The notes below the pieces were generated by a model, which saw nothing but the letters and a program-made list of their open reading frames with translations, had not been told where the DNA came from and did not search any database. Below, piece after piece: positions 1 through 64,000 of a stretch of 64,000 bases of DNA; within the stretch, counting starts at the first letter, position 1, and each line of letters starts with the position of its first letter. The DNA is taken from positions 76,333 to 140,332 of the forward strand of contig JBAZSC010000003.1 of NCBI GenBank assembly GCA_041662665.1, written 5' to 3'. The position numbers were made by a program, and so were the translations under genes. Source of the DNA: Patescibacteria group bacterium (GTDB lineage Bacteria; Patescibacteriota; JABMPQ01; JAQVVF01).

Positions 1-138
1 TTAATACTGTTGCAGAACTTCCTCAAGATAATAATGATTCGTCTGATAAGACAAATATGGAAAAATGGTGGAATTATTTCTTTTCAAACAATTAACAATT
101 AACTTTTAACAGTTAACACTAACAAATCATAAAAATAT

Positions 139-1236
139 ATGGAACAAAATTTTGAGAATCCTATCATGGAAAAACCAGTTGAAGAAAAAAAAGATGAAAT
201 GTTTTCGCAAATTCCAAAGCGTAAAACTAAAAAGATTTGGATTGTTTTGGGAGTTATTTTAGTTGTTGCTCTTTTAGGTTTTTTGGTTTGGAAATTTGGG
301 TTGTCTGGAAATATAGGTGGAAGAATTTCAAAAGTATTGCCAATACCAGCTGCGAGAGTAAATGGTGGATTTGTAATGTCGTCAAAATTAGATAAAAATT
401 ATCAAGCATTGAAATTTTTTTATGATTCTCAACAAGGACAAACAGAAGAAAAAATCAGTGATTTAGATATTAAGAAGATGGCGCTAGATCGTTTAATCGA
501 AGATGAAATGGTTAGTCAATTGTCAGAAAAATATGATATCAAAATTTCTAATGAAGATATTGATAAAGAATACAAATTAGTTTTGGAAGATTATGATTCT
601 GAGAATGAATTAAAAAAAGAAATAAAAAGTTTGTATGATATGGATATTACAGAATTTAAACAAGAAGTTTTAAAGCCTTCTTTAATGTATGATAAATTAC
701 AAAAGTCATATTTAATGGATGACAAGATTGATAAAGATCGAAAATCAAAAAGCGATGAAGCAAAGAAAAAAGCAGAAGATGCTTTGGCAAAATTGAAAAG
801 TGGAAAAGATTTTGCTGAATTAGCGAAAGAGATTAGTGAAGATAAATCAACAAAGAAAAATGGTGGTGATTTAGGTTTTTTTGGTAAGGATGAGATGGAG
901 CTAGAATTTGAAACAGCATCTTTTAAATTAAATGTTGGTGAGACAAGTGAAATTATTAGAACTATTGAAGGATTTCATATTATAAAAGTTGATAAGAAAA
1001 AAGGTTCTGGAGATGATGAACAAGTCAAAGCTTCGCATATCTTTTTTAAAGTGAAAGATGATTTTGATCAATGGTTTTTAGATCAAAAAAAGAAATTGAA
1101 AGTCAAGATTTATGTTAAAGATATAAAATGGAATAAAGAGCAGTCAACGATTGAAGGATTGGAACAACAAGGTACAGAAGATGTTTCTGCTGATGATGTT
1201 GAGATTGAAAACGTGGAAGTGGAGCCAGTCAAGTAA
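139..1236 (+). CDS. Membrane-anchored parvulin-type peptidyl-prolyl cis-trans isomerase (PrsA/SurA-like foldase)
   Basis: N-terminal TM segment; PpiC/parvulin domain motif GGDLGFFGKDEM...FHIIKV; acidic C-terminal tail. Confidence 0.75.
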   Translation: MEQNFENPIMEKPVEEKKDEMFSQIPKRKTKKIWIVLGVILVVALLGFLVWKFGLSGNIGGRISKVLPIPAARVNGGFVMSSKLDKNYQALKFFYDSQQGQTEEKISDLDIKKMALDRLIEDEMVSQLSEKYDIKISNEDIDKEYKLVLEDYDSENELKKEIKSLYDMDITEFKQEVLKPSLMYDKLQKSYLMDDKIDKDRKSKSDEAKKKAEDALAKLKSGKDFAELAKEISEDKSTKKNGGDLGFFGKDEMELEFETASFKLNVGETSEIIRTIEGFHIIKVDKKKGSGDDEQVKASHIFFKVKDDFDQWFLDQKKKLKVKIYVKDIKWNKEQSTIEGLEQQGTEDVSADDVEIENVEVEPVK

Positions 1237-1272
1237 AATAACAAAAATAACTAAATTATAAATAACAAAAAT

Positions 1273-1297
1273 AAAATCCGTCTGAATGACGGATTTT
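1273..1297 (+). terminator. Rho-independent terminator hairpin (aaaatccgtctgaatgacggatttt)
   Basis: GC-containing inverted repeat followed by a T-run directly after the stop at 1236. Confidence 0.6.
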
Positions 1298-1302
1298 GTG
1301 TT

Positions 1303-1353
1303 TCTACCTGGCTTTAGCCAAGGGGTCGTAGAGCTTTAGCTCTAGTTCGAAGG
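1303..1353 (+). repeat. Two-hairpin intergenic element, copy 1 (TCTACC-cctggc/ttta/gccaagg-GGT ... tagagc/ttta/gctcta)
   Basis: About 85% identical to 3437-3489; related copies at 34636, 57566 and 59907 have compensatory stem changes. Confidence 0.6.
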
Positions 1354-1426
1354 ATATTTGTAAATTAAGAAAAAAAATATAATTGATGTAATATTTTGTG
1401 CTCCTTATTTTTATCTGTGGATAACT

Positions 1427-1469
1427 TTCTTCTTCTTCTTCTTCTTCTTCTTCTTCTTCTTCTTCTTCT
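1427..1469 (+). repeat. (TTC)14 microsatellite directly upstream of an extended -10 element (TGgTATAAT) of the 1528 gene
   Basis: Perfect trinucleotide repeat of about 43 nt ending about 2 nt before 'tggttgTGgTATAATat'. Confidence 0.9.
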
Positions 1470-1470
1470 T

Positions 1471-1487
1471 TGGTTGTGGTATAATAT
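1471..1487 (+). promoter_or_regulatory. Putative extended -10 promoter (TGgTATAAT) for the 1528 surface-protein gene
   Basis: TGnTATAAT-like hexamer about 40 nt upstream of the ATG; no canonical -35 because the SSR occupies that position. Confidence 0.4.
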
Positions 1488-1527
1488 AATTAACTAAAAT
1501 TTTTTATACAATAATAAAATAAAAAAA

Positions 1528-3330
1528 ATGAAAAAATTAATCCGAAGAAACAGTTTAATGTTTTTAAGCGCTGTTTTTGTATTGGTACTTTCTTGCTTTG
1601 TTTTTTTGCAGAAAAATGTTCAGGCAGCAACTTGGCAGATTGAGACTGTGGATAATAGTTCGGATAATGTAGGTTCAGATAGTTCTTTGGCTTTGGATTC
1701 TTTTGGTAATCCAAGAATTAGTTATTTTGAAAATGAAAATAAAGCTCTTAAATATGCTTTTTGGAATGGATCTGCTTGGAATATACAAACGGTTGATGAT
1801 ACAGGTAGCGTTGGTCAATATACTTCTTTAGCATTAGATTCTTCTAACAATCCAAGGATTGCTTATCAAGATCTTTCGAATTATAGTCTCAAATACGCTT
1901 CTTGGAATGGCTCTGCTTGGGATATGCAGGCAGTTGATGAGACACATATTATTGCTCGCAGTATTTCTTTAGCATTGGATTCTTCTAACAATCCGAGAAT
2001 TAGTTATTATGATTGGTTTAATGATGATCTTAAATATGCTTCATGGGATGGTTTCGTGTGGGATATTCAGATAATTGATGTTGGTCAGCATCCTTCTCTA
2101 GCTCTAGATTCTTTTAATAACCCACATATTAGTTATTATGATGCTACTCTTGATGATCTCAAATATGCATCATGGAATGGATCTGCTTGGGTTATAGAGA
2201 CGATTGATTCAACAGGTGATGTTGGCGGAGATAATTCTTTAGCTTTGGATTCTTCTAATCACCCACATATTAGTTATTATGATGCTACTCTTGATGATCT
2301 CAAATATGAATCATGGAATGGATCTGCTTGGGTTATAGAGACGATTGATTCAACAGGTGATGTTGGCGGAGATAATTCTTTAGCTTTGGATTCTTCTAAT
2401 AACCCACATATTAGTTATTATGATGCTACTCTTGATGATCTTAAATATGCATCATGGAATGGATCTGCTTGGGTTATAGAAACAGTTGATTCAACAGGTG
2501 ATGTTGGCGGAGATAATTCTTTAGCTTTGGATTCTTCTAATAACCCACATATTAGTTATTATGATGCTACAAATGGTAATCTTAAATATGCTTTTGCTGA
2601 TGTTACTGCACCAATTACAACTGCAAGTCCAGCAGGTGGCATATATTCTTCAACACAATCAGTGGTATTAACAGCTGTTGATGATTCTGCATTTACAACA
2701 TATTATACAACTGACGGATCAGAGCCAACAACTTCTTCAACACAATATACTGTTCTAATTAGTATTTCTTCAGATACAACATTAAAATTCTTTTCCGTTG
2801 ATATTTATGGTAATGTTGAGAATGTAGAAACTGAAATTTATGAATTTGATCGTATTATTTTAACTTCAGAATTAAATAATCAAGCTGTCACTAGTTGTGG
2901 TTTAAAATTCAAGTTTAAGAAATTGCCTACAAAGTTAACTAAAGATAAAAAATACTGGATTAAATGTAAAAAGACTAAGAAGTATCCTAGAAAATGGCAG
3001 AATGCAAAAAAGACTGCCTTGAAGAAATATTGGAAGATAACTACTAATCTCAGAAAATACAAAGTTAAAAAATCTTCACAGAAATTTAAGATTAAAGTAG
3101 CTTTTAAGTATACTAAAGCAGAATTTAAGAAGTTGAGGAAAAGAAATAGATTGGCAAAAGAAAATAATTTGTTTTTGAAATTCAAGATTAAAAAAGGAAC
3201 TTGGAAATCATTATCTGATGTTTGGACTAATGCAAAGATCAAGCGTAATGTGAAAACGAATAGGTTCACTGTCACATATTTTACAAAGTTTCCTAAAAAG
3301 ATTTATTATTTTGGGATTGGATTGAAATAA
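1528..3330 (+). CDS. Secreted modular repeat protein: signal peptide, ~10 beta-propeller-type repeats (…SLALDSxNNPxISYYD…LKYASWNGSAW), chitobiase/beta-hexosaminidase C-terminal-like domain, lysine-rich C-terminal domain
   Basis: N-terminal hydrophobic signal; ~47-aa repeats; 'YYTTDGSEPTTSS…TLKFFSVDIYGN' CHB_HEX_C-like motif; about 160-aa tail with >30% Lys/Arg. Confidence 0.7.
   Translation: MKKLIRRNSLMFLSAVFVLVLSCFVFLQKNVQAATWQIETVDNSSDNVGSDSSLALDSFGNPRISYFENENKALKYAFWNGSAWNIQTVDDTGSVGQYTSLALDSSNNPRIAYQDLSNYSLKYASWNGSAWDMQAVDETHIIARSISLALDSSNNPRISYYDWFNDDLKYASWDGFVWDIQIIDVGQHPSLALDSFNNPHISYYDATLDDLKYASWNGSAWVIETIDSTGDVGGDNSLALDSSNHPHISYYDATLDDLKYESWNGSAWVIETIDSTGDVGGDNSLALDSSNNPHISYYDATLDDLKYASWNGSAWVIETVDSTGDVGGDNSLALDSSNNPHISYYDATNGNLKYAFADVTAPITTASPAGGIYSSTQSVVLTAVDDSAFTTYYTTDGSEPTTSSTQYTVLISISSDTTLKFFSVDIYGNVENVETEIYEFDRIILTSELNNQAVTSCGLKFKFKKLPTKLTKDKKYWIKCKKTKKYPRKWQNAKKTALKKYWKITTNLRKYKVKKSSQKFKIKVAFKYTKAEFKKLRKRNRLAKENNLFLKFKIKKGTWKSLSDVWTNAKIKRNVKTNRFTVTYFTKFPKKIYYFGIGLK
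2121..2575 (+). repeat. Intragenic 141-bp tandem repeat, about 3.2 near-identical copies (encodes 47-aa propeller repeats)
   Basis: Repeat starts at 2121, 2262, 2403 and 2544, giving a period of 141 bp; copies are almost identical at DNA level, unlike the upstream divergent repeats. Confidence 0.85.
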
Positions 3331-3407
3331 CTTTTCTCTAATATTAAAAATTTTGTATTCCAAGATTTTTAATTCTCTAATCGGCTTTTCGAATGTTATC
3401 TTTAATA

Positions 3408-3431
3408 AAAACCCGTCGAGTGACGGGTTTT
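3408..3431 (+). terminator. Rho-independent terminator hairpin (aaaacccgtcgagtgacgggtttt)
   Basis: Inverted repeat plus T-run after the stop at 3330. Confidence 0.6.
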
Positions 3432-3436
3432 GTGAT

Positions 3437-3489
3437 TTCTACCTGGCTTCAGCCAAGTGGTCGGAAAACTTTAGTTTTTAGTTCGAGAG
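3437..3489 (+). repeat. Two-hairpin intergenic element, copy 2
   Basis: TCTACC-cctggc/ttca/gccaagt-GGT…aaaac/tttag/tttt; paralogous to 1303-1353. Confidence 0.6.
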
Positions 3490-3509
3490 ATATTTAGATA
3501 TTGGATATT

Positions 3510-3582
3510 AGCCACTTCCCGGGATCGAACCGGGGACCTTTGCTTTACGAAAGCACTGCTCTACCAACTGAGCTAAAGTGGC
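3510..3582 (-). tRNA. tRNA-Thr (anticodon CGU)
   Basis: Reverse complement folds as a cloverleaf: acceptor GCCACTT/AAGTGGC, D-arm GCTC…GAGC, anticodon loop TTCGTAA, T-arm CCCGG-TTCGATC-CCGGG. Confidence 0.8.
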
Positions 3583-3584
3583 AT

Positions 3585-3655
3585 AGCGGGTAATGAGAAT
3601 CGAACTCACATATCTTGCTTGGGAAGCAAGCGCACTACCACTGTGCTATACTCGC
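3585..3655 (-). tRNA. tRNA-Gly (anticodon CCC)
   Basis: Reverse complement: D-arm GCAC…GTGC, anticodon stem CTTGC/GCAAG with loop TTCCCAA, T-loop TTCGATT, acceptor with one A-C mismatch. Confidence 0.75.
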
Positions 3656-3735
3656 TCATGATTCATTATTCTTAATTCATTATTCTTTAAGATTATACTT
3701 GATTTTTAAAATTTTGTAAATCATGCTAAAATGTA

Positions 3736-3801
3736 ACTAGTGAATAGTAATTAGTAACTAGATTCGACGTACTAATTACTAGTTACTTATTACTAGTTAA
3801 C
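3736..3801 (+). promoter_or_regulatory. Large imperfect palindrome (tagtaattagtaactag … ctagttacttattacta) immediately upstream of the 3812 gene; candidate operator
   Basis: About 16-nt arms around centre attcgacgtac, with iterated TAGTAA/TTACTA half-sites. Confidence 0.4.
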
Positions 3802-3811
3802 AAAAAATATT

Positions 3812-4894
3812 ATGTTGCAAAATAAAGACGTAACCAAACTTAACCGCTTACAAAGTGATAAAGAAGATGTTGTGACAATTTATTTGAATTGCGATCAAAG
3901 AAGATACAAGCCAGAAGAAATAGAAGAAAAATTAAAAGATTTATTGAAAATTGTTGGAGAAAAATTAGGTGCTGAAGAAACAAAGAAAATTGAAGAATGG
4001 ATTGATTTAAGATTAGATAAAAAAGTTAAAGGCATGGCATTTTATGCTAGTCCGTCTAAAAATTTTTGGTCGATTTATAAATTTCCTTGTCCAATTAAAA
4101 CAGGAGCTTATGTTGAAAAGAATGTTCATATCGAACAATTATTGCAAGTCTTGGATGAATTAGAAAGGTATTGTGTTGTAGTTTGTGACAAGGAAAAAGC
4201 AAAAATATTTACAGTTTTTTTGGGTGTCATTCAAGATTTTAGTTATATTTTTGATGAGTTTCCAGGAAAGCATGATCAAGGTGGATTAGCGCAACAAAAT
4301 CAGGCTTCGCATACTGAAGAACATGTTCGTCAGCATTTGAAAAAAATTAATGAACAATTATTTAAGTTCTGGAAAGAAAAAGGATTTGATAGATTAATTC
4401 TAGCTGGATCAAAAGAGGTCTTGCCGGAATTAAAAAAAGTTTTGCATACGGAATTAAAAAATAGAGTAGTCGGTGAATTTTTTACAGAATTATTTAAGCC
4501 TAACGAACATTTTTTGGAGCAGTCTTTAGTAGTTCAAGAAAAAGTAGAAAGACAGAATGAAAAAAAATTAGTTGATGAATTAAATAACAGCTTGAACGGT
4601 CAATTAGCAGTTGCTGGTTTGAAAAAAGTTTTAGATGCAATTCAAGAAAGAGATATAAAAGCTTTATTAGTGGATTCTAAATTAAGTACAACCGGCAAGA
4701 AATGTCCAAATTGTGATTTTTTGGGATTGGATGAAGTTGTTTGTCCTTATTGCAGTTTTAAAACTGAAGATGTGAAAGATGTTGTTGATGAATTAGTTCA
4801 AAAAGCATATAGCCATCGCGCGAAAATAGAGTTTGTTGAAAATAATGAAGTATTAGCGGGAATGGGTGGGATTGGAGCGATGCTACGGTTCTAG
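3812..4894 (+). CDS. Bacterial eRF1/Pelota-superfamily protein (baeRF1-like) with inserted zinc ribbon
   Basis: C-terminal 'LAGMGGIGAMLRF' matches the Pelota/eRF1 domain-3 ending (…GGIAAILRY); three-domain length of about 360 aa; CPNC…CPYC zinc-ribbon insert; 'HDQGG' in the central domain. Confidence 0.55.
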   Translation: MLQNKDVTKLNRLQSDKEDVVTIYLNCDQRRYKPEEIEEKLKDLLKIVGEKLGAEETKKIEEWIDLRLDKKVKGMAFYASPSKNFWSIYKFPCPIKTGAYVEKNVHIEQLLQVLDELERYCVVVCDKEKAKIFTVFLGVIQDFSYIFDEFPGKHDQGGLAQQNQASHTEEHVRQHLKKINEQLFKFWKEKGFDRLILAGSKEVLPELKKVLHTELKNRVVGEFFTELFKPNEHFLEQSLVVQEKVERQNEKKLVDELNNSLNGQLAVAGLKKVLDAIQERDIKALLVDSKLSTTGKKCPNCDFLGLDEVVCPYCSFKTEDVKDVVDELVQKAYSHRAKIEFVENNEVLAGMGGIGAMLRF

Positions 4895-5000
4895 TACTAA
4901 AGTTATAAAGTTTTTAAAGTTCATAAAGTAAAATTGTTAATTGCTAAATTGTTAGAATTATTTAACAATGGAACAATGGAACAATAAAACAATTTCGACT

Positions 5001-5900
5001 ATGAAACCTATCGAGCAAGATAAATTATTATTTCCAGAAATTCTAGCTCCCAGACCAAAAGAAGCTCACAAAAAATCTGTTGGCAGTGTGATGATTGTTG
5101 CTGGATCTGATGGGATGTCTGGAGCAGCAACTTTATGTTCTGAAGCAACAATGCGTGCTGGAGCTGGAATTGTGCTTTTGGCATTTCCAAAAAGTTTGTC
5201 TGAAATTTATACAAAATTAATTCCAGAAGTTTTGACATTGCCTTGCGATGAGACAAAAGAAAAAACTTTGGCATTGTCATCTTTAGATAAAATTTTGGAA
5301 GAAGCAAAAAAATACGATGTGATTTTGATTGGTCCAGGATTATCTCAAAATAATGAAACAAGAAAATTGATTTGTGAATTGTTTAAAAATCTAAAAAATT
5401 TGCATAAAAATGTGGTTTTAGATGCTGATGGATTAAACGCTATTGCTGGTCAAATAGAATTATTAGAAAAATTAGGTGATAACAAAACTATTTTATTGCC
5501 TCATGCTGGTGAGATGGCGAGATTAACAAATAAAGATGTTGATAATATTCAAAGAGATCGAGAATGGCTAGTTAGAAAAAAGGCAAAAGAATGGAAATGT
5601 GTTTTAGTGATAAAAGGTTATGAAACAGTTATTTCTGATGGTGAAAGAGTAATAATTAATAAATCTGGCGGACCGGAATTAGCAACTGCTGGAACTGGCG
5701 ATGCTTTGGCGGGCATGGTCGCTGCTCACTTTGCAGGAAATGTTAATCTGCCTTTTGAAGCAACTGCAACTGCTGTATATTTGCATGGTTTGGCTGGAGA
5801 TATGGTTAGCAAAAAGTTAGGTGAACGTTCTGTTTTGGCGACTGATGTGATAAATATGTTGCCTGAGGTAATAAAGAAAGTGTTAAATAAGTTAGACTAG
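5001..5900 (+). CDS. nnrD: ADP-dependent NAD(P)H-hydrate dehydratase (YjeF C-terminal / Nnr2 family)
   Basis: GSVMIVAGSDGMSGAA…GPGL…DADGLN…GGPELATAGTGDALAGMVAA motifs. The start is placed at an internal ATG (MKPIEQ) because the upstream part of the ORF overlaps an AACAATGG repeat array. Confidence 0.75.
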   Translation: MKPIEQDKLLFPEILAPRPKEAHKKSVGSVMIVAGSDGMSGAATLCSEATMRAGAGIVLLAFPKSLSEIYTKLIPEVLTLPCDETKEKTLALSSLDKILEEAKKYDVILIGPGLSQNNETRKLICELFKNLKNLHKNVVLDADGLNAIAGQIELLEKLGDNKTILLPHAGEMARLTNKDVDNIQRDREWLVRKKAKEWKCVLVIKGYETVISDGERVIINKSGGPELATAGTGDALAGMVAAHFAGNVNLPFEATATAVYLHGLAGDMVSKKLGERSVLATDVINMLPEVIKKVLNKLD

Positions 5901-5947
5901 TTAGATTGGTTAGACTTGTTATTAGTTAAATTGCTAAATTGTTAAAC
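5891..5947 (+). repeat. 9-bp-period GTTAGAYNN tandem array followed by an 8-bp ATTGYTAA array in the 3' intergenic region
   Basis: gttagacta gttagattg gttagactt gtta… attgctaa attgttaa. Confidence 0.7.
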
Positions 5948-5989
5948 TATTTTTTTGTTTCAATGTTTTAGTGTTTAAGTGTTTCTGTA

Positions 5990-6817
5990 ATGGCAAAGTT
6001 TTCAAAAACATTTTTTATTTATGAAGCTGTTTTATTTTTGATAACGCAGTTTTTGGGTTTGTATCTTGGCTGGCGGCTTTTTCAAATTGAAGAAGTAAAA
6101 GAATTAGTAGCGAAGCAGTCATATTCATTATGGCAATTTTTAATTGCATTTGCTGTTGGAACTGTAGTTGTTTTATTTGTAATAAAATATGCAAAAAGCA
6201 GAATAATATTTTCTGGCTTTTTTTATATTTTGATATTTTTGGGTTGTGTTGCTTTTTTTGATGTTTTTGCTTTAGGATATTTAGGATTGGGTTTGGCTTT
6301 GTTGGTTGTAATATTGCGAAGATTTATGCCTTCTGTTTTGACACATAATCTGGCAATTATTTTAGCAATTTCTGGAATTAGTTCGTATATTGGTTTGTCA
6401 TTTTTGCCTTTGCAAATAATTATTATGCTTGTTATTCTATCTATTTATGATTTTATTGCAGTTTTCAAAACTAAACATATGGTTTTGATGTTTAAAAAAA
6501 TGATGGAAAATGGCGCTAATTTGTCAATTATTGTACCTAATAAATTGATCGGTTTTTTGGCTGGAATGGATAAAGCAAAGCCAGGTCAAGATTTTATTTT
6601 TCTTGGAACTGGAGATTTGGCTTTTCCAATTATATTTGCTGTTTCAGTTTTAAGAAATAGTTTGTTAAGTTCGATTTTAGTGATTGCTGGAGCTTTGTTG
6701 GGAGTGATGGCAATAAATATCTATTTTTATTTTAAGAAAGAGAGAACTGCTTTTCCGGCATTGCCACCAATAACAATTGGCTGTATAATTGGATATCTGG
6801 TTTCATTATTTTTTTAG
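5990..6817 (+). CDS. Presenilin/signal-peptide-peptidase-like intramembrane aspartyl protease (A22 family homolog)
   Basis: Polytopic membrane protein with 'YD' (SIYDFIAV), 'GxGD' (LGTGDLAFP) and 'PAL' (FPALPPI) motifs in the canonical order and spacing (about 50 aa apart). Confidence 0.55.
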   Translation: MAKFSKTFFIYEAVLFLITQFLGLYLGWRLFQIEEVKELVAKQSYSLWQFLIAFAVGTVVVLFVIKYAKSRIIFSGFFYILIFLGCVAFFDVFALGYLGLGLALLVVILRRFMPSVLTHNLAIILAISGISSYIGLSFLPLQIIIMLVILSIYDFIAVFKTKHMVLMFKKMMENGANLSIIVPNKLIGFLAGMDKAKPGQDFIFLGTGDLAFPIIFAVSVLRNSLLSSILVIAGALLGVMAINIYFYFKKERTAFPALPPITIGCIIGYLVSLFF

Positions 6818-6826
6818 CTAAAAAAT

Positions 6827-7423
6827 ATGTTGAGAAAAATGCCTAGTTTGTTGCAGATAAAAAGCTTTATGAAGAAAGTGGCGAAAGAAAATGGAATTTC
6901 GGAACAAGTTGATGAAACTTGGGATCATGAGACTCGAGTTTGGAAATTTGCAGAAAAAATTGCAAAATTAGCAATTAAAAATGGCAATAAAGTTGATTTG
7001 GATTTTTTGAAGATTGCTTGTTATACTCATGATTTGGGCAGAATGGTTTCTGGAAGCAAAGCTTCAAAGGAATTAGAGCCAGCAATTTTTCATGGAATGC
7101 GAGGTTATAAATTGGCGAAAGAGCAAGGTTGGCCAGAGAAATTGGCAAGGGTTTGCATTCGGCATATGGGAGGTATCGGACAGACAAAGGAAGTGAATAA
7201 AAAAATAGGATTAGGAAACAAAGATACTTTGGCAAAAACAATTGAAGAAAAGATTTTAGCTTATGCTGATTGTCGGACTTTTTTTAATGTAGAAAAAGGT
7301 AGGGCAGACATTTATCCTTTTGATGTAACTTATCGCAGATTTAAAGTTTATCCTAGAGCAGGAGAATTATTGTTAAAAAATAAAAAGTTTATTGATAAAA
7401 TAACTGGTGGAAAATTGGATTAA
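6827..7423 (+). CDS. HD-domain phosphohydrolase
   Basis: H…HD motif (CYTHDLGR), downstream His (IRHMGGIG) and Asp. Confidence 0.55.
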   Translation: MLRKMPSLLQIKSFMKKVAKENGISEQVDETWDHETRVWKFAEKIAKLAIKNGNKVDLDFLKIACYTHDLGRMVSGSKASKELEPAIFHGMRGYKLAKEQGWPEKLARVCIRHMGGIGQTKEVNKKIGLGNKDTLAKTIEEKILAYADCRTFFNVEKGRADIYPFDVTYRRFKVYPRAGELLLKNKKFIDKITGGKLD

Positions 7424-7572
7424 AATGCGATAATATAAATGCGAGTTAAATAGATTAGACTGATTTGATAAAAAATAAAATTAATAAAATGTTTGATTGC
7501 TAGATTGTTGAATTGTTAAATTGTTAATAATTTAACAATGAAATAATTTAATAATTTATTGTAAATAATAAA

Positions 7573-9684
7573 ATGACAAAATTTAACAAAATTTTTATTT
7601 GGAGCGTTGTTTTTGTGTTAACAATTTTTGGCTTGGCTAATTTTAGCCAAGCTAGAACATGGACGCAAAGCGGGACAGATGGATTAGGAGATACAGCTAA
7701 TTGGAATTTCTATGGTTTTCAGACAATTGGCAATTCACTTTTTACGGGATCTTTGTATGTGGGTCCTGCTAATGGCGCTCAAGCTTTTACAACGTCAGAT
7801 GGATCAACTTGGGTTTCAGTTGATGCAACTGGTTTTGGAGATGGCAACAATTATTCTTATGGAGGCGGAAATACAACATTTAACAATAATGTTTATTTTT
7901 GTTTGAGAAATATTACAACTGGAGCAGAGGTTTGGTCAACATCAAATACTGGCGTTTTGTCTGCTTCACAAGTTAATGTGGATGGTTTTGGAGCTGGCAA
8001 TCAAAATGCTGATTGTTATTTCTTGAAAGAATATAAGGGTATTTTGTATGGCGGAACGGAAAATACAACTGCAGGAGGTCAAGTTTATGCTTATTCTAAT
8101 GGAACAACTTGGACACAAACAAATACTAATGGTTTTGGCAGTATTAATAACGATATTTTTTATTCAGGTGAGGTTTTTAAAAACTACTTATATGTTGGAA
8201 CACGCAATGCTACAACTGGCGGACAGATTTGGCGGACAGATGGAAGTACTTGGTCGCAGGTAACTGGCGATGCATTTGGAGTTGGCAATGCTAGTTATGG
8301 AATTATGACTCTGCAAACTTTTGGTAATTATCTTTATGCTGGTATTGCTAACAATGGCGGTGCGCAAATTTGGCGAACTAGCGATGGTGTTAACTGGACA
8401 AATACTGGTTTTAGCAGCACTTTTAGCTTGAGTATTCAAGGTATGTATGCAACTGACAATTTATTGTTTGCTGGGACCTCAAATCTTGGCAGTGGAGCAG
8501 GTGTTTTTGAAACAAGCGATGGTACAAATTGGATTCAAAATAATGTTGGAGGTTTTGGTACAAGCGGTATTATGGGCAATATTATAGTAAGGGGTATGGG
8601 GTTATTTGGCGATTATTTGTATGCTGGCGCATTTAAAGCTAATGGAGGTACAATTTGGAAAACCGATATAATTCCTCCGATTGTGACAGCTAGCCCAGAT
8701 AATAAAGCTTCTAGAAAAAAGATTAAAGTGACATTATCAAGCAATGACAGTTCAGGATCAATTTATTACACAACTGATGGTTCAATACCGACAACTGGAT
8801 CAAATTTGTATACTGGACAGATAACTTTTAAAAAGACTAAAATTTTAAAATTTATTGGTGTTGATACTGAAGGCAATGTGAGTTCAGTTCAAACGAAACA
8901 TTATGTTGTAACAAGCTATCCATATTTATATAATACTAACAAAGAATTGCGCGAGAAGAATGGGACAATAAAATTTTATAATATTTCAACTTCTAAATAT
9001 GGCAAGAAATTTAAGCCGTTTTCTTCTGGTTTGAAATATTTTACGGTTGCTGATCCAAATCAAGATAATAAGACAGAAATTATTGCAAATAATGGAAATG
9101 AAATTAAGTTTTATAATTCTAAAAGAAAGCTAAGATATACTTTGAAAAGTGCGAATGATTATTTAACATTTGGTGATATTAATAATAGCAAAAAAGAAAA
9201 AACTTTGATTGCAAAAGCTAAGACTTTAAAAATTTATAACAAGACAAGTTTAGAGAAAACATTTAATTTTTCAGAAAATATAAAAAGTATTGCAGTCGGC
9301 AGAGTATTGAAATATGATCAGCCTTTGATAATTGTTGGTTTTGATGATCAGATTAAATTATATAAATATAAAAATAAAAGTTTAGTTTTGAAAAAAACAA
9401 AGTCATTAAACTACAGTAAATTATTGGCTTATGATTTGGATACTAATGGAACTGATAACATTATTTATTCTAAAAACAAAAAAGTTTATGTATTAAATAA
9501 GAAGTTGAAGAAAAAGTTTTCTTTTAGCGCTGGCGGAAGTTTTTTAGCAGTAGCAGATGTCAATGATGACTATTTATTAGAAATTTTAGCAAGTACTGGA
9601 AAGAAATTAAAAACTTATTCAAATGAAGGAATTTTGTTGAATAGCAAAAAAGATAGCGGGAAATGGATTGGAGCAAGATTTTAA
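7573..9684 (+). CDS. Secreted modular repeat protein: signal peptide, Thr/Gly/Trp-rich beta-propeller-like repeats (…GGQIWRTxDGxxWTQ…GFG…), CHB_HEX_C-like domain, Lys-rich C-terminal region
   Basis: Signal peptide; iterated ~45-aa repeats; 'IYYTTDGSIPTTGSNLYTGQI…LKFIGVDTEGN' motif; basic C-terminal 300 aa. Confidence 0.65.
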   Translation: MTKFNKIFIWSVVFVLTIFGLANFSQARTWTQSGTDGLGDTANWNFYGFQTIGNSLFTGSLYVGPANGAQAFTTSDGSTWVSVDATGFGDGNNYSYGGGNTTFNNNVYFCLRNITTGAEVWSTSNTGVLSASQVNVDGFGAGNQNADCYFLKEYKGILYGGTENTTAGGQVYAYSNGTTWTQTNTNGFGSINNDIFYSGEVFKNYLYVGTRNATTGGQIWRTDGSTWSQVTGDAFGVGNASYGIMTLQTFGNYLYAGIANNGGAQIWRTSDGVNWTNTGFSSTFSLSIQGMYATDNLLFAGTSNLGSGAGVFETSDGTNWIQNNVGGFGTSGIMGNIIVRGMGLFGDYLYAGAFKANGGTIWKTDIIPPIVTASPDNKASRKKIKVTLSSNDSSGSIYYTTDGSIPTTGSNLYTGQITFKKTKILKFIGVDTEGNVSSVQTKHYVVTSYPYLYNTNKELREKNGTIKFYNISTSKYGKKFKPFSSGLKYFTVADPNQDNKTEIIANNGNEIKFYNSKRKLRYTLKSANDYLTFGDINNSKKEKTLIAKAKTLKIYNKTSLEKTFNFSENIKSIAVGRVLKYDQPLIIVGFDDQIKLYKYKNKSLVLKKTKSLNYSKLLAYDLDTNGTDNIIYSKNKKVYVLNKKLKKKFSFSAGGSFLAVADVNDDYLLEILASTGKKLKTYSNEGILLNSKKDSGKWIGARF

Positions 9685-9716
9685 GGAGTTATTAGTTTTT
9701 TGAGATTTATGAGAAT

Positions 9717-9741
9717 TAAAAGAGTACGAGAGTACTCTTTT
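9717..9741 (+). terminator. Terminator hairpin aaaagagtacgagagtactctttt
   Basis: Perfect 10-bp stem with flanking A/T runs after the stop at 9684. Confidence 0.55.
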
Positions 9742-9834
9742 AAAAATATTTAATTATATAATTGACAATAATGATTTAAAGATTTAAGATACTTTGAGAT
9801 GTTTTCCCCAGATTGGGAAGGAGAGGAGGGAGAA

Positions 9835-10845
9835 ATGACAGACAGAAAACAGGTAGTTCTTTCAGGAATTAGAGCGACAGGACAAATGCATTTGGGCAAT
9901 TACCTTGGAGCAATGCGTCATTTTGTGGAATTAAGCAGAGATCCTAGCAAGCGATGTTTTTTCTTTGTGGCTGATTTGCACACATTGACGACTTTGAAAG
10001 ATCGGCAACAAATGGCAAAGCATTTGCCAAATATCGTTTTGGATTATTTGGCTGCTGGAATTGATCCTAGGGTTGCAACTTTGTATGCTCAGTCATCTGT
10101 GCCAGAAATTTCCGAGCTTTTTTGGCTATTGTGCAATTTTATGCCAGTTGCTGATTTGTTGCTTTGTCCGTCTTACAAGGATAAGGCGTCCAAGAATCCT
10201 CAAATTGCTGGTTTGTTGAATTATCCAATTCTGATGGCTGCTGATATTTTGGCTCCCAGAGGCGAATTGATTCCTGTCGGCCATGATCAAATTCCGCACG
10301 TTGAAATGGCAAGACAGATTGCTCGTGATTTTAATCGAGAGGTTGAAGAAGAGCTTTTTGTAATTCCAGAACATTTGGGTGGCGAATCAATTACTGTGAA
10401 GGGGTTGCATGGTGAAGGAAAGATGGGTAAAAGTGAAAAGCCGGATTCAACTATTTTCTTGACTGATAGCTATGATATTGTTTGGGGTAAATTGCGGACA
10501 GCAACTACTGATCCAGATAGGAAAAGAAGAAATGATCCAGGAAATCCAGCAGTTTGCAATGTATTTACTTTGCACACACTTTTGTCTCCAGATGAGAAAT
10601 TCCGAGAAATGGCCGAAGGTTGTCGAACTGCTTCGATTGGATGCATTGATTGTAAGAAAGAATTGATGATTCATTTGTGGAAATTGTTGGCTGAATTTCA
10701 AGCAAATCGCCAGCGAATTTTGCAGAATGGAGGCATTGATTATGTTAGGAATGTTCTGATTGAAGGTGGAAAAAATGCAAGGTCTGTGATTCAGTTTACT
10801 GTGCAAAGAGCACAAGAATTGATGGGTGTAGCAACTTATCTTTGA
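9835..10845 (+). CDS. trpS: Tryptophanyl-tRNA synthetase
   Basis: Class-I aaRS motifs HLGNYLGA (HIGH-like) and KMGKS (KMSKS). Strong SD GGAGAGGAGGG upstream of ATG 9835. G+C visibly higher than flanking genes. Confidence 0.9.
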   Translation: MTDRKQVVLSGIRATGQMHLGNYLGAMRHFVELSRDPSKRCFFFVADLHTLTTLKDRQQMAKHLPNIVLDYLAAGIDPRVATLYAQSSVPEISELFWLLCNFMPVADLLLCPSYKDKASKNPQIAGLLNYPILMAADILAPRGELIPVGHDQIPHVEMARQIARDFNREVEEELFVIPEHLGGESITVKGLHGEGKMGKSEKPDSTIFLTDSYDIVWGKLRTATTDPDRKRRNDPGNPAVCNVFTLHTLLSPDEKFREMAEGCRTASIGCIDCKKELMIHLWKLLAEFQANRQRILQNGGIDYVRNVLIEGGKNARSVIQFTVQRAQELMGVATYL

Positions 10846-10857
10846 TCTTTTTTTAAA

Positions 10858-10884
10858 GCGTATACACGCTTTTTTTATTGACTA
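10858..10884 (+). terminator. Terminator hairpin (agcgtatacacgct + T7) fused to a TTGACT -35 box
   Basis: 'gcgtatacacgctttttttattgact'; the same terminator-TTTTTTTATTGACT arrangement recurs at 11957-11984. Confidence 0.6.
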
Positions 10885-10953
10885 AAAAAGCAGATAATAA
10901 TAGACTTAAATATAAAGTTGTACTTTGACAACCCGAAAAGGGAGGGAAGAGAA

Positions 10954-11622
10954 ATGCAAGAAGAAGCCGCGAAGTTTTATCAGCATTTGGAATATTTGAA
11001 CGTTTTTAAGCCTTATCTTGACGCGAAAGCATACAATGATGTTGTTAGTCAAGCATTAAGAAAAACTTTGGCTGATCCATTTTTTCATGGTAGAAGAATC
11101 AGAGTTTTGGATTGTGGAACTGGTACAGGAAGAGGATTGATTAGATTGATTAAAGATGGCTTTTTGAGGAATGCATATATTGAAGCTTTTGATGTAGACA
11201 GAGATTTGTTGATGGGTATGCCTCGCTTGTTTGAAGAGCATGCTGTTTTGAATGGTTGGTCATACAAGCCTTTAGATTGTAAGGACCCAGCTAATTTTCA
11301 GTTCAGTATTACTTGTGAAAAAGAAGGTATTGATATTGTAGTGCATGGTTTTGTTTGTTCTGTTTATGATATTGGGTCAGAAATACTGCTTGAGGAAGTG
11401 GATTTGGTAATTGGTCAGGCTTTTATTGAACATGTTAATTCTCAGCTTGCTTATGGCAGACTATTAGGATTGCTGAAAAGCGGTGGGTTTGTCTATTTTT
11501 CTATGAACTGTGATGGATGGTTTTGTTATACTCCTTGTCCTCGTGGTTCTGAAGATAGAGATACTAAAATTATGAATTTGTTTAATGATTTGGCAATGAA
11601 TGATCAGAACTATGGTAATTAA
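10954..11622 (+). CDS. Class I SAM-dependent methyltransferase
   Basis: Glycine-rich SAM motif VLDCGTGTGRG; strong SD AAAGGGAGGGAAG. Confidence 0.55.
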   Translation: MQEEAAKFYQHLEYLNVFKPYLDAKAYNDVVSQALRKTLADPFFHGRRIRVLDCGTGTGRGLIRLIKDGFLRNAYIEAFDVDRDLLMGMPRLFEEHAVLNGWSYKPLDCKDPANFQFSITCEKEGIDIVVHGFVCSVYDIGSEILLEEVDLVIGQAFIEHVNSQLAYGRLLGLLKSGGFVYFSMNCDGWFCYTPCPRGSEDRDTKIMNLFNDLAMNDQNYGN

Positions 11623-11664
11623 TCTGGTGCAATCTATGGTGGTAGAGCATTTTGCGGTCGAAAT

Positions 11665-11952
11665 TTGCCTTATGATTTTAAAAGAAGAGGTTTAAAAACT
11701 TTGGCTTATGGACCATCAGATTGGGTTGTAACTCCATATGATCAAGTAGATCAGGAATTGGGATTTTTGAGGCATACTTTGGCAGAAATAAAAGATATTT
11801 GTATTTCAGAAAAAGCATTGGAAATGAGGTCAAAGTGGAATGTTAGCGTTTCAGAAATTTTAGAATGGTATTTGGAAAAGTTTGCAGCAATTTCTGATAA
11901 AAGTATTGGTTTTACTTGCGTTCAGAAAGATATTTTAGGGAGGAAGATTTAG
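11665..11952 (+). other. ORF in the same frame as the upstream methyltransferase, separated from it by a single TAA (11620-11622); either a C-terminal continuation (pseudogene or recoding) or a separate small protein
   Basis: 10954 and 11665 are both in frame 1; the frame is open from 11623; there is no SD in front of ATG 11665. Confidence 0.3.
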
Positions 11953-12054
11953 TTCTTAGCGTGTGAATTGCACGCTTTTTTTATTGACTTGTTAAAATGA
12001 ATATACTAAATTAACTTAATGTTCTTTATTCCAACCAGAAAAGGAGGGAAGGAA

Positions 12055-12630
12055 ATGGGAGCTGTAAATAAAAATTTATTTGATGAAGCAGTTAGAAGAG
12101 CAAAATTGATTGCTCAAAATTGTTCTTCTGTTAATTTGATTTTTTTGGATCAATGGCGAAGATCAAGAGAAGAAGATAAATGGAGGTTGACATATTTAGG
12201 TGATGACATTGGTTGTTGTTCTAGTGATTGTTTAAATTGCCCTATCTTTTGGAGTTGTGGAGGAATGGATGATCCTTTTGATGAAAACAAACTTGTAACA
12301 ACTTTGGTCTTGGCAACGAAATCTGATTTACGAAATTATGATGGAAGACAAGTCTATCTTAATTGTAAATCGTTAGATCAATATGTTATTTCTTTTGTTA
12401 ATTGCTTTGTTGGAAGTTGTCATAATCGAGTAACAATGCTTGATGAATTAGATTATGTTGCGGGATTTAAAGTTGTTTATTCTCGAGACGAGATTGATTT
12501 AACAACTCTTGAAATGAGAATAAAGGAAAGAATTATAAAGGGATGTTTATTAAGATATTCAGAAAAAGAAAAAGAAATTTTTTCAGCTGCAGTGTTAGAG
12601 ATTGGATTTCCTAAATATTTTGTAATTTGA
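12055..12630 (+). CDS. Cys-rich hypothetical protein (CSSDCLNCPIFWSCGG…CFVGSCHN)
   Basis: Strong SD AAAAGGAGGGAAGG; own promoter (TTGACT) and terminator; no recognisable family. Confidence 0.45.
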   Translation: MGAVNKNLFDEAVRRAKLIAQNCSSVNLIFLDQWRRSREEDKWRLTYLGDDIGCCSSDCLNCPIFWSCGGMDDPFDENKLVTTLVLATKSDLRNYDGRQVYLNCKSLDQYVISFVNCFVGSCHNRVTMLDELDYVAGFKVVYSRDEIDLTTLEMRIKERIIKGCLLRYSEKEKEIFSAAVLEIGFPKYFVI

Positions 12631-12637
12631 ACATTGT

Positions 12638-12668
12638 GATCATACATGGATTGTATGATTTTTTTTAT
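12638..12668 (+). terminator. Terminator hairpin gatcatacatggattgtatgatc + T8
   Basis: Stem-loop plus T-run, followed by TTGACT(12677)…TATAAT(about 12703) promoter. Confidence 0.55.
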
Positions 12669-12711
12669 TTTCTCTTGACTTTAAAAATATTTTTGATAAT
12701 ATAATAAGTGA

Positions 12712-13093
12712 AACTTAAAACTTTAAAAATCGTTGACCTGGAAAAAGTAAGTTAGTTATTTTTAAAAGTCTGCTTTCGCTAAAGCTACAGCAGACGAAGC
12801 GAATAAGGGATAGTGAGAGCCTTATAAAAATACTAGCTGAAAATGGATCCAGCGAGATGATAAGTTAAATACTTATCCGGTTGCCTCCGTAACCATAGGC
12901 TAACTGATATCTTGAATCCACCTTTGCTAAAGCTTCGGTGGACAAAGGAGTCAGTAAGTGATCAGTGTTTTTGCACTGATAAACAAGGTGGTAACACGGG
13001 AAGACTTCTCGTCCTTGAATACTTTTTAGAAGTATTTTAGGATGAGAAGTTTTTTGTTATGATCGATCTTTCACAACGCAAGGAGGAGAGAAG
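12712..13093 (+). promoter_or_regulatory. About 380-nt structured 5' leader of the RPH-like gene, containing two copies of the CCGCC-hairpin element and several other stem-loops
   Basis: Promoter TTGACT-N17/18-TATAAT at 12677-12708. Hairpins at 12769-12801, 12858-12882 and 12916-12950; a weak terminator-like hairpin at 13018-13040; SD AAGGAGGAG at 13080. Confidence 0.45.
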
Positions 13094-15619
13094 ATGAAAG
13101 TTCTATACCTGAGAAATCTGATGGGTTTGGAAGTGTCGCAGATTGGTGGCAAAGCATTTAATTTGGGCAAGTTAATTATGGCTGGATTTAATGTACCAAG
13201 TAGAGGTTTTGTGTTAGATGTGGATGTTTTGGACAGTTGGCCAAGTGGACGTGAAGAAGTAGCAGATTTTTTTGTAGATTATTTTGGTGGACAAGTCGTA
13301 GCTGTGAGAAGTTCAGCAGTAGCAGAAGATTCTGGATCAGCTTCTTTTGCTGGTCAGTACAAAACTACCTTGCATGTTAGGACTAGGGAAGAATTTTTGC
13401 GAGCAGTTGATGATTTCGTTGCTGGTTTGCTTGATGATGGCATTCAAGCATATCAGACAGTAGTTAAGCAGAAAGATTCAGGTCGACGGCAGGCAGCTTT
13501 GATTGTTCAGGAAATGGTTGAAGCAGAAATTGCTGGTGTGCTTTTTACGGTTAACCCACTCGATGGTTTGGACGAGATGATGATTACAGCAGCTTCTGGT
13601 ATTGGTGAGGCATTGGTATCTGGTCAGGTGACTGGAGATACATATGTTGTTGATAGAGATGGGATGCTCAAAAAGATGGTTATCGGCGGTGTAAAAAAAG
13701 ATTTGCGAGATGGTGTTGGCTTGATGACAAATAGAGATGTTGCTGAGAGAATTTTGGATGATAGTTTGCTGATGTATTTAGTAAAAATTGGCAAGCGGGT
13801 TGAAGAACTATTCCAATGTCCGCAAGATATCGAATGGGCAATTGTTGGTTCGCAGATTTTTTTGCTGCAAGCTCGACCAATTACGGCAATGTCTACTTTG
13901 GGTTTGCAGCGTCAAAAAGTTATTGATGATCTTGGAAATTCTTTTGAAAAAGAGAGAGCGAGATTGGAAGAGTTAGGTGTTGTATTGGCAACTGATTGTT
14001 TTTCTGATCAAAATATTGCTGAGCTTTTGACTCGTCATCCTACGCCAATGGCTTTTGGAGCATTCTGTTATATTTTTGCTGATGGCGAAGCTGGAATCCG
14101 GCTTGGTCGCAATCAAATGGGTTATGAGATTGGGTCAGAACTTGATCATGGTTTTTTCAGATTAGTTGGTGGTCAACCTCGTTGTAGTATTGTTCATGAT
14201 GCTTTTACTTATCGGATTGCTGGAATTCCGTTGTCGGATTATGCGATTTTGGTGAGATATTATTTGGAGAAAATTGCTGAAGATTCTAAAATGGCAAATT
14301 ATCCAGAAGTAGTGCTCTATAAGCAAGATCCGAGTTTGGAATTTCTGACAGAATTGTTTGGAGCAGAAAAAGCACAGTTCTATCGAGTGGCTTTTGATCG
14401 ATTTTTTACTGGATTAGCAGTGTTGATTGAGCAAACGGTGTTGGAGATGAAGACATTCGAAGATGATTTTAGGGCTTATATTGCAAGAGAGAAAGTCAAG
14501 ATGGAAAGTTTGGACATGAATCTTCAAGCTAATATTGCTCTATGCATGGAAATGTTTGATCATCTGCGAACTGTTGCTTGTGTGATGTTTGTTAAAGTTG
14601 CACGTTTGGGATTTTTTGCTTATGCACGACTTCGAGAAAAAATGGCATTGCATTATGGTAAAGAAAAGGGCGAGCAGTTGTTAGCAACATTAACTAGTGG
14701 ATTGGATAATGATCCGTCTTTGCATTTCAATGTTTGTTTGGCACAGTATCGTGATGGTCAAATCACTTTTTCTGAACTTTTGGAAAGATATGGTCATTTG
14801 GGTGCGAATGAACTAGAGGTTTCAGGATTGCGTTATCATGAAGATTCAAGTTTGTTGGAGCGTTACGCAGAACAGATTGCTGGAGATCCTCGTGTTGAAT
14901 TGGCACGCAGAAAGGCAGAATGTGATAAGGTTCGTGCAACTGTGGCAACGGAATTGGGAGAAGAAGTGGCTAGCTGGGTTGAGGTAGCGCGACAGTATTT
15001 GGCTGGTAGAGAATTAATCAAATATCTTTATTTGATGGAATATGATTTAGTTCGGCAAATGTTACTTAGAATCGAAAAGATTTTACATTGGGAAGATGAT
15101 TTGGTCTTCTGTCTTTATCCAGGAGAGATTCCAATGTTGCAATATGATAGCGAACGTATCCATAGAAAAGCAGTTGCGCGTTTGCAGCGTAGGCGTGAGC
15201 AAATGAATATCTATGTTCCGCCAGTAATTTTCTCTGATGATTTGGAGAGGATCGGTCAATCTCCATATCAAGCATCTGATAAGATTTTGACTGGCTTTGG
15301 AGTGACAGATCAGGTGGTGACTGGAGAGGTAGTTAAAGTGGCTGATCCAAGGGATAGAAAACAAATTGCCAAGCTTTTTGCAGGTTGTGTTCTAGTGACA
15401 ATGACAACTGATCCTTCTTGGGCCCCATTGATTGCAGCGATTGGTAGTAACGGTGGTTTGGTGACTGAGATTGGAGGTCCTTTGGCGCATGGGGCAATTG
15501 TAGCTAGAGAATTGGGAATTGGCGCTGTCTTGGATGTTACTGGAGCAATGCAGATTTTGCAGGATGGAATGAGAGTAGAGGTTAATGGTCCTTTGGGAGT
15601 TGTGAAGATTTTGGATTGA
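13094..15619 (+). CDS. PEP-utilising-enzyme family protein with PPDK-N ATP-grasp domain and C-terminal swivelling His domain (rifampin-phosphotransferase / PEP-synthase-like)
   Basis: N-terminus 'QIGGKAFNLGKL…GFNVPSRGFVL'; C-terminus 'LVTEIGGPLAHGAIVARELGIGAVL' (PEP-utilisers mobile-domain His); no PEP-binding TIM barrel; about 840 aa like the Rph family. Confidence 0.7.
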   Translation: MKVLYLRNLMGLEVSQIGGKAFNLGKLIMAGFNVPSRGFVLDVDVLDSWPSGREEVADFFVDYFGGQVVAVRSSAVAEDSGSASFAGQYKTTLHVRTREEFLRAVDDFVAGLLDDGIQAYQTVVKQKDSGRRQAALIVQEMVEAEIAGVLFTVNPLDGLDEMMITAASGIGEALVSGQVTGDTYVVDRDGMLKKMVIGGVKKDLRDGVGLMTNRDVAERILDDSLLMYLVKIGKRVEELFQCPQDIEWAIVGSQIFLLQARPITAMSTLGLQRQKVIDDLGNSFEKERARLEELGVVLATDCFSDQNIAELLTRHPTPMAFGAFCYIFADGEAGIRLGRNQMGYEIGSELDHGFFRLVGGQPRCSIVHDAFTYRIAGIPLSDYAILVRYYLEKIAEDSKMANYPEVVLYKQDPSLEFLTELFGAEKAQFYRVAFDRFFTGLAVLIEQTVLEMKTFEDDFRAYIAREKVKMESLDMNLQANIALCMEMFDHLRTVACVMFVKVARLGFFAYARLREKMALHYGKEKGEQLLATLTSGLDNDPSLHFNVCLAQYRDGQITFSELLERYGHLGANELEVSGLRYHEDSSLLERYAEQIAGDPRVELARRKAECDKVRATVATELGEEVASWVEVARQYLAGRELIKYLYLMEYDLVRQMLLRIEKILHWEDDLVFCLYPGEIPMLQYDSERIHRKAVARLQRRREQMNIYVPPVIFSDDLERIGQSPYQASDKILTGFGVTDQVVTGEVVKVADPRDRKQIAKLFAGCVLVTMTTDPSWAPLIAAIGSNGGLVTEIGGPLAHGAIVARELGIGAVLDVTGAMQILQDGMRVEVNGPLGVVKILD

Positions 15620-15703
15620 TCTTTTTTGCGAGCAAGCAGATTTATCTGCTTTCTTTTTCTGTTTTGTTTTATTAAGATAATACAAAAGAGAAGAGGAAAT
15701 ATT

Positions 15704-16243
15704 ATGAAGAAAAAAATAATTTTATTTGTTTGTTCTGGAAACATGTTTCGGTCACCAATTGCTGAGGCATATTTTGATATGCTTTTAAAAAAGAATAACG
15801 ATCATAAATTTTTTGTTGCAAAATCAGCAGGAATTCAAGGTACTGGTGGAAAGATAAAATTAAAAGGACAAAATCCTCCAAAATTTAAAAATTTAAGAAA
15901 TTATGAATTAGAATGGAAGCATTCTGAGCCATTGTTAAAGTCGGCAAATATTGATATTTCTAAACATAATTTTGTTGCTATTAATAAGAAAATTATTTTA
16001 GAATCAAGTTTGATTATTGCAATGAGTAAAGATATATATCAAACAAGAACTAACTCTTTATTAAATCAATTTTTAGAAAACAAAGACAAGATTTTTTTAT
16101 TAAGCAATATAATAAACAAAAAAAGAGGAATACCTGATGTTTTTGGAAAAAGAAAAAGGAGAATGTATAAAGTTGCAATTGGACAAATACAAAATTATTT
16201 GGATTCTGGTTATAAGAAAATTATTAAATTAGCTAAAAACTAA
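15704..16243 (+). CDS. Low-molecular-weight protein-tyrosine-phosphatase / ArsC-like (LMWPc) protein
   Basis: P-loop CSGNMFRS (C-X5-R) at the N-terminus after ATG 15704. Confidence 0.65.
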   Translation: MKKKIILFVCSGNMFRSPIAEAYFDMLLKKNNDHKFFVAKSAGIQGTGGKIKLKGQNPPKFKNLRNYELEWKHSEPLLKSANIDISKHNFVAINKKIILESSLIIAMSKDIYQTRTNSLLNQFLENKDKIFLLSNIINKKRGIPDVFGKRKRRMYKVAIGQIQNYLDSGYKKIIKLAKN

Positions 16244-16295
16244 TAATATTTTGTTAAAAAACTGAACTTATTAGTTCGGTTTTTTTGTACAAAAA

Positions 16296-16320
16296 AAGAC
16301 CTCTCAGAGAGAAGGTCTAA
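16296..16320 (-). terminator. Terminator of tRNA-Trp (gaccttctctctgagaggtc + T7 on the minus strand)
   Basis: Hairpin plus T-run immediately 3' of the tRNA on the minus strand; convergent with the plus-strand terminator at 16244-16280. Confidence 0.5.
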
Positions 16321-16325
16321 AGGGG

Positions 16326-16398
16326 CGGGCCAGGAGGGATTCGAACCCACAGCATTCGGTTTTGGAGACCGACGCTCTACCATTAGAGCTACTGGCCC
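16326..16398 (-). tRNA. tRNA-Trp (anticodon CCA)
   Basis: Reverse-complement cloverleaf: acceptor GGGCCAG/CTGGCCC, D-arm GCTC-TAATGGTA-GAGC, anticodon stem TCGGT/ACCGA with loop CTCCAAA, T-loop TTCGAAT. Confidence 0.8.
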
Positions 16399-16482
16399 GC
16401 AAGGTGCAAGAAAAGTAAAGAACGTGTATTTATGATGTCATCATATATCTTTGATTTTGCTTTGTCAAATTTGACTTGTGGA

Positions 16483-17907
16483 TTACTGGTGAGCTTTTTT
16501 CCATTCTTGGTCAGCTAGGTCAAGATCAGAAACAAAACGTTTGATGAAAGGAATAGTGTGGGGCATAATACAAATCTTGTAGACAATCAATGGACAACTG
16601 AGTGGATCTAACGTATTTTTTGGAAAATAATCAGAACGAAGATGATAAGGCTGAAGAATTCCATGTTCTAGGATTTGTTTGGGGATTTCTCCACCTTCAA
16701 TGTCAATGACCATTGGAGCAAAGTTGACATGAGGTGAATACGGCATAATTTTGATCCAATTTAGATTAGCATTTTCCTTAATCAATCTAACTAGCTCATT
16801 TCTTGTTTCAAGACATTGTTGGACATATTTTCGTTGTCCATTCTGTCCTTCTGCCTGAAAGAGATATCGAGCTAAAACAGGAGAGAGGCAAGATCGTGAT
16901 CCAGAAACAGTGTCATGATCATGACCTCGGACGTATTGAACACGTCGAGCAACAAGTCTCATCAAATCTTTGCGACAGAGAAAAACTCCAGCAGGATAAG
17001 GTAGTCTTCCCATTTTGTCGCCGTCAATGGTTACTGACATGACATTAGGAACATTGAATCCAATTTTAGGTGCATTAATGTTGCAAAAAGGAATTGTAAA
17101 ACCGCCAAAGCTAGCATCAACATGCAAATAAAATCGGACATCTTGAGTAGTGTTGCGATCAATGAAATTACTGATCGCTTCGATTGGATCAATTGAGCCA
17201 AGTACAGTTGTTCCAGCTGTTGCAATAATCAGAAATCTTCTGAAGCCTTCATGGATTTTTTGGTTAACAATTTCTTGTAATGATCCAATATCCATTTCGC
17301 CTCGTTCGTTCATGCCAACAAGATTGAGTCCGCAACCGCGATGATCTGGTGTAAACAGATGATCTTTGCTACAGTGAACGCAATGTAACCATTGCGGTTC
17401 GCCAAAATCGAGCATTTCTAAAGCTTGAGAAATAGAGAAGTGCTGCAAAGGAGTTGCTAATGCGACAATTCCGCGATTATTAGGATCTGGACATTGGCGC
17501 AAATATTGTCTGCCGATCCAGAGTCCTTCAATATTGGCTTCAGTACCACCTCCGCAAAAATATCCTTCGGTTGTTGCTGGTGTGCCACCGATAACTGATG
17601 CAAGCATCCAGATTGCTTCAGCTTCCATTCTTTGAACAACTTCAAAACCGCCTTCACCATCTTGGAATTTCAAATTTCCATTATCGTCAATTTCAATGTG
17701 GGTATGACTGCCAATAGCATTGATTTGTTTAGCGAGCAGACTTTTTGCACGACCAAGTACGCCTTTTGGCAGAGTTGTACCAGGATAACAAAATGGCGGA
17801 ATCTCTTGTTCATATGGTGAAGAAATGCTGGCTACGATTTTGGCAATACCTTGTTGATCATGTCCATTTTCTGGCCATTCCCAATCTTGTCTTTTGTTGA
17901 CGTTCAT
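16483..17907 (-). CDS. PLP-dependent group II amino-acid decarboxylase (glutamate/tyrosine decarboxylase-like)
   Basis: 'LHVDASFGGF' (compare GAD 'HVDAASGGF'), 'GTTVLGSIDPI', and Lys in 'IDGDKMG'; SD AAGGGAGGGAAAA upstream of ATG at 17907. Confidence 0.65.
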   Translation of the reverse strand: MNVNKRQDWEWPENGHDQQGIAKIVASISSPYEQEIPPFCYPGTTLPKGVLGRAKSLLAKQINAIGSHTHIEIDDNGNLKFQDGEGGFEVVQRMEAEAIWMLASVIGGTPATTEGYFCGGGTEANIEGLWIGRQYLRQCPDPNNRGIVALATPLQHFSISQALEMLDFGEPQWLHCVHCSKDHLFTPDHRGCGLNLVGMNERGEMDIGSLQEIVNQKIHEGFRRFLIIATAGTTVLGSIDPIEAISNFIDRNTTQDVRFYLHVDASFGGFTIPFCNINAPKIGFNVPNVMSVTIDGDKMGRLPYPAGVFLCRKDLMRLVARRVQYVRGHDHDTVSGSRSCLSPVLARYLFQAEGQNGQRKYVQQCLETRNELVRLIKENANLNWIKIMPYSPHVNFAPMVIDIEGGEIPKQILEHGILQPYHLRSDYFPKNTLDPLSCPLIVYKICIMPHTIPFIKRFVSDLDLADQEWKKAHQ

Positions 17908-18078
17908 TTTCTTTTTTCCCTCCCTTGTTGTGAAGGTGCTTCTGCGAAGTTTATAACAATAATTTGATTTTGGCAAGGGCAGGATTTATTTAAATGATAA
18001 TTTTGTTTTTGTCAAGATGTTCATAACTGCATTGACAAATATATTTAAGACGCTATTATTAGATAAACACTTAAATTT

Positions 18079-19014
18079 ATGATTAAGGTAGAAAATCTTA
18101 CAAAGTCATACGCAAATTTTAAAGCACTAGATGGTGTTTCTTTCGAGGTGCAAAAGGGCGAAATTATCGGTTTTCTAGGTCCTAATGGCGCTGGAAAGAC
18201 GACAACAATGAGGATTTTGACAGGTTTTTTTCCTCCAACATCAGGAAAAGTCGAAATCGATGGTTTTGATATTTTTAATGATTCGATTGAAGTTCGAAAG
18301 AGAATCGGCTATTTGCCAGAAAATACTCCATTATATCAAGACATGGAAGTTTATGCATTTTTACGATATATGGCAGAATTGAAGGATGTTGAGCCAGAAA
18401 AGAAAAATCAGCATATCAAGAATATTATGAAGCGTTGCGGAATTGAGCACATGAAAAATGAGATTATTTCTCGTCTTTCAAAAGGCTATAAACAAAGAGT
18501 TGGATTAGCCCAAGCTTTAATTGGTGATCCAAAAGTATTAATTTTGGATGAGCCAACTATTGGTTTGGATCCAAAACAGATTATTGAAATTAGGAATTTG
18601 ATTAAAGAATTAGGCAAAGAAAAAACAATTATTTTATCAACTCATATTTTACCAGAAGTAGCTGTGACTTGTACTAGAGTTATAATTATTAATGAAGGAA
18701 AGATTGTTGCTGAAGATACACCAGATAATTTGGAGAATAAAGTTTCAGGTGTTGCAAAAGTAATTGTAACTGTTCGAGGCGGATCTCCTGATTTGATAAA
18801 ATCAAGATTGGAAGGCGTACAGGGTGTCAGCAATGTAACTGTTTTGAAAAATCATGCTGGATTTACTGATTTAAGTATTCAATCTGAAAAAGATGTTGAT
18901 GTCAGAGATAAAGTTTCTTCAATTATAGTTCAAAATAATTGGGGATTGATTGAAATGCATCGCGAAACTTTAGGATTAGAGGAAATTTTCTTAAAACTTA
19001 CTAAAAAGGGTTAA
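18079..19014 (+). CDS. ABC transporter ATP-binding protein (GldA-like, ABC-2 subfamily)
   Basis: Walker A GPNGAGKTT, signature LSKGYKQRV, Walker B LILDEPT. Confidence 0.85.
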   Translation: MIKVENLTKSYANFKALDGVSFEVQKGEIIGFLGPNGAGKTTTMRILTGFFPPTSGKVEIDGFDIFNDSIEVRKRIGYLPENTPLYQDMEVYAFLRYMAELKDVEPEKKNQHIKNIMKRCGIEHMKNEIISRLSKGYKQRVGLAQALIGDPKVLILDEPTIGLDPKQIIEIRNLIKELGKEKTIILSTHILPEVAVTCTRVIIINEGKIVAEDTPDNLENKVSGVAKVIVTVRGGSPDLIKSRLEGVQGVSNVTVLKNHAGFTDLSIQSEKDVDVRDKVSSIIVQNNWGLIEMHRETLGLEEIFLKLTKKG

Positions 19015-19110
19015 TTTTCTCGAATAAAATCTCTAATAAAACTAATGTAACTCGAATTTGGGATTTATTAGAGAAAGAGTATTAGAAATAGTATTAGAGA
19101 AATCAATGTT

Positions 19111-19821
19111 ATGCATAATATTTTAACAATTGCGAAAAAAGAATTAAGATCATATTTTCTATCATCGATTGCTTATGTAGTATTTGCAATGTTTTTGCTT
19201 TTGGCAGGATATTTTTTCACAGTAATTTTGCTATATACTCAAGAAGCTTCATTACAAGGAGCAGCTTATAATATTGTAATTACTTTATTATTTTTGATTC
19301 CATTATTAACAATGAAATCATTTGCTGAAGAAAGACGACAAGGTACATTGGAATTGTTGATGACAAAACCAGTAACTGATTTAGAAGTTGCATTAGGCAA
19401 GTTCTTTGCAGCAGCAGGAATGTATTTGATAATGTTGTTATCAACAGTTGTGTACGTATTTATTTTAATTAAATATGGTAATCCTGATATGGGTCCAATT
19501 TATTCTGCCTATATTGGTTTGATTTTGGTTGGATTTGCTTTTATTGCTTTAGGAGTTTTTGCTTCAACTTTGACTGAAAATCAAATTGTTGCTGCAGTAA
19601 TTGGCTTTGCAATGATTTTATTATTATGGGTTTTGTCTTGGGCTTCTTCTCAATTTACAGGAAATATGGCTGAAATTATTTCGTATTTATCTTTATCTGG
19701 GCATTATGATAATTTCGTAAAAGGCGTTATTGATTTGAAGGACGTAGTTTACTATTTGAGTTTTATTATTTTCTGGTTGTTTGTAACTGTAAAATCAATT
19801 GAGGTTAGACGATGGAAGTAA
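19111..19821 (+). CDS. ABC-2 type transporter permease (GldF-like)
   Basis: Six predicted TM helices; positioned after the ATPase. Confidence 0.65.
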   Translation: MHNILTIAKKELRSYFLSSIAYVVFAMFLLLAGYFFTVILLYTQEASLQGAAYNIVITLLFLIPLLTMKSFAEERRQGTLELLMTKPVTDLEVALGKFFAAAGMYLIMLLSTVVYVFILIKYGNPDMGPIYSAYIGLILVGFAFIALGVFASTLTENQIVAAVIGFAMILLLWVLSWASSQFTGNMAEIISYLSLSGHYDNFVKGVIDLKDVVYYLSFIIFWLFVTVKSIEVRRWK

Positions 19822-19868
19822 ATAAGTTCTAAAGTTTATAAAGTTATAAAGTTCATAAAGTAAATATA

Positions 19869-21323
19869 ATGAAATTTGATAAGAAAAAAATTAGTGAAAA
19901 GATCAAAGGTGCAAGCAAAAAAGCTAGCAATGTTTTAGGTGCAAGACAAACAAAATTTGGCAGCAATACTTTAGTATTGATTTTGGCTTTGCTTGGTATT
20001 TTAATTCTTGTTAATTATATTGTTAGAAAAGAATCTGGAACTTTGCGATATGATATGACAAAGAACAAACAGTTTACTTTGTCTGATCAAACAAAAAAAG
20101 TTTTGCAGAATGTTAATGATGATGTAAATATTACAATTTTTTATCAGACTGATAATCCATCTCGTGCTCAATTGCAAAATTTATTATCTGAATATCAAGC
20201 GAAAAATTCTCGTATTAAATTTGAATTTGTTGATCCAGATAAAAATCCAACAAAGGCCAGAGAATTTGGAATTACAAGATATGGAACAATTATATTCAAA
20301 AAAGGAGATAAAACAGAACAAACGACTGGTTTTTCAGAAAGTGATATAACTTCAAGTATTTTAAAATTAAGCAAAGATGGCAAAAAAGTTGTTTACTTTA
20401 TGATTGGTCATAAAGAAAAAGATTTAAGCTTGACCTCAGAAAAAGGTTATAGCAGTATTAAAAATACTTTGGAAAAAGAAAATTTTGAAATAAAAAATTT
20501 AAATTTAACGACAGTTAGTAAAGTTCCTGATGATGCATCTGTTGTAATTTTGGCTGGACCGCAGAAAGCGCTTTTAGATAAAGAAAAAGAATCTTTAAAG
20601 AAATATTTGGATGAAAAAGATGGAAAACTATTTGCGTTGATTGATCCAAGAAAAGAAATAAAAGAAGACGTAAAAGTAAATGATCTTTTGAATAATTATG
20701 GAATTAATTTAACAGATGGCTTAGTAATTGATCCGACAAAAGCTTTTTTTGGCGATGTTGCTGCACCAGTTGTTGAAAAATGGGAAAGCCATCAAATTAC
20801 TGAAGGCTTGTCTGCTGCATTTTTTCCTGGTGTGCAGATGGTTTCTAAAGGAGACAAAACACCAGAAAATATTTTGGTCAATGATTTAGGAAAAAGCAGC
20901 AATGATTCTTGGTTAGAAAATAATTTAGATACTGAAAAAGTAAAATATGATGCAGGATCTGATAAAAAAGGACCAATTTCAATTGGTACTGCTGCTCATC
21001 AAACTAAAAAAGTAAAAGAAGGCGATCAGGAAGTTGCAAAAGAAGGATTGAGAATTGTTGTTATTGGAGATTCAGATTTTGCAGTAAATGGATATGAAAC
21101 TTTCTTAGGCAATCAAGATCTATTTGTTAATTCATTGCATTGGTTAGCTTCTGAAGAAGAATTAATTTCTATTCGTCCAAAAGAAGAAGAACAAAGAACT
21201 GTTGCTTTGACAGGTTCACAAGGCAGAATTATATTTTATTTGACTGTTGTTATTATGCCATTAACTGCAATTGGTGTTGGCATATATGTTTGGTCACGAA
21301 GAAGAAAAACAAGACGACAATAA
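19869..21323 (+). CDS. GldG-like ABC-transport auxiliary component
   Basis: N-terminal TM, large periplasmic domain, C-terminal TM plus basic tail; gene order follows the ATPase and permease. Confidence 0.55.
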   Translation: MKFDKKKISEKIKGASKKASNVLGARQTKFGSNTLVLILALLGILILVNYIVRKESGTLRYDMTKNKQFTLSDQTKKVLQNVNDDVNITIFYQTDNPSRAQLQNLLSEYQAKNSRIKFEFVDPDKNPTKAREFGITRYGTIIFKKGDKTEQTTGFSESDITSSILKLSKDGKKVVYFMIGHKEKDLSLTSEKGYSSIKNTLEKENFEIKNLNLTTVSKVPDDASVVILAGPQKALLDKEKESLKKYLDEKDGKLFALIDPRKEIKEDVKVNDLLNNYGINLTDGLVIDPTKAFFGDVAAPVVEKWESHQITEGLSAAFFPGVQMVSKGDKTPENILVNDLGKSSNDSWLENNLDTEKVKYDAGSDKKGPISIGTAAHQTKKVKEGDQEVAKEGLRIVVIGDSDFAVNGYETFLGNQDLFVNSLHWLASEEELISIRPKEEEQRTVALTGSQGRIIFYLTVVIMPLTAIGVGIYVWSRRRKTRRQ

Positions 21324-21405
21324 TTTGTATTAACGCAGAATCGAACGCAGAAAATGCAGAATTATACGAGAAAATTGTTTCAGAAATTATATTAAAAATA
21401 GTGAT

Positions 21406-21981
21406 ATGAAAAAACTTTGGGAAAAAATAATGAATTTCAGATTTAAAGGTGCATTTATTTTGACATTAATATTTATTTTATTGTTAGTTTTTGTTTTAGT
21501 ATTTGAACGAAATCGAGAAGTAAAATTGGATGAAGCTGGTCAAGAAACTTTTACAGTTTTGGATATTAAAAAAGATGATGTGCAAAAAGTTACATTTAAT
21601 AATGATGGCGAGAAATTAGTTTTGAATAAACAGGATGACGGATCTTGGAAAGGCAAGAAAGAAGTTATGAAAGATAATAAGAAAAGCACTGACTATTTCA
21701 AAGTTGATAGCACAAAACTTGATCCTATTTTAGATGAAATGATAAAAATTGAGGCAGCAGAAAAGATTGAAAATCCTAATCTAAAAGATTATGGTTTAGA
21801 GAATGCAAAATATTCTGCAATATTTGAATTAAAAAATAATAAGAAAAAAGAATTATTTGTTGGAGACAAAAATCCTGATGGATCTTCAGTTTATGCAAAA
21901 ATTTCTGATGAAGATTATGTTTTTTTAGCTCAAACTTCAATAAAAGCAAAAATTCAGACTAAAGAAAGCGATTTGAAATAA
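21406..21981 (+). CDS. Membrane-anchored hypothetical protein (DUF4340-like position after gldG)
   Basis: N-terminal TM; synteny. Confidence 0.35.
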   Translation: MKKLWEKIMNFRFKGAFILTLIFILLLVFVLVFERNREVKLDEAGQETFTVLDIKKDDVQKVTFNNDGEKLVLNKQDDGSWKGKKEVMKDNKKSTDYFKVDSTKLDPILDEMIKIEAAEKIENPNLKDYGLENAKYSAIFELKNNKKKELFVGDKNPDGSSVYAKISDEDYVFLAQTSIKAKIQTKESDLK

Positions 21982-22019
21982 TCGCGAATTTGTACAAATT
22001 TATCACTAATTTCACAAAT

Positions 22020-22042
22020 ACGGCGAAAGCCGTTTTTTGGTG
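22020..22042 (+). terminator. Terminator hairpin acggcgaaagccgt + T6, followed by the conserved GGTGCCTCACTCTAATA motif
   Basis: Stem-loop plus T-run. Confidence 0.5.
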
Positions 22043-22182
22043 CCTCACTCTAATAACTTTTCTAATAGAAATAGATAGTGCATATTGAGAAGAGTTAAAA
22101 TTTTTTGTTGACAAAAGTTATTATTTTTTGTATTCTATCCTATTGTTCTTTATAAATATTGTAGCCAGAGGAGGAAGAGGAA

Positions 22183-22872
22183 ATGGCACTACCAGAGTTG
22201 GTTGTTACCAGAAGTAATACAAAAGAAAAGATTACAAATGTATTAGTTATAGGATCACCTATGTTTGATAGTTTCGAAGTTGATTTAATGGAGACAAAAG
22301 ATGGAATGTTGGTGGTTGGTCATCCCAGTATTTTTCAGGCTCGTGATTATACTTTGATAGAGGCAAGAGCGCAAAGAGGAGCTTTAACTATTGATGAAAT
22401 GGCAGAAATTGTTTTGATGAATAATCTTCATGTTTTTTTGGACTTGAAGTATGAAGATATGGGCGAATTAGCAGCAAGCGAGATTAGAAGAGTTGGCTTG
22501 CAAAATCATTCGGTGTTGATTTCTTGGGGTCAGCAGAATTTGGTAGCTGTCAGACGAGTTGATAAAGAGCTTAAGACTGGTTGGATATTTAATGGCGCCT
22601 TGGAAGATCCAGCAGGTGAGATGGAAAGGTTGGGATGTAATTATTTTGTGACTTGTTTTTATTACATGACGACTGAATTTTGGGTGAAAATGCGTAATTT
22701 GCGCAGAAAATCTAAAGTTGGGCTTTGTTTGAGAAAAACTACTCATAAAAATGATTTAAAAATAGCCGCACATGAAGATGTAGAATTTATTTTTGTTGAT
22801 CCAGAAGTTAATTTAAATGAAATGCTTGTTACTTTTGCTCACGTGACAACTGAATTGATAGACGAACTTTGA
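22183..22872 (+). CDS. GDPD-like (glycerophosphodiester phosphodiesterase fold) protein, probably catalytically divergent
   Basis: 'FEVDLMETKDGMLVVGHP' resembles GDPD 'iElDvqlTkDgvlVvlHD', but the N-terminal HRG motif is replaced (GSP); strong SD GAGGAGGAAGAGG; higher G+C. Confidence 0.3.
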   Translation: MALPELVVTRSNTKEKITNVLVIGSPMFDSFEVDLMETKDGMLVVGHPSIFQARDYTLIEARAQRGALTIDEMAEIVLMNNLHVFLDLKYEDMGELAASEIRRVGLQNHSVLISWGQQNLVAVRRVDKELKTGWIFNGALEDPAGEMERLGCNYFVTCFYYMTTEFWVKMRNLRRKSKVGLCLRKTTHKNDLKIAAHEDVEFIFVDPEVNLNEMLVTFAHVTTELIDEL

Positions 22873-22987
22873 TACAGGCTTAGCCTGTTTTTTTATGTCT
22901 CACTTTAATATTTTTTCGAATAGAATGAATTAGTATGCTATCAGTTATATTAGAAAATCTATTAGAATGATAACAAAAAAACAGGAA

Positions 22988-23962
22988 TTAGATTCCTGTA
23001 GAGTTTAGACGAAGGTTCAATATTGGTACAGTTGGTCCAGCTGTTATTCTGATCAACCTGATATCTTTTTTGCGGTTTGAGAAAACATCGCCATCAATAA
23101 TGATATCTTCGTCAGTTTTAAGAATCAATTCTTTGGCATTGCCATTGATGACTTTTCGAGAAATAAGATCTCTTTTTACTTCTTTGCCCCAGAGATATCG
23201 AAATACATGGCTTAGAAGTTCATAGGCATTGAGAGAAAAAATACCAAGAAGAAATTGACCTTTTTGGATTCTTCCAGACAATGGTCTGAATGTTAGGACA
23301 ACATCTTTAATATTAGCAGCGATGATTCCAGCAAATTTTGTTCTTTCAAATTGCTGATTGTCATATGTTACTTTAGCTTGAGCATAATGGTAAATTCTGA
23401 ATCTGCTAAAAACAGTTCCAAGAATACAATGAAAGATTAAGCAAATCGCTGCCCAAAGACCCTTGCTTGTTTTTTCGTAATATTTCAAATAATCAACAAC
23501 AACTCCAATTGAAAAGAAAAATCCATAATAGATTTTTCCAGCATCATCAATTTGAATTAGCTCTTTTTGATAAATTGGATAATCTGGCTGAGATCTGATT
23601 TTTAAAACAGTTGCAAGATTTTCATGCGGATCTTTTTTGAAACCGAGAGCTTTGGCAACCATGGACATTGATCCGCCACCGATATGAGCGATAACTGGTA
23701 ATGCTTGCGTGCCATAAATTTTGAGAGTTTCTTGAATGATGTGGCGCAAAGCTCCATCTCCACCACAACAACAGATATAACGAACTTTTGCTTTTTTTAA
23801 CTTGCGAATAATACTTCTGACTTGTTCAGGACTTTGAGTAATAAAAACTTGGACATTTTCAACACTTGAGGCAACTTTTTTTATTCGATTGATGTATTTT
23901 AGTCCTTTTCTTCTAATCAGCATTGCATTGAGATTGATGATGACAGCAACTGGTGGTAGCAT
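22988..23962 (-). CDS. Diacylglycerol/lipid kinase catalytic-domain protein (YegS/BmrU family)
   Basis: DAGK_cat motif 'CCCGGDGALRHI'. Confidence 0.65.
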   Translation of the reverse strand: MLPPVAVIINLNAMLIRRKGLKYINRIKKVASSVENVQVFITQSPEQVRSIIRKLKKAKVRYICCCGGDGALRHIIQETLKIYGTQALPVIAHIGGGSMSMVAKALGFKKDPHENLATVLKIRSQPDYPIYQKELIQIDDAGKIYYGFFFSIGVVVDYLKYYEKTSKGLWAAICLIFHCILGTVFSRFRIYHYAQAKVTYDNQQFERTKFAGIIAANIKDVVLTFRPLSGRIQKGQFLLGIFSLNAYELLSHVFRYLWGKEVKRDLISRKVINGNAKELILKTDEDIIIDGDVFSNRKKDIRLIRITAGPTVPILNLRLNSTGI

Positions 23963-24199
23963 TTTGTCCTCCGTCTTTGTTTGTTAGGGTGCAATTTAGC
24001 TTAAATTAGCATAAAAATAAGTTATGCACAACAAAATTATTGATGTTTGGTTTTTGTTGTCCGTCACGCTAATGTTTTTGCGAATGACACTAATAAAAAC
24101 ACTAATAATTTGTTTATCCACAGCTTAAAGTATTGTTGTTTGGTTTTTGTTCGGTTATAATATAAATAACAAAATAACTAAATTATAAATAACAAAATT

Positions 24200-24811
24200 A
24201 TGAAAAAGCTAACAAAAAAACAAAAGATTTTATTAGATTTTTTGGCTAATTTTGAACAAGATAATGGCTATATGCCTTCGTATCAGGAAATCACAAGAGA
24301 GATGGGATTAAAATCAAAAGCAACTGTTTGGGAGCATTTGAAAAATTTGAAAGATAAAGGTTATTTGGATTTTGTAAAAGGAGCAGCTCGAGCGATAAAG
24401 TTAGAAGAAAAATTTAGATTATTTGCAAAAGCAGTCCAAGTACCTTTAGTTGGATTAATCGCAGCAGGCGAGCCAATAGAGGCCATAGAAGATAGAGAGA
24501 TGATGGATGTGCCAATTGGTTTTGTGAATGGCAAAAGAGTAGAAGATTGCTTTGCTTTGAAGGTAAGGGGTGATTCAATGATTGAAGATGGAATTTTAGA
24601 TGGCGATTATGTAATGGTGGAAAAAAATTATTATCCTAGTAATGGAGATGTCGTTGTAGCTTTATTAGGAAATGAATATGCAACTTTAAAAAGATATTAT
24701 CGAGAAAAAAAGCGAATTAGATTGCAACCAGCGAATTCAACGATGAAACCAATTTATGCAATTAATCCGGCGATACAAGGAGTGGTGAGGGCGGTGTTGA
24801 GAAAGTTCTAA
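24200..24811 (+). CDS. lexA: LexA repressor
   Basis: N-terminal wHTH; C-terminal S24 peptidase motifs 'VRGDSMIEDGILDGDYVMV', with Ala-Gly cleavage site and Lys in 'KRYYREKKRIRLQ'. Confidence 0.85.
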   Translation: MKKLTKKQKILLDFLANFEQDNGYMPSYQEITREMGLKSKATVWEHLKNLKDKGYLDFVKGAARAIKLEEKFRLFAKAVQVPLVGLIAAGEPIEAIEDREMMDVPIGFVNGKRVEDCFALKVRGDSMIEDGILDGDYVMVEKNYYPSNGDVVVALLGNEYATLKRYYREKKRIRLQPANSTMKPIYAINPAIQGVVRAVLRKF

Positions 24812-24998
24812 CTAATTTTCAATTTCTAATTTCTAATTTCTATTAAATTCTTAATGCTTAAATTTTCAAACCTATCTTTTGTCGTCGATGTTTAGAAATT
24901 AGTTTATTGAAAATTTAATAGAGTTAAAAGCGACCTTAGAAGCTTTTAACGGGCAGTAGCCCTTAGAAATTATTAATTAGAAATTTTTTTGTAAATTT

Positions 24999-25244
24999 AT
25001 GTACGAGCAAATAAATGATCCAATCGAAGTTTTAGCGGGTTTTAAAAGAGGACAAATAATTCCTTATCGTTTTAAATGGGGAATGCATCAATATGATGTA
25101 AAAAAGGTTAATTTAGTGCATGGAGAAATGCGAGGTAGGGATATGTTATATTATTTTTCTGTTTCCGATGAAGCGAATTATTTTAAATTATGTTTTGATG
25201 CTGGACGGATGGCTTGGAAGTTAGAAGAAATGATGGAAGCGTAA
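24999..25244 (+). CDS. Small hypothetical protein (81 aa) between lexA and dinB
   Basis: ORF with its own ATG and conserved-looking aromatic-rich sequence; location in an SOS cassette. Confidence 0.35.
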   Translation: MYEQINDPIEVLAGFKRGQIIPYRFKWGMHQYDVKKVNLVHGEMRGRDMLYYFSVSDEANYFKLCFDAGRMAWKLEEMMEA

Positions 25245-25294
25245 AAAATAAAAATTTAAAAATCAAAATGTAAAATGATAATTTAAAATTTAAA

Positions 25295-26647
25295 ATGAAT
25301 AAGATTATTCTGCATATTGATATGAATTCATATTTTGCGACTTGTGAACAACAAGCAAATCCTTTTTTACGTGGAAAACCAATTGCAGTCGGCGGCCCGC
25401 CTTCGTCTAGCACTTTTGCGAAAAGTTGCTGGACTTCGGCGGGTAAATCTGGTGGAGAATTTTCACGTAGGAATTTGCTTATTGTAGCTGCATCTAAAGA
25501 GGCGAAGCTAAGAGGTGTTAAATCAGTAATGCCATCTTGGGAGGCGGTAAAGATTTGTCCAGAATTAATTTTTGTACCAGGAGATCATATAAAATACAAA
25601 TGGATTACGGATAAATTTTTAGAAATATTTAAATCATATTCGCCAATTTTAGAAATTTTTAGTATTGATGAAGTCTTTTTAGAGCTCACGAATTTGCACG
25701 AATGCCTTACGGACACGAATTGCACGAATGAAGATAATGTTGATTGTGCGGTTAAAATTGCTAAAGAAATTAAATTAAGATTAAAAAAAGAGATTGGTGA
25801 ATGGATGACTTGTTCAATTGGAATTGCAAAAAATAAATTACTGGCAAAGTTGGCTTCGGATTTAAAAAAGCCAGATGGATTAATTATTATTAATGATGAA
25901 AATAAAGAGAAAATTTTAAATTCGATAGAGCTAACTGATTTTTGCGGAATTGGCAAGAGGATTGAAGCAAGATTAAATGGAATGGGAATTTTTACAGTAA
26001 AGCAACTTAAAAGTTGTTCATATATTAATTTAACTAAACAATTCAAATCTTATGGTCATAAATTATATTTGATGGCCCGAGGAGAAGATAATTCAGAAGT
26101 TTTACCTTATTATTTATTGCCAGACGAAAAATCAATGGGTCATAATTTTACTTTGCCAAAAGATGTTTGGGATTTGAAAGAAATAAAAAATGTGATTTTG
26201 CAGTTATCGGAAAAATTAGGTAGACGTTTAAGGCGAAAAAATTTTGTTGCGAAATGTGTAACGTTATTGTTGAGATACTCTTTTTATGAAAAAAATTCTG
26301 GATATGCTAGTTTTCATCATTTTCATAAGCAAAAAAAAGTCAGCTATTGGATTAATGATGGTTATGAAATTTATAAAGTTGCGGAAAAAATTTTAGAAAG
26401 TTGGAAAGATAATCAATCAGTTAGAATGATTGGCGTTTCAGTTTCTTGCCTTTCAAAAATGGATCAGATTTCATGTTTAGAAAAAGATAATAAATTAAAA
26501 AATGTTTTAAAAGCTTCGGATAAAATAAATAATAAATTTGGAGAAAATACAATTTTTCGTGGCGGTTATTTGCAAGCTGAAAAATCAAGAATTTTAATGC
26601 CAAAAGCTTTAAAATCTCCAGTAAGCTTTATGCGACGAAATGATTAA
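25295..26647 (+). CDS. dinB: Y-family translesion DNA polymerase IV (DinB-like) with internal insertions
   Basis: 'ILHIDMNSYFATCEQQANPFLRGKPIAVGG' motif I; 'SIDEVFLE' motif; about 450 aa with low-complexity inserts. Confidence 0.8.
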   Translation: MNKIILHIDMNSYFATCEQQANPFLRGKPIAVGGPPSSSTFAKSCWTSAGKSGGEFSRRNLLIVAASKEAKLRGVKSVMPSWEAVKICPELIFVPGDHIKYKWITDKFLEIFKSYSPILEIFSIDEVFLELTNLHECLTDTNCTNEDNVDCAVKIAKEIKLRLKKEIGEWMTCSIGIAKNKLLAKLASDLKKPDGLIIINDENKEKILNSIELTDFCGIGKRIEARLNGMGIFTVKQLKSCSYINLTKQFKSYGHKLYLMARGEDNSEVLPYYLLPDEKSMGHNFTLPKDVWDLKEIKNVILQLSEKLGRRLRRKNFVAKCVTLLLRYSFYEKNSGYASFHHFHKQKKVSYWINDGYEIYKVAEKILESWKDNQSVRMIGVSVSCLSKMDQISCLEKDNKLKNVLKASDKINNKFGENTIFRGGYLQAEKSRILMPKALKSPVSFMRRND

Positions 26648-26759
26648 AAATAAAAAAATTTAGTTTTAAAATAGCTACTTTTTTGGCTTGACGAAATTAT
26701 TGATTATGTTAAACTTGAAACTTGCTGCCCCAAAGGACAAAGGGGCTTGGAGGAAAAGG

Positions 26760-27389
26760 ATGAGAGGGACGAGAATGAGTGCTTTGTGTTTGATGCTGGT
26801 TCTTTGTGCATGTTCTGCAAATCCATTTGAAGGCAGGCATAATGTAAATTCAGGTAATGGCAATATTGATGGCAAGAAGGCGATCACAACAGACATGCAA
26901 TTTTCTGTTGGCGAGGTTGATCCGTTTGATGAAGGAAATTTGGAAGTTTTGGATATGTCTGGTCGTGAGATTTTGCGTGTTGATGCTGTTGCTAATGACA
27001 CAAAACGACAGTTGAAGGCACTGTCTTGGTCTAAGGATTCTTCCAGATTTGCTGCTCTTTATAGTGATTATCAAGGAACCGAAGCCATTGTACACTGTAC
27101 TAATGATGCTTCTTATCCTTGTGGAAGAGCTGAATTCAAGAACATCAAGGAAACTAATTTTCACTATTTGACATTTAGCAATAATTTGGGATTTGTCTTG
27201 ATTTCGACTGATGGAAGTGCTGTTGAAGAGTTGCCAATTATTCCAATTTCTCCCGCTGTAATTGTTTCGCCTCCTATTGTTAATGAAGTAGAACTTGATG
27301 GTGGGACTGTAGTCAGTGATTCTGAAATTGTTCCACAGGAAATGGATGGATTAGTAATTGAAGTAGATTCTTCAACCTTGAAAAATTAA
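26760..27389 (+). CDS. Secreted or lipoprotein hypothetical protein
   Basis: SD GGAGG 6 nt upstream of ATG 26760; signal-like 'MSALCLMLVLCACSANP'. Confidence 0.45.
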   Translation: MRGTRMSALCLMLVLCACSANPFEGRHNVNSGNGNIDGKKAITTDMQFSVGEVDPFDEGNLEVLDMSGREILRVDAVANDTKRQLKALSWSKDSSRFAALYSDYQGTEAIVHCTNDASYPCGRAEFKNIKETNFHYLTFSNNLGFVLISTDGSAVEELPIIPISPAVIVSPPIVNEVELDGGTVVSDSEIVPQEMDGLVIEVDSSTLKN

Positions 27390-27992
27390 TTGCACCTTTT
27401 TTAAAACCAATTCTGTTTGGTTTTTTTTATTTTTTTTAAAATTTTCTTGACAAATATTTTTTTAATAATATTATATAAGCTATGTTGTTCTTTTTTTAAA
27501 AATGCAAAGGTAATTGTGGAGTGAACATTTTTTTAAGCGCTCGTGCGCGTTTTTTGAAGCTTTGGCTTTTTATATTTTGGCCGCGAGGCCAAACAGCGGG
27601 AAGGATTGATTCAATATTAAAAATGCTAGCTTAGAAAAATGCTTTGTTGAAGAATTTTTTTTGATACAAAGTCAGAACATCATTTTTTTTATAATATTCT
27701 TGCTAAAATTCTCCCTCATTCTTATGACGGATTTTAGCTGGCTCCCATAACTTTGCCGGCAGATATCTTTGGAGGTTACGGCCTCTGAGGACTACCGTGA
27801 AACAGTCAAGTTTCATGCCATGTAATTTAACCACATTGATTTTCTTTAGATTCTTTTTTTCTCTTGATTCTCGATGTGGTTGTTTTATTTTTGTTGAATT
27901 TTTTAGATAATTGTATTATAATATATTAAAATATTTTGATTGTTCTTTGAAATTTAAGTAGTTATTTTAATAAAAAACGGGAGGAGAGAAAC

Positions 27993-28121
27993 ATGAAACT
28001 GATTTGGAACATTGTTTGTTTTCCATTTCGGTCTTTGAAATTTTGGTTGGATTTTTTTATTTCATTGTATAAAATTGCGAGAATTAGCAAAGAATTGGCT
28101 ATTCTAGTAATAGAAATTTGA
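27993..28121 (+). CDS. Small ORF (42 aa, hydrophobic: MKLIWNIVCFPFRSLKFWLDFFISLYKIARISKELAILVIEI) with strong SD
   Basis: ACGGGAGGAGAGAAAC-ATG; not in the ORF track (<60 aa); sits inside an otherwise ORF-free 0.8-kb region. Confidence 0.3.
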   Translation: MKLIWNIVCFPFRSLKFWLDFFISLYKIARISKELAILVIEI

Positions 28122-28198
28122 GATTATGTTTTTCATCTTGATTAATTCAAAATGTTGATGTATGCTTTGATGTTTACCTCAAGCAAGAGGAGGGGAGA

Positions 28199-28606
28199 AT
28201 GGAAGGACAGCAAATTGGAAAAAAGAATTGGATTAAGGTAAATTCTGGTTGGACAACTTTGAGTGTTTTTTGTCTTTTGACTGGTTTAGGAATTCTCTCT
28301 AATCTTCTTTTTGAATTCTGTGGCAATGTTTTTCTTGCTTGTCTTGCAACATATGGACTTGTAATTTGTGTGATCTGGTGGTTTGCTGGATTGGGTAGTT
28401 TCGTAATGATTGGCAAGAAGACTTGGAGTCGTGCACTTTTTGCATTGGTTGCAATTGTAGTTTGGGGTGGTGTTGGTATTGTTGTCTACTATATTTGGAA
28501 AGATCTTTTTTGGGCAATTTTCAGTGTTCCTATTGCATATTGCTTTATTGCTCTTTATGTTGATTCGATTGCTAATGCAAGCAAGGAACAGTTGCAGTGG
28601 GGATGA
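28199..28606 (+). CDS. Small integral membrane protein (4 predicted TM helices)
   Basis: SD GAGGAGGGGAGA; hydrophobic helices. Confidence 0.45.
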   Translation: MEGQQIGKKNWIKVNSGWTTLSVFCLLTGLGILSNLLFEFCGNVFLACLATYGLVICVIWWFAGLGSFVMIGKKTWSRALFALVAIVVWGGVGIVVYYIWKDLFWAIFSVPIAYCFIALYVDSIANASKEQLQWG

Positions 28607-29029
28607 TCTTTTTGGATTCTTAATTGAATCCTTTTTTATTTTAAAAAAAATAATAAACTTGAATTTTATGATTGAAAAGGTAAAATAAGAGTATTAGAAT
28701 TATTTAAATCTTTGTCATATATTTTTTTAGATGACAGTTATTACAAAATAATTAAAAATATAATTGTTGAAGAAAGTCCACTTTTTCCGTAAAACAAAAC
28801 CTCATACGTTGTTTTCGAGCAACCCTGCGGAAGCCCACGTATGAGGATTTACTTGTATTTTTAGCGTAGCATATTTTTAAAATTATTACAAATGTTATCT
28901 AGAATTTGTAATGGCGCTGTGTGGTTGAAAAAAATATAATAGATTCTATGTTCTTCGCAGCCTGGCTTTACTTATTATTTAGAAAGAATATAATATATTT
29001 TTCGTACCCTAGAAAAGGAGGGAAGGGAA

Positions 29030-29395
29030 ATGGGATTAGTCTGGATTCCAATTGTGAAAAAAGATGTTGATGGAAGAAGTGAAAGCTTTTTTGAAACTCC
29101 GAATTTTATGAATTTGGCGCAATTTGTTAAGATTTTTCTAATTGATGTTGGGGCAAGAGAATTAAAAAAGTTTACTGAGGGTTTTGAAACTCCGCATTGG
29201 AAATTGGATGAGGAAATTAAGCCTGGTGCAATTTTGAAACTTACTACTTCTCCTTATTCTCATGTTGATCATGTTGTTGTAGTTGCTGTGAGGGATGATC
29301 GAGCCGATTTTCTTATCGGCAATACTTTAGAGAGGGCAAGAGCTGAATCTGAGCAACTCAAAAAATGGAAGCTTGATAGAGTTCGAAAAGTTTAG
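29030..29395 (+). CDS. Hypothetical protein (121 aa)
   Basis: SD AAAAGGAGGGAAGGG; own terminator at 29406-29429. Confidence 0.4.
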   Translation: MGLVWIPIVKKDVDGRSESFFETPNFMNLAQFVKIFLIDVGARELKKFTEGFETPHWKLDEEIKPGAILKLTTSPYSHVDHVVVVAVRDDRADFLIGNTLERARAESEQLKKWKLDRVRKV

Positions 29396-29527
29396 TACTT
29401 TTTATAACCGAAGATATTTCGGTTTTTTTATGGTCTCACACTAATATCTCGCTAATAGCGCTAATGTGTCGCTAATAAATTGTTTTATTAAAATTTTTGT
29501 TGTAAGATATTAGTTAATAAGAATATT

Positions 29528-29746
29528 ATGTTGATAAAAGTAAAAGTATTTCCGAATGAAAAAAAAGATGAGATAATAAAGAAGTCAGAAGATAGCTTTA
29601 TTATAAAGGTAAAAGAAAAGGCAGAATTGGGTCAGGCAAATAGGGCTGTGATTTGGCTATTGTCTTTGTATTTTCAAATTCCAGGAAATAAATTCAGAAT
29701 AATCAAGGGAGGAAGAGAGAGAAACAAGATAATTGAAATATTATAA
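29528..29746 (+). CDS. DUF167/YggU (UPF0235) family protein
   Basis: 'KVKVFPNEKKDEI…LGQANRAVIWLLSLYFQIPGNKFRIIKGGRERNKIIEI' matches the YggU family signature. Confidence 0.55.
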   Translation: MLIKVKVFPNEKKDEIIKKSEDSFIIKVKEKAELGQANRAVIWLLSLYFQIPGNKFRIIKGGRERNKIIEIL

Positions 29747-29761
29747 TCTGTAATTATCAAA

Positions 29762-30919
29762 TTGGTTAAACAGATTAAAATTAAAATCATGCCTGTAAAT
29801 AAAATGAAAATTTTGATTAGCAGTATTTCGGCTACTCCAAGCCCTTTTTATTTGTTGCGAGAAATGATGTCGCGAAAATTTAAATCTTTGCAATTTTTGC
29901 AAAAAAAGAATATAGCTTTAAAAGAATTAAATAGCAAATTTTGGAATGAAGAATCATACGATGGTTTGGAGCTAAATTTTCCTGGTTTGGGTTTTTTTGA
30001 TGAAAATTGGAATATCAAAAAAGATAGAGTTATGGAATATAAAAAAAGCAATTATCCATTTTACTCATTTCATGGTTGTTTTGATTCCTTCCCAAAAAAT
30101 TTTAGAGGACTGTATTTAAATTTAGCATCTTCTGATAATTATATCGCAAAAGCTTTAAACTCGCAGATTGATGTTGCTGCTCGGCTAAGCAAAGATACTC
30201 CAATTTTAGTTTTGCATCCAGGCTTTGCTGATCGTTGCAGTAAGGAAAGAGCATTAGACAATTTACTTTTTAATTTGGAAGGTGCATTACCATATGCAAG
30301 AAGGAGAAATGTGATTTTGACATTGGAGAATATGAATTGGAATCCAGACAGAATGAATTTAGGATATCTTGCTGATGACTTTGATTATGTTTTTAGAAGA
30401 ATAGATGATCCAAATTTAAAAGTAACATTTGATATTGGGCACATGAATACTCAAGTTTTGAATAGAAAATTTAGAGTAAGTCATAATATTGAAAATCAGG
30501 CACATATATTAGAATTTATTGATAGAATGTCAAAGAAAATCATTCATGCTCATCTTCATTATAATAATTGTCATCGTTATTTTGATAATGTGTCAGGAAT
30601 GTTGAAACAAAGTATTTCAGCATGGTTCTATTTAGGTTTTATGACATGGATGAAAATTAATAGATCGATAATAACGAATAAAAACGACTTATTGGATGAA
30701 CATTTGCCTCTTAATAAAGCAGATAAAATGACAATGGATGCAATAAAAAATTTATTAGAAAAGACAGCTATAAAAGAATATGGAAAATTAACTTTTGAAT
30801 TTACGCCTAAAAAAATTTTTAAATTTGTGGCAATAAAAAATGGTGCTGAAATGAAAGATCATCTTGCTAGTTTAGAAATAATGAGAAATATATTGAAACC
30901 AAAAATATTAAATCTTTAA
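29762..30919 (+). CDS. Xylose-isomerase-like TIM-barrel (sugar phosphate isomerase/epimerase / AP-endonuclease-2 fold) protein
   Basis: 'LTLENMNW…FDIGHMNTQ…HAHLHYNN' metal-ligand pattern. Confidence 0.45.
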   Translation: MVKQIKIKIMPVNKMKILISSISATPSPFYLLREMMSRKFKSLQFLQKKNIALKELNSKFWNEESYDGLELNFPGLGFFDENWNIKKDRVMEYKKSNYPFYSFHGCFDSFPKNFRGLYLNLASSDNYIAKALNSQIDVAARLSKDTPILVLHPGFADRCSKERALDNLLFNLEGALPYARRRNVILTLENMNWNPDRMNLGYLADDFDYVFRRIDDPNLKVTFDIGHMNTQVLNRKFRVSHNIENQAHILEFIDRMSKKIIHAHLHYNNCHRYFDNVSGMLKQSISAWFYLGFMTWMKINRSIITNKNDLLDEHLPLNKADKMTMDAIKNLLEKTAIKEYGKLTFEFTPKKIFKFVAIKNGAEMKDHLASLEIMRNILKPKILNL

Positions 30920-30941
30920 ATTTATTAATTAAATAAAAATT

Positions 30942-31175
30942 ATGGCAAAAGTAAAAGTTTTTAGTACTCCAACTTGTCCTTATTGCGTTCAGGCAAAAGA
31001 ATATTTAAAAAGCAAGGGTGTTGAATATGAAGAAGTTGATGTTGCAGCTGATGAGGCAGGAAGAAATGAAATGGTAGAAAAAACAGAACAAATGGGAGTA
31101 CCTGTAATTTTGATTGGCGATGAATATATTGTTGGATTTGATCGTGCAAAAATTGACGAATTGCTTGCGAAATAA
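30942..31175 (+). CDS. Glutaredoxin-like small redox protein
   Basis: CPYC active site in 'VKVFSTPTCPYCVQAKEYL', 77 aa. Confidence 0.7.
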   Translation: MAKVKVFSTPTCPYCVQAKEYLKSKGVEYEEVDVAADEAGRNEMVEKTEQMGVPVILIGDEYIVGFDRAKIDELLAK

Positions 31176-31279
31176 TAAGTATCCTGAAAATCTAAGTTTG
31201 AGGTATTGAATACGAGTTAGACTAGTTAGATATGTTAGACTAGTTTTATATTTTTAGGTTTTTATATTTTTATGAAACG

Positions 31280-32164
31280 ATGAGTAAGATTTTGTTATTA
31301 TTGGCATTGTTAGCAGCTCAAATATCACCATTGTCTGGTGGAAGTTTTGATGTCCAAAAAAAGGTTGATGATTTAGGGCCAGTCAAAAAAACAGAAAGTT
31401 TAGGAATGCAGATAACTTCCAAATCAGCAATTGTTGTAGATAGAAAAACAAAGAAAGTTTTATATGAAAAAAATCCAAATCAAAGAATGGCAATGGCGAG
31501 TATGACAAAATTAATGACTGCAATTGTTTTTTTAGAAGAAAGCAAAAAGAATCTTAATGATCGTTTTTTAGTGCCATATGAAATTACAGTTTTAGATGGT
31601 GCTGGAATTGGTTTAGAATCAGGTGAAGAAATAACATATAAAGATTTACTTTGGGGTGCTTTGATTGGATCTGGAAATGATGCGGCAGAAGGATTAGCGT
31701 TAACGTTAGATAATCGTAAAGAATTTATTGATAAAATGAATGAAAAGGCAAAAGAATTAGGGTTATTAGATACTCATTTTGCTTGTGCTTCAGGACTTGA
31801 TACTGAAAATCATTATTCTACAGCTTCTGATATGGCAAAAATTTTGGATTATGCATTAGGTTTGAAGGAGATTAAAGAAGCAATAAAAGTTAAAGAATTT
31901 GATGTGAATTCTTTGAACACAGATCTTGTTCATCATATTTTGAATACAAATAGGCTATTAAGGTATGATTATCCGAAGATGGTTGGTGGTAAAACTGGTT
32001 ATACTGATGCTGCTGGTTTTTGTTTAGCTTCATTATCTTCTGATGAAAAAAATAATGATATTCTTACAGTTGTTATGAATTCTGATTTAGATGGAAATCA
32101 ATTTCAAGATACAAAGGCATTGGTTGATTGGACGTATAAGAATTATAAATGGGCAAAGCTCTAA
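31280..32164 (+). CDS. D-alanyl-D-alanine carboxypeptidase (S11, PBP5-like)
   Basis: Signal peptide; SxxK (ASMTK), SxN (GSGND), KTG (GGKTGYT). Confidence 0.8.
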   Translation: MSKILLLLALLAAQISPLSGGSFDVQKKVDDLGPVKKTESLGMQITSKSAIVVDRKTKKVLYEKNPNQRMAMASMTKLMTAIVFLEESKKNLNDRFLVPYEITVLDGAGIGLESGEEITYKDLLWGALIGSGNDAAEGLALTLDNRKEFIDKMNEKAKELGLLDTHFACASGLDTENHYSTASDMAKILDYALGLKEIKEAIKVKEFDVNSLNTDLVHHILNTNRLLRYDYPKMVGGKTGYTDAAGFCLASLSSDEKNNDILTVVMNSDLDGNQFQDTKALVDWTYKNYKWAKL

Positions 32165-32301
32165 ACTCTAAATTCTAAACTCTAAACAAATTCGAAATAC
32201 AAATGACTAAAATTTAAAAATAACGAAGTGTTTTGAAAATTTGAATTTTAAGCATTTAGATTTGTTTAGATTTTAGAATTTAGTGTTTAGGATTTTCTGA
32301 C

Positions 32302-33396
32302 TTGATTTTAAGTCGGAAACATTTTATTATAAATAATATGGAACACATCCAAGATATAAATTTAGTGACAAATGCAGCAAAAGTTTTGATTATGACAGCA
32401 ATAGCTTTTGTGACTGCAATTTTGTTGACTCCTGTTTTAACTCATTTCTTGTATAAATACAAAATGGGCAAAAGTATCAGAACTTCTGGAGCTCCAGTTT
32501 ATACAAAAATGCATAAAGGCAAGGAAGGAACGCCAACAATGGGCGGAATTTTAGTTTGGTTGACTGTATTAATTTTGGCTTTGCTTTTTTTGATTTTAAG
32601 TACTTTTTTTAACAATTACTTTGGTTGGATGAATTTTTTATCTAGATCGGAAACTTGGTTGCCTTTGTTTGCATTAGTTGTTACTGCTTTGATCGGACTT
32701 GTTGATGATATAATGAATGTTTTCAAAATTGGTCCAAATGGCGGAGGTTTGAGAATGAGATCTCGATTGTTGGTTTACACTATTATTGCGACTGTTGGTG
32801 CTTGGTGGTTTTATTTTAAATTAGGTTGGGATTCAATTCATATTCCTGGAGTTGGAGATTTCACGATTGGCTGGTGGTATTTTCCATTATTTATTTTAGT
32901 AATTGTGGCAACATCTTTTTCGGTTAATGAATCAGATGGATTGGATGGATTAGCTGGTGGAATTCTTTTAACTTGTTTTAGCGCATTTGCGGTTATTGCA
33001 TTTATGCAAGGTCAAGTTGATCTTGCAACTTTTTGTGGTGCAATTGTTGGCGCATTGTTAGCTTTTTTGTGGTTTAATATTTATCCTGCTAGATTTTTTA
33101 TGGGAGATACCGGAGCAATGGCTCTTGGTACTACTCTTGGAATTGTAGCAATGCTGACTAATTCCGTTTTCGTTTTGCCAATCATTGGATTGCCATTAGT
33201 AATGGAATCTGCGTCAGTACTAATTCAAGTATTTTCGAAAAAAGTTTTAAAACGAAAAGTTTTTATTTCAACTCCGATTCATCATCATTTTGAAGCTTTG
33301 GGTTGGCCAGAAACAAAAGTAACAATGAGATTTTGGATTATTGCTATTATATCAGCAGGGTTGGGGTTGATTATAGGACTGATTGGAAGAGGTTAA
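32302..33396 (+). CDS. mraY: Phospho-N-acetylmuramoyl-pentapeptide transferase
   Basis: 'GTPTMGGI', 'DDIMN', 'NESDGLDGLAGG' MraY motifs; 10 TM helices; the true start may be the ATG at 32338. Confidence 0.85.
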   Translation: MILSRKHFIINNMEHIQDINLVTNAAKVLIMTAIAFVTAILLTPVLTHFLYKYKMGKSIRTSGAPVYTKMHKGKEGTPTMGGILVWLTVLILALLFLILSTFFNNYFGWMNFLSRSETWLPLFALVVTALIGLVDDIMNVFKIGPNGGGLRMRSRLLVYTIIATVGAWWFYFKLGWDSIHIPGVGDFTIGWWYFPLFILVIVATSFSVNESDGLDGLAGGILLTCFSAFAVIAFMQGQVDLATFCGAIVGALLAFLWFNIYPARFFMGDTGAMALGTTLGIVAMLTNSVFVLPIIGLPLVMESASVLIQVFSKKVLKRKVFISTPIHHHFEALGWPETKVTMRFWIIAIISAGLGLIIGLIGRG

Positions 33397-33400
33397 AATT

Positions 33401-33505
33401 ACAAATCCCAAAATACAAACAAATCCCAAATTACAAATTGCAAACATTAAATATTCATTGTGTTTTGTAAATTGTAATTTGTTTGGGATTTGGAATTTGT
33501 TTTTT
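33401..33505 (+). repeat. About 100-bp intergenic palindrome built from ACAAATCCCAAA direct and inverted repeats
   Basis: acaaatcccaaaatacaaacaaatcccaaattacaaattgcaaac … gttttgtaaattgtaatttgtttgggatttgg. Confidence 0.6.
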
Positions 33506-33524
33506 TGGTAGTTTAAAATAAATT

Positions 33525-34634
33525 ATGCAAAAATTGACAATTGGTGTTTTATTTGGTGGCAGATCTGGTGAACATGAAGTTTCTTTGGTATCAGCGACTT
33601 CAGTAATTGAAAAACTAGATAAAGAAAAATATAATGTAGTAATGATTGGTATTTCTAAAGAGGGTCACTTTATTTCTGGTGAAAATGCAATGAAAAGATT
33701 AAAAAATAATGATAAAATTTCGGAAAGTGAAGTGATGATTTCTGCTGATCCTTTAGATTTTGGATTGATTGATTTGAAAAATCAAAAAAGGATTAAAATT
33801 GATTGCTTCTTTCCAGTTTTACATGGAACATATGGCGAGGATGGAACAATGCAAGGATTGTTGGATTTGAGCGGTGTTGCTTATGTTGGCGCAGGAATAA
33901 TTGGATCATCATGTGGAATGGATAAGGTTGTAATGAAAAGATTGTTTCGTGAAGCTGGCTTGAAAATCGTTAAAGATTTATATACTACAAAAAGAGAAAT
34001 TGATTTAGATAAACAATCTTTTGTTGAAAAGGTTGAAGCAGAAATTGGTTATCCAAATTTTATAAAGCCAGCAAATATGGGTTCAAGTGTTGGAATCAAT
34101 AAAGCACATAATAAAAAAGAATTAGAAAAATTTATTGATGAAGCTTTGATGTATGATAATAAAATTCTTGTTGAGCAAGGTGTTGAAAAGCCTCATGAAA
34201 TTGAATGTGCAGTATTAGGAAATGATGATTTGAAAGCATCAGTATTGGGTGAGGTTTTTCCAAATGAAGAATTTTATAGCTATGTAGCAAAATATGTTTC
34301 GGAATCAAAAACAGAAGCACCAGCAAAATTGCCAGAAAATATTGCAGAGGAAATTAAAAAACAAGCAATGGACGGTTTTAAAGCTGTTGATTGCAAGGGG
34401 TTAGCTCGTGTTGATTTTTTAATTAGTCAAGATCTATCAGAAATTTATATAAATGAAATAAATACTTTGCCTGGGTTTACATCTATTTCAATGTATCCAA
34501 AATTATGGGAGAAAACTGGATTAAGTTATACAAAATTGCTTGATGAATTGATTAAATTGGCAATTGATAGAAATAATGAAAAAAAGAGTTTGAAGACTAG
34601 CTTTGAAGAAGCAGGAACGTGGCATAAGAAGTGA
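33525..34634 (+). CDS. ddl: D-alanine--D-alanine ligase
   Basis: ATP-grasp; 'FPVLHGTYGEDGTMQGLLDL', 'GSSVGI', 'EINTLPGFT'. Confidence 0.9.
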   Translation: MQKLTIGVLFGGRSGEHEVSLVSATSVIEKLDKEKYNVVMIGISKEGHFISGENAMKRLKNNDKISESEVMISADPLDFGLIDLKNQKRIKIDCFFPVLHGTYGEDGTMQGLLDLSGVAYVGAGIIGSSCGMDKVVMKRLFREAGLKIVKDLYTTKREIDLDKQSFVEKVEAEIGYPNFIKPANMGSSVGINKAHNKKELEKFIDEALMYDNKILVEQGVEKPHEIECAVLGNDDLKASVLGEVFPNEEFYSYVAKYVSESKTEAPAKLPENIAEEIKKQAMDGFKAVDCKGLARVDFLISQDLSEIYINEINTLPGFTSISMYPKLWEKTGLSYTKLLDELIKLAIDRNNEKKSLKTSFEEAGTWHKK

Positions 34635-34635
34635 G

Positions 34636-34688
34636 TTAGGACCCAACTTTAAGTTGGGGTTCGAAGAACTTTAGTTCTAGTAGTAAGG
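34636..34688 (+). repeat. Two-hairpin intergenic element, copy 3 (…acccaac/ttta/gttgggGTtcgaag gaac/ttta/gttc)
   Basis: Same architecture as 1303 and 3437, with compensatory stem sequences. Confidence 0.55.
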
Positions 34689-34714
34689 TTTGTGATAAAA
34701 TAAAAAATAAATAA

Positions 34715-35401
34715 ATGCTGAGTGCTGAAATGGGTGGAAATTTGCAAAAAGATATTTCAGGTTCTGAAAAAGAAAAGCAGAAGCCTGGTTTGGAATTGGT
34801 GAAGGGTGAAGAGTTGGATAATGTTGCTAAGGCAATTGATGATTTATCAGGAAAAATTGAAGGTGATAAAAAAGTTACTGGTGATGATGTTCTGAAATTG
34901 GATGAGGCGTTGGGAAAAGTGAAAGTTGATTTTTATGGTGATGAAATGACTGTTGATGAAATAAAGAAAATTCCTGATTTGAAAGAAAACATGAAGCTAT
35001 GGAAGGGAATAGAGAAAGGTGAAGATAATACAAGTAAAGTTACTTATATTACGAAAAATATTGCGAGAAAACTTATGATAAAAGCGACGAGTAATTTTTA
35101 TAATAGTGCTATACGTTTTGATAAGTTAAAAATTTTACCTGATGATGTTGCTGAAGTAATAGCTGGTTTGACTCATAGATTTTTTAGTATGTATTTCAAT
35201 AGTCTGGATTTTTTGTCTGATAAAGCGATAGAATCTTTATGTTCATCAGAAGCTAAGGTATTGGGTTTAAAGTTTGTTAATAATTTATCTGAAAATGCAA
35301 TAAAAATGTTAGCTGAAAAAATGTTAGCTGAAGATGATAAAACTTTTTTACTTTCCGATGAAACTAAAAAAAGAGTTGAAGAATATTGGGCGAAAAAATA
35401 A
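34715..35401 (+). CDS. Acidic hypothetical protein (228 aa)
   Basis: Long ORF in the dcw region; no recognisable motifs. Confidence 0.4.
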   Translation: MLSAEMGGNLQKDISGSEKEKQKPGLELVKGEELDNVAKAIDDLSGKIEGDKKVTGDDVLKLDEALGKVKVDFYGDEMTVDEIKKIPDLKENMKLWKGIEKGEDNTSKVTYITKNIARKLMIKATSNFYNSAIRFDKLKILPDDVAEVIAGLTHRFFSMYFNSLDFLSDKAIESLCSSEAKVLGLKFVNNLSENAIKMLAEKMLAEDDKTFLLSDETKKRVEEYWAKK

Positions 35402-35486
35402 AAAATAAGTAGAAAAACAGTTGCTCAGCGCATCAGCGTAAGATCTGCGTTGGCATCAGTGTTTAATCTGCTTCTAAGAAATAAAA

Positions 35487-36362
35487 ATGCCGAATTTGGG
35501 AGGATATTATTATTCAAAAAAACGTGATAAAGGACTTTCGTCTTACGCAAAAAAAATGCGCAAGTCGAAAAAAAAGTCTGTACAAAGTTTAGGTAAAACT
35601 AAAACTAATTTTGGCGTTTCTTTGAGAGGTAAATCAACTTTGATCGTCTTGTTGATTGCAGCGATTATTTGCGCAGGAATATTATTTTTCAGCAATTTTT
35701 TTTCAGTAAAGAAAGCGGTATTAGTTGGAAATAATAATATTAAAAGCGAGGAAATAGAAAATATTTTAAAAGATGCAATTTCTGGAAAAAGATTTTTTAT
35801 TTTTCAAGCAAGCAATATTATATTGATTAATGATGGCATGATTAAAAATAAAATTATGGAGGAGATGCCATTGATTGATAAAATTGAGATAAAAAGAATG
35901 TTGCCAAATACTTTAAAATTAAATATTTCAGAAAGAGATCCATTTGCTGTTTGGGAGACAGGAGGAAAAAGATATCTTGTTGATTCAAGAGGAAAGGTTT
36001 GTTATGAAATTAAAGATGATGCTAAAATGGACTTGCCAACAATTTATGATAAACAAAATAAATCAGTAGAAGTGAAGGGCGAGGCAACTTTTCCTCAACA
36101 GATAAATATAATTAGAAACATTTTAAATTCGTTGAGAGATAAAACAAAATTAGAAGTTGAATCTGTTTCTTTGCCGAATTCATTAGGTTTTGAAGTTGAT
36201 GTAAAAACAAAAGATGGATTTATGATATACTTTAATACAGAGAGAAGTGTTGATTCGCAAATCAGAGATTTGAAAAGTGTTTTAGATAAACAAGTTGCTG
36301 ACCAAAAAGGATCTTTGCAGTATATTGATTTGCGAGTTGAGAATTGGGTTTACTACAAGTAG
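35487..36362 (+). CDS. ftsQ: Cell-division protein FtsQ/DivIB-like (POTRA)
   Basis: Basic N-terminus, single TM, POTRA-like domain; synteny after ddl. Confidence 0.65.
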   Translation: MPNLGGYYYSKKRDKGLSSYAKKMRKSKKKSVQSLGKTKTNFGVSLRGKSTLIVLLIAAIICAGILFFSNFFSVKKAVLVGNNNIKSEEIENILKDAISGKRFFIFQASNIILINDGMIKNKIMEEMPLIDKIEIKRMLPNTLKLNISERDPFAVWETGGKRYLVDSRGKVCYEIKDDAKMDLPTIYDKQNKSVEVKGEATFPQQINIIRNILNSLRDKTKLEVESVSLPNSLGFEVDVKTKDGFMIYFNTERSVDSQIRDLKSVLDKQVADQKGSLQYIDLRVENWVYYK

Positions 36363-36381
36363 TTATAAAGTTTTTAAAGTT

Positions 36382-36423
36382 ATCCGCCTTCGCTTCTGCT
36401 GAAGCTACGGCGGACAAGTAAAG
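36382..36423 (+). repeat. CCGCC-hairpin element (ATCCGCCTTCGC-ttctgctgaagctac-GGCGGACAAGTAAAG) inserted in a TAAAGTTNN 9-bp array
   Basis: Stem CCGCC/GGCGG; paralogs at 12769, 12916 and 41447 with covarying stems. Confidence 0.6.
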
Positions 36424-36434
36424 TTCATAAAGTT

Positions 36435-36809
36435 GTGAAAATTAAAGAAAAAATTAGAATATTCAAACAACATCCATACTTCAGATCTAAATTTAGTATT
36501 ATTATGCTTTTTAATAGTTTGCTCTTGAATTTTGCTCTGTGGATGTTATTATATTTTAGAATAAAGCCTTCTAATTTTCCCATACCTTTGCATTATTCAG
36601 TTTATTTTGGAATTGATAATATAGATTATTGGTACAAAGTATTTTTTGTACCTGGAATTGGAATAGCTTTTTTGCTATTGAATTTGTTCTTATGTATTTG
36701 GTTTTATAATAAAGAAAGATTTATTACTCATTTTTTGACAATTAATAATTTTGTCATTCAGCTGATTTTATTTGGGTTTGTTGTGCCATTGGTATTTATG
36801 CAGACATAA
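36435..36809 (+). CDS. Small membrane protein (hypothetical)
   Basis: 3-4 TM helices; the start is uncertain (alternative ATG at about 36504). Confidence 0.3.
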   Translation: MKIKEKIRIFKQHPYFRSKFSIIMLFNSLLLNFALWMLLYFRIKPSNFPIPLHYSVYFGIDNIDYWYKVFFVPGIGIAFLLLNLFLCIWFYNKERFITHFLTINNFVIQLILFGFVVPLVFMQT

Positions 36810-36938
36810 TACAAATATACGAATTTATACAAATCTACGAATATGCGAATTAGCGAATTCGTACATTAGTATATTTGTAAAGTGGCATTAATTTGTTTCT
36901 AAGGTCACAAATTAATTTTGTAGATTGGTATCATATTT

Positions 36939-38516
36939 ATGCGGGCAGATCAAATTAAGAATAGAAAAGATAGAACTATTTATAGATTACTGGAAATATT
37001 GCCGGGCTTTTTGTCTTGGGGAGTTTTATTAGGAAGTACTATCTTGTCTTTTGTTGAGCCTGTTTGGGTAGCAATTTTTATTATTTGTTTTGATGTCTAT
37101 TGGTTAATAAAAGTACTTTATTTAGCAGTATATTTATTGGTTTCTTATCGCAGATTAAAAAAGAATGAAAAAGAGCCATGGCTTAAAAATTGTAATAAAA
37201 TTAAAGTTACAGATCTACCTTCGTCTTCTGACTCCGGTAGACAAAGCAGGCCGAAATTTGAAGAGATTCATCATTTGGTAATTATACCGATGGTTTTTGA
37301 AGATGTTGATATTGTAAGACAGACTTTTCAAGCATTAATTAATTCTAATTATCCGAAAGATAAAATGATTGTTGTTTTAGCAACTGAAGAAAGAGCTGGA
37401 GTTTGGGCAGAAAAAGTTGCTGATCAAATTCGTGGTGAGTTTGGTGATAAATTTTTTCATTTTGCAGTGACTAAGCATCCTGATAATATTGTTGGCGAAT
37501 TAAAGGGTAAGGGCTCTAATGAAACTTGGGCAGCAAAAGAAATTAGGAAATTTATTGATGAAAAAGGATTTACATACGAAAGCGTTATTACTTCAGTTTT
37601 TGATGTTGATACTTGTGTTCATCCTGAATATTTTGGTATATTAACTTATAAATTTTTGACTGTCGAAGATCATTTGCATGCTTCTTTTCAGCCTGTGCCG
37701 ATGTTTTTTAATAATCTTTGGGATTCTCCAGCTTTAATGAGAATTGTGGCAATGAGCACGACTTTTTGGATGTTAATGGAACAAGGTAGGCCAGAGAAAT
37801 TATATACGTTTTCTAGCCATAGCATGAATTTTAAAACTCTTGTTGAAGTTGGTTATTGGGAGACTGATGTTGTTTCTGAAGATTCAAGAATTTTTTGGCA
37901 ATGCTTTAATTTTTATAATGGCAATTATCGTTGTGAGCCTTTGTTGATTCCTGTTTATATGGATACTGTTTTGGCTGGAACTTTTTGGCAAAGTGTAGTT
38001 AATCAATACAAGCAACAGCGAAGATGGGCTTATGGAGCAGAAAATATTCCTTATGTATTAACGAGATTCGCAAAGAATAAAAAGATGTCTTTTTTTAAAA
38101 AGATTGATCATGGTTTTTGGGTAGTTGAAGGCATGCTTTCTTGGGCAACAAATTCAATAATAATTTTCTTGGCTGGCTGGTTGCCTTTGTTTGTTGGCGG
38201 AGAAGCTTTTTCAAAATCTTTATTAGCACAAAATTTGCCATATGTAACGCAGATATTAATGACATTAGCAATGTTGGGAATGATTGTTTCAGCAACTTTA
38301 AGTATGTTCATGTTGCCACCAAGACCAAAAAGACATGGTCAGCACAAAATATTGTTTATGCTTTTGCAATGGATCTTATTGCCTATTTCAACAATTTGCT
38401 TAGGTTCTTTTCCGGCATTAGATGCGCAAACAAGATTAATGTTTGGAAAATATATGGGATTTTGGGTGACTGAGAAGGCGAGGAAGCGCGACGATGATGT
38501 TAAAAAACAAAATTAA
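36939..38516 (+). CDS. Membrane-embedded processive family-2 glycosyltransferase (cellulose/chitin-synthase-like)
   Basis: N- and C-terminal TM bundles; D, DxD and 'QQRRW' (QxxRW) motifs. Confidence 0.6.
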   Translation: MRADQIKNRKDRTIYRLLEILPGFLSWGVLLGSTILSFVEPVWVAIFIICFDVYWLIKVLYLAVYLLVSYRRLKKNEKEPWLKNCNKIKVTDLPSSSDSGRQSRPKFEEIHHLVIIPMVFEDVDIVRQTFQALINSNYPKDKMIVVLATEERAGVWAEKVADQIRGEFGDKFFHFAVTKHPDNIVGELKGKGSNETWAAKEIRKFIDEKGFTYESVITSVFDVDTCVHPEYFGILTYKFLTVEDHLHASFQPVPMFFNNLWDSPALMRIVAMSTTFWMLMEQGRPEKLYTFSSHSMNFKTLVEVGYWETDVVSEDSRIFWQCFNFYNGNYRCEPLLIPVYMDTVLAGTFWQSVVNQYKQQRRWAYGAENIPYVLTRFAKNKKMSFFKKIDHGFWVVEGMLSWATNSIIIFLAGWLPLFVGGEAFSKSLLAQNLPYVTQILMTLAMLGMIVSATLSMFMLPPRPKRHGQHKILFMLLQWILLPISTICLGSFPALDAQTRLMFGKYMGFWVTEKARKRDDDVKKQN

Positions 38517-38545
38517 AAATTGTGGTTTTGAAGGTGAGTTAAATA

Positions 38546-38605
38546 GGTTAGATAAGTTAGACTGGTTAGATTTGTTAACGCTAACTAGTTTAACTTATCT
38601 AACTA
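38546..38605 (+). repeat. GTTAGAYNN 9-bp array forming an inverted repeat (ggttagataagttagactgg … ctagtttaacttatctaac)
   Basis: Tandem heptamer cores plus a 19-nt palindromic arm. Confidence 0.6.
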
Positions 38606-38620
38606 ATTTAATTAATTTCT

Positions 38621-40264
38621 ATGTTTGATATTATTATTAAAAATGGCACAATTGTCGATGGTACTGGCAAAGAAAAATATCAGGCTGATATTGGAATTAA
38701 TCGAGATACAATTTCAGAAATTGGAAATTTAGAAAATGCCAAAGCTTTAAAACAAATTGATGCTAAAGGTTTTTTTGTTTGTCCTGGATTTGTTGATGTC
38801 TTAAATCATTCTGACAGCTATTTTAAAATTTTTTCAAATCCGACTTTAGATAGTTTGGCTTTGCAAGGAATTACAACTATAATTGGAGGAAATTGTGGAG
38901 CATCTTTGGCACCTTTGGCTTCTAGTTTTACAATGTCTGATTTAAATAAGAGAATGGGTTTTAAAGCAAATGTAATCACAAATCCATCAAAAAGTGAGAC
39001 ATTATTAAAGTCAATGAGAAAATGGATTGATGTTTCAGGTATTAATATTAATTGGTCTACTTTGGATGAGTTTCTAGATGTTTTAGGCACTCAAGGAATT
39101 TCTTTAAATTTTGGGACTTTGATTGGTCATAGTTCAATGAGGCGAAATTTAGTTGGTGAGAGAATTTCTGATTTAACTTCTGACGAGATGACTTTTTTTA
39201 AAGAAATGATTGCTGATTCAATGCAACAAGGCGCTTTGGGAATGTCTTGCGGACTTTCTTTTAGCCATGAAAATTTTGTTGAAACAAGCGAGCTTTTAGA
39301 TTTAGCTTCTGTTTTGCATGATAGTGATTCGATAATGGCTTTTCATCTGAGAAATGAATCAGGAAAAATTATTGAATCAGTGGCTGAAGTGATTGAAATT
39401 GCAAAAAGAAGCGGAGTGCGAATTGAAATTTCTCATTTCAAAATTAATGGCAAGGAAAACTGGAATAAAATTAATGAAGCCTTTTCTTTAATTGAAAAAG
39501 CTAATGAAAAAGGATTGGAAATTAATTTTGATTTTTATCCTTATGATTTTGGATGGACAGTTTTTTATCAATTTTTGCCAAGCTCATTATATATCGGTGG
39601 CAGAGAAAAAATGTTAAAAAGATTAATGGATGAAAAAGAAAAGCCAGAAATTTTGAAATCTCTCCAAAAAATTTCAGCAAGAGTTTCAGAAATGATAATT
39701 GCTTATAGCCCATTTAATAAATCTTTTGTTGGCAGGAGTTTTACTGATATTGCCCAATCTCAAGGTATTAGTTTGGAAGAAGCAATTATGATGGCGCTGA
39801 TTGGCTCTCGCGGACATTTGATTTGTTTTGATAAAAATTTAGATGAAAAGAATATTGTAAGACAAATTAAACATCCATTAGGAATTTTATCATCTGATGG
39901 AAGCGGTTTTTATGAAGAAGAAAGTAGAAATGGACAATTAGTTCACCCTAGATGTTTCGGTGCTTTTACGCGTTTTCTAGGAAAATATATTAGAGAAGGA
40001 AAATTCTTGGAATGGGAAAAAGCAATTCAAAAAATTACTTCAATGCCAGCTTTAAAATATGGAATCAATAATCGTGGTTTTTTGCAAGCTGGATTAAAAG
40101 CTGATATTACAATTTTTGATCCAAATAAAATTGCTGGTTTAGCAACAATTGATAATCCATTTCAATATTCTCGTGGTGTAAAATATGTTTTGGTAAACGG
40201 AAAGTTTGTTGTTAATGATTCTAAGCATACAAAAGAACTTGCTGGAGAAATAATTAGAAAATAA
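38621..40264 (+). CDS. Amidohydrolase-3 family, N-acyl-D-amino-acid deacylase (D-aminoacylase)-like
   Basis: 'MFDIIIKNGTIVDGTGKEKYQADIGI…IDAKGFFVCPGFVDVLNHSD' N-terminal signature. Confidence 0.7.
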   Translation: MFDIIIKNGTIVDGTGKEKYQADIGINRDTISEIGNLENAKALKQIDAKGFFVCPGFVDVLNHSDSYFKIFSNPTLDSLALQGITTIIGGNCGASLAPLASSFTMSDLNKRMGFKANVITNPSKSETLLKSMRKWIDVSGININWSTLDEFLDVLGTQGISLNFGTLIGHSSMRRNLVGERISDLTSDEMTFFKEMIADSMQQGALGMSCGLSFSHENFVETSELLDLASVLHDSDSIMAFHLRNESGKIIESVAEVIEIAKRSGVRIEISHFKINGKENWNKINEAFSLIEKANEKGLEINFDFYPYDFGWTVFYQFLPSSLYIGGREKMLKRLMDEKEKPEILKSLQKISARVSEMIIAYSPFNKSFVGRSFTDIAQSQGISLEEAIMMALIGSRGHLICFDKNLDEKNIVRQIKHPLGILSSDGSGFYEEESRNGQLVHPRCFGAFTRFLGKYIREGKFLEWEKAIQKITSMPALKYGINNRGFLQAGLKADITIFDPNKIAGLATIDNPFQYSRGVKYVLVNGKFVVNDSKHTKELAGEIIRK

Positions 40265-40267
40265 ATT

Positions 40268-40345
40268 AGTTAGATTTGTTAGACTGGTTAGATAAGTTAG
40301 GCTAGTTAAACGATTGTAAAATTGATAAAATTGATAAAATTCTTA
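40268..40345 (+). repeat. GTTAGAYNN (five copies) then AATTGATAA arrays
   Basis: gttagattt gttagactg gttagataa gttaggcta gttaaac … attgtaaa attgataa aattgataa. Confidence 0.65.
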
Positions 40346-40376
40346 CCCTGCACTTAGCAGGGATTTTGGCAAAAAT

Positions 40377-41150
40377 ATGCAGAAAGTTGTATCTCAAAAA
40401 TTAAGTAAACATAATAATTTGATTCAAGGCTTGGCTATTGGTGATTTTGGGCATTTAAAATTTGGAGATGATGGGAGTGAAAATAATATTGAAAAAGTTG
40501 TTGAAAATAGAAAAAAATATTTTGATATTTTTGGGATTGATTTGAAAAAAGTTGTAATGCAAAATCAAGTTCATGGAACACATATTTCTTTAGTTTCAAA
40601 AAAAGATTGTGGGAAAGGAGTTTTTAGTCCGGATTCTTATATTGATAATAGCGATGGCTTAGTTACAAAAGATAAAAATGTATTTTTAGTTTGCTATACT
40701 GCTGATTGTTTGCCAGTAACTTTTTTTGATCCAAAATTAAAAATTTGTGGAATTGCTCATTCTGGCTGGAAAGGAACTTTGGGAAATATTTCTGGTAAAA
40801 TGATTGGTGAATTTAAGAAAATGGGTAGTAATGTTTTAGACATTATTGTTTATATCGGTCCAGCAATTGGTAAATGCTGTTACGAAGTAAGTGAAGCAAA
40901 AGATGACAGGATTAAACTTTTTGAAAATTTGGCGAAAGAATTTAAAGCTGATAATTTTGTCGTAAAAGAAAATGATAAAATTTATTTGGATTTAAAAAGG
41001 ATAGTAAAAACGGAATTGTTGGATTCTGGTGTTAAAAATGAAAACATTGAGATTTCAAAAATTTGTACAAGTTGTGATGATAAATTTCCGTCATATCATA
41101 GAGATAAAGATTTTAAGTCTGATTTGTTAAGCGTAATAGGTATGAAATAG
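40377..41150 (+). CDS. pgeF: Peptidoglycan editing factor PgeF (YfiH/DUF152 purine-nucleoside-phosphorylase-like)
   Basis: 'HSGWKGT', 'CYTADC', 'CTSC' conserved Cys/His pattern. Confidence 0.75.
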   Translation: MQKVVSQKLSKHNNLIQGLAIGDFGHLKFGDDGSENNIEKVVENRKKYFDIFGIDLKKVVMQNQVHGTHISLVSKKDCGKGVFSPDSYIDNSDGLVTKDKNVFLVCYTADCLPVTFFDPKLKICGIAHSGWKGTLGNISGKMIGEFKKMGSNVLDIIVYIGPAIGKCCYEVSEAKDDRIKLFENLAKEFKADNFVVKENDKIYLDLKRIVKTELLDSGVKNENIEISKICTSCDDKFPSYHRDKDFKSDLLSVIGMK

Positions 41151-41221
41151 CTTGCGAAAAGCTTGATATTCGGATATTATGATATTAAGCGGAAAGTTGT
41201 TTTTGTGTTTTTAGTGTTTAA

Positions 41222-42721
41222 GTGTTCGAGTGTTTTATGACAATAGAAGATCTAAAAAAGAAAAATATTCATGTCTTAGGCGTTTCTGGAGCTGAAGGAA
41301 GCGCGGTTTTGGAATTTTTGGCTGATAATGGAGTTAAAAATATTACTGCTCATGATTTTTGCGATCAAGATAAATTTAAAGAAAGTTTTTTTTCTTTTCA
41401 TGACAAAATGACAAAAAAAGAAAAAGAAGAAACATATAATGAGATTATCCGCCTTCGCCAAGGCTCCGGCGGACAAGGAAAGGTTAAGTTTAATTATAAA
41501 GATACTTATCTTGACCAAATTGAAAAGGCAGATTTGATTTTTGTGCCTCAATCTTGGTTTAGATATGCGCAAAATGATTTATTGAACCAGCATAAAGGAA
41601 AAATCGAATTTTCTAATATTACAAAATTATATTTTCAATTTTGCAAAGGCAAAATAATTGCAATAACTGGAACATCTGGAAAATCAACGACTTCAGCATT
41701 AGTAAATGATATAATGAAGCGAGGATATAAATTAGGCAAGGTCTATTTTACTGGCAATGATCGTGAGAATGTACAGATTCTAAAAAATATTTTTGAAATT
41801 AAAGAAAATGATATTTTAGTTGTTGAAGTAAGCAACAGGCAATTAATGATTGATTTGAAAAAAAGTCCGTATATTGGCATTATTACGAATATCTCGCCGA
41901 ATCACATGGATGATCATAAGACTTTTACTGATTATATTACAACAAAGAGAAGTTTGATCAGATATCAAAAAAAAGGTGATTTTGCAATTTTGAATTTTGA
42001 TAATGATATTACAAAGGATATTGGCTTAGATATTGATTCAACAGTTTATTATTTTTCTAGAAAAGGCAGAGTTGATCGAGGCGCTTATGTAAAATTCAAT
42101 GAAATAATAATTCAAGATTTTGAAAGAGAAAGAAAAATTTGTTCAGTTTTGGATTTAAAAATTCCTGGACCACATAACATTGAAAATGCTTTGGCAGCAA
42201 GTTTGGCTGGATATTTGATGAAAATTAATACGAAAGATATCAGAGAAGCATTGTTAAATTTTAAGGGTATAAAATCGAGATTAGAATTAGTAAGAGAAGT
42301 TGATGGCGTTTCATATATTGAAGATTCTTCAGCTTGCAATCCTGATGGGACTGCTGTTGCTGTTTCATCATTTAAAAAACCAATGATTTTAATTGCTGGA
42401 GGATCAAGGAAAAAACCATATCCAGGAGAATTCGATAGAATGGCTGATTCAATAATAAATTCAAAAGTAAAAATTGTTTTTTTGATTGGAGAGAGAGCAG
42501 AAACAATTAAATTAGCTTTAAAAAATTCGAGTATAAGATTTCAAAAAACTAGTCCAATAATTAAAATATCTGAAAATTTGGAGGATGCAGTTATTTCTGC
42601 CAATAAATCAGCAAAAAGAGGTGATATCGTAATTTTATCGCCTGGTTGTGAAAGCTTTGGTCTCTTTATTGATTATCGCGATCGAGCGAGACAGTTTAAA
42701 AAATTAGTGAAAAGTTTATAA
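41222..42721 (+). CDS. murD: UDP-N-acetylmuramoylalanine--D-glutamate ligase carrying an in-frame CCGCC-hairpin element insertion
   Basis: 'HVLGVSGAEGSA', 'GTSGKSTT' Mur-ligase motifs; element at 41447-41482 encodes 'RLRQGSGGQGKV'. Confidence 0.75.
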   Translation: MFECFMTIEDLKKKNIHVLGVSGAEGSAVLEFLADNGVKNITAHDFCDQDKFKESFFSFHDKMTKKEKEETYNEIIRLRQGSGGQGKVKFNYKDTYLDQIEKADLIFVPQSWFRYAQNDLLNQHKGKIEFSNITKLYFQFCKGKIIAITGTSGKSTTSALVNDIMKRGYKLGKVYFTGNDRENVQILKNIFEIKENDILVVEVSNRQLMIDLKKSPYIGIITNISPNHMDDHKTFTDYITTKRSLIRYQKKGDFAILNFDNDITKDIGLDIDSTVYYFSRKGRVDRGAYVKFNEIIIQDFERERKICSVLDLKIPGPHNIENALAASLAGYLMKINTKDIREALLNFKGIKSRLELVREVDGVSYIEDSSACNPDGTAVAVSSFKKPMILIAGGSRKKPYPGEFDRMADSIINSKVKIVFLIGERAETIKLALKNSSIRFQKTSPIIKISENLEDAVISANKSAKRGDIVILSPGCESFGLFIDYRDRARQFKKLVKSL

Positions 42722-42740
42722 TGTATAAACGCGATTAATT

Positions 42741-43877
42741 GTGTTTATACTAAATTATTATAAAGTGGCTTTAAAACAAAAACCAGATTATGTATTTTTA
42801 GTTGTGACTTTAATTCTTGTTGTTTTTGGATTAATTATGTTATCTTCAGCAAGTGTTGTTTTGTCGTACCAAAATTTTGCGAATAATTATTATTATTTTA
42901 CACACCAACTATTATTTGGAGTACTGATTGGTTTAGTAGCGATGTTTGTTTGCTACAAAATTGATTATCATAATTGGAAAAAATTTGCAGCATTAATGTT
43001 AGTTTTAACTTTAGTCTTGTTGGTCCTAGTTTTTATTCCTGGACTTGGCTTTGAGTATGGAGGTGCAAAAAGGTGGGTTAATCTTGGTCCGTTAGGCACA
43101 ATTCAGCCTACAGAAATTGCAAAATTGACTTTTCTTTTATATTTAGCAACATGGCTAGACAAAAGGTCTCAAGGTATAAAAGATTGGAAATATAGTTTTG
43201 CACCATTTTTATTTATGTTGGCTGTTGTCGGAACTTTGACAGTGTTGCAACCTGATGTTGGGACGATGTCAGTAATTATGTTGATGTCGATAATTGTTTA
43301 TTTTGTGGCAGGTGGAAAATTAACGCATCTGGGAATTTTGGGAGTTGGCGCTGTTTTGATGATGATGCTTTTAATAAAAATAGCGCCATATAGAATGTCT
43401 CGTTTTACAGTATTTTTGAATCCTGAATTGGATCCACAAGGAATTGGCTATCAAATTAATCAATCTTTGCTGGCAGTTGGATCTGGTGGAATTTTGGGAC
43501 GAGGTTTAGGCAAGAGTATTCAGAAACACAATTATCTCCCAGAAGCATCAGGTGATTCGATTTTTGCTGTTATTGCTGAAGAAATGGGTTTTGTGAGAAT
43601 TATCTTTTTGTTATTGTTATTTTTATTTTTTGCCTATCTTGGATTTAGAATTGCGAAGAGAGCGCCAGATATGTATGGAAAATTAATTGCAACAGGAATT
43701 ACATCTTGGGTGATTTTGCAAGCTTTAATTAATATTTCAGCAATGATTTCTTTAATTCCTCTAACTGGTATTCCTTTACCTTTTATATCATATGGCGGTT
43801 CGGCAATTATCGCTTTGCTGGCTGCTTGTGGGATCATGCTAAATATTTCAAAACAATCTCTAATTAAAAATGACTGA
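42741..43877 (+). CDS. ftsW: SEDS-family peptidoglycan glycosyltransferase (FtsW-like)
   Basis: 10 TM helices; 'PEASGDSIFAVIAEE', 'GGSAII' SEDS motifs; dcw synteny after murD. Confidence 0.8.
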   Translation: MFILNYYKVALKQKPDYVFLVVTLILVVFGLIMLSSASVVLSYQNFANNYYYFTHQLLFGVLIGLVAMFVCYKIDYHNWKKFAALMLVLTLVLLVLVFIPGLGFEYGGAKRWVNLGPLGTIQPTEIAKLTFLLYLATWLDKRSQGIKDWKYSFAPFLFMLAVVGTLTVLQPDVGTMSVIMLMSIIVYFVAGGKLTHLGILGVGAVLMMMLLIKIAPYRMSRFTVFLNPELDPQGIGYQINQSLLAVGSGGILGRGLGKSIQKHNYLPEASGDSIFAVIAEEMGFVRIIFLLLLFLFFAYLGFRIAKRAPDMYGKLIATGITSWVILQALINISAMISLIPLTGIPLPFISYGGSAIIALLAACGIMLNISKQSLIKND

Positions 43878-43905
43878 TATTCTATTTGATTTAATATAAA
43901 AATAC

Positions 43906-46860
43906 ATGAAAAAAATATTTGTATTTGGAGCAGTATTTATTGCTTTAATTTTGTTTTGTTTTTTTAATTTCATACCTATTAAAAATGTATTGGCTTCGGA
44001 ATCATGGAAAGCAATGGATGGTGGTACAAACAATGAAATAACTTCTTTTGCTGTTTATAATAACGAATTGTACGTTGGAGGAAGTTTTACAGAAGTTGGT
44101 GGAATTAGTGCAGATTATATTGCCAAATGGAATGGTTCAACTTGGAGTGATGTAGGGGGTGGAACGGATAGTGATGTTTTAGCAATGGCTGTTTATAATG
44201 GCGAACTTTACGTAGGTGGTTATTTTTCAGTGGTAGGAAGTGTTAGTGCTAATTATATAGCAAAATGGGATGGCAACACTTGGAGCGCTATTGGTACTGA
44301 ATCGATGGATAGCAATGTGTATGCTCTTACAGTGTTCAATAATAAACTTTATGTAGGCGGAGATTTTACTACAATTGATGGGGTAAATCCTGTATTATAT
44401 ATTGCATATTGGGATGGTAATACTTGGAGTGCTGTTGGAGCTGGAGTAGACTATGATATTTATGTTTTGGCTGTATATAATAATGAGTTGTATGCTGGAG
44501 GAGATTTTTTGAATGCTGGTGGGGCTAGCGCAAATTATATTGCAAAATGGGATGGTAATACTTGGAGTGCTATTGGTACTGGAACTGATAATACAGTTTA
44601 TACAATGGCAGAATATGATGGAGAACTTTATGTAGGCGGGAGATTTGATACAGCTGGTGGAGTGAGTGCCGCAAAAATTGCAAAGTGGGATGGCAATACT
44701 TGGAGTGTTGTTAGTACTGGTTTTGACAACACTGTACTAGTGCTTTCTGTTTATAATAATAAGCTTTATGCAGGAGGATATTTTAAAAATGCTGGTGGTG
44801 CTAATGCTAATTATGTTGCAAAATGGGATGGTGATGCTTGGAGCGGAGTCGGAACAGGTATGAATAGCTACATAAATGCATTTGTTATTTTTAACAATGC
44901 TTTATATGCTGGAGGTAATTTTGAGTTTATTAATGTTTTAAAAGCTGATTTTGTTGCAAAATGGGATAGTGATACTGCTGATTGGAGCTCAGTTGGTACA
45001 GGTATGAATGGTGCTATATATGATTTTGTTGTATATAATGCTGAGCTTTATGCAGCTGGTACTTTTTCTAATGCTGGAGGCGTAGTTGCACATTATATTG
45101 CAAAATGGGATGGTAATACGTGGACTGCATTGGCTTCAGAGGTAAATAACATTGTTTATACGTTAGTTGTTTATAATAACGAGCTTTACGCTGGTGGATA
45201 TTTTACCCAAGCTGGTGGGGGTAGCGCAAATTATATTGCAAAATGGGATGGAAATTCTTGGAGTGCACTTGGAACAGGAATGAATCAATATGTATACACA
45301 ATGGCTGTTTATAATGACGAGCTTTATGCTGGTGGAACTTTTGCTACCGCTGGCGGAGTTAGTGTTAACTATATTGCAAAATGGGATGGTAATGCTTGGA
45401 GTGCGCTTGGAACAGGAATGAACAGTTATGGTTTCGTAAATACTTTGGCAGTTTATAATAGTGAACTTTATGCAGGAGGAAATTTTACTACTGCAGGCGG
45501 TATTAGTGCTTTGCGTATTGCAAAATGGGACGGTGATTCCTGGAGCGCACTTGGAGTCGCGGGTACTGGGATGAATTCTTCTGTTGGTGCTTTAATCGTT
45601 CATAACAATGAACTTTATATTGGAGGTTATTTTACTACCGCTGGAACTGTTAATCCAGCTAATCGTATTGTGAAATGGGATGGTAATAATTGGTTTGCTT
45701 TAGGAAGCGGGGTAGAAGGACAAGGCGGTGCTGGGGTATCTAATCTTGATATCTATAATGATCAACTTTATGTAGCAGGAAATTTTACTTCTGCAGGTGG
45801 TATTGATGCATTTCGTATTGCAAAATGGGACGGTAATTCCTGGAGCGCAGTTGGAAATGGAGCAACTGATAGTGTGGCAGCAATGACTGATTACGATGGA
45901 GAGCTTTATGTTGGTGGTTTGTTTTACTATGTTGATGGTGAATCGGTACTACATATTGCATATACTGATAGTATTGTCCCAGTTACGACTGCTACTCCAG
46001 CAGGTGGAACTTATGATGATTCTGTGTCAGTAACTTTGGCATCCGATGAGACAGCAACAACTTATTATACTATTGATGGGTCTACTCCAAGCACATCTTC
46101 TTTAGTTTATTCTGATCCAATTGTGATTTCTCAAGATACAACGCTTAAATTTTTTTCTGCAGATTCCTTTGGTAATGAAGAAGTTGTGAAAACAGAGAAT
46201 TATGTTATAAATATAACACCAACTCCTACTCCAGAGCCGACTCCTACACCAACGCCAACAATATTATTTAATGAAAAAATAAATTTAAAGAATATTACAT
46301 TAAATACTATTTATCGAAGCCCAATTGATAATGCTGATCTTTTATTTTATAGGTTGCCTAAACAAGGATCGATAAAAGATTTGTATATAAAATTGATTCG
46401 AAATAAAACAAAATATATTAATGGTTTTACAAAAAAGAATAGTCATCCAGGTTATTTAAAGTTGTTATCAAATATAGGTACAGTTGACAAAGCATATTAC
46501 AATAAAGTTGATAAGCATATTAAATTTAGAATTTCAATTCGTTATTCAAAAAATAAATTAAACAAAGCAAATATCAAAGAAAAAGATTTGAGACTATTTA
46601 TAAAAGATAGAGATAATAATTGGCGAGGACCATTTACGATATATCAAAATAGAACTACTCATATAATAAAATTTAAGATCAGAAATTATTTGGTTAAAAT
46701 TCCAAATACAGCTACTTTGGCAAATGAAAATAGGACTTTTGCTCCATGTTTTTATTTTAAGACAATTGAAAAAATAAAATTTGTGATTGCGAAGAAAAAT
46801 GCATTGTCTAAATTAAGCAAGCTTGAGACTGTAGAAGATAAAAATTTGATTTTTGAATAG
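43906..46860 (+). CDS. Giant secreted modular protein: signal peptide, ~17 'YIAKWDGNTWS…NELYAGG.F..AGG' beta-propeller repeats, CHB_HEX_C-like domain, (PT)n linker, Lys-rich C-terminal domain
   Basis: Repeats of about 50 aa; 'TTYYTIDGSTPSTSS…TLKFFSADSFGN'; 'PTPTPEPTPTPTPT'; basic C-terminal domain of about 200 aa. Confidence 0.7.
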   Translation: MKKIFVFGAVFIALILFCFFNFIPIKNVLASESWKAMDGGTNNEITSFAVYNNELYVGGSFTEVGGISADYIAKWNGSTWSDVGGGTDSDVLAMAVYNGELYVGGYFSVVGSVSANYIAKWDGNTWSAIGTESMDSNVYALTVFNNKLYVGGDFTTIDGVNPVLYIAYWDGNTWSAVGAGVDYDIYVLAVYNNELYAGGDFLNAGGASANYIAKWDGNTWSAIGTGTDNTVYTMAEYDGELYVGGRFDTAGGVSAAKIAKWDGNTWSVVSTGFDNTVLVLSVYNNKLYAGGYFKNAGGANANYVAKWDGDAWSGVGTGMNSYINAFVIFNNALYAGGNFEFINVLKADFVAKWDSDTADWSSVGTGMNGAIYDFVVYNAELYAAGTFSNAGGVVAHYIAKWDGNTWTALASEVNNIVYTLVVYNNELYAGGYFTQAGGGSANYIAKWDGNSWSALGTGMNQYVYTMAVYNDELYAGGTFATAGGVSVNYIAKWDGNAWSALGTGMNSYGFVNTLAVYNSELYAGGNFTTAGGISALRIAKWDGDSWSALGVAGTGMNSSVGALIVHNNELYIGGYFTTAGTVNPANRIVKWDGNNWFALGSGVEGQGGAGVSNLDIYNDQLYVAGNFTSAGGIDAFRIAKWDGNSWSAVGNGATDSVAAMTDYDGELYVGGLFYYVDGESVLHIAYTDSIVPVTTATPAGGTYDDSVSVTLASDETATTYYTIDGSTPSTSSLVYSDPIVISQDTTLKFFSADSFGNEEVVKTENYVINITPTPTPEPTPTPTPTILFNEKINLKNITLNTIYRSPIDNADLLFYRLPKQGSIKDLYIKLIRNKTKYINGFTKKNSHPGYLKLLSNIGTVDKAYYNKVDKHIKFRISIRYSKNKLNKANIKEKDLRLFIKDRDNNWRGPFTIYQNRTTHIIKFKIRNYLVKIPNTATLANENRTFAPCFYFKTIEKIKFVIAKKNALSKLSKLETVEDKNLIFE

Positions 46861-46950
46861 ATTATCATTCGTTTTATTTTTGATTTTTAGATTATTTTGT
46901 TATATATTTTAAGTAGGATGTTCTTTCCTAAAGAGGAGGAGGGAGACGAA

Positions 46951-47550
46951 ATGGATCAACAAGTTGGACTTTGTGTTGGAGATTTACATAGAATCATCAA
47001 AACAAGAAAAGAAAATATTGAGCAACGAGACAGAATTTTGAAAGAAAAAGAAGAGGCAGAAAGACTAGAAAGTGTTAGATTGCATGAAGAATTGAAAGCA
47101 AGAAGCATGCATTTCCTTGGTGACTTTTTTGTAAAAGCATTAGATGCGATTTTGTTAAGAGCTGCTAGAGCTGGAAAAATGGAAGTTGAAATGTTTGGAT
47201 GCGGTGGACTTAAAACTTCGCTAGGATATTATTTCCATACTAGTAGTGAAACGGAAATTGGAGTTTTTAAGGAAACCTGGAAAGACGTAGTAGTTCTTAG
47301 AAGTGGTTCTTGTTGTGTGTATCTTTTTGGTGATGGCGGATATGTATCTGAGGATCGTTTTTTGTTCGATATATCTCTGCCTAGATTTGCTGGTTCTACT
47401 GGATATCTTTTTCCTGGGTATCCTAATGAGGCATGCTATTGGACGACTTTGAAATGTTTTATGAGATCTGATGCAAGTGAAGCATTCAGAGATCTAGTGA
47501 ATGCAAAGGGTTTGACTTTGTCTAAAAATTTTTGCACTATAAGTTGGTAA
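46951..47550 (+). CDS. Hypothetical protein (200 aa), high-GC strong-SD orphan cassette
   Basis: SD AAGAGGAGGAGGGAG; own terminator 47549-47570. Confidence 0.4.
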   Translation: MDQQVGLCVGDLHRIIKTRKENIEQRDRILKEKEEAERLESVRLHEELKARSMHFLGDFFVKALDAILLRAARAGKMEVEMFGCGGLKTSLGYYFHTSSETEIGVFKETWKDVVVLRSGSCCVYLFGDGGYVSEDRFLFDISLPRFAGSTGYLFPGYPNEACYWTTLKCFMRSDASEAFRDLVNAKGLTLSKNFCTISW

Positions 47551-47675
47551 TCGCATAAGCGATTTTTTTTGACTTAAATTTTATTTATTCTCAAACAATA
47601 TGGTTTCTATTGATTCGATTGGTTATCTGTGATATTATTTTTTTGGACTAGAAAACAGAAGAAGAGGAGGACGGC

Positions 47676-48083
47676 ATGCTGTTTTTGAGACTTTTGATGG
47701 GTAAAGATTTAGCAGACTTGACTAATGGCGAAAGTTATATTGTTGGATTGGAGATTGCTTGTTCTAAGGGAGATTTGAGTGCGGTTGAAGAAAGCTGGGT
47801 TCTTAGACTAAAGAAAGAGATTGAAACGTACGCTGAATGCCAGCTTGGATATTTGAATGAAGATGATCCGACTCTTGATGATATCGGAAGATCTTCATTT
47901 GAAATGTCTGGATTTACGGATAAAGATTGTATTTTTGGAAAGTCGAAAAAAAGTAGAGAAGTTCTTTTATCTGTTTTTAGTGAGCACTTTGACAAGAATC
48001 ATATTAAAGGTATTGCTGCTGATGCGATTAGTGATTACAATGTATCAATGATGGGACAATGGTATATCGAACATTTGACATGA
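47676..48083 (+). CDS. Hypothetical protein (135 aa), high-GC strong-SD orphan cassette
   Basis: SD GAAGAGGAGGACGG; own terminator 48081-48104. Confidence 0.4.
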   Translation: MLFLRLLMGKDLADLTNGESYIVGLEIACSKGDLSAVEESWVLRLKKEIETYAECQLGYLNEDDPTLDDIGRSSFEMSGFTDKDCIFGKSKKSREVLLSVFSEHFDKNHIKGIAADAISDYNVSMMGQWYIEHLT

Positions 48084-48143
48084 CCTATTTCGGGTCTTTT
48101 TTTATTTTTTGACTTGAGTCTTTTTTTGTAGTATATTTGAGTC

Positions 48144-49751
48144 ATGAAAATACTTTTAGCAGGCGGAGGAACAGGTGGGCATATTATGCCTATTTTGGCT
48201 GTAGTAAAGCAAATTGTAAGATTAAATCTCGAAGCCCAATTTTTGTGGATTGGAACAAAAAAAGGTCCGGAAGCCAAAATTGCACGTGAGAATAAAATTG
48301 AATTTAAAGCTGTCTTAGCTGGAAAAATGAGACGGTATGTTTCGTTTTGGAATTTTGTTGATATGGTTAAATTGCCTCTTGGTGTTGTACAAGCTTATTT
48401 TAAAGTAAAAAAATTCAAGCCTGATGTTTGTTTCAGCAAAGGCGGATATGTCAGTGTGCCAACTGTTATAGTTTGCAATCATTTTAAAATTCCAGTTTTG
48501 TTGCATGAATCAGATGTGATTGCTGGCAAGGCAAATTTGTTTATGGCAAAATATGCAAGTAAAATTGCATTAGGATTTGAAGAAGGAAAAAATAGTTTTA
48601 AAGATTTTTCTGACAAAATAATCATTACAGGCAATCCTGTTCGCGAGGAAATTTTATTAGCAAAAAAAGAAGATGGCATTAAAGATTTAAATTTAAATAA
48701 TAAAAAACCTGTATTATTAATAATTGGTGGAAGCCAAGGAGCGCAAAAAATTAATGATTTGATTGGCTTAGTTCTCCATAAATTATTAGAAAAATGGCAG
48801 ATTATTCATGTTGTTGGGCCATCACATGGCAATCAGATTTTAGGTAATGTAAAAGCATTAGAAAATGATTATCATATATTCCAATTTTTGGATGGCAAGA
48901 AAATGGGCGAGGCATTGTCAGTTTCTGATTTAATTATTTCTCGAGCTGGAGCAAATAGCTTGGCTGAAATTTCAGCATTAGGCAAGCCAGCAATTTTGAT
49001 TCCTTATCCTTTTGCATCATCTGATCATCAAAAAGCTAATGCAGAAATTTATGCAAAAAATAATGCAGCTGTAATTATAAACGAAAAAGATTTGACTTCA
49101 GAAAAATTATTGACTGATATAACAAGTTTGCAAGCTGATAAAGAAAAATTAGAAACAATGCATTTGGCAATGCTTAAGATGTTCAATAAAGATGCAAATA
49201 ATAAATTAGCAACTGAAATTTTAGGTCTAGCAAAATCAAAAAATGTTTTTGCAAAGAAAAATAAAAAAATATTAGTATTTGTTGAAGGTACGATTTTGAT
49301 GCACAAAAAAGGTTTAGGCGAAAGTCAAGAAAAAATTGTTTTGCAAGTTAAAAATAATGAGCCATCTGTGAAAGACTTTGCTAATTATATTATGATTGGT
49401 CACGCAAATGAAAAGCTAAAAAAATGGCAAGAACAAGGTGCAAAAATTTTATATTTAACTTCAAGAATTTCAATGGATGAAGTGTCGCAGATTGGCGAGG
49501 TTTTGGCAAAAAATAATTTTCCAGAAGGTGATTTATATTATCGAAAAGAAAATCAAAAATATAATAATATTATAGAATATGTAAAGCCTGATATTTTGAT
49601 TGAAGATGATTGTGAGAGTAACGGAGGTCAGAAAGAGATGGCGATTACATTAGTTAAGCCAGAAATAAAGAATAGTATTAAGTCAATTGTTGTTAAAGAA
49701 TTTCAGGGAATTGATAGTTTGTCGGACGATGTTAAATTGTTGAATGGTTAA
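48144..49751 (+). CDS. murG: MurG glycosyltransferase fused to a ~170-aa C-terminal extension domain
   Basis: GT28 motifs (GGGTGGH, 'IGGSQGA'); typical MurG is about 360 aa but this ORF is 535 aa; TTGACT-N17-TATATT promoter ends 6 nt before the ATG. Confidence 0.8.
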   Translation: MKILLAGGGTGGHIMPILAVVKQIVRLNLEAQFLWIGTKKGPEAKIARENKIEFKAVLAGKMRRYVSFWNFVDMVKLPLGVVQAYFKVKKFKPDVCFSKGGYVSVPTVIVCNHFKIPVLLHESDVIAGKANLFMAKYASKIALGFEEGKNSFKDFSDKIIITGNPVREEILLAKKEDGIKDLNLNNKKPVLLIIGGSQGAQKINDLIGLVLHKLLEKWQIIHVVGPSHGNQILGNVKALENDYHIFQFLDGKKMGEALSVSDLIISRAGANSLAEISALGKPAILIPYPFASSDHQKANAEIYAKNNAAVIINEKDLTSEKLLTDITSLQADKEKLETMHLAMLKMFNKDANNKLATEILGLAKSKNVFAKKNKKILVFVEGTILMHKKGLGESQEKIVLQVKNNEPSVKDFANYIMIGHANEKLKKWQEQGAKILYLTSRISMDEVSQIGEVLAKNNFPEGDLYYRKENQKYNNIIEYVKPDILIEDDCESNGGQKEMAITLVKPEIKNSIKSIVVKEFQGIDSLSDDVKLLNG

Positions 49752-49823
49752 ATTGTTGCTAAACTGTTAGTTTTTAAAATTTGGGAAATAAAAAAATCCA
49801 CATTAGTAGTGGATGAAAATGAA

Positions 49824-50069
49824 CTATTCTTTTTCTGTTGGAACGAACTGAAGTTGTTCTCCTGAATCAGGATCTGGCAAACAGATTTTGATTTTTGTAG
49901 GAGTCGCGTATGTACCTTCTGGATCATTGACGCCTTGCATCACACCTTGAATTTCCGTAAGTGACCATTTGGGAGGACATTTTCTTTCTTCAGAATGTTT
50001 GACAATTTCTTGATTTGAGGCACATCCGAGCAATATGATTGATGCAACAACAAGAATTGTTCTTCTCAC
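49824..50069 (-). CDS. Small lipoprotein (lipobox LLGC)
   Basis: GTG start preceded by AAAGGAGGGAAAAG; signal 'MRRTILVVASIILLGCAS'. Confidence 0.45.
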   Translation of the reverse strand: MRRTILVVASIILLGCASNQEIVKHSEERKCPPKWSLTEIQGVMQGVNDPEGTYATPTKIKICLPDPDSGEQLQFVPTEKE

Positions 50070-50118
50070 TTTTCCCTCCTTTGTGGACGGTTTATTAGTA
50101 TAATAGAAATGTTATCTT

Positions 50119-51384
50119 ATGTCAATAAATTTACAAAAATTTAAAAAAGTATATTTTATTGGTATTGGTGGAATTGGTGTTTCTGCTGTTGCTAGAATTT
50201 TTTTGCAAAAAAATATTGAAGTTGTTGGATCTGATCTGGTTGAAAGTGTTGTGACAAAAGATTTAATTAAAAAAGGAGCAAAGATTTTTGTTGGCAAACA
50301 TGATGCAAAGAATTTGCCTGATGATGTTGATTTAGTTGTGCATACTGTTGCTGCAACATCCGATAATCCAGAATTAGTTAAGGCAAAGAAGTCGGGAATT
50401 AAGACGATGAGCTATCCTGAAGTTTTGGGTGAATTAACAAAAAATAAATATTTGATTGCAGTTTCTGGAACACATGGAAAGACAACAACAACAGCGATGA
50501 TTGGATTAATGTTAGTTGACGCTGGTCTTGATCCAACTGTGATTGTTGGATCTAACATTAAAGAATTTGATGGCAATGCAAGATTAGGAAAAAGCGATTA
50601 TTATGTTATTGAGGCAGATGAATATCGCCGAGCATTTTTAAATTATAAGCCAAAAATTGCAGTGGTATTAAATATTGAATTTGATCATCCGGATTGTTAT
50701 AAAGATTTAGATGATGTAAAAGATGCATTTAATCTTTTTATTGCTAGGGCAGATTATATTGTTGATCATCCAGAAAATTTGATGAATGATTTGAATTTAA
50801 AATTAAAAGTTCCAGGAAAAGGTTTTTTACTTGATGCTCTTGCTGCTCGAGAAGTTGGCAGAATTCTGGAAATTGATGATAAAATTATTAAAGAGAGCTT
50901 GGAAAATTATCAAGGATCTTGGCGGAGATTTGAAATAAAAGGAGAGATTAATGGAGTAATTGTCGTTGATGATTATGCTCATCATCCAACAGAAGTAAAA
51001 TCAACTTTGCAGGCAGCGAAAGAAAAATATCCTGATAAAAATATTGTTTGTGTTTTTCAACCGCATCATCAAGATAGATTTAATGCTTTGTTTGATGAAT
51101 TTGTCGGTGCTTTTAATGATTGTGATAGAGTGATTTTGACTGATGTGTATCATGTGGCTGGAAGAGAAGAAAACAGAAAACAGAAAACAGGAAACAGGAA
51201 AACTTCTGAGGATTTAGCAAAGAAAATTGGTCAAAAGGTAATCTATGTTGGTGGACTTGATGAAGCCTTTGAATGGCTGAAAAAAAATGTTAAACCTGGT
51301 GATGTGGTACTTACTATGGGAGCAGGGACAATAACAGAGGTAAGTGATAAATTGATTAAAAATTTAAAATTAAAAAATAAATAA
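50119..51384 (+). CDS. murC: UDP-N-acetylmuramate--L-alanine ligase
   Basis: 'YFIGIGGIGVSAVA', 'GTHGKTTTT'; contains the low-complexity insert at 51164-51204. Confidence 0.85.
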   Translation: MSINLQKFKKVYFIGIGGIGVSAVARIFLQKNIEVVGSDLVESVVTKDLIKKGAKIFVGKHDAKNLPDDVDLVVHTVAATSDNPELVKAKKSGIKTMSYPEVLGELTKNKYLIAVSGTHGKTTTTAMIGLMLVDAGLDPTVIVGSNIKEFDGNARLGKSDYYVIEADEYRRAFLNYKPKIAVVLNIEFDHPDCYKDLDDVKDAFNLFIARADYIVDHPENLMNDLNLKLKVPGKGFLLDALAAREVGRILEIDDKIIKESLENYQGSWRRFEIKGEINGVIVVDDYAHHPTEVKSTLQAAKEKYPDKNIVCVFQPHHQDRFNALFDEFVGAFNDCDRVILTDVYHVAGREENRKQKTGNRKTSEDLAKKIGQKVIYVGGLDEAFEWLKKNVKPGDVVLTMGAGTITEVSDKLIKNLKLKNK

Positions 51385-51391
51385 AAATAAA

Positions 51392-53218
51392 ATGAAAAAA
51401 CTATTTAGTTTGGGAGCGGTTTGTGGTGTGCTGGTATTTTTACTATTGGGACTAAATGTAAATGCAGCGACAATTCAGAATTATTTGAATGATTGGCAAT
51501 TTGATTTTGAGGCTTATGGTGATACGCGGACAGGTGATACTGCGCATCAAGAAGTGGTCAATCAAATGGTGCCATTAAATTCCGATTTCGTGCTGCACGT
51601 TGGAGATTTGGTCAATAGCGCTTCTTCATTACCTGAGTGGCAGACTTTTTTCAGTATCACAGCTAATTTAATGAATAAACCAATCAAAAATGGTTTGACT
51701 AGAAATTTCTATCCTGCAGTTGGTAATCATGAAGTGCCGGTGGCTGATTATCAAGCACAATTTAATAATATTCCGACTTATTATTCGTTTGATTATTTTG
51801 GTTGGCATTTTATATCGATTGATAATTATGAAGATTTTGCTACCGGCAGTACGCAGTATAATTGGCTAGTCAATGATTTGAGTGCTAATCAAAATAAAGA
51901 AATAATAGTTTGGTTTCATGAGCCGGCTTATAGCTCTGGTCATCATGGACCGAATGCTACTGTGCATGACTATTTGATTCCTTTATTTGAACAATATGGA
52001 GTAGCTGTTGTTTTCAATGGTCATGATCATATTTATGAACGAACTTATCCGATTTATCAAAATGCAGTTAATTATAATAATGGAATTGTTTATGTTGTGA
52101 CTGGTGGTGGGGGAGCACCATTGGGTAATTTTACAACTGGAAATTGGTGGACAGCGGCTGGAGGAAGTGAGTACGAATTTGTTTATTTACAAGCAACAAG
52201 TTCAAAGCTTTATGCTAATGTAGTAAATAATAATGGCACGCAGATAGATAATTTTACAGTTGATTTGAGAAAAAATAGCAAATATTTAATGACTTCTCTG
52301 GAACAGGATGGTCGAAAAAATATTAAGAAATTTAATACTTCAGGAAGTTTATTGAGTGATGGTTTTAAAGCTTATTCTAAAAAGGCTAAAAACGATGGAG
52401 TGAGAATCGCCAGCGGGGATGTAAATATGGATGGCAATGATGAATTAATTGTTGGTTCGGGTTCTAATTCTAAATCTTGGGTTAAAGTTTTTGATATAAA
52501 TGGAAATTTGTTGAAAAAAATTTATCCTTTTAAGAAAGATTATTTAGGAGGTGTTGATGTGGCAGCTGGTGATGTTAATGGTGATAATATTTCGGAAATT
52601 GCAGTGTCAAAATTTACAGGAGAAAGTTCAAAGGTTAAAATTTTTAAATATCTTGATAAATCAGTAATTTTTGATAGAATTATTTATCCAAAACTCGAGT
52701 CCGCAGTAGCCATAACTTTAGGTGATGTCGATAATGATTGGACTGATGAATTGATTACTGGGACAGGAACAGGTGTAAGATCAAAAATTAGATTTTATAA
52801 TATTCTGACGACTAATAAAAAGGGTTCGAAGATTGATAAAGAAATTAAACCGTTCAAGAAAGATATTGTGGATGGTTTAGATGTTGCTTGTGGCGATATA
52901 AATAATGATGGTAATTTGGATATCGGTGTATCAAAATTAGCTGGTGATAAAGGTAAGGTCAAGGTTTTTGAATATAGCACCAAAGATTTAATTGAGGAGA
53001 TTAATGTTTTTCGTAAGGAGCATGTAAGTGGAGCCAATCTAGAGATGTTCGATGTTAATTCTGATGGCAAAGCCGAAGTAATTGCTAGCCAAAGATTAGC
53101 AGAAGATAGTCGGCCAACAGTTAAGATTTATGATAATAATAAAAGTTTATTAGAAAAGTTTTCTGCTTATAGTAAAAAAACTAGTGGAGGAGTAGTGGTA
53201 GTAGGTGTAAATTATTAA
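51392..53218 (+). CDS. Secreted calcineurin-like metallophosphoesterase fused to C-terminal FG-GAP/VCBS repeats
   Basis: Signal peptide; 'LHVGDLVN', 'GNHE', 'GHDHIYER'; four 'GDVNxDxxxEI' FG-GAP-type repeats. Confidence 0.65.
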   Translation: MKKLFSLGAVCGVLVFLLLGLNVNAATIQNYLNDWQFDFEAYGDTRTGDTAHQEVVNQMVPLNSDFVLHVGDLVNSASSLPEWQTFFSITANLMNKPIKNGLTRNFYPAVGNHEVPVADYQAQFNNIPTYYSFDYFGWHFISIDNYEDFATGSTQYNWLVNDLSANQNKEIIVWFHEPAYSSGHHGPNATVHDYLIPLFEQYGVAVVFNGHDHIYERTYPIYQNAVNYNNGIVYVVTGGGGAPLGNFTTGNWWTAAGGSEYEFVYLQATSSKLYANVVNNNGTQIDNFTVDLRKNSKYLMTSLEQDGRKNIKKFNTSGSLLSDGFKAYSKKAKNDGVRIASGDVNMDGNDELIVGSGSNSKSWVKVFDINGNLLKKIYPFKKDYLGGVDVAAGDVNGDNISEIAVSKFTGESSKVKIFKYLDKSVIFDRIIYPKLESAVAITLGDVDNDWTDELITGTGTGVRSKIRFYNILTTNKKGSKIDKEIKPFKKDIVDGLDVACGDINNDGNLDIGVSKLAGDKGKVKVFEYSTKDLIEEINVFRKEHVSGANLEMFDVNSDGKAEVIASQRLAEDSRPTVKIYDNNKSLLEKFSAYSKKTSGGVVVVGVNY

Positions 53219-53236
53219 ATTTTCAGAAAATAGGTT

Positions 53237-54184
53237 ATGAATAATTTTTTTGAAAAATGTGAGCGCGATATTAATTTGGCTGATCATACGACTTTCAAAA
53301 TTGGCGGGCCTGCTGATTATTTTTATATTGCAAAAAATCAAGAGGATTTGATTGAAGCTTTGAAATCAGTAAAAGAAGAAGGGATAAAATATTATGTTTT
53401 AGGAGGAGGAAGCAATGTTTTGGTTTCTGATGAAGGTTTTAGAGGATTAGTAATAAAAATAGAGCTAGATAATTTGGATATTAAAGAAAATATTATAATT
53501 GTCGGTGCTGGTGTTTCAGTTGGCAAAATTGTAAGCAAGGCTTTGGATAACAATTTGACTGGAATGGAATTTTTTACTGGCGTGCCTGGAACAATTGGTG
53601 GTGCGATTTTTGGCAATGCTGGAGCCTATGGAAGTGATGCTAGTAAAATTTTGAAAAGTGTCTCTTATTATGATGTAAATGCAGATAAGATAATTAAAAA
53701 AGAAATTAATAATCTTGATTTTTCTTATCGTTCAAGTGAATTTAAAAATGATAAAAATAAAATTGTTTTATCATGCGAAATTGAATTAAAAAAATCAGAT
53801 AGAAATAAAATTATTGCTGAAATGTCAGATATTGCAAAACAAAGAGGAACAAAGATTCCAAATGAGCCTAGCGCCGGTTCAGTTTTTAAAAATGTAACAA
53901 AAGATTTAACACAGATACTCAACAAATTAGACACAGATAACACAGATAAAATTAAATTTAAAAAGTATGGAAAAATTCCGGCTGCTTTATTGATTGAAAA
54001 AAGTGGATTAAAAGGAAGACAAGTTGGCGGAGCAAAAGTATCAGAAAAGCATACTAATTTTATTGTAAATATAGGTTTCGCAAAGGCAAAAGATGTGCTA
54101 GACTTAGTTGAAATAGTGAAAACTCAAGTTAAAATTAAATTTGGCGTTGAGTTAGAATTAGAGAATATATTGGTCGGGTTCTAA
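53237..54184 (+). CDS. murB: UDP-N-acetylenolpyruvoylglucosamine reductase
   Basis: 'TFKIGGPADYF', FAD-binding PCMH domain, 'GGGSN'. Confidence 0.85.
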   Translation: MNNFFEKCERDINLADHTTFKIGGPADYFYIAKNQEDLIEALKSVKEEGIKYYVLGGGSNVLVSDEGFRGLVIKIELDNLDIKENIIIVGAGVSVGKIVSKALDNNLTGMEFFTGVPGTIGGAIFGNAGAYGSDASKILKSVSYYDVNADKIIKKEINNLDFSYRSSEFKNDKNKIVLSCEIELKKSDRNKIIAEMSDIAKQRGTKIPNEPSAGSVFKNVTKDLTQILNKLDTDNTDKIKFKKYGKIPAALLIEKSGLKGRQVGGAKVSEKHTNFIVNIGFAKAKDVLDLVEIVKTQVKIKFGVELELENILVGF

Positions 54185-54200
54185 ATGTTGCATTAAATAA

Positions 54201-54265
54201 GTTAGATTAGTTAGATAGGTTAGACTGGTTATTTATAAATTGTTCAATTGTTAAATTGTTAATAT
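54201..54265 (+). repeat. GTTAGATNN array followed by ATTGTTAA array
   Basis: gttagatta gttagatag gttagactg gtta … attgttca attgttaa attgttaa. Confidence 0.65.
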
Positions 54266-54308
54266 TAATTTTGACAATTTAGCATTTTAACAATTAAACA
54301 ATTAAGTT

Positions 54309-54632
54309 ATGAAAATCACAATTTACCACAAAAAAATTGAATTAACGGACAAGCTTTATGATTATGTTCAGGAAAAAGTTGGCGGTTTAGAGCAATATAT
54401 TGACAATGTGATTGAATGCTTTGTAGAGTTAGACGAAGATACATCAATGAAATCAGGCAAAAAATTCAGATGCGAAGTGCAAATGAAAGTTCCAAGATCT
54501 TCCATTAGAGCTGAAGAAATTGCCTATGATATTTTTGAAGCAATTGATCTTGTAATTCCAAAATTAACTAAACAAATTGAAAAATACAAAGGTACTAGAA
54601 GTCATCCGAGGGGAATAAAAAGTTTGAATTAG
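54309..54632 (+). CDS. hpf: Ribosome hibernation promoting factor / RaiA family
   Basis: 'MKITIYHKKIELTDKLYDYVQEKV…' S30AE-family signature. Confidence 0.75.
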   Translation: MKITIYHKKIELTDKLYDYVQEKVGGLEQYIDNVIECFVELDEDTSMKSGKKFRCEVQMKVPRSSIRAEEIAYDIFEAIDLVIPKLTKQIEKYKGTRSHPRGIKSLN

Positions 54633-54654
54633 TTTTTATAAAAATATTTTAATT

Positions 54655-54775
54655 TTGAGAATTTAGAATTTAGAATCTGGAATCTAGAATAGAATAGAGA
54701 ATTTGGAATAAAATAATTCTCATTTTACTTTCTAATTCTATTCAAAATTCTAGATTCAAGATTCTAGATTCTTAA
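54655..54775 (+). repeat. About 120-bp imperfect palindrome of 7-bp AATYTAG units (tagaatctggaatctagaatagaatag … ctattcaaaattctagattcaagattctagattc)
   Basis: Inverted arrays directly upstream of the secA ATG. Confidence 0.6.
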
Positions 54776-54779
54776 TTTT

Positions 54780-57536
54780 ATGGCATTTGATTTTTTTAAA
54801 AAAATATTTGGTGATCCAAATAAACGAGTTGTTGATCAGCTCGCTCCAATAGTTTCGCAAATTAATTCTTTGGAATCAGGTTTGAAAGATTTGTCAGCTG
54901 AAGAATTAAAATCTAGAACAAAAAAATTAAAAGATGAATTAAAAAATGGCAAGACTTTAGACGATATTTTGCCTGAGGCTTTTGCTTTAGTTCGAGAGGC
55001 TTCCAGAAGAACGACAAAAATGAGACATTTTGATGTTCAGCTTTTGGGTGGAATTGTTCTTCATCAAGGAAAAATATCAGAAATGAAAACTGGTGAAGGA
55101 AAAACTTTGGTGGCAACATTGCCATTATATTTGAATGCATTGTCAGGCAAAGGCTCTCATTTAATTACTGTTAATGATTATTTGGCAAGAAGAGATACAG
55201 TATGGATGGGGCAGATTTATGATGCTCTTGGATTAAGTGTTGGTTGTATTCAGCATGAACAGGCTTTTGTTTACGATTCTCAATATAGCAAAAAGAATAA
55301 TGAATCAGGAATAATGAATAATGAAGAACTTGATGAAGAAAGAGATGAAATGGGAAGTTTTAAAGTATTCCATGAATATCTAAGACCAGTTTCTAGAAAA
55401 GAAGCATATAATGCTGATATTACTTACGGAACAAATAATGAATATGGTTTTGATTATTTGAAAGATAATATGGTTGCAGAGCTTGCTGAAAAAGTTCAAA
55501 GAAATTTGAATTTTGCAATTGTTGATGAAGTTGACTCTATTTTGATTGATGAAGCAAGAACTCCGTTGATTATTTCTGCTCCAGCAGAAGAAGCAGTTGA
55601 TATGTATAATCAATTTGCAAGCTTGATTCCAAAATTAAAAGAAAATGAAGATTACAATATTGATGAAAAAATGCGGGCAGCAACTTTGACAGATAAAGGA
55701 ATCGCAAAGCTTGAAAAAATGTTGGGATTGCAGAATATTTATGAAGAAAAAGGAATAGAAATTGTCCATCATATTGAACAAGCTTTGAAAGCGCATACTT
55801 TGTTTAAAAGAGACAAAGATTATGTTGTAAAAAATAATGAAGTAATAATTGTTGATGAATTTACTGGCAGATTAATGCCTGGCCGTAGATTTTCTGAAGG
55901 TTTGCATCAAGCGTTGGAAGCAAAAGAAAACGTGGCGATTCAGCGAGAATCAAGAACATTAGCAACAATTACATTTCAAAATTATTTTAGAATTTATAAA
56001 AAATTAGCTGGCATGACTGGAACTGCGGCAACATCAGCTGAAGAATTTTCAAAAGTTTATAAATTGGATGTTGTTATAATTCCAACCAATAAACCATTAA
56101 TACGTGAGGATTTAAATGATTTGGTTTATAAATCAGAATTAGGAAAATATATTGCTGTAGTTAAAGATGTAAAAGAAAGAAATAAAAAAGGTCAGCCAGT
56201 TTTGATTGGTACGATTTCAATTGAAAAAAATGAGAGATTAGGACAAATGTTGCAAGACGAAGGAATTATATGCAATGTTTTAAATGCAAAGAACCATGAA
56301 AAAGAAGGCGAGATAATTGCTCAAGCTGGTAGATTAAATGGCGTGACAGTTGCAACAAACATGGCAGGTCGCGGTGTTGATATTATTTTGGGTGGAGTGC
56401 CTTTGAATAAAGAAGAAGCAGAAAAAATTAAACAATTAGGTGGTCTTCATGTTATTGGAACAGAAAGGCATGAAGCAAGAAGAATAGATAATCAGCTTCG
56501 AGGTAGAGCTGGACGTCAAGGCGATCCTGGTTCTTCACAATTTTTTGTGTCAATGGAAGATGATTTGATGAGAATTTTTGGTTCTGACAGAATGAAAAAA
56601 ATGATGGATACTTTGAAATTGCCAGAAGATCAGCCAATTGAACATGGATTAATCTCAAAATCAATTGAAGCAGCTCAAAATAAAGTTGAAGGAAATAATT
56701 ATGATATTAGAAAACATGTTTTGGAATATGATGATGTGATGAATAAACATCGGGAAGTCATTTATAAAAAGCGTAATGCGATACTTGATGCTTGGGAACG
56801 AGAAAAAAGGGAAATAGGAAACAGAAAACAGGAAACAGGAAAAGAAATGCAAACTTTGAAAAGTATTATTTTAGAATATATTGAAGATGAAATTGAGCAA
56901 ATTGTAACAAATCATACTGGTACAGAAGATGTTGAGAATTGGAATTGTGAAGAAATTTATGAATCTGTAAAAACTATTTTTCCAGTATCGCAAGATATTC
57001 ATCTTGAATTGGAAAATTTAGCAAAAAAAGCTGGCAATGAAAAAAATGGAGCTGAAGCAAGAACGATAATTATTGATTATCTTTTTGATTTGGCAAGGAA
57101 AGCTTATGATGCGAAAGAAAAAGAAAATGGTGAGGAAGGAATGAGGCAAATCGAAAGAGCTGTTTTGCTTCGAACTATTGATTCTTTGTGGATGGATCAT
57201 TTGGATGCAATGGAATATATGAGAGAGGGAATTGGCTTGCGAGGTTTTGGACAAAGAGATCCATTAGTTGAATATAAAAAAGAAGCATTTGGAATGTTTG
57301 GTGCTTTGTTGGCAGAAATTCAAAATAGAGTTGTTTATACTATTTATAAAGTTGGAATTGTGACACAACAAGTATCGCCAATGCAAAAAGCAAAACAACA
57401 AATGCAAACTTCAGGCGCGGAAAAAGGTGAAGATTCTAAAACTTTGCCAGAGCACTCTAGCAAAATTGGAAGAAATGATCCGTGTATTTGTGGAAGTGGG
57501 AAAAAATACAAGCACTGTTGCGGAAAAAACAAATAG
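54780..57536 (+). CDS. secA: Preprotein translocase ATPase SecA (with C-terminal zinc-binding tail)
   Basis: DEAD-like motor motifs, 'MAGRGVDI', C-terminal [14 protein letters not shown]; contains the low-complexity insert at 56815-56844. Confidence 0.95.
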
Positions 57537-57565
57537 AAATTCGGAAATTATGAAATTCGGAAATT

Positions 57566-57660
57566 TCTACCCAACTTCAGTTGGGGTTAGGTGAACTTTA
57601 GTTCACGGACGACGAAAAACTAAAGTTTTTTTGACCCCAACTGAAGTTGGGTAGGGTACT
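57566..57660 (+). repeat. MITE-like inverted-pair version of the two-hairpin element (ctacccaacttcagttggggt … accccaactgaagttgggtag); likely also the secA terminator
   Basis: 21-nt perfect terminal inverted repeats flanking gtgaac/ttta/gttcac and an A/T run. Confidence 0.65.
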
Positions 57661-57697
57661 CTAAAAATCAAAATAAAAAAACGAACGTGGAAGTTCG

Positions 57698-58039
57698 TTA
57701 TGCGGAAAGTGCTTTGAAGACAATTCTTGCGTAGTAAGAGCAGACGATTGTAGGTGGAATATCATCTGTGCCATCATTTTTTGTAATTCTGCTATATCTT
57801 TCAAGCTGAACAGTAAAATGATTGAAGGGTGGACTGGAAAGTAAATCATTTGCTGTAGATTGGACCAGATTGCTACATTTTTCTATTCCTCTATCAGATC
57901 GTTCCATAAAACAGATTTCTGCAACTACTCGATTATTTGCAGAACAATTCTTAGCGTGGTTGGCAATTTTTGCAGCAGTTTCCATGATACGCCAAATAGG
58001 CATACCTTCGCAAACAATATAAGTTTTTTCCTCTTGCAT
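57698..58039 (-). CDS. Hypothetical protein (113 aa), high-GC strong-SD orphan
   Basis: AAGGAGGAGAAAAAG upstream of the minus-strand ATG at 58039. Confidence 0.4.
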   Translation of the reverse strand: MQEEKTYIVCEGMPIWRIMETAAKIANHAKNCSANNRVVAEICFMERSDRGIEKCSNLVQSTANDLLSSPPFNHFTVQLERYSRITKNDGTDDIPPTIVCSYYARIVFKALSA

Positions 58040-58155
58040 TTTTCTTTTTCTCCTCCTTGTTGTCCTCTTTCGAGGAAGGTGCGAATAATTTAGTATATTA
58101 TTTTATTACGAAAAGACAAGAGATTTTAAAAATCTAAACAACAAAATTAATATTT

Positions 58156-59874
58156 ATGTCAATACATGATCGGATATTGCGGATATTAGATATTCGGATA
58201 TTAGGTGGTTTGATTTTGGTTGTTTTTTTGTTTTCTTGTTTCTTTGTTTTGAATGCAAATGCGTCCAACTACATTCAGCCAGAAATAAAAGTTTATTCTG
58301 ATTATGGAGATAAAATAGATGCTGATTTTTTGGCATTTGACAAGAATTTTAAAGGCGGAGCATATCCAGCAATTGGCGATATTAATAATGATGGAAAAGA
58401 TGAAATTGTGATTGGCGCTGGATATGGTGGCGGGCCGCAAGTTAGAATTTTTGATAAATTGGGAAATTCAACTGGCATTAATTTCTATGCATTTGAAAAA
58501 GAATATACTTCAGGTGTTGATGTTGCTGTTTGTAATTTAGATAATAAAGGTAGAAATGAAATTGTTGTTGGCAAAGCACTTGAAGATAGAAGCGATATTG
58601 CAATCTATAAAATTAGTAAAAAAAATAAAATTAATAAGCTGACTTCTTTTACGGCTTATGATGAAAGTTTTGAAGGTGGAGTGAATATTTCATGTTCGGA
58701 TTTAAACAATGATAAAAGAGATGAAATTGTTACTTCACCTGGACCTTCTGGTCGTAGTCATATCAGAACTTTTAAATATTTGGCAAAGAAAAAAGAAGTT
58801 GTTGATTTTGGATTATCTTTTTTTGCATTCAATGACGATTTTGAAGGCGGAGCAACTGTCAGTGCTTATAATGGCAAAATAATTGTTGGACAAGCGACAG
58901 GAGGAAATTTGGTTTATGTCTATGAAGTGAATCGCAAAGATGTAAGAAAGTTTTCAAAATTAGGAATGCTTGATAAGTTAGCGCCGAAATTTGTTAGAAA
59001 AATTAATGCATTTAAAAATTTTAAAGGAGGAGTTAATGTTTCAATTGGAAAATTGGATTCTGGCAAGGCAAAAATTTTGGTATCGCCAGCTTCTAATGGC
59101 GGTCCAACAATTCAAATTTTTAATTTAAAAGGAAAGCTATTAAAAAATTTTAGCGCCTATTCAGGTGATTTTAAAGGCGGCGTAAGAATTGCGAATCTCA
59201 CGAATGGCAAGCCCACAAATAACTCAAATGATAAACAGAAGGATTATGATTTTGTTGTTGCTCCAGGATTTAAATTGGGAATTAAATGTGAAAGAAATTG
59301 CGTGGCTTTAACTCTTGATGACGGCTATACTTCAGCAAGTGGATCGTTCGATCGAATTTTGGATACATTAAAATATAAAAAAGTTCATGCGACATTTTTT
59401 ATGCTAGGTACTGTAATGCAACAATATCCAGACAGGATGAAAAGATTAAGTGATGAAGGGCATCAACTAGCAAATCATAGTTTTTCACACGCTGATTTTA
59501 CAAGATTATCAAGCGCACAAATTATTAATGAAATTACTTATACTAATCAAATAGGTGAAAGTATAACTGGCAAGCCGACAAAACCTTATTTTCGTTATCC
59601 TGGTGGCAGTCATAATGCTTCAACTGATGCAATTGTAAAAAATTTAGGTTATAAGTATTTTGGATGGACAGCATCTGCAGGAGATACAGGATCAAATGTT
59701 ACAGTACAATCAGCAACCTTTGGCATGCTTTGGAATTTGCATGATGGTTCAATAATTCTGGGACACACAATGAAAGATGCAACTGCAGGAGCTTTGCCAA
59801 CTGTTATTGATGCAATCAGAAATGCTGGATTTACATTAGCGACTCTTGATGAAATGAGTTCATATTGGAAATGA
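58156..59874 (+). CDS. Secreted FG-GAP-repeat protein with C-terminal NodB-type polysaccharide deacetylase (CE4) domain
   Basis: N-terminal TM/signal; 'GDINNDGKDEIV' FG-GAP repeats; CE4 motifs 'LTLDDGY', 'HATFFMLG', 'GHQLANHSFSH'. Confidence 0.7.
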   Translation: MSIHDRILRILDIRILGGLILVVFLFSCFFVLNANASNYIQPEIKVYSDYGDKIDADFLAFDKNFKGGAYPAIGDINNDGKDEIVIGAGYGGGPQVRIFDKLGNSTGINFYAFEKEYTSGVDVAVCNLDNKGRNEIVVGKALEDRSDIAIYKISKKNKINKLTSFTAYDESFEGGVNISCSDLNNDKRDEIVTSPGPSGRSHIRTFKYLAKKKEVVDFGLSFFAFNDDFEGGATVSAYNGKIIVGQATGGNLVYVYEVNRKDVRKFSKLGMLDKLAPKFVRKINAFKNFKGGVNVSIGKLDSGKAKILVSPASNGGPTIQIFNLKGKLLKNFSAYSGDFKGGVRIANLTNGKPTNNSNDKQKDYDFVVAPGFKLGIKCERNCVALTLDDGYTSASGSFDRILDTLKYKKVHATFFMLGTVMQQYPDRMKRLSDEGHQLANHSFSHADFTRLSSAQIINEITYTNQIGESITGKPTKPYFRYPGGSHNASTDAIVKNLGYKYFGWTASAGDTGSNVTVQSATFGMLWNLHDGSIILGHTMKDATAGALPTVIDAIRNAGFTLATLDEMSSYWK

Positions 59875-59906
59875 GAAATGGGATATGGGAAGTGAGAAAA
59901 TAGATA

Positions 59907-59983
59907 TTCTACCCTGCCCATGGCAGGGGTACGTGAATTTTTTGTAGTAACTTTTAAAAACCCTTGCCGTGGGCAAGGTAGAA
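59907..59983 (+). repeat. Inverted-pair two-hairpin element (tctaccctgcccatggcagggg … cccttgccgtgggcaaggtaga)
   Basis: Terminal inverted repeats of about 22 nt, each itself a hairpin. Confidence 0.6.
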
Positions 59984-60109
59984 GCTAACTATTGAATACT
60001 GAATATTTTTGTGCTATTATGATATTGTAAGAAAAAAGTTAGACTAGTTAGACTAGTTAACTATTTTCTGTTTTCTATTTACTATAAATTAATTAAATTA
60101 TAAATAACT

Positions 60110-61513
60110 ATGAAAAAAGGAGCTTGGTTATTTGCGTTAGCGTTAATTTTTGGATGCGGTTTTTTTGTTTCCAATGCAAAAGCTGATTTTACGTCTCCAG
60201 AAGTTAAAGTTTATAAAGGAAAGGGACAGATTAGTAATAGTTTCTTAGCATTTGAAAGCGCATTTCAAGGTGGTGGTTTTATTTCTACTGGTGATGTAAA
60301 TGATGATGGATTAGATGAAATTGTAATTGGTGCTGGAGTTGGCGGAGGACCAAGAGTCAGAGTTTTTAAGAAAAGTGGAAAATGTATTTTAGATTTTATG
60401 GCTTTTGAATCAACTTTCAAAGGCGGTGTTGATGTTGCAATTGGTAATATTGATGGAATAGGAAAAGAAGAAATTATTGTAACGAAAGCAACAGGCGGAC
60501 AGGCTTGGGTTAAAGTTTTTAGAGGAAAAAAACAAATTAGGAACTTTTTGGCATTAACATCTTTGCATACTGGTGGAGCTTCTGTAGCTTCTGGCGATGT
60601 AGATTCCGATAAAAAAGATGAAATTATTGTAGGCTCAGGATTAGGATCAAGATCACACGTAAAAGTTTTTAGCGGCAGAGGAAAAGAATCAGATAAAATT
60701 TTCTGGCCATTTGAAAATTCCTATAAGGGTGGAGTTGACGTAGCTGTTGGAGATTATGATGGAGGCAAAGATGAGGAAATTGCTATTTCTAAAGCTAGAT
60801 TTTCTAATGCAAGATTAAAAATTTATAAATTCGATCAAGAAAAAACAATCTTAGGTCAATTTGATGCTTATCCAACTTCTCATCAAGAAGGTGCTAATGT
60901 TGATGCTGGCGATATTGATAATGATGGTTTGGATGAAATTATTACTGGTGCTAATGGACAAACTTCTGAAGTGCGTGCTTTTAAGGTTAATGGCAGACAG
61001 CTTAAAGTGAGTTTGAAGCCTTATGGTAATTATATTAGTGGAGGTGCAAGAGTTGCGGTCGGAAGATTTATTAAAGATGTAAAATCAGAAAGAATTACGA
61101 CTATTCCTGGAAAAAAATATTATAGCGGAAGAAATGAATATCGTTATATCGAAGTGAGTTTGGCTAAACAAAGATTATATGTATATGAGCAAGGAAGAGT
61201 TGTTAAAGAGATGTTGATTTCTTCTGGAATTTCCAAATATCCAACACCGACTGGCGATTATTTTATTCAAGCTAAAGTATTGTCAACTCGAATGAAGCAT
61301 GAATATGGACCTAATCATCCAGATAATTATGATATTCCTAATGTACCGTACGCAATGCCTTTTGATGGAGGTTATACTATACATGGCGCGTTTTGGCATA
61401 ATAATTTTGGTTATCCAATGAGTCATGGATGTGTGAATTTATCAGTACCAGATTCTAAATGGCTTTTTGAATGGGCGTATTTAGGAGAGAGTGTACATGT
61501 AACTCCTTGGTAA
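60110..61513 (+). CDS. Secreted FG-GAP-repeat protein with C-terminal L,D-transpeptidase (YkuD) domain
   Basis: Signal peptide; 'GDVNDDGLDEIV', 'GDVDSDKKDEII' repeats; catalytic 'SHGCVNLS'. Confidence 0.75.
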   Translation: MKKGAWLFALALIFGCGFFVSNAKADFTSPEVKVYKGKGQISNSFLAFESAFQGGGFISTGDVNDDGLDEIVIGAGVGGGPRVRVFKKSGKCILDFMAFESTFKGGVDVAIGNIDGIGKEEIIVTKATGGQAWVKVFRGKKQIRNFLALTSLHTGGASVASGDVDSDKKDEIIVGSGLGSRSHVKVFSGRGKESDKIFWPFENSYKGGVDVAVGDYDGGKDEEIAISKARFSNARLKIYKFDQEKTILGQFDAYPTSHQEGANVDAGDIDNDGLDEIITGANGQTSEVRAFKVNGRQLKVSLKPYGNYISGGARVAVGRFIKDVKSERITTIPGKKYYSGRNEYRYIEVSLAKQRLYVYEQGRVVKEMLISSGISKYPTPTGDYFIQAKVLSTRMKHEYGPNHPDNYDIPNVPYAMPFDGGYTIHGAFWHNNFGYPMSHGCVNLSVPDSKWLFEWAYLGESVHVTPW

Positions 61514-61577
61514 TTAGAAAATTAAAAATAACTTGTTATTCAGTTAGGTAAGTTAAATAAAAAATAAATTAAACAAA

Positions 61578-63101
61578 ATGTCTATTAGGAAAAAAGTCTG
61601 GTTATCATTTTTGGGTATTATAGTTTTATCAGTTTTAGCTGGTATTGTTGATTGGCCAAAGGGTCCGAATATTGATTTTACGATTGGCGGTAAAAAAATC
61701 TTTAGAGAATTAAAGGTTCATTTAGGTTTGGATTTGCAAGGAGGAACTCAATTGGTTTATCAAGCTGATTTGAAGAACGTTGAAAATAGTGAATATGAAA
61801 ATGCGATGTCAGGTGTTCGAGATGTTATTGAAAGAAGAGTCAATGGCTTAGGTGTTTCTGAGCCAGTTGTTCAAACTAATAAAGTTGATAATAATTGGAG
61901 GGTTATTGTTGAATTGCCTGGCGTAACAGATATTAATGAAGCAGTTAAAACAATTGGTGAAACTCCATCATTAGATTTTAGAGAATTGCCGCCAAGCACA
62001 CAGCCTGTAAAGGAACCAGCAAGTGGTGGAGCTGATAGTCTCATTAGCAAAAAAACTAAAGAATTAAAAAACAAAGCAACTACTAGTCAAGAAGTTATTG
62101 ATACGAATAGTTTAAAAATTGTTGGTGAGGGAAATGATGCAAAAGTAGTTGATGAAAGTGGTAAGGAAATTGACATTAATGCTTTAACAGAGCAATTAAA
62201 GCAACAAGAATCTGGTTTGGATTCTGGCAGTTGGGTAATGACAAAATTGACTGGAAGTCATTTGAAAAAAGCACAATTGCAATTTGATCCACAAACAAAT
62301 CAGCCAGTTGTGGCAATAGAATTTGATAATGAAGGCAAGAAATTATTTGCTGATATAACAGAAAAAAATGTTGGCAAGCGTTTAGCAATATTTTTAGATG
62401 GTCAAATGATTTCTGATCCAGTTGTTAATGAAAGAATAGGCGAAGGACAAGCTGTTATTTCTGGTAAATTTACTATTGATGAAGCAAAACAATTAGCAAT
62501 CAGATTAAATGCTGGAGCATTGCCTGTTCCTGTATCTTTGATTTCTCAAACTAACATTGGTCCTTCAATAGGAAAAATTGCAATTGAAAAAAGTTTTATC
62601 GCTGGATTATTTGGACTCTTACTTGTTGCATTATTCATGATAGTGATGTATCGCTTGCCTGGATTAGTTGCGATTATTGCATTATTTATTTATGCATTAT
62701 TATCTTTAGCGATATTTAAGCTTATTCCAGTAACAATGACTTTGGCAGGTGTCGCTGGTTTTATTATATCTATTGGTATGGCTCTTGATGCAAATATTTT
62801 GATTTTTGAAAGAATGAAAGAAGAGCTATATTCTGGCAAAAGCTTGGGAGTGGCGGTTGATGATGGATTTAAACACGCTTGGTTGTCGATTAGAGATTCT
62901 CAGGTTTCAACATTGATTACTTGTTTTATATTAGCTTGGTTTGGTACATCAATGATCAAAGGCTTTGCAATAACTTTAGGTATTGGAACTATATTAAGTT
63001 TATTTTCAGCCTTGACTGTAACAAGAACATTATTGAAATTAATTTTAATGATTAATGGTTTGAAAGATAAATTATGGTTATTTAATATAAGAAAATCTTA
63101 A
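61578..63101 (+). CDS. secD: Protein-export membrane protein SecD
   Basis: N-terminal TM, large periplasmic domain, C-terminal 6-TM bundle. Confidence 0.85.
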   Translation: MSIRKKVWLSFLGIIVLSVLAGIVDWPKGPNIDFTIGGKKIFRELKVHLGLDLQGGTQLVYQADLKNVENSEYENAMSGVRDVIERRVNGLGVSEPVVQTNKVDNNWRVIVELPGVTDINEAVKTIGETPSLDFRELPPSTQPVKEPASGGADSLISKKTKELKNKATTSQEVIDTNSLKIVGEGNDAKVVDESGKEIDINALTEQLKQQESGLDSGSWVMTKLTGSHLKKAQLQFDPQTNQPVVAIEFDNEGKKLFADITEKNVGKRLAIFLDGQMISDPVVNERIGEGQAVISGKFTIDEAKQLAIRLNAGALPVPVSLISQTNIGPSIGKIAIEKSFIAGLFGLLLVALFMIVMYRLPGLVAIIALFIYALLSLAIFKLIPVTMTLAGVAGFIISIGMALDANILIFERMKEELYSGKSLGVAVDDGFKHAWLSIRDSQVSTLITCFILAWFGTSMIKGFAITLGIGTILSLFSALTVTRTLLKLILMINGLKDKLWLFNIRKS

Positions 63102-63147
63102 ATTAATTTAAAAACAGCAGGATAATTAAACTAATAAACTAAATATA

Positions 63148-64000
63148 ATGATAAGAATTATAAAATACAGAAGAATATTTTTGACGATTTCAGCACTTTT
63201 AGTTTTGACATCAATTTTAAGTTTGATTTTTATTGGTTTTAAGCCAGGTATTGATTTTACTGGCGGTACATTGATGGAAATTGAATTTAAAAAAAGCAGA
63301 CCAGATATTGTTTTGATAAGAGAAAAATTAGATTCTTTAGATTTGGGTATTGCATCAGTTCAACCAGCTGCTGAAAAAGGAATAATAATAAGAGCAAAAG
63401 ATTTAAATAATGAACAGAGAAATAAGATTCTGAAAACTTTAGAGAAAGATTTTAAGGATACTGGCAAAGTTACAGAATTGCGTTTTGAATCAATCGGTCC
63501 AAGTGTTGGAAAAGATTTAAAAAATAAAGCAATCATTGCTGTTGTCCTCGCATCAATCTGCATGATTTTATATATTGCTTATGTTTTTAGAAAAATGTCG
63601 TCAACAGTTTCTTCTTGGAAAATGGCTGCTTGCGCAATTTTGGCTTTAGTTCATGATATTTTGATTGTCTGTGGTATTTTCGTACTTTTGGGATATTTTA
63701 TGGGCGTTGAAATTGATGTTCTATTTGTTTCTGCATTATTGGTTGTGTTAGGTTATTCAGTAAATGATACAATTGTGGTTTTTGATAGAATTAGAGATAA
63801 TGTTTTAAAAGATCCATCAATAGATTTGGAAGTTAATGCCGAATTAAGTATTAATCAAACCTTAGTTAGATCTTTGGCAACAGGTATGACGACCTTATTA
63901 GTTTTGTTGTCATTGTATCTATTTGGCGGTCAAACAATTCAATGGTTCATTTTTGCATTAATTATTGGTATTATAATTGGTTCTTATTCTTCAATTTTTG
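63148..64000 (+). CDS. secF: Protein-export membrane protein SecF (3' end beyond window)
   Basis: 'FKPGIDFTGGTLMEI', C-terminal TM bundle 'LVHDILIVCGIF'; ORF runs off the window. Confidence 0.8.
   Translation, partial: MIRIIKYRRIFLTISALLVLTSILSLIFIGFKPGIDFTGGTLMEIEFKKSRPDIVLIREKLDSLDLGIASVQPAAEKGIIIRAKDLNNEQRNKILKTLEKDFKDTGKVTELRFESIGPSVGKDLKNKAIIAVVLASICMILYIAYVFRKMSSTVSSWKMAACAILALVHDILIVCGIFVLLGYFMGVEIDVLFVSALLVVLGYSVNDTIVVFDRIRDNVLKDPSIDLEVNAELSINQTLVRSLATGMTTLLVLLSLYLFGGQTIQWFIFALIIGIIIGSYSSIF

Follow-up and report, generated by a model that had tools for sequence, protein, structure and literature searches.

The short repeats that lie behind several genes in a 64-kb stretch of Patescibacteria DNA (64,000 nucleotides, hereafter the window) very probably belong to a widespread Patescibacteria family of REP/REPIN-like elements, served by an HUH/Y1 tyrosine transposase of RAYT type. 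The system differs from classical MITEs and from simple terminators and is a new variant; we found no published description of REP/REPIN–RAYT in this phylum. A preliminary description of the DNA had proposed a family of short structured, non-autonomous repeats with solo and inverted-pair forms, and such a family is genuine. REP/BIME/REPIN is the correct frame for it, because the autonomous partner appears to be a RAYT-type HUH/Y1 enzyme flanked by the same units.

In the window, two-hairpin units occupy four sites, three of them solos and one an inverted pair, and a fifth site holds a degenerate pair. All five sites proposed earlier were recovered, each at the same position or within a few bases of it. 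Copy 1 (1300–1362, plus strand) has the head TTCTACC (1302–1308), followed by hairpin 1, CCTGGC-TTTA-GCC(A)AGG (1307–1323), hairpin 2, TAGAGC-TTTA-GCTCTA (1329–1344), both as predicted by folding, and the tail GTTCGAAGGATATTT, all on the plus strand. It scores 81.8 bits with R1 and 62.9 bits (E 3e-13) with R2, a covariance model built from metagenome copies alone, with the window copies left out. Copy 2 (3435–3498, plus strand; R2 46.5 bits, E 5e-9) shows 87% identity with copy 1 across 39 nt (repeat family D13) and has AAAAC-TTTA-GTTTT as hairpin 2. Copy 3 (34635–34696, plus strand; R2 37.4 bits, E 1e-6) starts 1 nt past the stop codon of a D-Ala-D-Ala ligase gene (33525–34634) and pairs CCCAAC with GTTGGG in hairpin 1 and AGAAC with GTTCT around TTTA in hairpin 2. 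Its head is the degenerate TTAGGACC rather than the TCTACC once ascribed to every copy. The stem given as CCTGGC/GCCAGG is in fact CCTGGC/GCCAAGG in copies 1 and 2, with a bulged A.

Copy 4 (57563–57658), 27 nt from the secA stop codon, is a REPIN-like doublet with its heads outward. Its left arm (57563–57613, plus strand) has GTGAAC/GTTCAC as hairpin 2 and its right arm (57608–57658, minus strand) AAAAAC/GTTTTT, with R2 scores of 56.7 and 37.4 bits; the predicted fold reaches −59.6 kcal/mol (z −10.8). Its terminal inverted repeat is perfect over 21 nt, as first described, and its 37-nt arms are 86% complementary (inverted repeat I4). The same claim of perfect 21–22-nt repeats fails for copy 5 (59905–59985), a degenerate doublet, also with heads outward, whose two TTCTACC-hairpin 1-GGGT arms fit the exact head pattern and differ at 3 of 23 positions, two of the changes being compensatory within each arm's own hairpin. 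Copy 5 has stems CCCTGCC/GGCAGGG and CCTTGCC/GGCAAGG, loops CAT and CAC, a 29-nt spacer and a fold z of −6.9; it is without the second TTTA hairpin that the preliminary description had given to all copies and that copies 1–4 do carry. Its arms score 19.3 and 17.7 bits with R2 (E 0.04 and 0.11), next best after the five two-hairpin units (37.4 to 62.9 bits, E 1e-6 to 3e-13), and the R2 scan of the 64 kb gave no scoring match besides these seven. Copy 5 is thus a divergent or degenerate family member, and the five sites are far beyond chance. The genes neighbouring the copies are housekeeping genes, for example secA, ddl and ppiC.

A pattern scan of metagenome contigs returned 76 loci, and a covariance model search located 141 further units in 76 metagenome contigs (509 kb); in 1.29 Mb of other Patescibacteria DNA, R2 found only 3 units. 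The consensus unit, about 55–60 nt long, consists of TTCTACC, hairpin 1, GGGTT and hairpin 2, and both hairpins have C-TTTA-G loops, spaced about 22 nt apart. The head, 5′ of hairpin 1, is conserved at 97–100% per position. Conservation is confined to the head, linker and loops; the stems vary freely provided that pairing holds. Viral contigs scanned with the family pattern gave 0 matches, and loci of SecA relatives scanned with the exact head pattern gave chance-like matches and one locus, L009, alone.

The covariation of stems noted among the window copies is borne out on this much larger sample: pairing holds in 90.4% of stem cells, as opposed to 66% after shuffling, 389 cells show a double change, and in hairpin 2 pairing reaches 97% of cells. 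The data support maintenance of the hairpins by compensatory changes. One point against the REP/REPIN-like reading is that transposition alone does not account for the high pairing inside single copies, which requires either that each copy be under selection or that palindromes be corrected from their own template.

Compensatory changes this strong, together with conserved unpaired bases, are what one would also expect of a host-selected structured RNA (a 3′-end hairpin, terminator, stabilizer or protein-binding motif) to which the transposase link is incidental. The units occupy short intergenic spacers, often between co-directional genes, their predicted RNA folds are very stable, and E. coli REPs have been reported to influence mRNA stability and termination (PMC6006769). 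Solo units, however, lie in either orientation relative to the flanking genes at about 50:50, and a strand-specific RNA motif reading TTCTACC is therefore ruled out. Nor do the units carry the T-run of an intrinsic terminator, in which it follows a G+C-rich hairpin facing the same way as the gene before it, and no Rfam family covers the elements at its gathering score. The bracketing of nine independent RAYT genes by units and the presence/absence variation among near-identical strains, both described below, further count against an RNA element, which we consider quite unlikely as an account of the family. An effect of the units on mRNA ends at the level of the host is nevertheless possible.

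The separate terminators behind which copies 1 and 2 lie make the same point locally. Between the PpiC-type gene (139–1236) and copy 1 sits a terminator-type hairpin that is not a family member (1273–1297, plus strand; AAAATCCGTC-TGAAT-GACGGATTTT, flanked by an A-run and a T-run), and a similar hairpin with a T-run (3408–3431, plus strand), relevant as context only, is immediately 5′ of copy 2. The terminator scan flags these two and, among the units, the copy-5 arms alone. The copies had been placed directly after stop codons; the actual distance is 1 to 105 nt, and for copies 1 and 2 the hairpin and T-run intervene. Such an arrangement is not general: of 143 units, 6 have a terminator hairpin immediately before the head, compared with 14 of 1,280 random positions. 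Given the balanced solo orientations and the missing T-run, the suggested role as terminators or insulators finds no support.

Several other identities were tried and rejected. At relaxed thresholds, Rfam offered spurious long-hairpin miRNA models, far below their own gathering scores. A tRNA-like reading was prompted by a GTTCGA segment, which by eye has no T-arm pairing, and ARAGORN reports three real tRNAs alone. Integron attC sites are built from R″/R′ cores (RYYYAAC...GTTRRRY) that end an imperfect palindrome after a cassette ORF; by eye, the subfamily with the CCCAAC stem alone resembles such cores and the other stems do not, and the neighbours are housekeeping genes rather than cassette ORFs.

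Units are almost all intergenic and occur as solos (47), '+-' doublets (41) and several arrays. Among the two-unit clusters, 41 of 43 have the '+-' arrangement, that is, heads outward, and doublets have a median length of 103 nt. The arms that make up a doublet are systematically unlike, resembling a left end and a right end; the heterology lies in hairpin 2 and, in some cases (L009 and L121), in hairpin 1 as well. The solos, first read as half-elements, are thus not simply halves of a perfect palindrome; rather, the doublet is the full element, and solos and forms with hairpin 1 alone appear to be products of decay. By its sequence, the doublet looks like a transposase unit minus its gene, because the same arm geometry brackets a RAYT gene of about 190 aa.

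The elements are small, lie between genes and have terminal inverted repeats, as do classical cut-and-paste MITEs mobilized in trans by a DDE transposase, the structure that the preliminary description had seen in the inverted pairs. Target-site duplications were sought at 39 distinct pairs, where direct repeats of 2, 3, 4, 5 and 6 nt flank 3, 3, 2, 0 and 0 pairs, respectively; none is thus 5 nt or longer, and the shorter ones are at chance level. This test refutes the DDE–MITE reading. Each arm, furthermore, is a palindrome in itself and evolves through compensatory change, and the sole gene found between inverted units is HUH/Y1, leaving a DDE-driven origin with a negligible probability. A search for a flanking target motif at the doublets found none beyond A/T richness.

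This gene lies exactly between two inverted units in nine independent loci. Four bracketed ORFs came from unit-bearing contigs (L103, L092, L095 and L110). Five more loci were fetched by protein alone (L157 and L159–L162), and 5 of 5 are flanked by units: a '+' unit closely precedes the gene, and a '-' unit coincides with or closely follows its 3′ end. Further homologues adjoin units in two partial cases (L115 and L100). The whole unit–gene–unit block is compact, at about 700 nt. Pfam Y1_Tnp matches three of the four ORFs from unit-bearing contigs at 25.6–29.1 bits (cut-off 23), and the L095 protein has no Pfam match at E 0.01. For all four, the best NCBIfam match is NF047646, 'REP-associated tyrosine transposase' (E 1e-10 to 4e-7), although at 30–42 bits they miss its equivalog cut-off of 80 bits. 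Their sequences thus point to a divergent RAYT clade, with the conserved motifs NHYH, WQ and GYI[AV]GNLLKH. Searched against 1.84 billion cluster representatives, a profile of the clade recruits only 298 at E ≤ 1e-3; the named homologues come from Patescibacteria, Parcubacteria and Paceibacterota, and some are labelled by JGI as 'REP element-mobilizing transposase RayT'.

Structure prediction agrees. The AF2 model of the RAYT-type protein (pLDDT 87.6) has as its top Foldseek match 4ER8 (E 2e-8), the E. coli REP-associated tyrosine transposase (TnpA-REP) bound to a REP hairpin, and the IS608 and ISDra2 TnpA proteins follow at about 2e-5. The sequence profile of the clade, searched against the PDB, gave no significant match and did not reach 4ER8. 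Taken with the family matches and the flanking units, the model indicates an HUH/Y1 tyrosine transposase of RAYT type rather than a DDE enzyme. A tblastn search found no RAYT gene in the 64-kb window or in the loci of its closest relatives (L001–L003); the window copies are non-autonomous.

The same gene could instead belong to an ordinary selfish insertion sequence of IS200/IS605 type, with the doublets as PATE-like deletion derivatives (MITEs) and no domesticated single-copy RAYT or REPINs involved. The Pfam family that the protein falls into is described as 'Transposase IS200 like', the block of about 700 nt is compact and the doublets resemble it without the gene, one block is present in L110 and missing at the orthologous site of L094, and target-site duplications are absent. 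However, the NCBIfam RAYT model scores far above the IS200 model (E 1e-10 versus 6e-4), and TnpA-REP, rather than IS608 or ISDra2, is the best structural match. In IS200/IS605 elements, as is established for IS608 (PMC6006769), the hairpins of the two ends have the same orientation on a single strand; the transposases of these elements are shorter and multi-copy. The units here are inverted, and each protein cluster is found on few contigs (1–10, all MAG fragments of 20 kb or less). We therefore regard a plain insertion sequence as improbable, although it is the more credible of the alternatives, and retain the REP/REPIN-like system with a RAYT-type partner.

Copies come and go among related genomes. 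Copies 4 and 5 are missing from the orthologous L001 sites, L002 is also without copy 5, and L002 has a unit of its own that is missing from the window and L001. The 600-bp stretch 57524–58124, which contains copy 4 and an ORF on the minus strand (57698–58039), corresponds to 15 bp in L001. Elsewhere, the doublet of L107 is replaced by unrelated sequence in L112, which is 98.5% identical, and at the L094 site orthologous to the L110 RAYT unit there is a 177-bp remnant. No clean empty site defining the boundaries of copies 4 and 5 was found in L001 and L002, because their intergenic DNA is too diverged for exact insertion boundaries. The ORF beside copy 4 is itself an orphan, its sole match being itself. 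Its identity as a decayed RAYT gene was considered and rejected: alignment shows no kinship, and there are no family matches.

Judged by its homology to the TnpA of IS608 and the TnpA-REP of E. coli, the enzyme would bind the unit hairpins on single-stranded DNA, read the conserved unpaired bases, and then cut and rejoin near the head; doublets would in this way be moved or amplified into intergenic DNA without target-site duplication. A broader proposal, which in our estimate has about an even chance of holding in full, is that Patescibacteria harbour an undescribed RAYT subclass (about 190 aa, with NHYH, WQ and YI[AV]GNLLKH) and its cognate two-hairpin REP, with fixed C-TTTA-G loops and a reversed-polarity 5′ CTAC tag, which has been amplified in heterodimeric doublets about 103 nt long and reaches tens of sites per megabase. 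The hairpins of this REP would be kept paired copy by copy, implying host-level use or an unusual palindrome-correcting process.

Work on REP/REPIN–RAYT systems has dealt almost exclusively with Proteobacteria, apart from a few examples in Cyanobacteria and Bacteroidetes, and Patescibacteria have ultra-small genomes that generally contain little mobile DNA. Our reading extends the range of these systems to the Candidate Phyla Radiation, whose streamlined genomes, about 1 Mb in size, are assumed to leave little room for repetitive DNA. The family has a clean definition in sequence and structure, and the partner enzyme is small, with a confident structural model; its rules of recognition can therefore be tested directly, and this protein is a possible candidate for an HUH tag with a defined single-stranded DNA target. 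With the unit covariance model, these repeats would also become annotatable in MAGs, where they would point to likely break points of assemblies and serve as markers of strain-level turnover.

Among known systems, IS200/IS605 elements (IS608 and ISDra2) and their PATE derivatives resemble the Patescibacteria system in having the Y1 HUH fold, in lacking target-site duplications and in their subterminal hairpins, whose unpaired bases are conserved; the Patescibacteria system differs in its inverted ends and in a protein that stands nearer to RAYT. The E. coli 'REPtron' of REP/BIME and TnpA-REP (4ER8; PMC3479197; PMC6006769) provides the best structural match; in it the RAYT gene is likewise bracketed by inverted palindromic units, the units are dispersed between genes as solos, inverted pairs and arrays, and target-site duplications are absent; as in BIMEs, which combine Y and Z REPs, the Patescibacteria pairs are built from two different unit types. 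Whereas an E. coli REP has one hairpin, each unit here has two, and their C-TTTA-G loops are identical. Canonical REPs have a conserved GT[AG]G 5′ to the hairpin foot (PMC6006769), whereas the tag here is CTAC 5′ of hairpin 1, and this places GTAG, on the opposite strand, 3′ of the hairpin, a reversed polarity. The tyrosine motif is YI[AV]GNLLKH in place of YIxxNP, the host belongs to Patescibacteria and the protein falls under the NCBIfam equivalog cut-off. The TIRtrons of P. putida and P. fluorescens, with TIRYT genes and double-palindromic TIRs, are described by Di Nocera et al. 2013 (PMC3733652) as moderately abundant dispersed families that form dimers or clusters, with heterodimers common. 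The TIR families described there, none of them reported from Patescibacteria, belong to Proteobacteria and Acidobacteria and have sequences other than those of our units, for example GGGGWSAS (PMC3733652). Finally, as in the REPINs of Pseudomonas fluorescens SBW25 and its relatives (PMC3116915; PMC3337134), a short-spacer inverted doublet of about 100 nt predominates, singletons resemble decayed doublets and a RAYT is associated; however, whereas REPINs have near-identical inverted arms that form one long hairpin, the Patescibacteria doublets have heterologous arms and conserve four local hairpins.

All five hairpin-repeat sites claimed in the preliminary description are present in the window: three single units on the plus strand (copy 1, 1300-1362; copy 2, 3435-3498; copy 3, 34635-34696), two units in inverted orientation (copy 4, 57563-57658) and an inverted pair with shorter arms (copy 5, 59905-59985). 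In alignments A1 and A2, the unit runs from (T)TTCTACC through a 5-7-bp hairpin, GGGT(T) and a few bases to a second hairpin of 5-6 bp closed by C-TTTA-G. The sites depart from the first account in several details. The TCTACC head is common to all except copy 3, which has TTAGGACC; the second TTTA hairpin, assigned to every copy, is absent from copy 5, whose loops are CAT/CAC; and the stems of copies 1 and 2, taken as plainly complementary, carry a bulged A. Perfect inverted pairing with terminal repeats of 21-22 nt holds for copy 4 alone (21 nt perfect, within 37-nt arms that are 86% complementary); the arms of copy 5 differ at 3 of 23 positions, two of these differences being compensatory inside each arm. 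Placement directly after stop codons translates into distances of 1 to 105 nt, and a terminator-type hairpin with a T-run, separate from the unit, precedes both copy 1 and copy 2.

The window derives from a Patescibacteria (CPR) MAG with a G+C content of about 32% and nearly all genes on the plus strand. Its SecA relatives are Patescibacteria MAGs without exception, the closest being L001 (89% identity), L002 (84%) and L003 (74%). R1, a covariance model trained on the five units of the window, matches these units and no others there, and in 1.29 Mb around secA from 80 relatives it finds one solo (L002) and one inverted pair (L009), with stems that are new and complementary. Scanning for an exact pattern of the conserved unit parts gave no match in viral contigs and retrieved 76 metagenome contigs; in these 509 kb, R1 detects 141 units at E<0.01. 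A second model made from metagenome units only (R2) scores the full units of the window (their count given as seven) at 37-63 bits and ranks the arms of copy 5 next (19.3 and 17.7 bits), with no further matches there. The family is large and, because R2 picks out the window units and few elsewhere (only those of L002 and L009 in 1.29 Mb of other CPR DNA), it is real, specific and patchily distributed.

The alignment of the 141 units bears out the covariation first noticed between copies, whose stems differ and stay complementary. Standard pairs occupy 90.4% of cells, compared with 66.4% after shuffling and at most 54% with the partner slid, and both-sided changes occur in 389 cells; hairpin 2 reaches 97% pairing. 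This alignment was fitted to the model; the raw sequences are nonetheless plainly complementary. Unpaired positions are near-invariant: TTCTA and the first C are 97-100% conserved, T-T-A of the loops 86-100% and GG-T-T 79-99%.

Among clusters of exactly two units, 41 of 43 are '+-', with the TTCTACC heads outermost (the others are one '-+' and one '++'), besides which there are 47 solos and a few arrays, of at most seven units. Distinct doublets measure 103 nt at the median, and their arms differ systematically: in a large group of contigs, hairpin 2 is TGAAGC/GCTTCA with the tail AGCGYTTTYAAA in one arm, and CTAAAC/GTTTAG or CGATAC/GTATCG with the tail CGAGTTTTYAAA in the other, and in L009/L121 the arms differ in hairpin 1 too. 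The doublet maintains four local hairpins and no single long palindrome. Elements are nearly always intergenic, and where the flanking genes are co-directional, solos run with them about as often as against them. The flanks of doublets show no target-site duplication, a feature that the preliminary description had proposed to look for, and no motif except A/T richness. In addition to the seeded site, contigs longer than 8 kb hold roughly one site every 20 kb, a density similar to that of the window (5 sites per 64 kb).

Short tandem repeats with an 8-9-nt period make up many intergenic spacers of the window, most of them directly ahead of genes: GTTAGAYNN (5883-5923, 31208-31266, 38539-38588, 40252-40310, 54193-54233 and 60030-60070), TTGTTAAA (7488-7537, 49728-49761 and 54231-54264), AAAGTTNNT (4893-4932 and 19817-19873), TTTAGTGTT (5950-5987, 32262-32299 and 41201-41238) and AATTTAGAAT (54660-54777). 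Identical types reappear at distant window sites, and relatives share the habit with other repeat words. Elsewhere in this Patescibacteria genome, a T-box leader (12724-13019; 99.8 bits, gathering score 93) lies upstream of an 841-aa ORF (13094-15619). The protein encoded at 3812-4894, adjoining tRNA-Thr and tRNA-Gly genes, carries domains resembling bacterial archaeo-eukaryotic release factors (baeRF family 10, eRF1 domains 2 and 3). Two large ORFs, 1528-3330 (also with a chitobiase/Fn3-associated domain) and 43906-46860, are built up from tandem copies, 60-79% identical to one another, of a 141-nt (47-aa) and a 138-nt (46-aa) repeat, respectively.

Four metagenome contigs (L103, L092, L095 and L110) carry an ORF of ~190 aa that is bracketed precisely by a '+' and a '-' unit. 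NCBIfam NF047646, 'REP-associated tyrosine transposase' (RAYT), is the top match of all four proteins (E 1e-10 to 4e-7), well above the IS200 model and below the 80-bit equivalog cut-off, and three of them exceed the Pfam gathering score for Y1_Tnp. They share the motifs NHYH (HUH motif), WQ and GYI[AV]GNLLKH (catalytic Tyr). The AlphaFold model (pLDDT 87.6) best matches 4ER8, the E. coli REP-associated tyrosine transposase with bound REP hairpin (E 2e-8, 149 columns), followed by the IS608, ISDra2 and IS200 transposases at about 2e-5. With tblastn, more homologues adjoin units in L115 and L100, and none was found in the window or in L001-L080. Protein database searches returned 168 clusters, those with names coming from Patescibacteria, Parcubacteria and Paceibacterota MAGs, and some members carry the JGI label 'REP element-mobilizing transposase RayT'. 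The clade is compact, its profile recruiting 298 representatives (E<=1e-3) among 1.84 billion.

The association of gene and unit was tested independently by choosing loci via the protein and then seeking units with R2: all five loci fetched by protein alone have a '+' unit immediately upstream of the gene and a '-' unit at or just after its 3' end. In L159 (10529-10589) and L092 (1097-1147) the gene runs at its 3' end into the downstream unit, so that hairpin 1 encodes the last RAYT residues (…LAKAR and …SAKAG, respectively), and the stop codon in L159 is the TAG within the terminal GGTAGAA. This unit-gene-unit layout is the REPtron arrangement, and the doublet, by its sequence, looks like a RAYT block minus the gene. 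A second, more canonical RAYT-like ORF (L105, 7322-7738; NHYH and YIHHNPVKH motifs) is 31% identical to the 190-aa clade; its contig also has two doublets of the unit family, which do not bracket it.

Sites vary between relatives. Window positions 57524-58124, with copy 4 and an orphan ORF, correspond to 15 bp in L001; copy 5 is absent from L001 and L002; and the L002 unit site is an 18-nt spacer in the window, with no unit in L001 either. Where L107 has a doublet, L112 has unrelated sequence (strains 98.5% identical), and the L110 RAYT block corresponds to 177 bp with one 'double-foot' hairpin in L094. In L009 (5250-5590), a doublet truncates a Nudix hydrolase ORF right after its EETG motif and is followed by a perfect palindrome of ~50 nt and an intact second Nudix gene. 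Divergence of the flanking spacers was too great for exact empty-site junctions to be defined. The orphan ORF (57698-58039, minus strand, 113 aa), with its own terminator-like hairpin (57680-57699, minus strand), shows no relationship to RAYT, and among 5.8 billion proteins it matches itself alone, as hypothetical protein WC663_05175 of an NCBI 'Patescibacteria group bacterium' MAG, on a contig of 211.6 kb. L125 (6409-6561) has a 152-nt MITE-like insertion of another kind, with terminal inverted repeats GGGCCTGCTGATTT and AAATCAGCAGACCC and TATTTA on either side, which is absent in the 99.5%-identical contig L145.

Our data demonstrate the anatomy of units and doublets, their conservation pattern and a RAYT-type gene bracketed by units, together with the lack of target-site duplications, orientation independence and presence/absence variation among relatives. 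By analogy with IS608 and TnpA-REP (PMC6006769; PDB 4ER8, 2VJV), RAYT would bind the unit hairpins on single-stranded DNA, read the conserved unpaired bases of head, linker and loops, and cut and rejoin near the head, thereby moving or amplifying doublets. Stems would need only to pair, and this requirement would account for the compensatory variation seen between copy lineages. Transposition alone does not explain the very high pairing within individual copies, which suggests that each copy is under selection or that palindromes undergo templated correction. A role at transcript 3' ends, as reported for E. coli REPs (PMC6006769), is possible.

The closest systems are E. coli REP/BIME with TnpA-REP, the Pseudomonas REPINs and the 'TIRtrons', described with double-palindromic TIRs by Di Nocera et al. 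(PMC3733652). Unlike in these, the unit here has two hairpins with identical loops, heterodimeric doublets are the rule and the host phylum is Patescibacteria. The tag polarity is also reversed, with CTAC 5' of the hairpin, whereas canonical REPs have GT[AG]G there (PMC6006769), and the Tyr motif fits no subclass signature tabulated by Quentin et al. (PMC6006769). Full-text literature searches returned no paper tying RAYT, REPIN or REP to Patescibacteria, Parcubacteria or CPR; the RayT name of some ~190-aa proteins is already present in automatic annotation. The initial label 'MITE-like' applies only loosely, in the sense of a short non-autonomous repeat; the evidence places the family with the REP/REPIN-RAYT systems, as a new variant.

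Follow-up and report, generated by a model that had tools for sequence, protein, structure and literature searches.

An expanded (TTC)14 repeat in the promoter of a secreted beta-propeller gene of a Patescibacteria genome: a candidate vlhA-like contingency promoter

Patescibacteria, or the Candidate Phyla Radiation (CPR), are ultrasmall, mostly uncultured bacteria that are probably attached to other microbes. The classical promoter-spacer loci of other bacteria include the poly-G tracts of Neisseria porA and opc, the TA repeats of Haemophilus hif and the poly-A tracts of Mycoplasma hyorhinis vlp. At such loci the -35 and -10 elements stand on either side of the repeat, and a change of one unit alters their spacing (PMC3639595, in part). 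The vlhA (pMGA) genes of Mycoplasma gallisepticum carry a (GAA)n tract some 40 nt ahead of the point where transcription starts, with conserved flanks, and the number of repeats sets expression (PMC6258824). Within the CPR, a hypervariable gene for a surface protein with PTD repeats has been described from Gracilibacteria, and slippage and recombination were discussed (Sieber et al. 2019, PMC6851277). We found no report in the literature of promoter-repeat phase variation in the CPR. At the protein level, recently amplified beta-propellers with near-identical blades indicate ongoing amplification or homogenisation (Pereira & Lupas 2022, PMC9218822; Afanasieva et al. 2019, PMC6805158), and the secreted Photorhabdus lectins PLL and PHL bind sugars multivalently, each monomer offering as many as seven sites (PMC6943638, PMC6797808).

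The locus described here lies in a 64-kb stretch of DNA from a metagenome-assembled Patescibacteria genome (the window), in which a first-pass annotation had noted a perfect TTC tract in the promoter of a gene for a Sec-secreted propeller protein. This placement is supported by our analysis, and the promoter region contains the following elements:

1416..1424, + strand: upstream box TGTGGATAA, invariant in the orthologous promoters of L007, L008 and L009
1427..1468, + strand: perfect (TTC)14 microsatellite (TRF and regex), which replaces a 15-nt spacer of the sister species
1475..1485, + strand: core promoter TGTGgTATAAT, a TRTG extended -10, identified from the sequence; the block is conserved in L007-type loci

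The core promoter is composed of TGTG (1475-1478), a G (1479) and TATAAT (1480-1485), the last lying 43 nt ahead of the ATG at 1528, and from it a transcription start can be predicted at about 1492. The -35 position (1456-1463) falls inside the tract and reads TTCTTC; since this matches TTGACA at only two of six positions, the promoter was missed by a consensus scan. Judged by its sequence, the core promoter is of the -35-less TRTG extended -10 type. A second TATAAT at 1378-1383, which would put the tract in a 5' UTR, has neither a TG nor a -35 element, is not conserved, and is less likely to be the promoter. A coding role for the tract was also considered and rejected, as the 33-codon TTG-start poly-Leu ORF at 1396-1497 is not conserved in L007 and includes the -10 element. 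A search of 1200-1560 for known RNA elements returned sub-threshold chance matches only. An extended -10 core promoter of this kind should fire without upstream elements, which counts against a switch.

The presence of a perfect (TTC)14 ahead of the secreted propeller gene was confirmed both by TRF (1427-1470, period 3, 14.7 copies, 100% matches) and by regex (14 exact units, 1427-1468), and of the coordinates first given for it, 1427-1469, the start is right and the end lies one nucleotide too far. Tract and flanks together make up a pure pyrimidine run of 47 nt (1425-1471), and the 3' end of the tract lies 11 nt upstream of TATAAT. No other long simple repeat occurs in the 64-kb window, where the second-longest trinucleotide repeat has 4 copies, as opposed to 14 TTC units, and no homopolymer exceeds 8 nt. 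No TTC/GAA run of five or more units occurs in approximately 100 kb of related loci, and no other long perfect trinucleotide repeat in approximately 160 kb of lineage sequence. With a single such repeat within 64 kb, the window does not show the several simple-repeat loci of a genome-wide 'phasome'. An artefact of one assembly can be ruled out, since an independent Logan unitig (SRR18595301) has the identical flank followed by at least 10 TTC units; it ends exactly 30 nt inside the tract, as expected at k=31. The tract is likely exceptional for its host genome and, as a long uninterrupted repeat, likely hypermutable; a perfect simple repeat of 14 units is expected to change length often.

The orthologous promoters of the sister species (L007, L008, L009 and L010) conserve both the TGTGGATAA box and TGTGnTATAAT, separated by 15 nt, and the block TGTGnTATAATAT.ATTAA is conserved among the L007-type loci. 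In the window the TTC tract stands in for this spacer, with a net gain of about 35 bp. Comparison of these promoters supports the view that the tract is a lineage-specific expansion within an otherwise conserved promoter. Four assemblies agree on the T8 run of the sister promoter. A further family member from another genome (L014) has a (G)10 tract eight nt after the near-identical box TCTGTGTATAACT, 12/13 identical to that of the window, and the -10 element downstream of this (G)10 is ambiguous. Simple repeats were absent from four other family promoters (L005, L015, L016 and L017), and a TTC/GAA tract was found neither at the other propeller gene of the window (43906) nor in five other family promoters.

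Read on the opposite strand, the box TGTGGATAA gives the DnaA-box consensus TTATCCACA. A role as part of a replication origin was ruled out, since GC skew is uniformly positive throughout the window and the motif shows no enrichment there (4 found versus 4.2 expected). We note a DnaA-type operator as a candidate lead for this box.

The first-pass annotation proposed that slippage alters the geometry of the promoter. For the -35 and -10 elements this does not hold, as the tract keeps a fixed 3' junction and a -35 element is missing. The number of TTC units alters only the distance or phase of sequence upstream of about -66; the stretch from the -10 element back to about -66 stays the same at any tract length, and an effect on expression therefore needs a putative factor that binds the box. 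The locus resembles the promoter-spacer loci in that a surface-protein gene has a simple repeat in its promoter, and the (G)10 of L014 may be of that type, but it differs from them in its missing -35 and in the fixed position of the tract's 3' junction relative to the -10. The tract lies between the conserved box and the conserved extended -10, and neither in a -35/-10 spacer nor within an ORF.

The closer likeness is to vlhA. In each case about a dozen GAA·TTC units precede the core promoter and are bordered on both sides by conserved sequence, in a genome-reduced bacterium and ahead of a gene for a surface or host-binding product. In the window, unlike vlhA, the pyrimidine strand is the coding strand, and about 11 nt separate the end of the tract from a sigma-70-type extended -10, whereas the tract of vlhA lies about 40 nt upstream at a non-sigma-70 promoter. 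The window has a single gene with such a tract, as against a family of dozens of vlhA genes with a tract each, in which one repeat number gives the ON state, and the proteins are unrelated, Pfam finding no homology to the VlhA haemagglutinin lipoproteins. The vlhA tract is variable and expression depends on its repeat number; for the window tract, variation and an effect on expression are putative.

We suggest, with a confidence that stops a little short of even, that the expanded (TTC)14 is a vlhA-like contingency promoter, in a gene whose blades 4-7 have been homogenised with the blade number held at seven. The tract would be prone to slippage, and its length would set the spacing between the upstream box and the core promoter together with their helical phase, by about 103 degrees per unit; it may also govern the formation of a non-B DNA structure by the homopurine-homopyrimidine run. 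The outcome would be heritable cell-to-cell variation in expression of a surface or host-binding protein, by a switch that would work like the vlhA (GAA)n tract and not as a -35/-10 spacer switch. If this is true, slippage would offer a simple means, through a secreted lectin-like protein, of varying attachment or of evading recognition by hosts or phages. It would also extend promoter-repeat phase variation from mainly animal pathogens and mycoplasmas to an environmental reduced-genome lineage, and, if confirmed, would be the first contingency promoter for Patescibacteria. If the tract is fixed or has no effect, it is an ordinary microsatellite beside an ordinary propeller protein.

The spacer of the sister species, TTTTTTTTATTCGAA, already holds a TTC seed, and the tract might be a neutral microsatellite that arose when this seed slipped in a T-rich spacer, its length having no effect on expression even if it still varies. 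The -35 position reads the non-consensus TTCTTC at any repeat number, the extended -10 is perfect, and the window has one long simple repeat while most family promoters have none, all of which would fit such an origin. Yet long perfect trinucleotide repeats are otherwise missing from the roughly 160 kb of lineage sequence, the tract sits exactly between two conserved promoter blocks of a gene for a secreted protein, L014 has its (G)10 at the equivalent place, and perfect purity across 14 units implies ongoing slippage. We regard neutrality as a serious alternative to the contingency promoter, if a somewhat unlikely one.

The distance between the box and the -10 hexamer, 19-20 nt in L007 and L014, is 55 nt in the window. 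This difference raises the possibility of a fixed rewiring, in which the expansion permanently broke the link between the core promoter and the factor bound at TGTGGATAA, or acts as static H-DNA or an insulator, leaving the gene constitutively on or silenced in this lineage; the tract would then act through its overall size only, as no reversible switch. Restoring the ancestral spacing requires the loss of about 12 units, so that no one-step reversion is available, and the 47-nt homopurine-homopyrimidine run is mirror-symmetric. A truly static state is nevertheless hard to reconcile with a perfect tract, which should vary often, and a gene with an intact 600-codon ORF and a confidently predicted fold shows no sign of decay. 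On balance this explanation seems to us very unlikely.

No second allele across the tract was found in the searchable collections, where all assemblies other than the source break at or before it. Look-ups by exact protein, using the PPIase, the propeller protein and the baeRF gene, matched only the source contig (JGI 3300037810, 211,616 nt) and four short contigs, which end at the TTC tract or within or after the 141-bp array of the propeller gene. Two metagenome scans, one with a DNA pattern of the -10 region and one with the PPIase protein, gave no matches, and the N-terminal 200 aa as a query gave no match above 60% identity.

The gene downstream of the tract and the domains of its product are as follows:

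1528..3330, + strand: gene for a secreted 600-aa protein with a signal peptide, a 7-bladed propeller, CHB_HEX_C and a lysine-rich C-terminal module
1528..1626, + strand: Sec signal peptide, residues 1-33, likely cleaved at VQA/A (read from the sequence)
1633..2598, + strand: closed seven-bladed beta-propeller of BNR_4/DUF7253 type, residues 36-357, 28 strands (AF2, pLDDT >90)
2094..2591, + strand: tandem 141-bp unit that makes up the homogenised blades 4-7, in 3.5 copies at 94-99% nucleotide identity (TRF and unit comparison)
2629..2829, + strand: CHB_HEX_C_1 / Fn3_assoc domain, residues 368-434 (E = 2.9e-17)
2845..3327, + strand: lineage-restricted lysine-rich C-terminal module, residues 440-600 (HMMER search)

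The source record starts this gene at 1558, and only the start at 1528 keeps the basic n-region MKKLIRR. The AF2 model, which was built on a 60-sequence alignment (a single-sequence model with pLDDT 33.6 was discarded), has a helix at residues 3-26 in the signal-peptide region, a layout common to the orthologues. Pfam identified CHB_HEX_C_1, Fn3_assoc and DUF7253 only, and the homologues have PF15892. The best Foldseek matches were the Photorhabdus seven-bladed lectins PLL and PHL (E = 2.6e-15, target TM-score 0.71-0.76). The window protein shares with these the seven-bladed fold, and sugar binding by it is putative; it differs from them in sequence, at 11-13% identity, in its Pfam families (BNR_4/DUF7253) and in its additional CHB_HEX_C and lysine-rich domains. 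The signal peptide, the lectin-like propeller and membership of a family with variable heads lead to the in silico prediction that the product is surface-exposed or host-interacting. The gene shows no sign of decay, its ORF being intact over 600 codons and its fold predicted with confidence.

The 141-bp units within the gene had been described as four near-identical copies, starting at 2121, 2262, 2403 and 2544. The first three are indeed 96-99% identical to one another, but the 'unit' at 2544 is partial, identical over its first ~27 nt only and 54% identical overall, and TRF reports a repeat at 2094-2591 with period 141, 3.5 copies and 95% matches. When the comparison is made in blade register, identity is 94-96% among blades 4-6, 90-94% between these and the first half of blade 7, and 69-75% for blades 1-3. 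Near-identical units are also present in strain L002 (99.9% identical), which comes from another sample; its three differences within the repeats are each a swap of variants between units, which bears out the claim that the units recombine with each other.

It had further been proposed that this array is recently expanded and freely variable in number, generating size or antigenic variants of an adhesin. The 3.5 units are 94-99% identical, synonymous sites included, assemblies break within the array, and L002 has a hybrid unit 2/3 after an end of unit-1 type, the product expected of a one-unit deletion. However, a single gene-conversion tract in shifted register explains L002 equally well with no change in copy number, and the L002 contig begins inside the array. 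Each unit forms a blade of the closed seven-bladed ring and is not an independent, freely variable module, and a 49%-identical orthologue (P0097) also has exactly seven blades, all diverged and with no repeats at the DNA level. Near-identical blades at constant architecture are moreover an already described phenomenon (PMC9218822). A recent expansion that allows variable repeat number is therefore unlikely, and variation of this kind as the main explanation of the locus appears highly improbable. Since the fold is closed with seven blades and the orthologue also has seven, the near-identity reflects homogenisation or re-amplification of blades at constant number, and the evidence points to blade homogenisation and not to free variation in copy number. 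Blades 4-7 would have been homogenised by gene conversion or re-amplification, the closed fold keeping seven. What survives of the contingency reading first put forward is the exceptional tract in a secreted-protein promoter and the recombining units; what falls away is the -35/-10 geometry and the free copy number.

The blades resemble those of the amplified propellers in being nearly identical within one propeller, but here only blades 4-7 are homogenised, within an older propeller, and the seven blades of the orthologue are diverged. This looks like partial re-amplification or gene conversion and not a new propeller. The Gracilibacteria gene with PTD repeats is likewise a CPR gene for an extracellular protein whose repeats fragment assemblies; unlike the window locus, its repeat is a coding 9-mer with synonymous-site variation, located in a coil region, and is neither a promoter repeat nor a set of blades.

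On a wider view, the locus might belong to a modular surface-lectin system, in which swappable propeller heads (BNR-like, Kelch-like, FG-GAP and others) are set on a conserved lysine-rich C-terminal anchor, in slots bounded by duplicated terminators, with a shared box and extended -10 promoter and independent repeat expansions, (TTC)14 here and (G)10 in L014. We think this quite unlikely as a whole. If true, no contingency loci would have been described earlier from the Candidate Phyla Radiation, and an episymbiont would vary its host-attachment repertoire stochastically. An exhaustive HMMER search of 1.84 billion proteins found 57 representatives of the lysine-rich module (a word-indexed search gave one match only); nearly all of these carry it at the C-terminus, and across the family it is joined to many different propeller types. 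It has no homology to the C-terminus of the second propeller protein of the window. The propeller gene as a whole is bracketed by duplicated terminator elements:

1270..1362, + strand: ~90-bp direct repeat, upstream copy; the PPIase terminator hairpin (1273-1297) and two small hairpins lie within it
3405..3497, + strand: downstream copy of the ~90-bp direct repeat, with a terminator hairpin (3408-3431)

Comparison with related loci supports the view that the gene occupies an evolutionarily variable slot. In L006 the propeller gene is absent and the ~90-bp repeat is present in one copy, and the L007 locus has a different, Kelch-like head.

The window has a G+C content of 32% and a GC skew that is positive throughout. 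Its source is a contig of 211,616 nt from JGI metagenome 3300037810, deposited in NCBI as the MAG of a "Patescibacteria group bacterium". The perfect (TTC)14 that the first-pass annotation placed in the propeller gene promoter was confirmed, with exactly 14 units found at 1427-1468 by regular expression and a period of 3, 14.7 copies and 100% matches reported by TRF for 1427-1470. Together with its flanks the tract forms a 47-nt homopyrimidine run (1425-1471). The second-longest trinucleotide repeat in the 64-kb window has 4 copies, homopolymers reach 8 nt at most, and no TTC/GAA runs of at least 5 units were found in approximately 100 kb of related loci. For 1,456 nt a Logan unitig from SRR18595301 agrees with the window at every position; it stops 30 nt inside the tract, a break expected at k=31. 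This unitig shows that the tract exists, without information on its length, and, being independent, effectively excludes an assembly artifact as its source.

TGTG (1475-1478) lies 7 nt past the pyrimidine tract and is followed by G and TATAAT (1480-1485), which is 43 nt from the ATG at 1528; TGTGgTATAAT fits the extended -10 of TRTG type. At the -35 position, which is inside the tract, TTCTTC has only 2 of 6 matches, which is why a consensus promoter scan missed this promoter. Slippage had been proposed to alter promoter geometry. Since the 3' junction of the tract is fixed, gain or loss of units would displace only sequence farther upstream and would leave the region from the -10 back to about -66 as it is; the proposal is valid in this limited sense alone. 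The tract could also be a neutral microsatellite adjoining a promoter that works independently of upstream sequence, a reading with which the constant proximal region would agree, and which we consider rather unlikely.

A scan anchored on the neighboring PPIase gene, using one genome per species, found two relatives with approximately 80% identical PPIase. The first (L006, CAZNOH01) has the order PPIase, terminator, tRNA-Thr/Gly, baeRF and lacks the propeller gene. In the second (L007, JAQVVF01), a species also present in three JGI metagenomes (L008-L010), the slot is occupied by a 599-601-aa gene whose CHB_HEX_C and lysine-rich C-terminus are homologous to those of the window protein, and whose N-terminal propeller is Kelch-like and differs in type. 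The promoter of this gene is orthologous to that of the window, is identical across four assemblies, and consists of TGTGGATAA, a 15-nt spacer TTTTTTTTATTCGAA, then TGTGaTATAATAT. Both flanking blocks are kept in the window, whereas C-TTTC(TTC)13-TTTGGT stands in place of the spacer, adding some 35 bp net and displacing the box from near -37 to near -72. The TTC tract is thus a lineage-specific expansion within a conserved promoter. Such a replacement might represent a fixed rewiring or a static structural element; we regard this as improbable, and a perfect 14-unit simple-repeat tract is expected to change length often.

Read as its reverse complement, the box gives the DnaA-box consensus. 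Matches to that consensus (reverse complement TGTGNATAA) occur at 1416-1424 (+), 1647-1655 (+), 24022-24030 (-) and 24114-24122 (-); three are perfect TGTGGATAA, 24022-24030 reads TGTGCATAA, one is kept in the orthologous promoter, and two, spaced 92 nt apart, fall in a stretch near 24.0-24.2 kb that is rich in repeats. The motif is not enriched in the window, its total count equaling chance expectation, and no replication origin was found near the box, GC skew being uniformly positive in the window. In a more distant family member reached through the protein P0246 (L014), TCTGTGTATAACT agrees with TCTGTGGATAACT of the window at 12 of 13 positions, and a (G)10 at 3909-3918 lies 8 nt past the box-like motif and 74 nt upstream of the ATG of a Kelch-type gene. 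It provides another, independent simple repeat at the equivalent promoter place; the -10 element of L014 is ambiguous, and the (G)10 region is shared with a divergent gene. The L014 contig is from Patescibacteria and AT-rich, and its Kelch-type gene has a run of N (assembly gap) within the repeated blades. Simple repeats are absent from four other family promoters (L005, L015, L016 and L017). The coding sequence of P0097, the full-length orthologue on L005, starts with ATG then A9 (587-598, ATGAAAAAAAAA), a homopolymer at its extreme 5' end and the longest of that contig.

We tentatively favor, at a little below an even footing, the view that the tract is a length-dependent expression switch. 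Each TTC unit would shift the box by 3 bp, about 103 degrees round the helix, and as a mirror-symmetric homopurine-homopyrimidine run the tract might in principle form H-DNA. The nearest working analogue is the M. gallisepticum vlhA promoter, in which a (GAA)n tract between conserved flanks sits roughly 40 nt ahead of the transcription start and expression is highest with twelve GAA units, possibly via an activator (PMC6258824). A CPR Gracilibacterium has a hypervariable repeat, but in coding sequence (PMC6851277), and no report of promoter-repeat phase variation in CPR/Patescibacteria was found in the open-access literature. Neither simple-repeat switches in promoters nor near-identical blades in a propeller are new in kind; if confirmed, this would be a promoter-repeat switch in a lineage for which host attachment is the main question still to be answered.

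The 600-aa product begins with MKKLIRRNS, an 18-residue hydrophobic stretch and VQA|A, predicted to be a typical Sec signal; the record annotates the start at 1558, with which the basic n-region would be lost. Pfam identified CHB_HEX_C_1 (residues 368-434, E = 2.9e-17), Fn3_assoc and DUF7253, and PF15892 BNR_4 is present in homologues. AlphaFold2 gave a pLDDT of 33.6 without an alignment; with 60 homologues, residues 36-357 exceeded 90 and contained 28 strands, that is, seven four-stranded blades. Foldseek placed the Photorhabdus lectins PLL/PHL, also seven-bladed, at the top of its PDB matches (E = 2.6e-15, target TM-score 0.71-0.76, identity 11-13%); these have up to 7 sugar sites per monomer (PMC6797808, PMC6943638). 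The window protein shares their fold, with membership of their family and sugar binding only putative.

The 141-bp repeats are blades. Four near-identical units had been described; the units that begin at 2121, 2262 and 2403 show 96-99% identity, but in the unit at 2544 identity is confined to the first 27 nt or so. The upstream repeats are diverged, as had been stated.

Nucleotide identity among the blades
Blades 4-6, to each other: 94-96%
Blade 7, first half, to blades 4-6: 90-94%
Blades 1-3, to each other: 69-75%

The identity of blades 4-7 reaches synonymous sites, which indicates recent homogenization rather than purifying selection. P0097, which shares the architecture at 49% identity, likewise has exactly seven blades; blades 4-6 within it show only 55-65% protein identity to one another, and TRF found no DNA-level repeat in its propeller-coding region; none was found among the blades of L007 or L016. 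Since both proteins have seven blades, there was no net expansion, contrary to the recent expansion first suggested. Blades 4-7 are mutually overwritten, by gene conversion or by deletion and re-duplication, with blade number constant at seven, a behavior already known for propellers (PMC9218822, PMC6805158).

Evidence of exchange between units came from a contig of JGI 3300014208 (L002), which has five mismatches to window 2312-7292. Three, at window positions 2401, 2442 and 2450, fall within 140 nt of its start, each at a rare site that distinguishes units and each with the base of the neighboring unit; by hand estimate, random substitution would give this pattern with a chance of about 1e-5 to 1e-6. 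This leaves a hybrid of units 2 and 3 behind an end of the unit-1 type. It could have arisen by a single unequal crossover, with loss of one blade, or by a single conversion tract in shifted register, with the number unchanged, and the contig, which begins within the array, fits both alike; assembly chimerism is a less probable source. The free variation in blade number proposed at first, judged apart from the three readings of the tract, is very doubtful, since a closed ring is intolerant of arbitrary blade numbers.

The lysine-rich C-terminal 160 residues had 57 representatives (E <= 0.001) among 1.84 billion proteins, C-terminal in nearly all of them and joined to FG-GAP, Reg_prop, DUF5122/Kelch-like, lactonase/YNCE-like or BNR-like propellers. 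A constant tail with variable heads is compatible with a surface-display family, the tail being a putative anchor. Family members with this tail occur in several copies per genome (L007 2593-4212 and 9237-11042), sometimes in tandem arrays; L015 1-4883 has three adjacent propeller-family genes with gaps of only 23-47 nt, the first two with FG-GAP repeats. A second secreted repeat protein of the window (43906-46860, 984 aa) begins 28 nt past an FtsW-like gene. It carries some 14 Kelch-like repeats of 46 aa (138-bp period, 66-77% matches) along with a segment resembling CHB_HEX_C and a PT-rich linker; its C-terminus is unrelated.

The propeller gene and its promoter are bracketed by two copies of a ~90-bp element (1270-1362 and 3405-3497), each comprising one terminator and two small hairpins, with stem changes that compensate one another. 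L006 has a single copy (9128-9205), and in L007 the terminator part is duplicated, one on either side of its gene, so the slot was filled, emptied or refilled while the species diverged. Because the two copies are only ~75-80% identical, they do not form a fast switch. The element, which had no Rfam match, could mark gene insertion or deletion, or else correspond to a small structured RNA, placed downstream of the minus-strand tRNA operon. Directly downstream of the tRNA pair, a baeRF gene ("host attachment protein", bacterial archaeo-eukaryotic release-factor-like, 3812-4894) is kept in all relatives.

Many intergenic regions of the window consist of short phased tandem repeats, all on the plus strand, with 3-4 copies of a 9-bp nGTTAGAyn immediately past the stop codon, then runs of 8-bp units (TAAATTGy, TGTTTAAG) ahead of the next start codon; part of one is conserved in L006.

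5890-5984, 31215-31273, 38537-38618, 40265-40341, 54193-54305 and 60037-60085, plus strand: phased-repeat intergenic regions
4898-4993, 7485-7558 and 41165-41235, plus strand: further phased-repeat regions

At 12724-13019 the plus strand carries a T-box leader (Rfam RF00230, 99.8 bits).

Follow-up and report, generated by a model that had tools for sequence, protein, structure and literature searches.

A basic C-terminal domain on secreted modular proteins of a small Patescibacteria clade, with a candidate role as a non-covalent cell-envelope anchor

The closest described counterparts of the proteins analyzed here are those held by non-covalent wall anchors (SLAP, PF03217; GW; SLH; WxL; CWB2; LysM), which show the same combination of a variable head, a spacer, and a shared module. 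In the Lactobacillus S-layer, basic SLAP-related C-terminal regions attach to the wall non-covalently, and binding to lipoteichoic acid has been reported for these regions (PMC10221546). Bacterial S-layer proteins combine conserved lattice domains with anchoring domains of diverse kinds, and some of the newly discovered anchoring domains are present in non-S-layer surface proteins as well (bioRxiv 10.1101/2024.05.28.596244). Another terminal module of this general kind is the T9SS C-terminal domain (CTD; Por_Secre_tail). The T9SS is a system of Bacteroidota-group diderms. Patescibacteria are usually regarded as lacking an outer membrane. They are called Gram-negative in one preprint (bioRxiv 10.1101/2024.05.28.596244), and their surface organization and host contact are described as largely unknown (PMC12206443).

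We analyzed a 64,000-nucleotide stretch of a Patescibacteria contig (the window; ~31% G+C), in which three exported proteins had been predicted from the sequence to form a family. The three open reading frames, all on the forward strand, are present as described and intact: p1 (1528..3330, 600 aa), p2 (7573..9684, 703 aa), and p3 (43906..46860, 984 aa). Calling them “giant,” as the original prediction did, was an overstatement at 600–984 aa. All three N-termini look like signal peptides: an n-region rich in K/R is followed by a hydrophobic stretch of 12 or more residues and an AXA-type site, with candidate cleavage between VQA and A in p1, SQA and R in p2, and VLA and S in p3; these calls were made by a heuristic, not by SignalP. 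Scanning with a hydrophobic 19-aa window revealed no second TM-like segment beyond the signal peptide in any of the three. Nor does any of them carry the LPXTG-like motif, hydrophobic segment, and basic end of a sortase substrate, and their last residues are ...FGIGLK, ...WIGARF, and ...NLIFE (p1, p2, and p3).

The signal-peptide-like N-terminus of p1 (1528..1626, aa 1–33; called heuristically, with cleavage between NVQA and ATW) contains the h-region VFVLVLSCFVFL, which has a mean Kyte-Doolittle value of 3.19 and is the sole hydrophobic segment in the protein. A (TTC)n tract lies at 1427–1470, ahead of the p1 ORF. It is followed by a propeller of seven 43- to 47-aa repeats (1627..2622) with the consensus SLALDS..NPHISYYD...LKYASWNGSAW...VD..G.VG, for which DUF7253 is the Pfam repeat match (E 6.7e-12). 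Blades 4–6 are encoded by a tandem repeat of 141 nt (95% matches). A CHB_HEX_C_1 module (2629..2829, aa 368–434; PF13290 E 2.9e-17, 62.8 bits) then leads into a basic tail (2842..3327, aa 439–600) of a divergent subtype, with 27% K, a net charge of +45, and a pI of 10.6; the N-terminal part of the protein has a net charge of −40. The nearest relative of p1 was P0019, an orthologue-like protein that ends in a canonical tail; BLASTP aligned the two at 41% identity across 650 columns, beginning in the signal peptide and reaching into the tail.

In p3, the signal-peptide-like N-terminus precedes a propeller region (43996..45975) of ~14 Kelch-like repeats of 46–50 aa, with the pattern AKWDGNTWSALG...VYALAVYNNELYAGG.F..AGG. 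This region matches DUF5122 (E 1.4e-25, 89.7 bits) and Rax2 (E 4.4e-27, 95.5 bits) above the Pfam cut-off, and its nearest solved sequence is the designed Kelch-type propeller 8pjx (E 5.9e-9). After a CHB_HEX_C_1 module (45997..46194, aa 698–763; PF13290 E 1.2e-19, 70.5 bits) comes the predicted (PT)n linker, read from the translation at 46216..46260 (aa 771–785, TPTPTPEPTPTPTPT); Pro/Thr linkers of this kind also occur in P0010-12 and P0018-19. The protein ends in a canonical basic tail (46261..46857, aa 786–984) with 16% K, a net charge of +26, and a pI of 10.1, and the N-terminal part has a net charge of −46. The p3 gene is flanked by ftsW (42741–43877) and murG (48144–49751) inside a cell-wall synthesis cluster, and no terminator-like hairpin separates it from ftsW. 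The placement between ftsW and murG is not kept, as p3-like genes of related MAGs sit elsewhere.

The N-terminal propeller of p2 (7654..8667) consists of seven repeats of 45–50 aa with an Asp-box-like S/T-x-D-G-x-x-W motif and has no Pfam match. It is followed by a CHB_HEX_C_1 module (8713..8895, aa 381–441; PF13290 E 3.8e-18, 65.6 bits) and a C-terminal region (8905..9681, aa 445–703) of five to six FG-GAP-like blades of ~42 aa each. This region is also basic (17% K, net charge +27, pI 9.8), and the N-terminal part is near neutral (net −2). FG-GAP_3 matched it at E 0.0014 and 19.7 bits, under the Pfam cut-off of 26.9. An HMM built from five p2 repeats matched, within the window, only three proteins (60110, E 1.4e-11; 51392, E 3e-8; 58156, E 7.4e-5), which are exactly those with Pfam-confirmed FG-GAP modules (FG-GAP/VCBS, PF13517 and PF01839) and are cell-wall enzymes: YkuD, polysaccharide-deacetylase, and metallophosphoesterase proteins. 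The p2 region differs from these other FG-GAP modules in its charge (pI 9.8 and 17% K vs. pI 8.7–9.2) and lies C-terminal to CHB_HEX_C_1. Because p2 ends in a module like that of three cell-wall enzymes, its FG-GAP-like propeller may be an alternative envelope-association module.

Repeats of ~45–50 aa had been anticipated in all three proteins, and the observed lengths agree (p1, 7 × 43–47 aa; p2, 7 × 45–50 aa; p3, ~14 × 46–50 aa), with blade numbers in multiples of seven throughout. Even so, the propellers of p1, p2, and p3 represent three different repeat types. The motif said to be common to p1 and p3 does exist, as a 10-column W-[ND]-G-x-x-W match (hhalign P 9e-4), but it is all that these propellers have in common, and they otherwise belong to different families. 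Those of p2 and p3 are weakly related (BLASTP 31% identity, E 2e-7; hhalign E 1.5e-5). By comparison, the single chitobiase-type module expected in each protein is well supported, with PF13290 scores far above the gathering score of 22 bits and 38–60% mutual identity, the upper value being that of p1 and p3. As in other bacterial surface and glycoside-hydrolase proteins with CHB_HEX_C_1/Fn3_assoc, PF13290 is bona fide in p1, p2, p3, and nearly all tail-bearing members; what distinguishes this lineage is its coupling to a terminal basic tail, with the FG-GAP-like propeller taking that position in p2. NCBI gives p2 and several paralogues CHB_HEX_C_1 names, and the p2-identical entry from a Patescibacteria MAG (MFA6296677.1) is listed as a chitobiase/beta-hexosaminidase C-terminal domain-containing protein. 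However, GH20 and other chitinolytic catalytic domains are absent, so the chitobiase-type name is uninformative about function here.

The three proteins had further been credited with one shared Lys-rich C-terminal domain. Lysine enrichment was found in all three ends (27%, 17%, and 16% K in p1, p2, and p3 vs. a window mean of 9%), and the sharing held for p1 and p3 by profile methods, but not for p2, whose end is made of FG-GAP-like repeats. Pairwise BLASTP among the three tails found no similarity, the outcome that the original prediction had named as its own refutation; this was overturned only for p1 and p3, and only by profiles. Given the blank BLASTP result, p1/p3 tail homology would have been wrongly rejected from pairwise comparison. 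We defined the tail domain by a profile (A2) and an 18-sequence HMM, with p3 in the seed and p1 outside it. The p3 score of 305 bits is therefore that of a seed member; independent of the HMM seed, the p3 tail is 42–70% identical to other members. The p1 tail scored 20.5 bits (E 1.5e-8), and none of 2,000 shuffled p1 tails reached 18.5 bits, the score of the full p1 protein against the HMM (maximum 9.1). With hhalign, the p1 tail matched the family at E 7.7e-5, and at E 2.5e-6 when a two-sequence subtype profile was used. A shallow four-sequence profile placed it in the right register at a non-significant E of 0.066. Its alignment with the family spans the full length of the tail at 25–31% identity, and its subtype recurs in another MAG, in the tail of a 719-aa protein (L004:3653-5812; 40% identity, E 4e-24). 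On this profile evidence, and given the canonical tail of the p1 orthologue-like protein, the p1 and p3 tails are remote homologues. Judged in the same way, p2 is not a tail-family member, as its C-terminal region showed no relation to the tail-family profile (hhalign E 0.47, probability 0.1%) and p2 was not among the tail-HMM matches in the window.

The tail thus defines a different set from the family of three that had been proposed, one that leaves p2 out and joins p1 and p3 to five further proteins, P0022, P0007, P0008, P0013, and P0023, which are encoded on other contigs attributed to this genome. This attribution of all seven to one genome rests partly on accession numbers in one series. 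Among these seven proteins, canonical tails are 49–93% identical, whereas the heads reach 23–50% identity over partial stretches only and are unrelated, including GDSL esterases, a beta-helix protein, and other propellers. An exhaustive profile search with the tail alone recovered 18 cluster representatives, all at E ≤ 4e-29 and down to 1e-110. Full-length multi-domain members all end in the tail, and in eight of the nine members scanned, it is directly preceded by one to seven CHB_HEX_C_1 modules; the exception, P0020, has Ig-like domains before the tail instead. A terminal position, a basic pI, and an upstream CHB_HEX_C_1 module are found together in p1, p3, and P0007-P0019, and the head, CHB_HEX_C_1, and basic tail architecture accordingly recurs in relatives. 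Two proteins, P0001 and P0002, consist of a signal peptide and the tail only, indicating that the tail domain can fold and act alone.

Tail carriers were found in four species-level genomes and seven metagenome loci, and all of the named genomes are Patescibacteria. Because the family is so small, its conservation statistics are shallow. Neither the p1 nor the p2 tail gave a hit in word-index searches. These blanks are uninformative for lysine-rich queries, as the p2 query missed even its own entry in the database (P0004/P0005); a p1-type tail does exist in L004. A phage protein with the tail would have independently supported binding to the cell’s own wall; our scan of viral contigs found none. 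We also considered P0002 as a DGR-linked target, since it adjoins bAvd and an RT in L001, and rejected this: no TR/VR pair was found, with neither a direct repeat nor an A-tolerant TR/VR match near P0002, on a contig that ends just upstream of the cassette, where a target may still lie. Of the 44 window ORFs with 150 or more residues, none had a reverse-transcriptase match.

The AF2 model of the p3 tail (pLDDT 80.3, pTM 0.80) is a beta-sandwich of ~12 strands. That of the p1 tail is of low confidence (pLDDT 62.9) and has the same strand order. The family has 23 invariant columns, among them W121-x-G-P, Q129-N130, and R141-N142-Y143. N71, E107, W121, N130, R141, and N142 (p3-tail numbering) are conserved in both subtypes. 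Together, the p3 model and the invariant columns suggest that the tail is a folded domain and not a disordered stretch. Foldseek searches of PDB and BFVD found no significant match. The best fold matches were to ZU5, one of a group of beta-sandwiches with FIIND and GAIN subdomain B (in ankyrin, UNC5, CARD8, NLRP1, and adhesion GPCRs), from which the tail differs in its low sequence identity (4–13%), its lack of a Pfam match, and its bacterial extracellular context. A charge dipole sets the tail apart from the rest of the protein. Across the family, tails have 13–27% K, a pI of 9.7–10.6, and a net charge of +15 to +46, compared to 1–6% K in the heads and a mean of 9% in the window proteome. Members that have a head and a p1/p3-type tail are all acidic outside the tail, with a pI of 4.1–4.8 and a net charge of −17 to −56.

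How, then, does the tail compare to known anchors? Its basic-tail/acidic-head arrangement and its use on many cargoes are alike, and SLAP-related C-terminal regions are, like the tail, strongly basic. By contrast, known wall anchors are tandem repeats of 60–80 aa and the tail is a single ~200-aa, 12-strand sandwich. The tail, unlike those anchors, is confined to a few Patescibacteria, and its wall binding is putative. Models for SLH, SLAP, GW/SH3b, WxL, CWB2, and LysM did not match the three tails (E ≤ 10), and none of the Pfam and NCBIfam wall-anchor models matched any of 15 family tails at E ≤ 1. The T9SS CTD resembles the tail as a terminal beta-sandwich on many unrelated cargoes in one genome, but the tail is about twice its size (160–200 vs. 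70–100 aa), tail-only proteins exist, and Por_Secre_tail models did not match the tails. More generally, no Pfam or NCBIfam family consistently matched among 15 tails, no PDB sequence matched the family profile, and DUF4340 gave a weak match (E 9e-4, probability 23%). We found no description of the tail domain or of the architecture in the literature, in line with the claim that it was undescribed. The tail is a previously undescribed domain family in what would be a familiar role.

Since the tail occurs on at least five other, otherwise unrelated secreted proteins, it most likely serves to hold them at the surface. On balance, we think it somewhat likely that the tail is a lineage-specific, non-covalent cell-envelope anchor of secreted modular proteins. 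It would bind an anionic component of the cell’s own envelope, with wall polysaccharide, a teichoic-acid-like polymer, and membrane head groups as candidate ligands. From this tail-anchored base, the spacer and acidic head would extend away from the cell, and the heads would do the specific work, such as binding, hydrolysis, and perhaps host contact or S-layer formation. The charge dipole, the terminal place behind Ig-like or PT spacers, and the presence of one tail on unrelated heads all fit this idea. Surface localization, ligand, and anchoring role are putative properties of the tail proteins, as are the binding of anionic wall polymers and the role as host-attachment adhesins initially suggested for them.

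The least credible alternative, to which we give almost no weight, is that the lysine-rich ends are a by-product of an AT-rich genome, as fast-evolving, disordered, functionless extensions. The low G+C content of the window and the blank BLAST and word-index searches would be expected from this. Yet it is contradicted by the recurrence of the domain in profile searches across four genomes, by the confident predicted fold of the p3 tail, by the regular FG-GAP-like repeats of p2, and by conservation of the p1 subtype in another MAG, and the lysine content of the tails exceeds that of both the window and their own heads. It is also very improbable that the tail acts as an autoproteolytic module of the ZU5/GAIN type, cutting itself at R-x-F-[S/A/T]-P, a conserved motif preceding the penultimate strand, and leaving a tethered fragment. 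The motif contains F-S-P in about half of the members, which resembles the FIIND cleavage site. However, p3 and about half of the family have Ala in the position of the putative nucleophile, Ser, Thr, Cys, and His are all absent from the 23 invariant columns, and no Pfam ZU5 or GPS match was found at E ≤ 1 among 15 tails. With no conserved nucleophile or His, autoproteolysis is ruled out as a family-wide property.

Two further readings keep the tail as a functional module and change its partner. The tail could be a sorting or docking signal for a protein, such as a lineage-specific export or attachment machine, in analogy to the T9SS CTD, or an S-layer lattice, in place of a polymer. This would suit its terminal position in all multi-domain members on many unrelated cargoes, its resemblance to ZU5 modules, which mediate protein-protein interactions, and its very narrow distribution in a single small clade, which co-evolution with a partner would predict. 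We nevertheless regard it as quite unlikely, as no candidate machine was seen beside any of the loci, the tail-only proteins have no cargo to sort, and a 200-aa, ~12-strand domain far exceeds known C-terminal sorting domains in size; the lack of a match to T9SS CTD models and the assignment of the named genomes to Patescibacteria, not Bacteroidota, also speak against it. Less unlikely, though still improbable in our view, is that the tail is itself an adhesin to the anionic surface of a host bacterium (teichoic acids, LPS, or capsule), with heads that are enzymes or binders delivered there and the producer anchoring by other means. Against this, a conserved tail with variable heads is the pattern of a common self-anchor and not of host-specific recognition, and the tail lies C-terminal to Ig-like and PT spacers, the usual position of wall anchors in surface proteins of monoderms. 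The proteins also have no other anchoring signal, be it an LPXTG-type motif or a C-terminal TM segment. Still, the strong positive charge of the tails would suit a host’s anionic surface equally well, which is a point against self-anchoring. GDSL esterase and beta-helix heads could act on host envelopes, secreted tail-only proteins exist, and cultivated Patescibacteria are all obligate episymbionts (PMC12206443).

A conserved terminal domain on unrelated secreted proteins can be a handle on surface biology, as LPXTG, SLH, and the T9SS C-terminal domain were in opening up that of Gram-positive bacteria and Bacteroidota. The practical reach of the tail is limited, as it is represented by four species-level genomes and few metagenome contigs, all from uncultured organisms. 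If the tail is an envelope anchor, the displayed protein set of this clade could be defined by sequence alone, the tail could be used as a fusion tag or as a probe for the envelope ligand, and it would add a new fold to the known anchoring modules. A bolder reading, which we put forward tentatively and consider doubtful, is that the ZU5-like basic tail constitutes a new lineage-specific display system that docks a large set of surface proteins to an anionic envelope polymer. The displayed proteins would include the S-layer candidates, esterases, and propeller binders of this small Patescibacteria clade. If so, the tail would offer a ready-made probe for isolating its envelope ligand, and a list of the tail carriers would serve as an initial catalogue of the proteins that these cells present to their hosts.

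The three ORFs that the original prediction had grouped as one family of exported modular proteins were intact: p1 (1528-3330, +, 600 aa), p2 (7573-9684, +, 703 aa), and p3 (43906-46860, +, 984 aa). At each N-terminus a basic n-region led into a strongly hydrophobic core followed by an AXA-type site, and no further hydrophobic segment was present in any of the three. We keep the label "signal peptide" on the basis of this heuristic pattern and the same feature in homologues. Each protein contained one CHB_HEX_C_1 module (Pfam PF13290) far over the Pfam cut-off (E = 2.9e-17 in p1, 3.8e-18 in p2, and 1.2e-19 in p3), with 38-60% identity among the three modules. Blade-sized repeats were found as expected (7 in p1, 7 in p2, and ~14 in p3), the Pro/Thr linker described for p3 was evident in its translation, and all three C-terminal regions, hereafter tails, were basic (27% K and net +45 in p1, 17% K and +27 in p2, and 16% K and +26 in p3); the window proteome averages 9% K. 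The grouping into one family was not borne out, as p2 lacks the tail domain and the propellers represent three families.

Instead of a single propeller family, we found three distinct sets of repeats in the N-terminal functional parts, or heads. The p3 propeller was Kelch-like: its Pfam matches were DUF5122 and Rax2, and among PDB entries it matched a designed Kelch propeller. The p1 repeat (SLALDS..NPHISYYD..LKYA.W.G..W) had DUF7253 as its sole Pfam match, and the p2 blades bore Asp-box-like S/T-x-D-G-x-x-W motifs and matched no Pfam family. Repeat profiles of p1 and p3 had a 10-column motif alone in common (P = 9e-4), and those of p2 and p3 were weakly linked (E = 1.5e-5). Blades 4-6 of p1 (2094-2591) are encoded by a 141-nt tandem repeat (3.5 copies, 95% matches), which at the sequence level reads as a very recent blade duplication; this is also a stretch where copy number might vary or the assembly might have collapsed.

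Several other features lie near p1 and p2. The 64 kb contain a single long perfect simple repeat, a (TTC)x14.7 microsatellite at 1427-1470. Its end is 9 nt upstream of an extended -10-like TGGTATAAT (1477-1485) and 57 nt before the p1 start codon, and the tract is a candidate for slipped-strand (phase-variation) control of p1; a simple scan called no full promoter consensus near 1427-1485. A bacterial archaeo-eukaryotic release-factor-like protein (baeRF family 10 plus eRF1 domain 3) is encoded at 3812-4894, next to two minus-strand tRNA genes (3510-3582 and 3585-3655). T-boxes usually lie 5' of an aminoacyl-tRNA synthetase or amino-acid gene; a full-length T-box leader at 12724-13019 (+), scoring 99.8 bits and above the Rfam gathering score, lies upstream of an 841-aa PPDK_N/PEP-utilizers gene (13094-15619).

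The C-terminal regions had been expected to be homologous. BLASTP found no pairwise similarity among those of p1, p2, and p3, the outcome that the prediction itself had named as counting against it; profiles placed p1 and p3 in a common domain, with p2 outside it. A word-index search recovered three close relatives of the p3 tail (aa 786-984), two of which were stand-alone 228-aa proteins with signal peptides from one Patescibacteria MAG. When the resulting four-sequence profile was run exhaustively against 1.84 billion cluster representatives, 18 were returned, every one at E <= 4e-29. The tail formed the final ~200 residues of every multi-domain member, on heads that included GDSL esterases, a right-handed beta-helix protein, Ycf48/BNR-like propellers, p3-like Kelch-like propellers, FG-GAP repeats, and p1-type propellers. 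Of 9 members scanned, 8 had it immediately after 1-7 CHB_HEX_C_1 modules, often with a PT linker in between.

The p1 tail (aa 439-600) is a divergent yet clear member of the p3 tail family by sequence comparison. It scored 20.5 bits (E = 1.5e-8) against a family HMM built without it; the best of 2000 shuffled p1 tails reached 9.1 bits. Comparison by hhalign gave E = 7.7e-5, and MAFFT aligned the p1 tail end to end with the family at 25-31% identity, with F25, P29, Y38, N69, Y90, E107, L110, W121, N130, and R135-N136 in common. One database protein (P0019) combined the p1 propeller with a canonical, p3-type tail, giving a single 650-column BLASTP alignment with p1 that reached into the tail. 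The p1 form is a conserved subtype, because a 719-aa protein of another MAG (L004:3653-5812) had a tail 40% identical to that of p1 (E = 4e-24); a profile of these two sequences matched the canonical profile at E = 2.5e-6 and 89% probability.

That protein lies in a tandem cluster of tail-family genes (L004:1-7968; MAG CSMAG_2461, JAUWOX01), comprising a BNR-type head with a canonical tail, a 113-aa tail fragment, the 719-aa protein, which has a p1-type head with a p1-subtype tail, and a 655-aa protein with a p1-type head and a canonical tail. Both subtypes are thus adjacent in one locus, and tail fragments there suggest ongoing duplication and decay.

The prediction of an undescribed basic C-terminal domain behind CHB_HEX_C_1 therefore held for p1 and p3 but not for p2, which keeps that layout but ends in another kind of module. 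Its tail was rejected as a family member (hhalign E = 0.47) and consists of 5-6 repeats of ~42 aa each, with a sub-threshold match to FG-GAP_3 (E = 0.0014). An HMM of this repeat matched exactly three window proteins, each at several sites spaced by about 50 aa: an FG-GAP-bearing metallophosphoesterase (51392-53218), polysaccharide deacetylase (58156-59874), and YkuD L,D-transpeptidase (60110-61513). These secreted enzymes probably act on the wall, and their FG-GAP modules are mildly basic (pI 8.7-9.2). Because they are attached to three wall-acting enzymes, FG-GAP modules, the p2 tail included, may serve this genome as a second shared module for envelope association.

The tail itself was found in 4 of 185,579 species-level genomes, all Patescibacteria, two of them with 7 and 4 loci, and in 7 metagenome loci, six from one sample; no viral contigs carried it. 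Judging from the accession series, the window's MAG also encodes five database proteins (P0022, P0007, P0008, P0013, and P0023), of which P0022 lies on the same 211.6-kb contig as the window; the genome would then have at least 7 copies, p1 and p3 included. Its six canonical tails were 49-93% identical, with mostly unrelated heads. The real unit is a "CHB_HEX_C_1 + basic tail" cassette, on at least 7 heads in this genome and in only a few related MAGs. In one of these (STF1_73, JAQVVF01; L001:107-2788 and L002:1-855), the tail-only P0002 directly follows a bAvd plus reverse-transcriptase (DGR-like) cassette. L001 and L002 begin with the same ~157 nt, indicating a repeat common to two contig ends, ahead of two paralogous tail-only genes. 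The L001/L002 sequence yielded no TR/VR pair.

None of the Pfam or NCBIfam families was matched consistently by 15 tails, and no PDB sequence matched the tail profile. An AlphaFold2 model of the p3 tail, made with the family alignment, was a confident ~12-strand sandwich (pLDDT 80.3, pTM 0.80) with one poorly predicted loop at residues 142-162. The p1 model was weaker (pLDDT 62.9) and had the same strand order, but it was itself predicted from the family alignment and so does not count as independent evidence. Autoproteolysis of the ZU5/GAIN type is essentially excluded, and was rejected as a family property because no Ser, Thr, Cys, or His occurs at any invariant column and p3, like about half of members, has Ala in the F-[S/A]-P motif. 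All tails were basic (pI 9.7-10.6, net +15 to +46), and the remainder of every head-bearing member was acidic (pI 4.1-4.8, net -17 to -56). The polar and aromatic residues that both subtypes retain (N71, E107, W121, N130, R141, and N142) are candidate ligand contacts. The tail profile also weakly matched a DUF4340 protein (21406-21981), a possible remote relative, at 11.5 bits and an hhalign E of 9e-4 (probability 23%). Its gene is the last of an ABC-transporter/GldG-like group and occupies the place that the tail-only P0001 takes in a related MAG, upstream of the orf22183 homologue and DAGK.

We consider a non-covalent self-anchor the most likely role of the tail, because one terminal module recurs on many unrelated heads, sits behind Ig-like and Pro/Thr spacers, and is positive where the head is acidic. 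In this view the anchor is specific to the lineage: the tail would bind some anionic constituent of the producing cell's envelope and display the heads outward; we infer this localisation, ligand, and role. Charge cannot separate such binding from attachment to the anionic surface of a host, but a conserved tail with variable heads and no other anchor favours self-anchoring. The tail could also be a sorting or docking signal recognised by a protein partner, a role that its terminal position and possibly ZU5-like fold would suit; however, there is no candidate machine nearby, and tail-only proteins exist. A compositional artefact is essentially excluded as an account of the tail.

Self-anchoring also has precedents, of which two are nearest in function. 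The SLAP-related regions of Lactobacillus S-layer proteins, likewise basic and C-terminal, give non-covalent wall attachment, and lipoteichoic acid binding is reported for them (PMC10221546). Bacterial S-layer proteins pair lattice domains with diverse anchoring domains, some also present in non-S-layer surface proteins (bioRxiv 10.1101/2024.05.28.596244). We note that p1 or p3 could be S-layer subunits themselves.

The p3 gene lies inside a dcw/mur cell-wall synthesis cluster (41222-54184; Mur ligase gene, ftsW, murG, murC, and murB) interrupted by surface-protein genes. Both p3 and an unannotated 217-aa ORF (46897-47550) separate ftsW from murG, and the gene for the FG-GAP metallophosphoesterase separates murC from murB. 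The only terminator-like hairpins in the cluster were at 47549-47564 and 48082-48096, with none between ftsW and p3. The placement is not conserved in related MAGs and lends weak support to the anchor reading.

Overall, the tail is a new domain family that probably does a familiar job. Its taxonomic reach is very narrow and its mechanism is one that we infer; still, it offers a concrete starting point for studying the surface proteins of a Patescibacteria clade that is uncultured.
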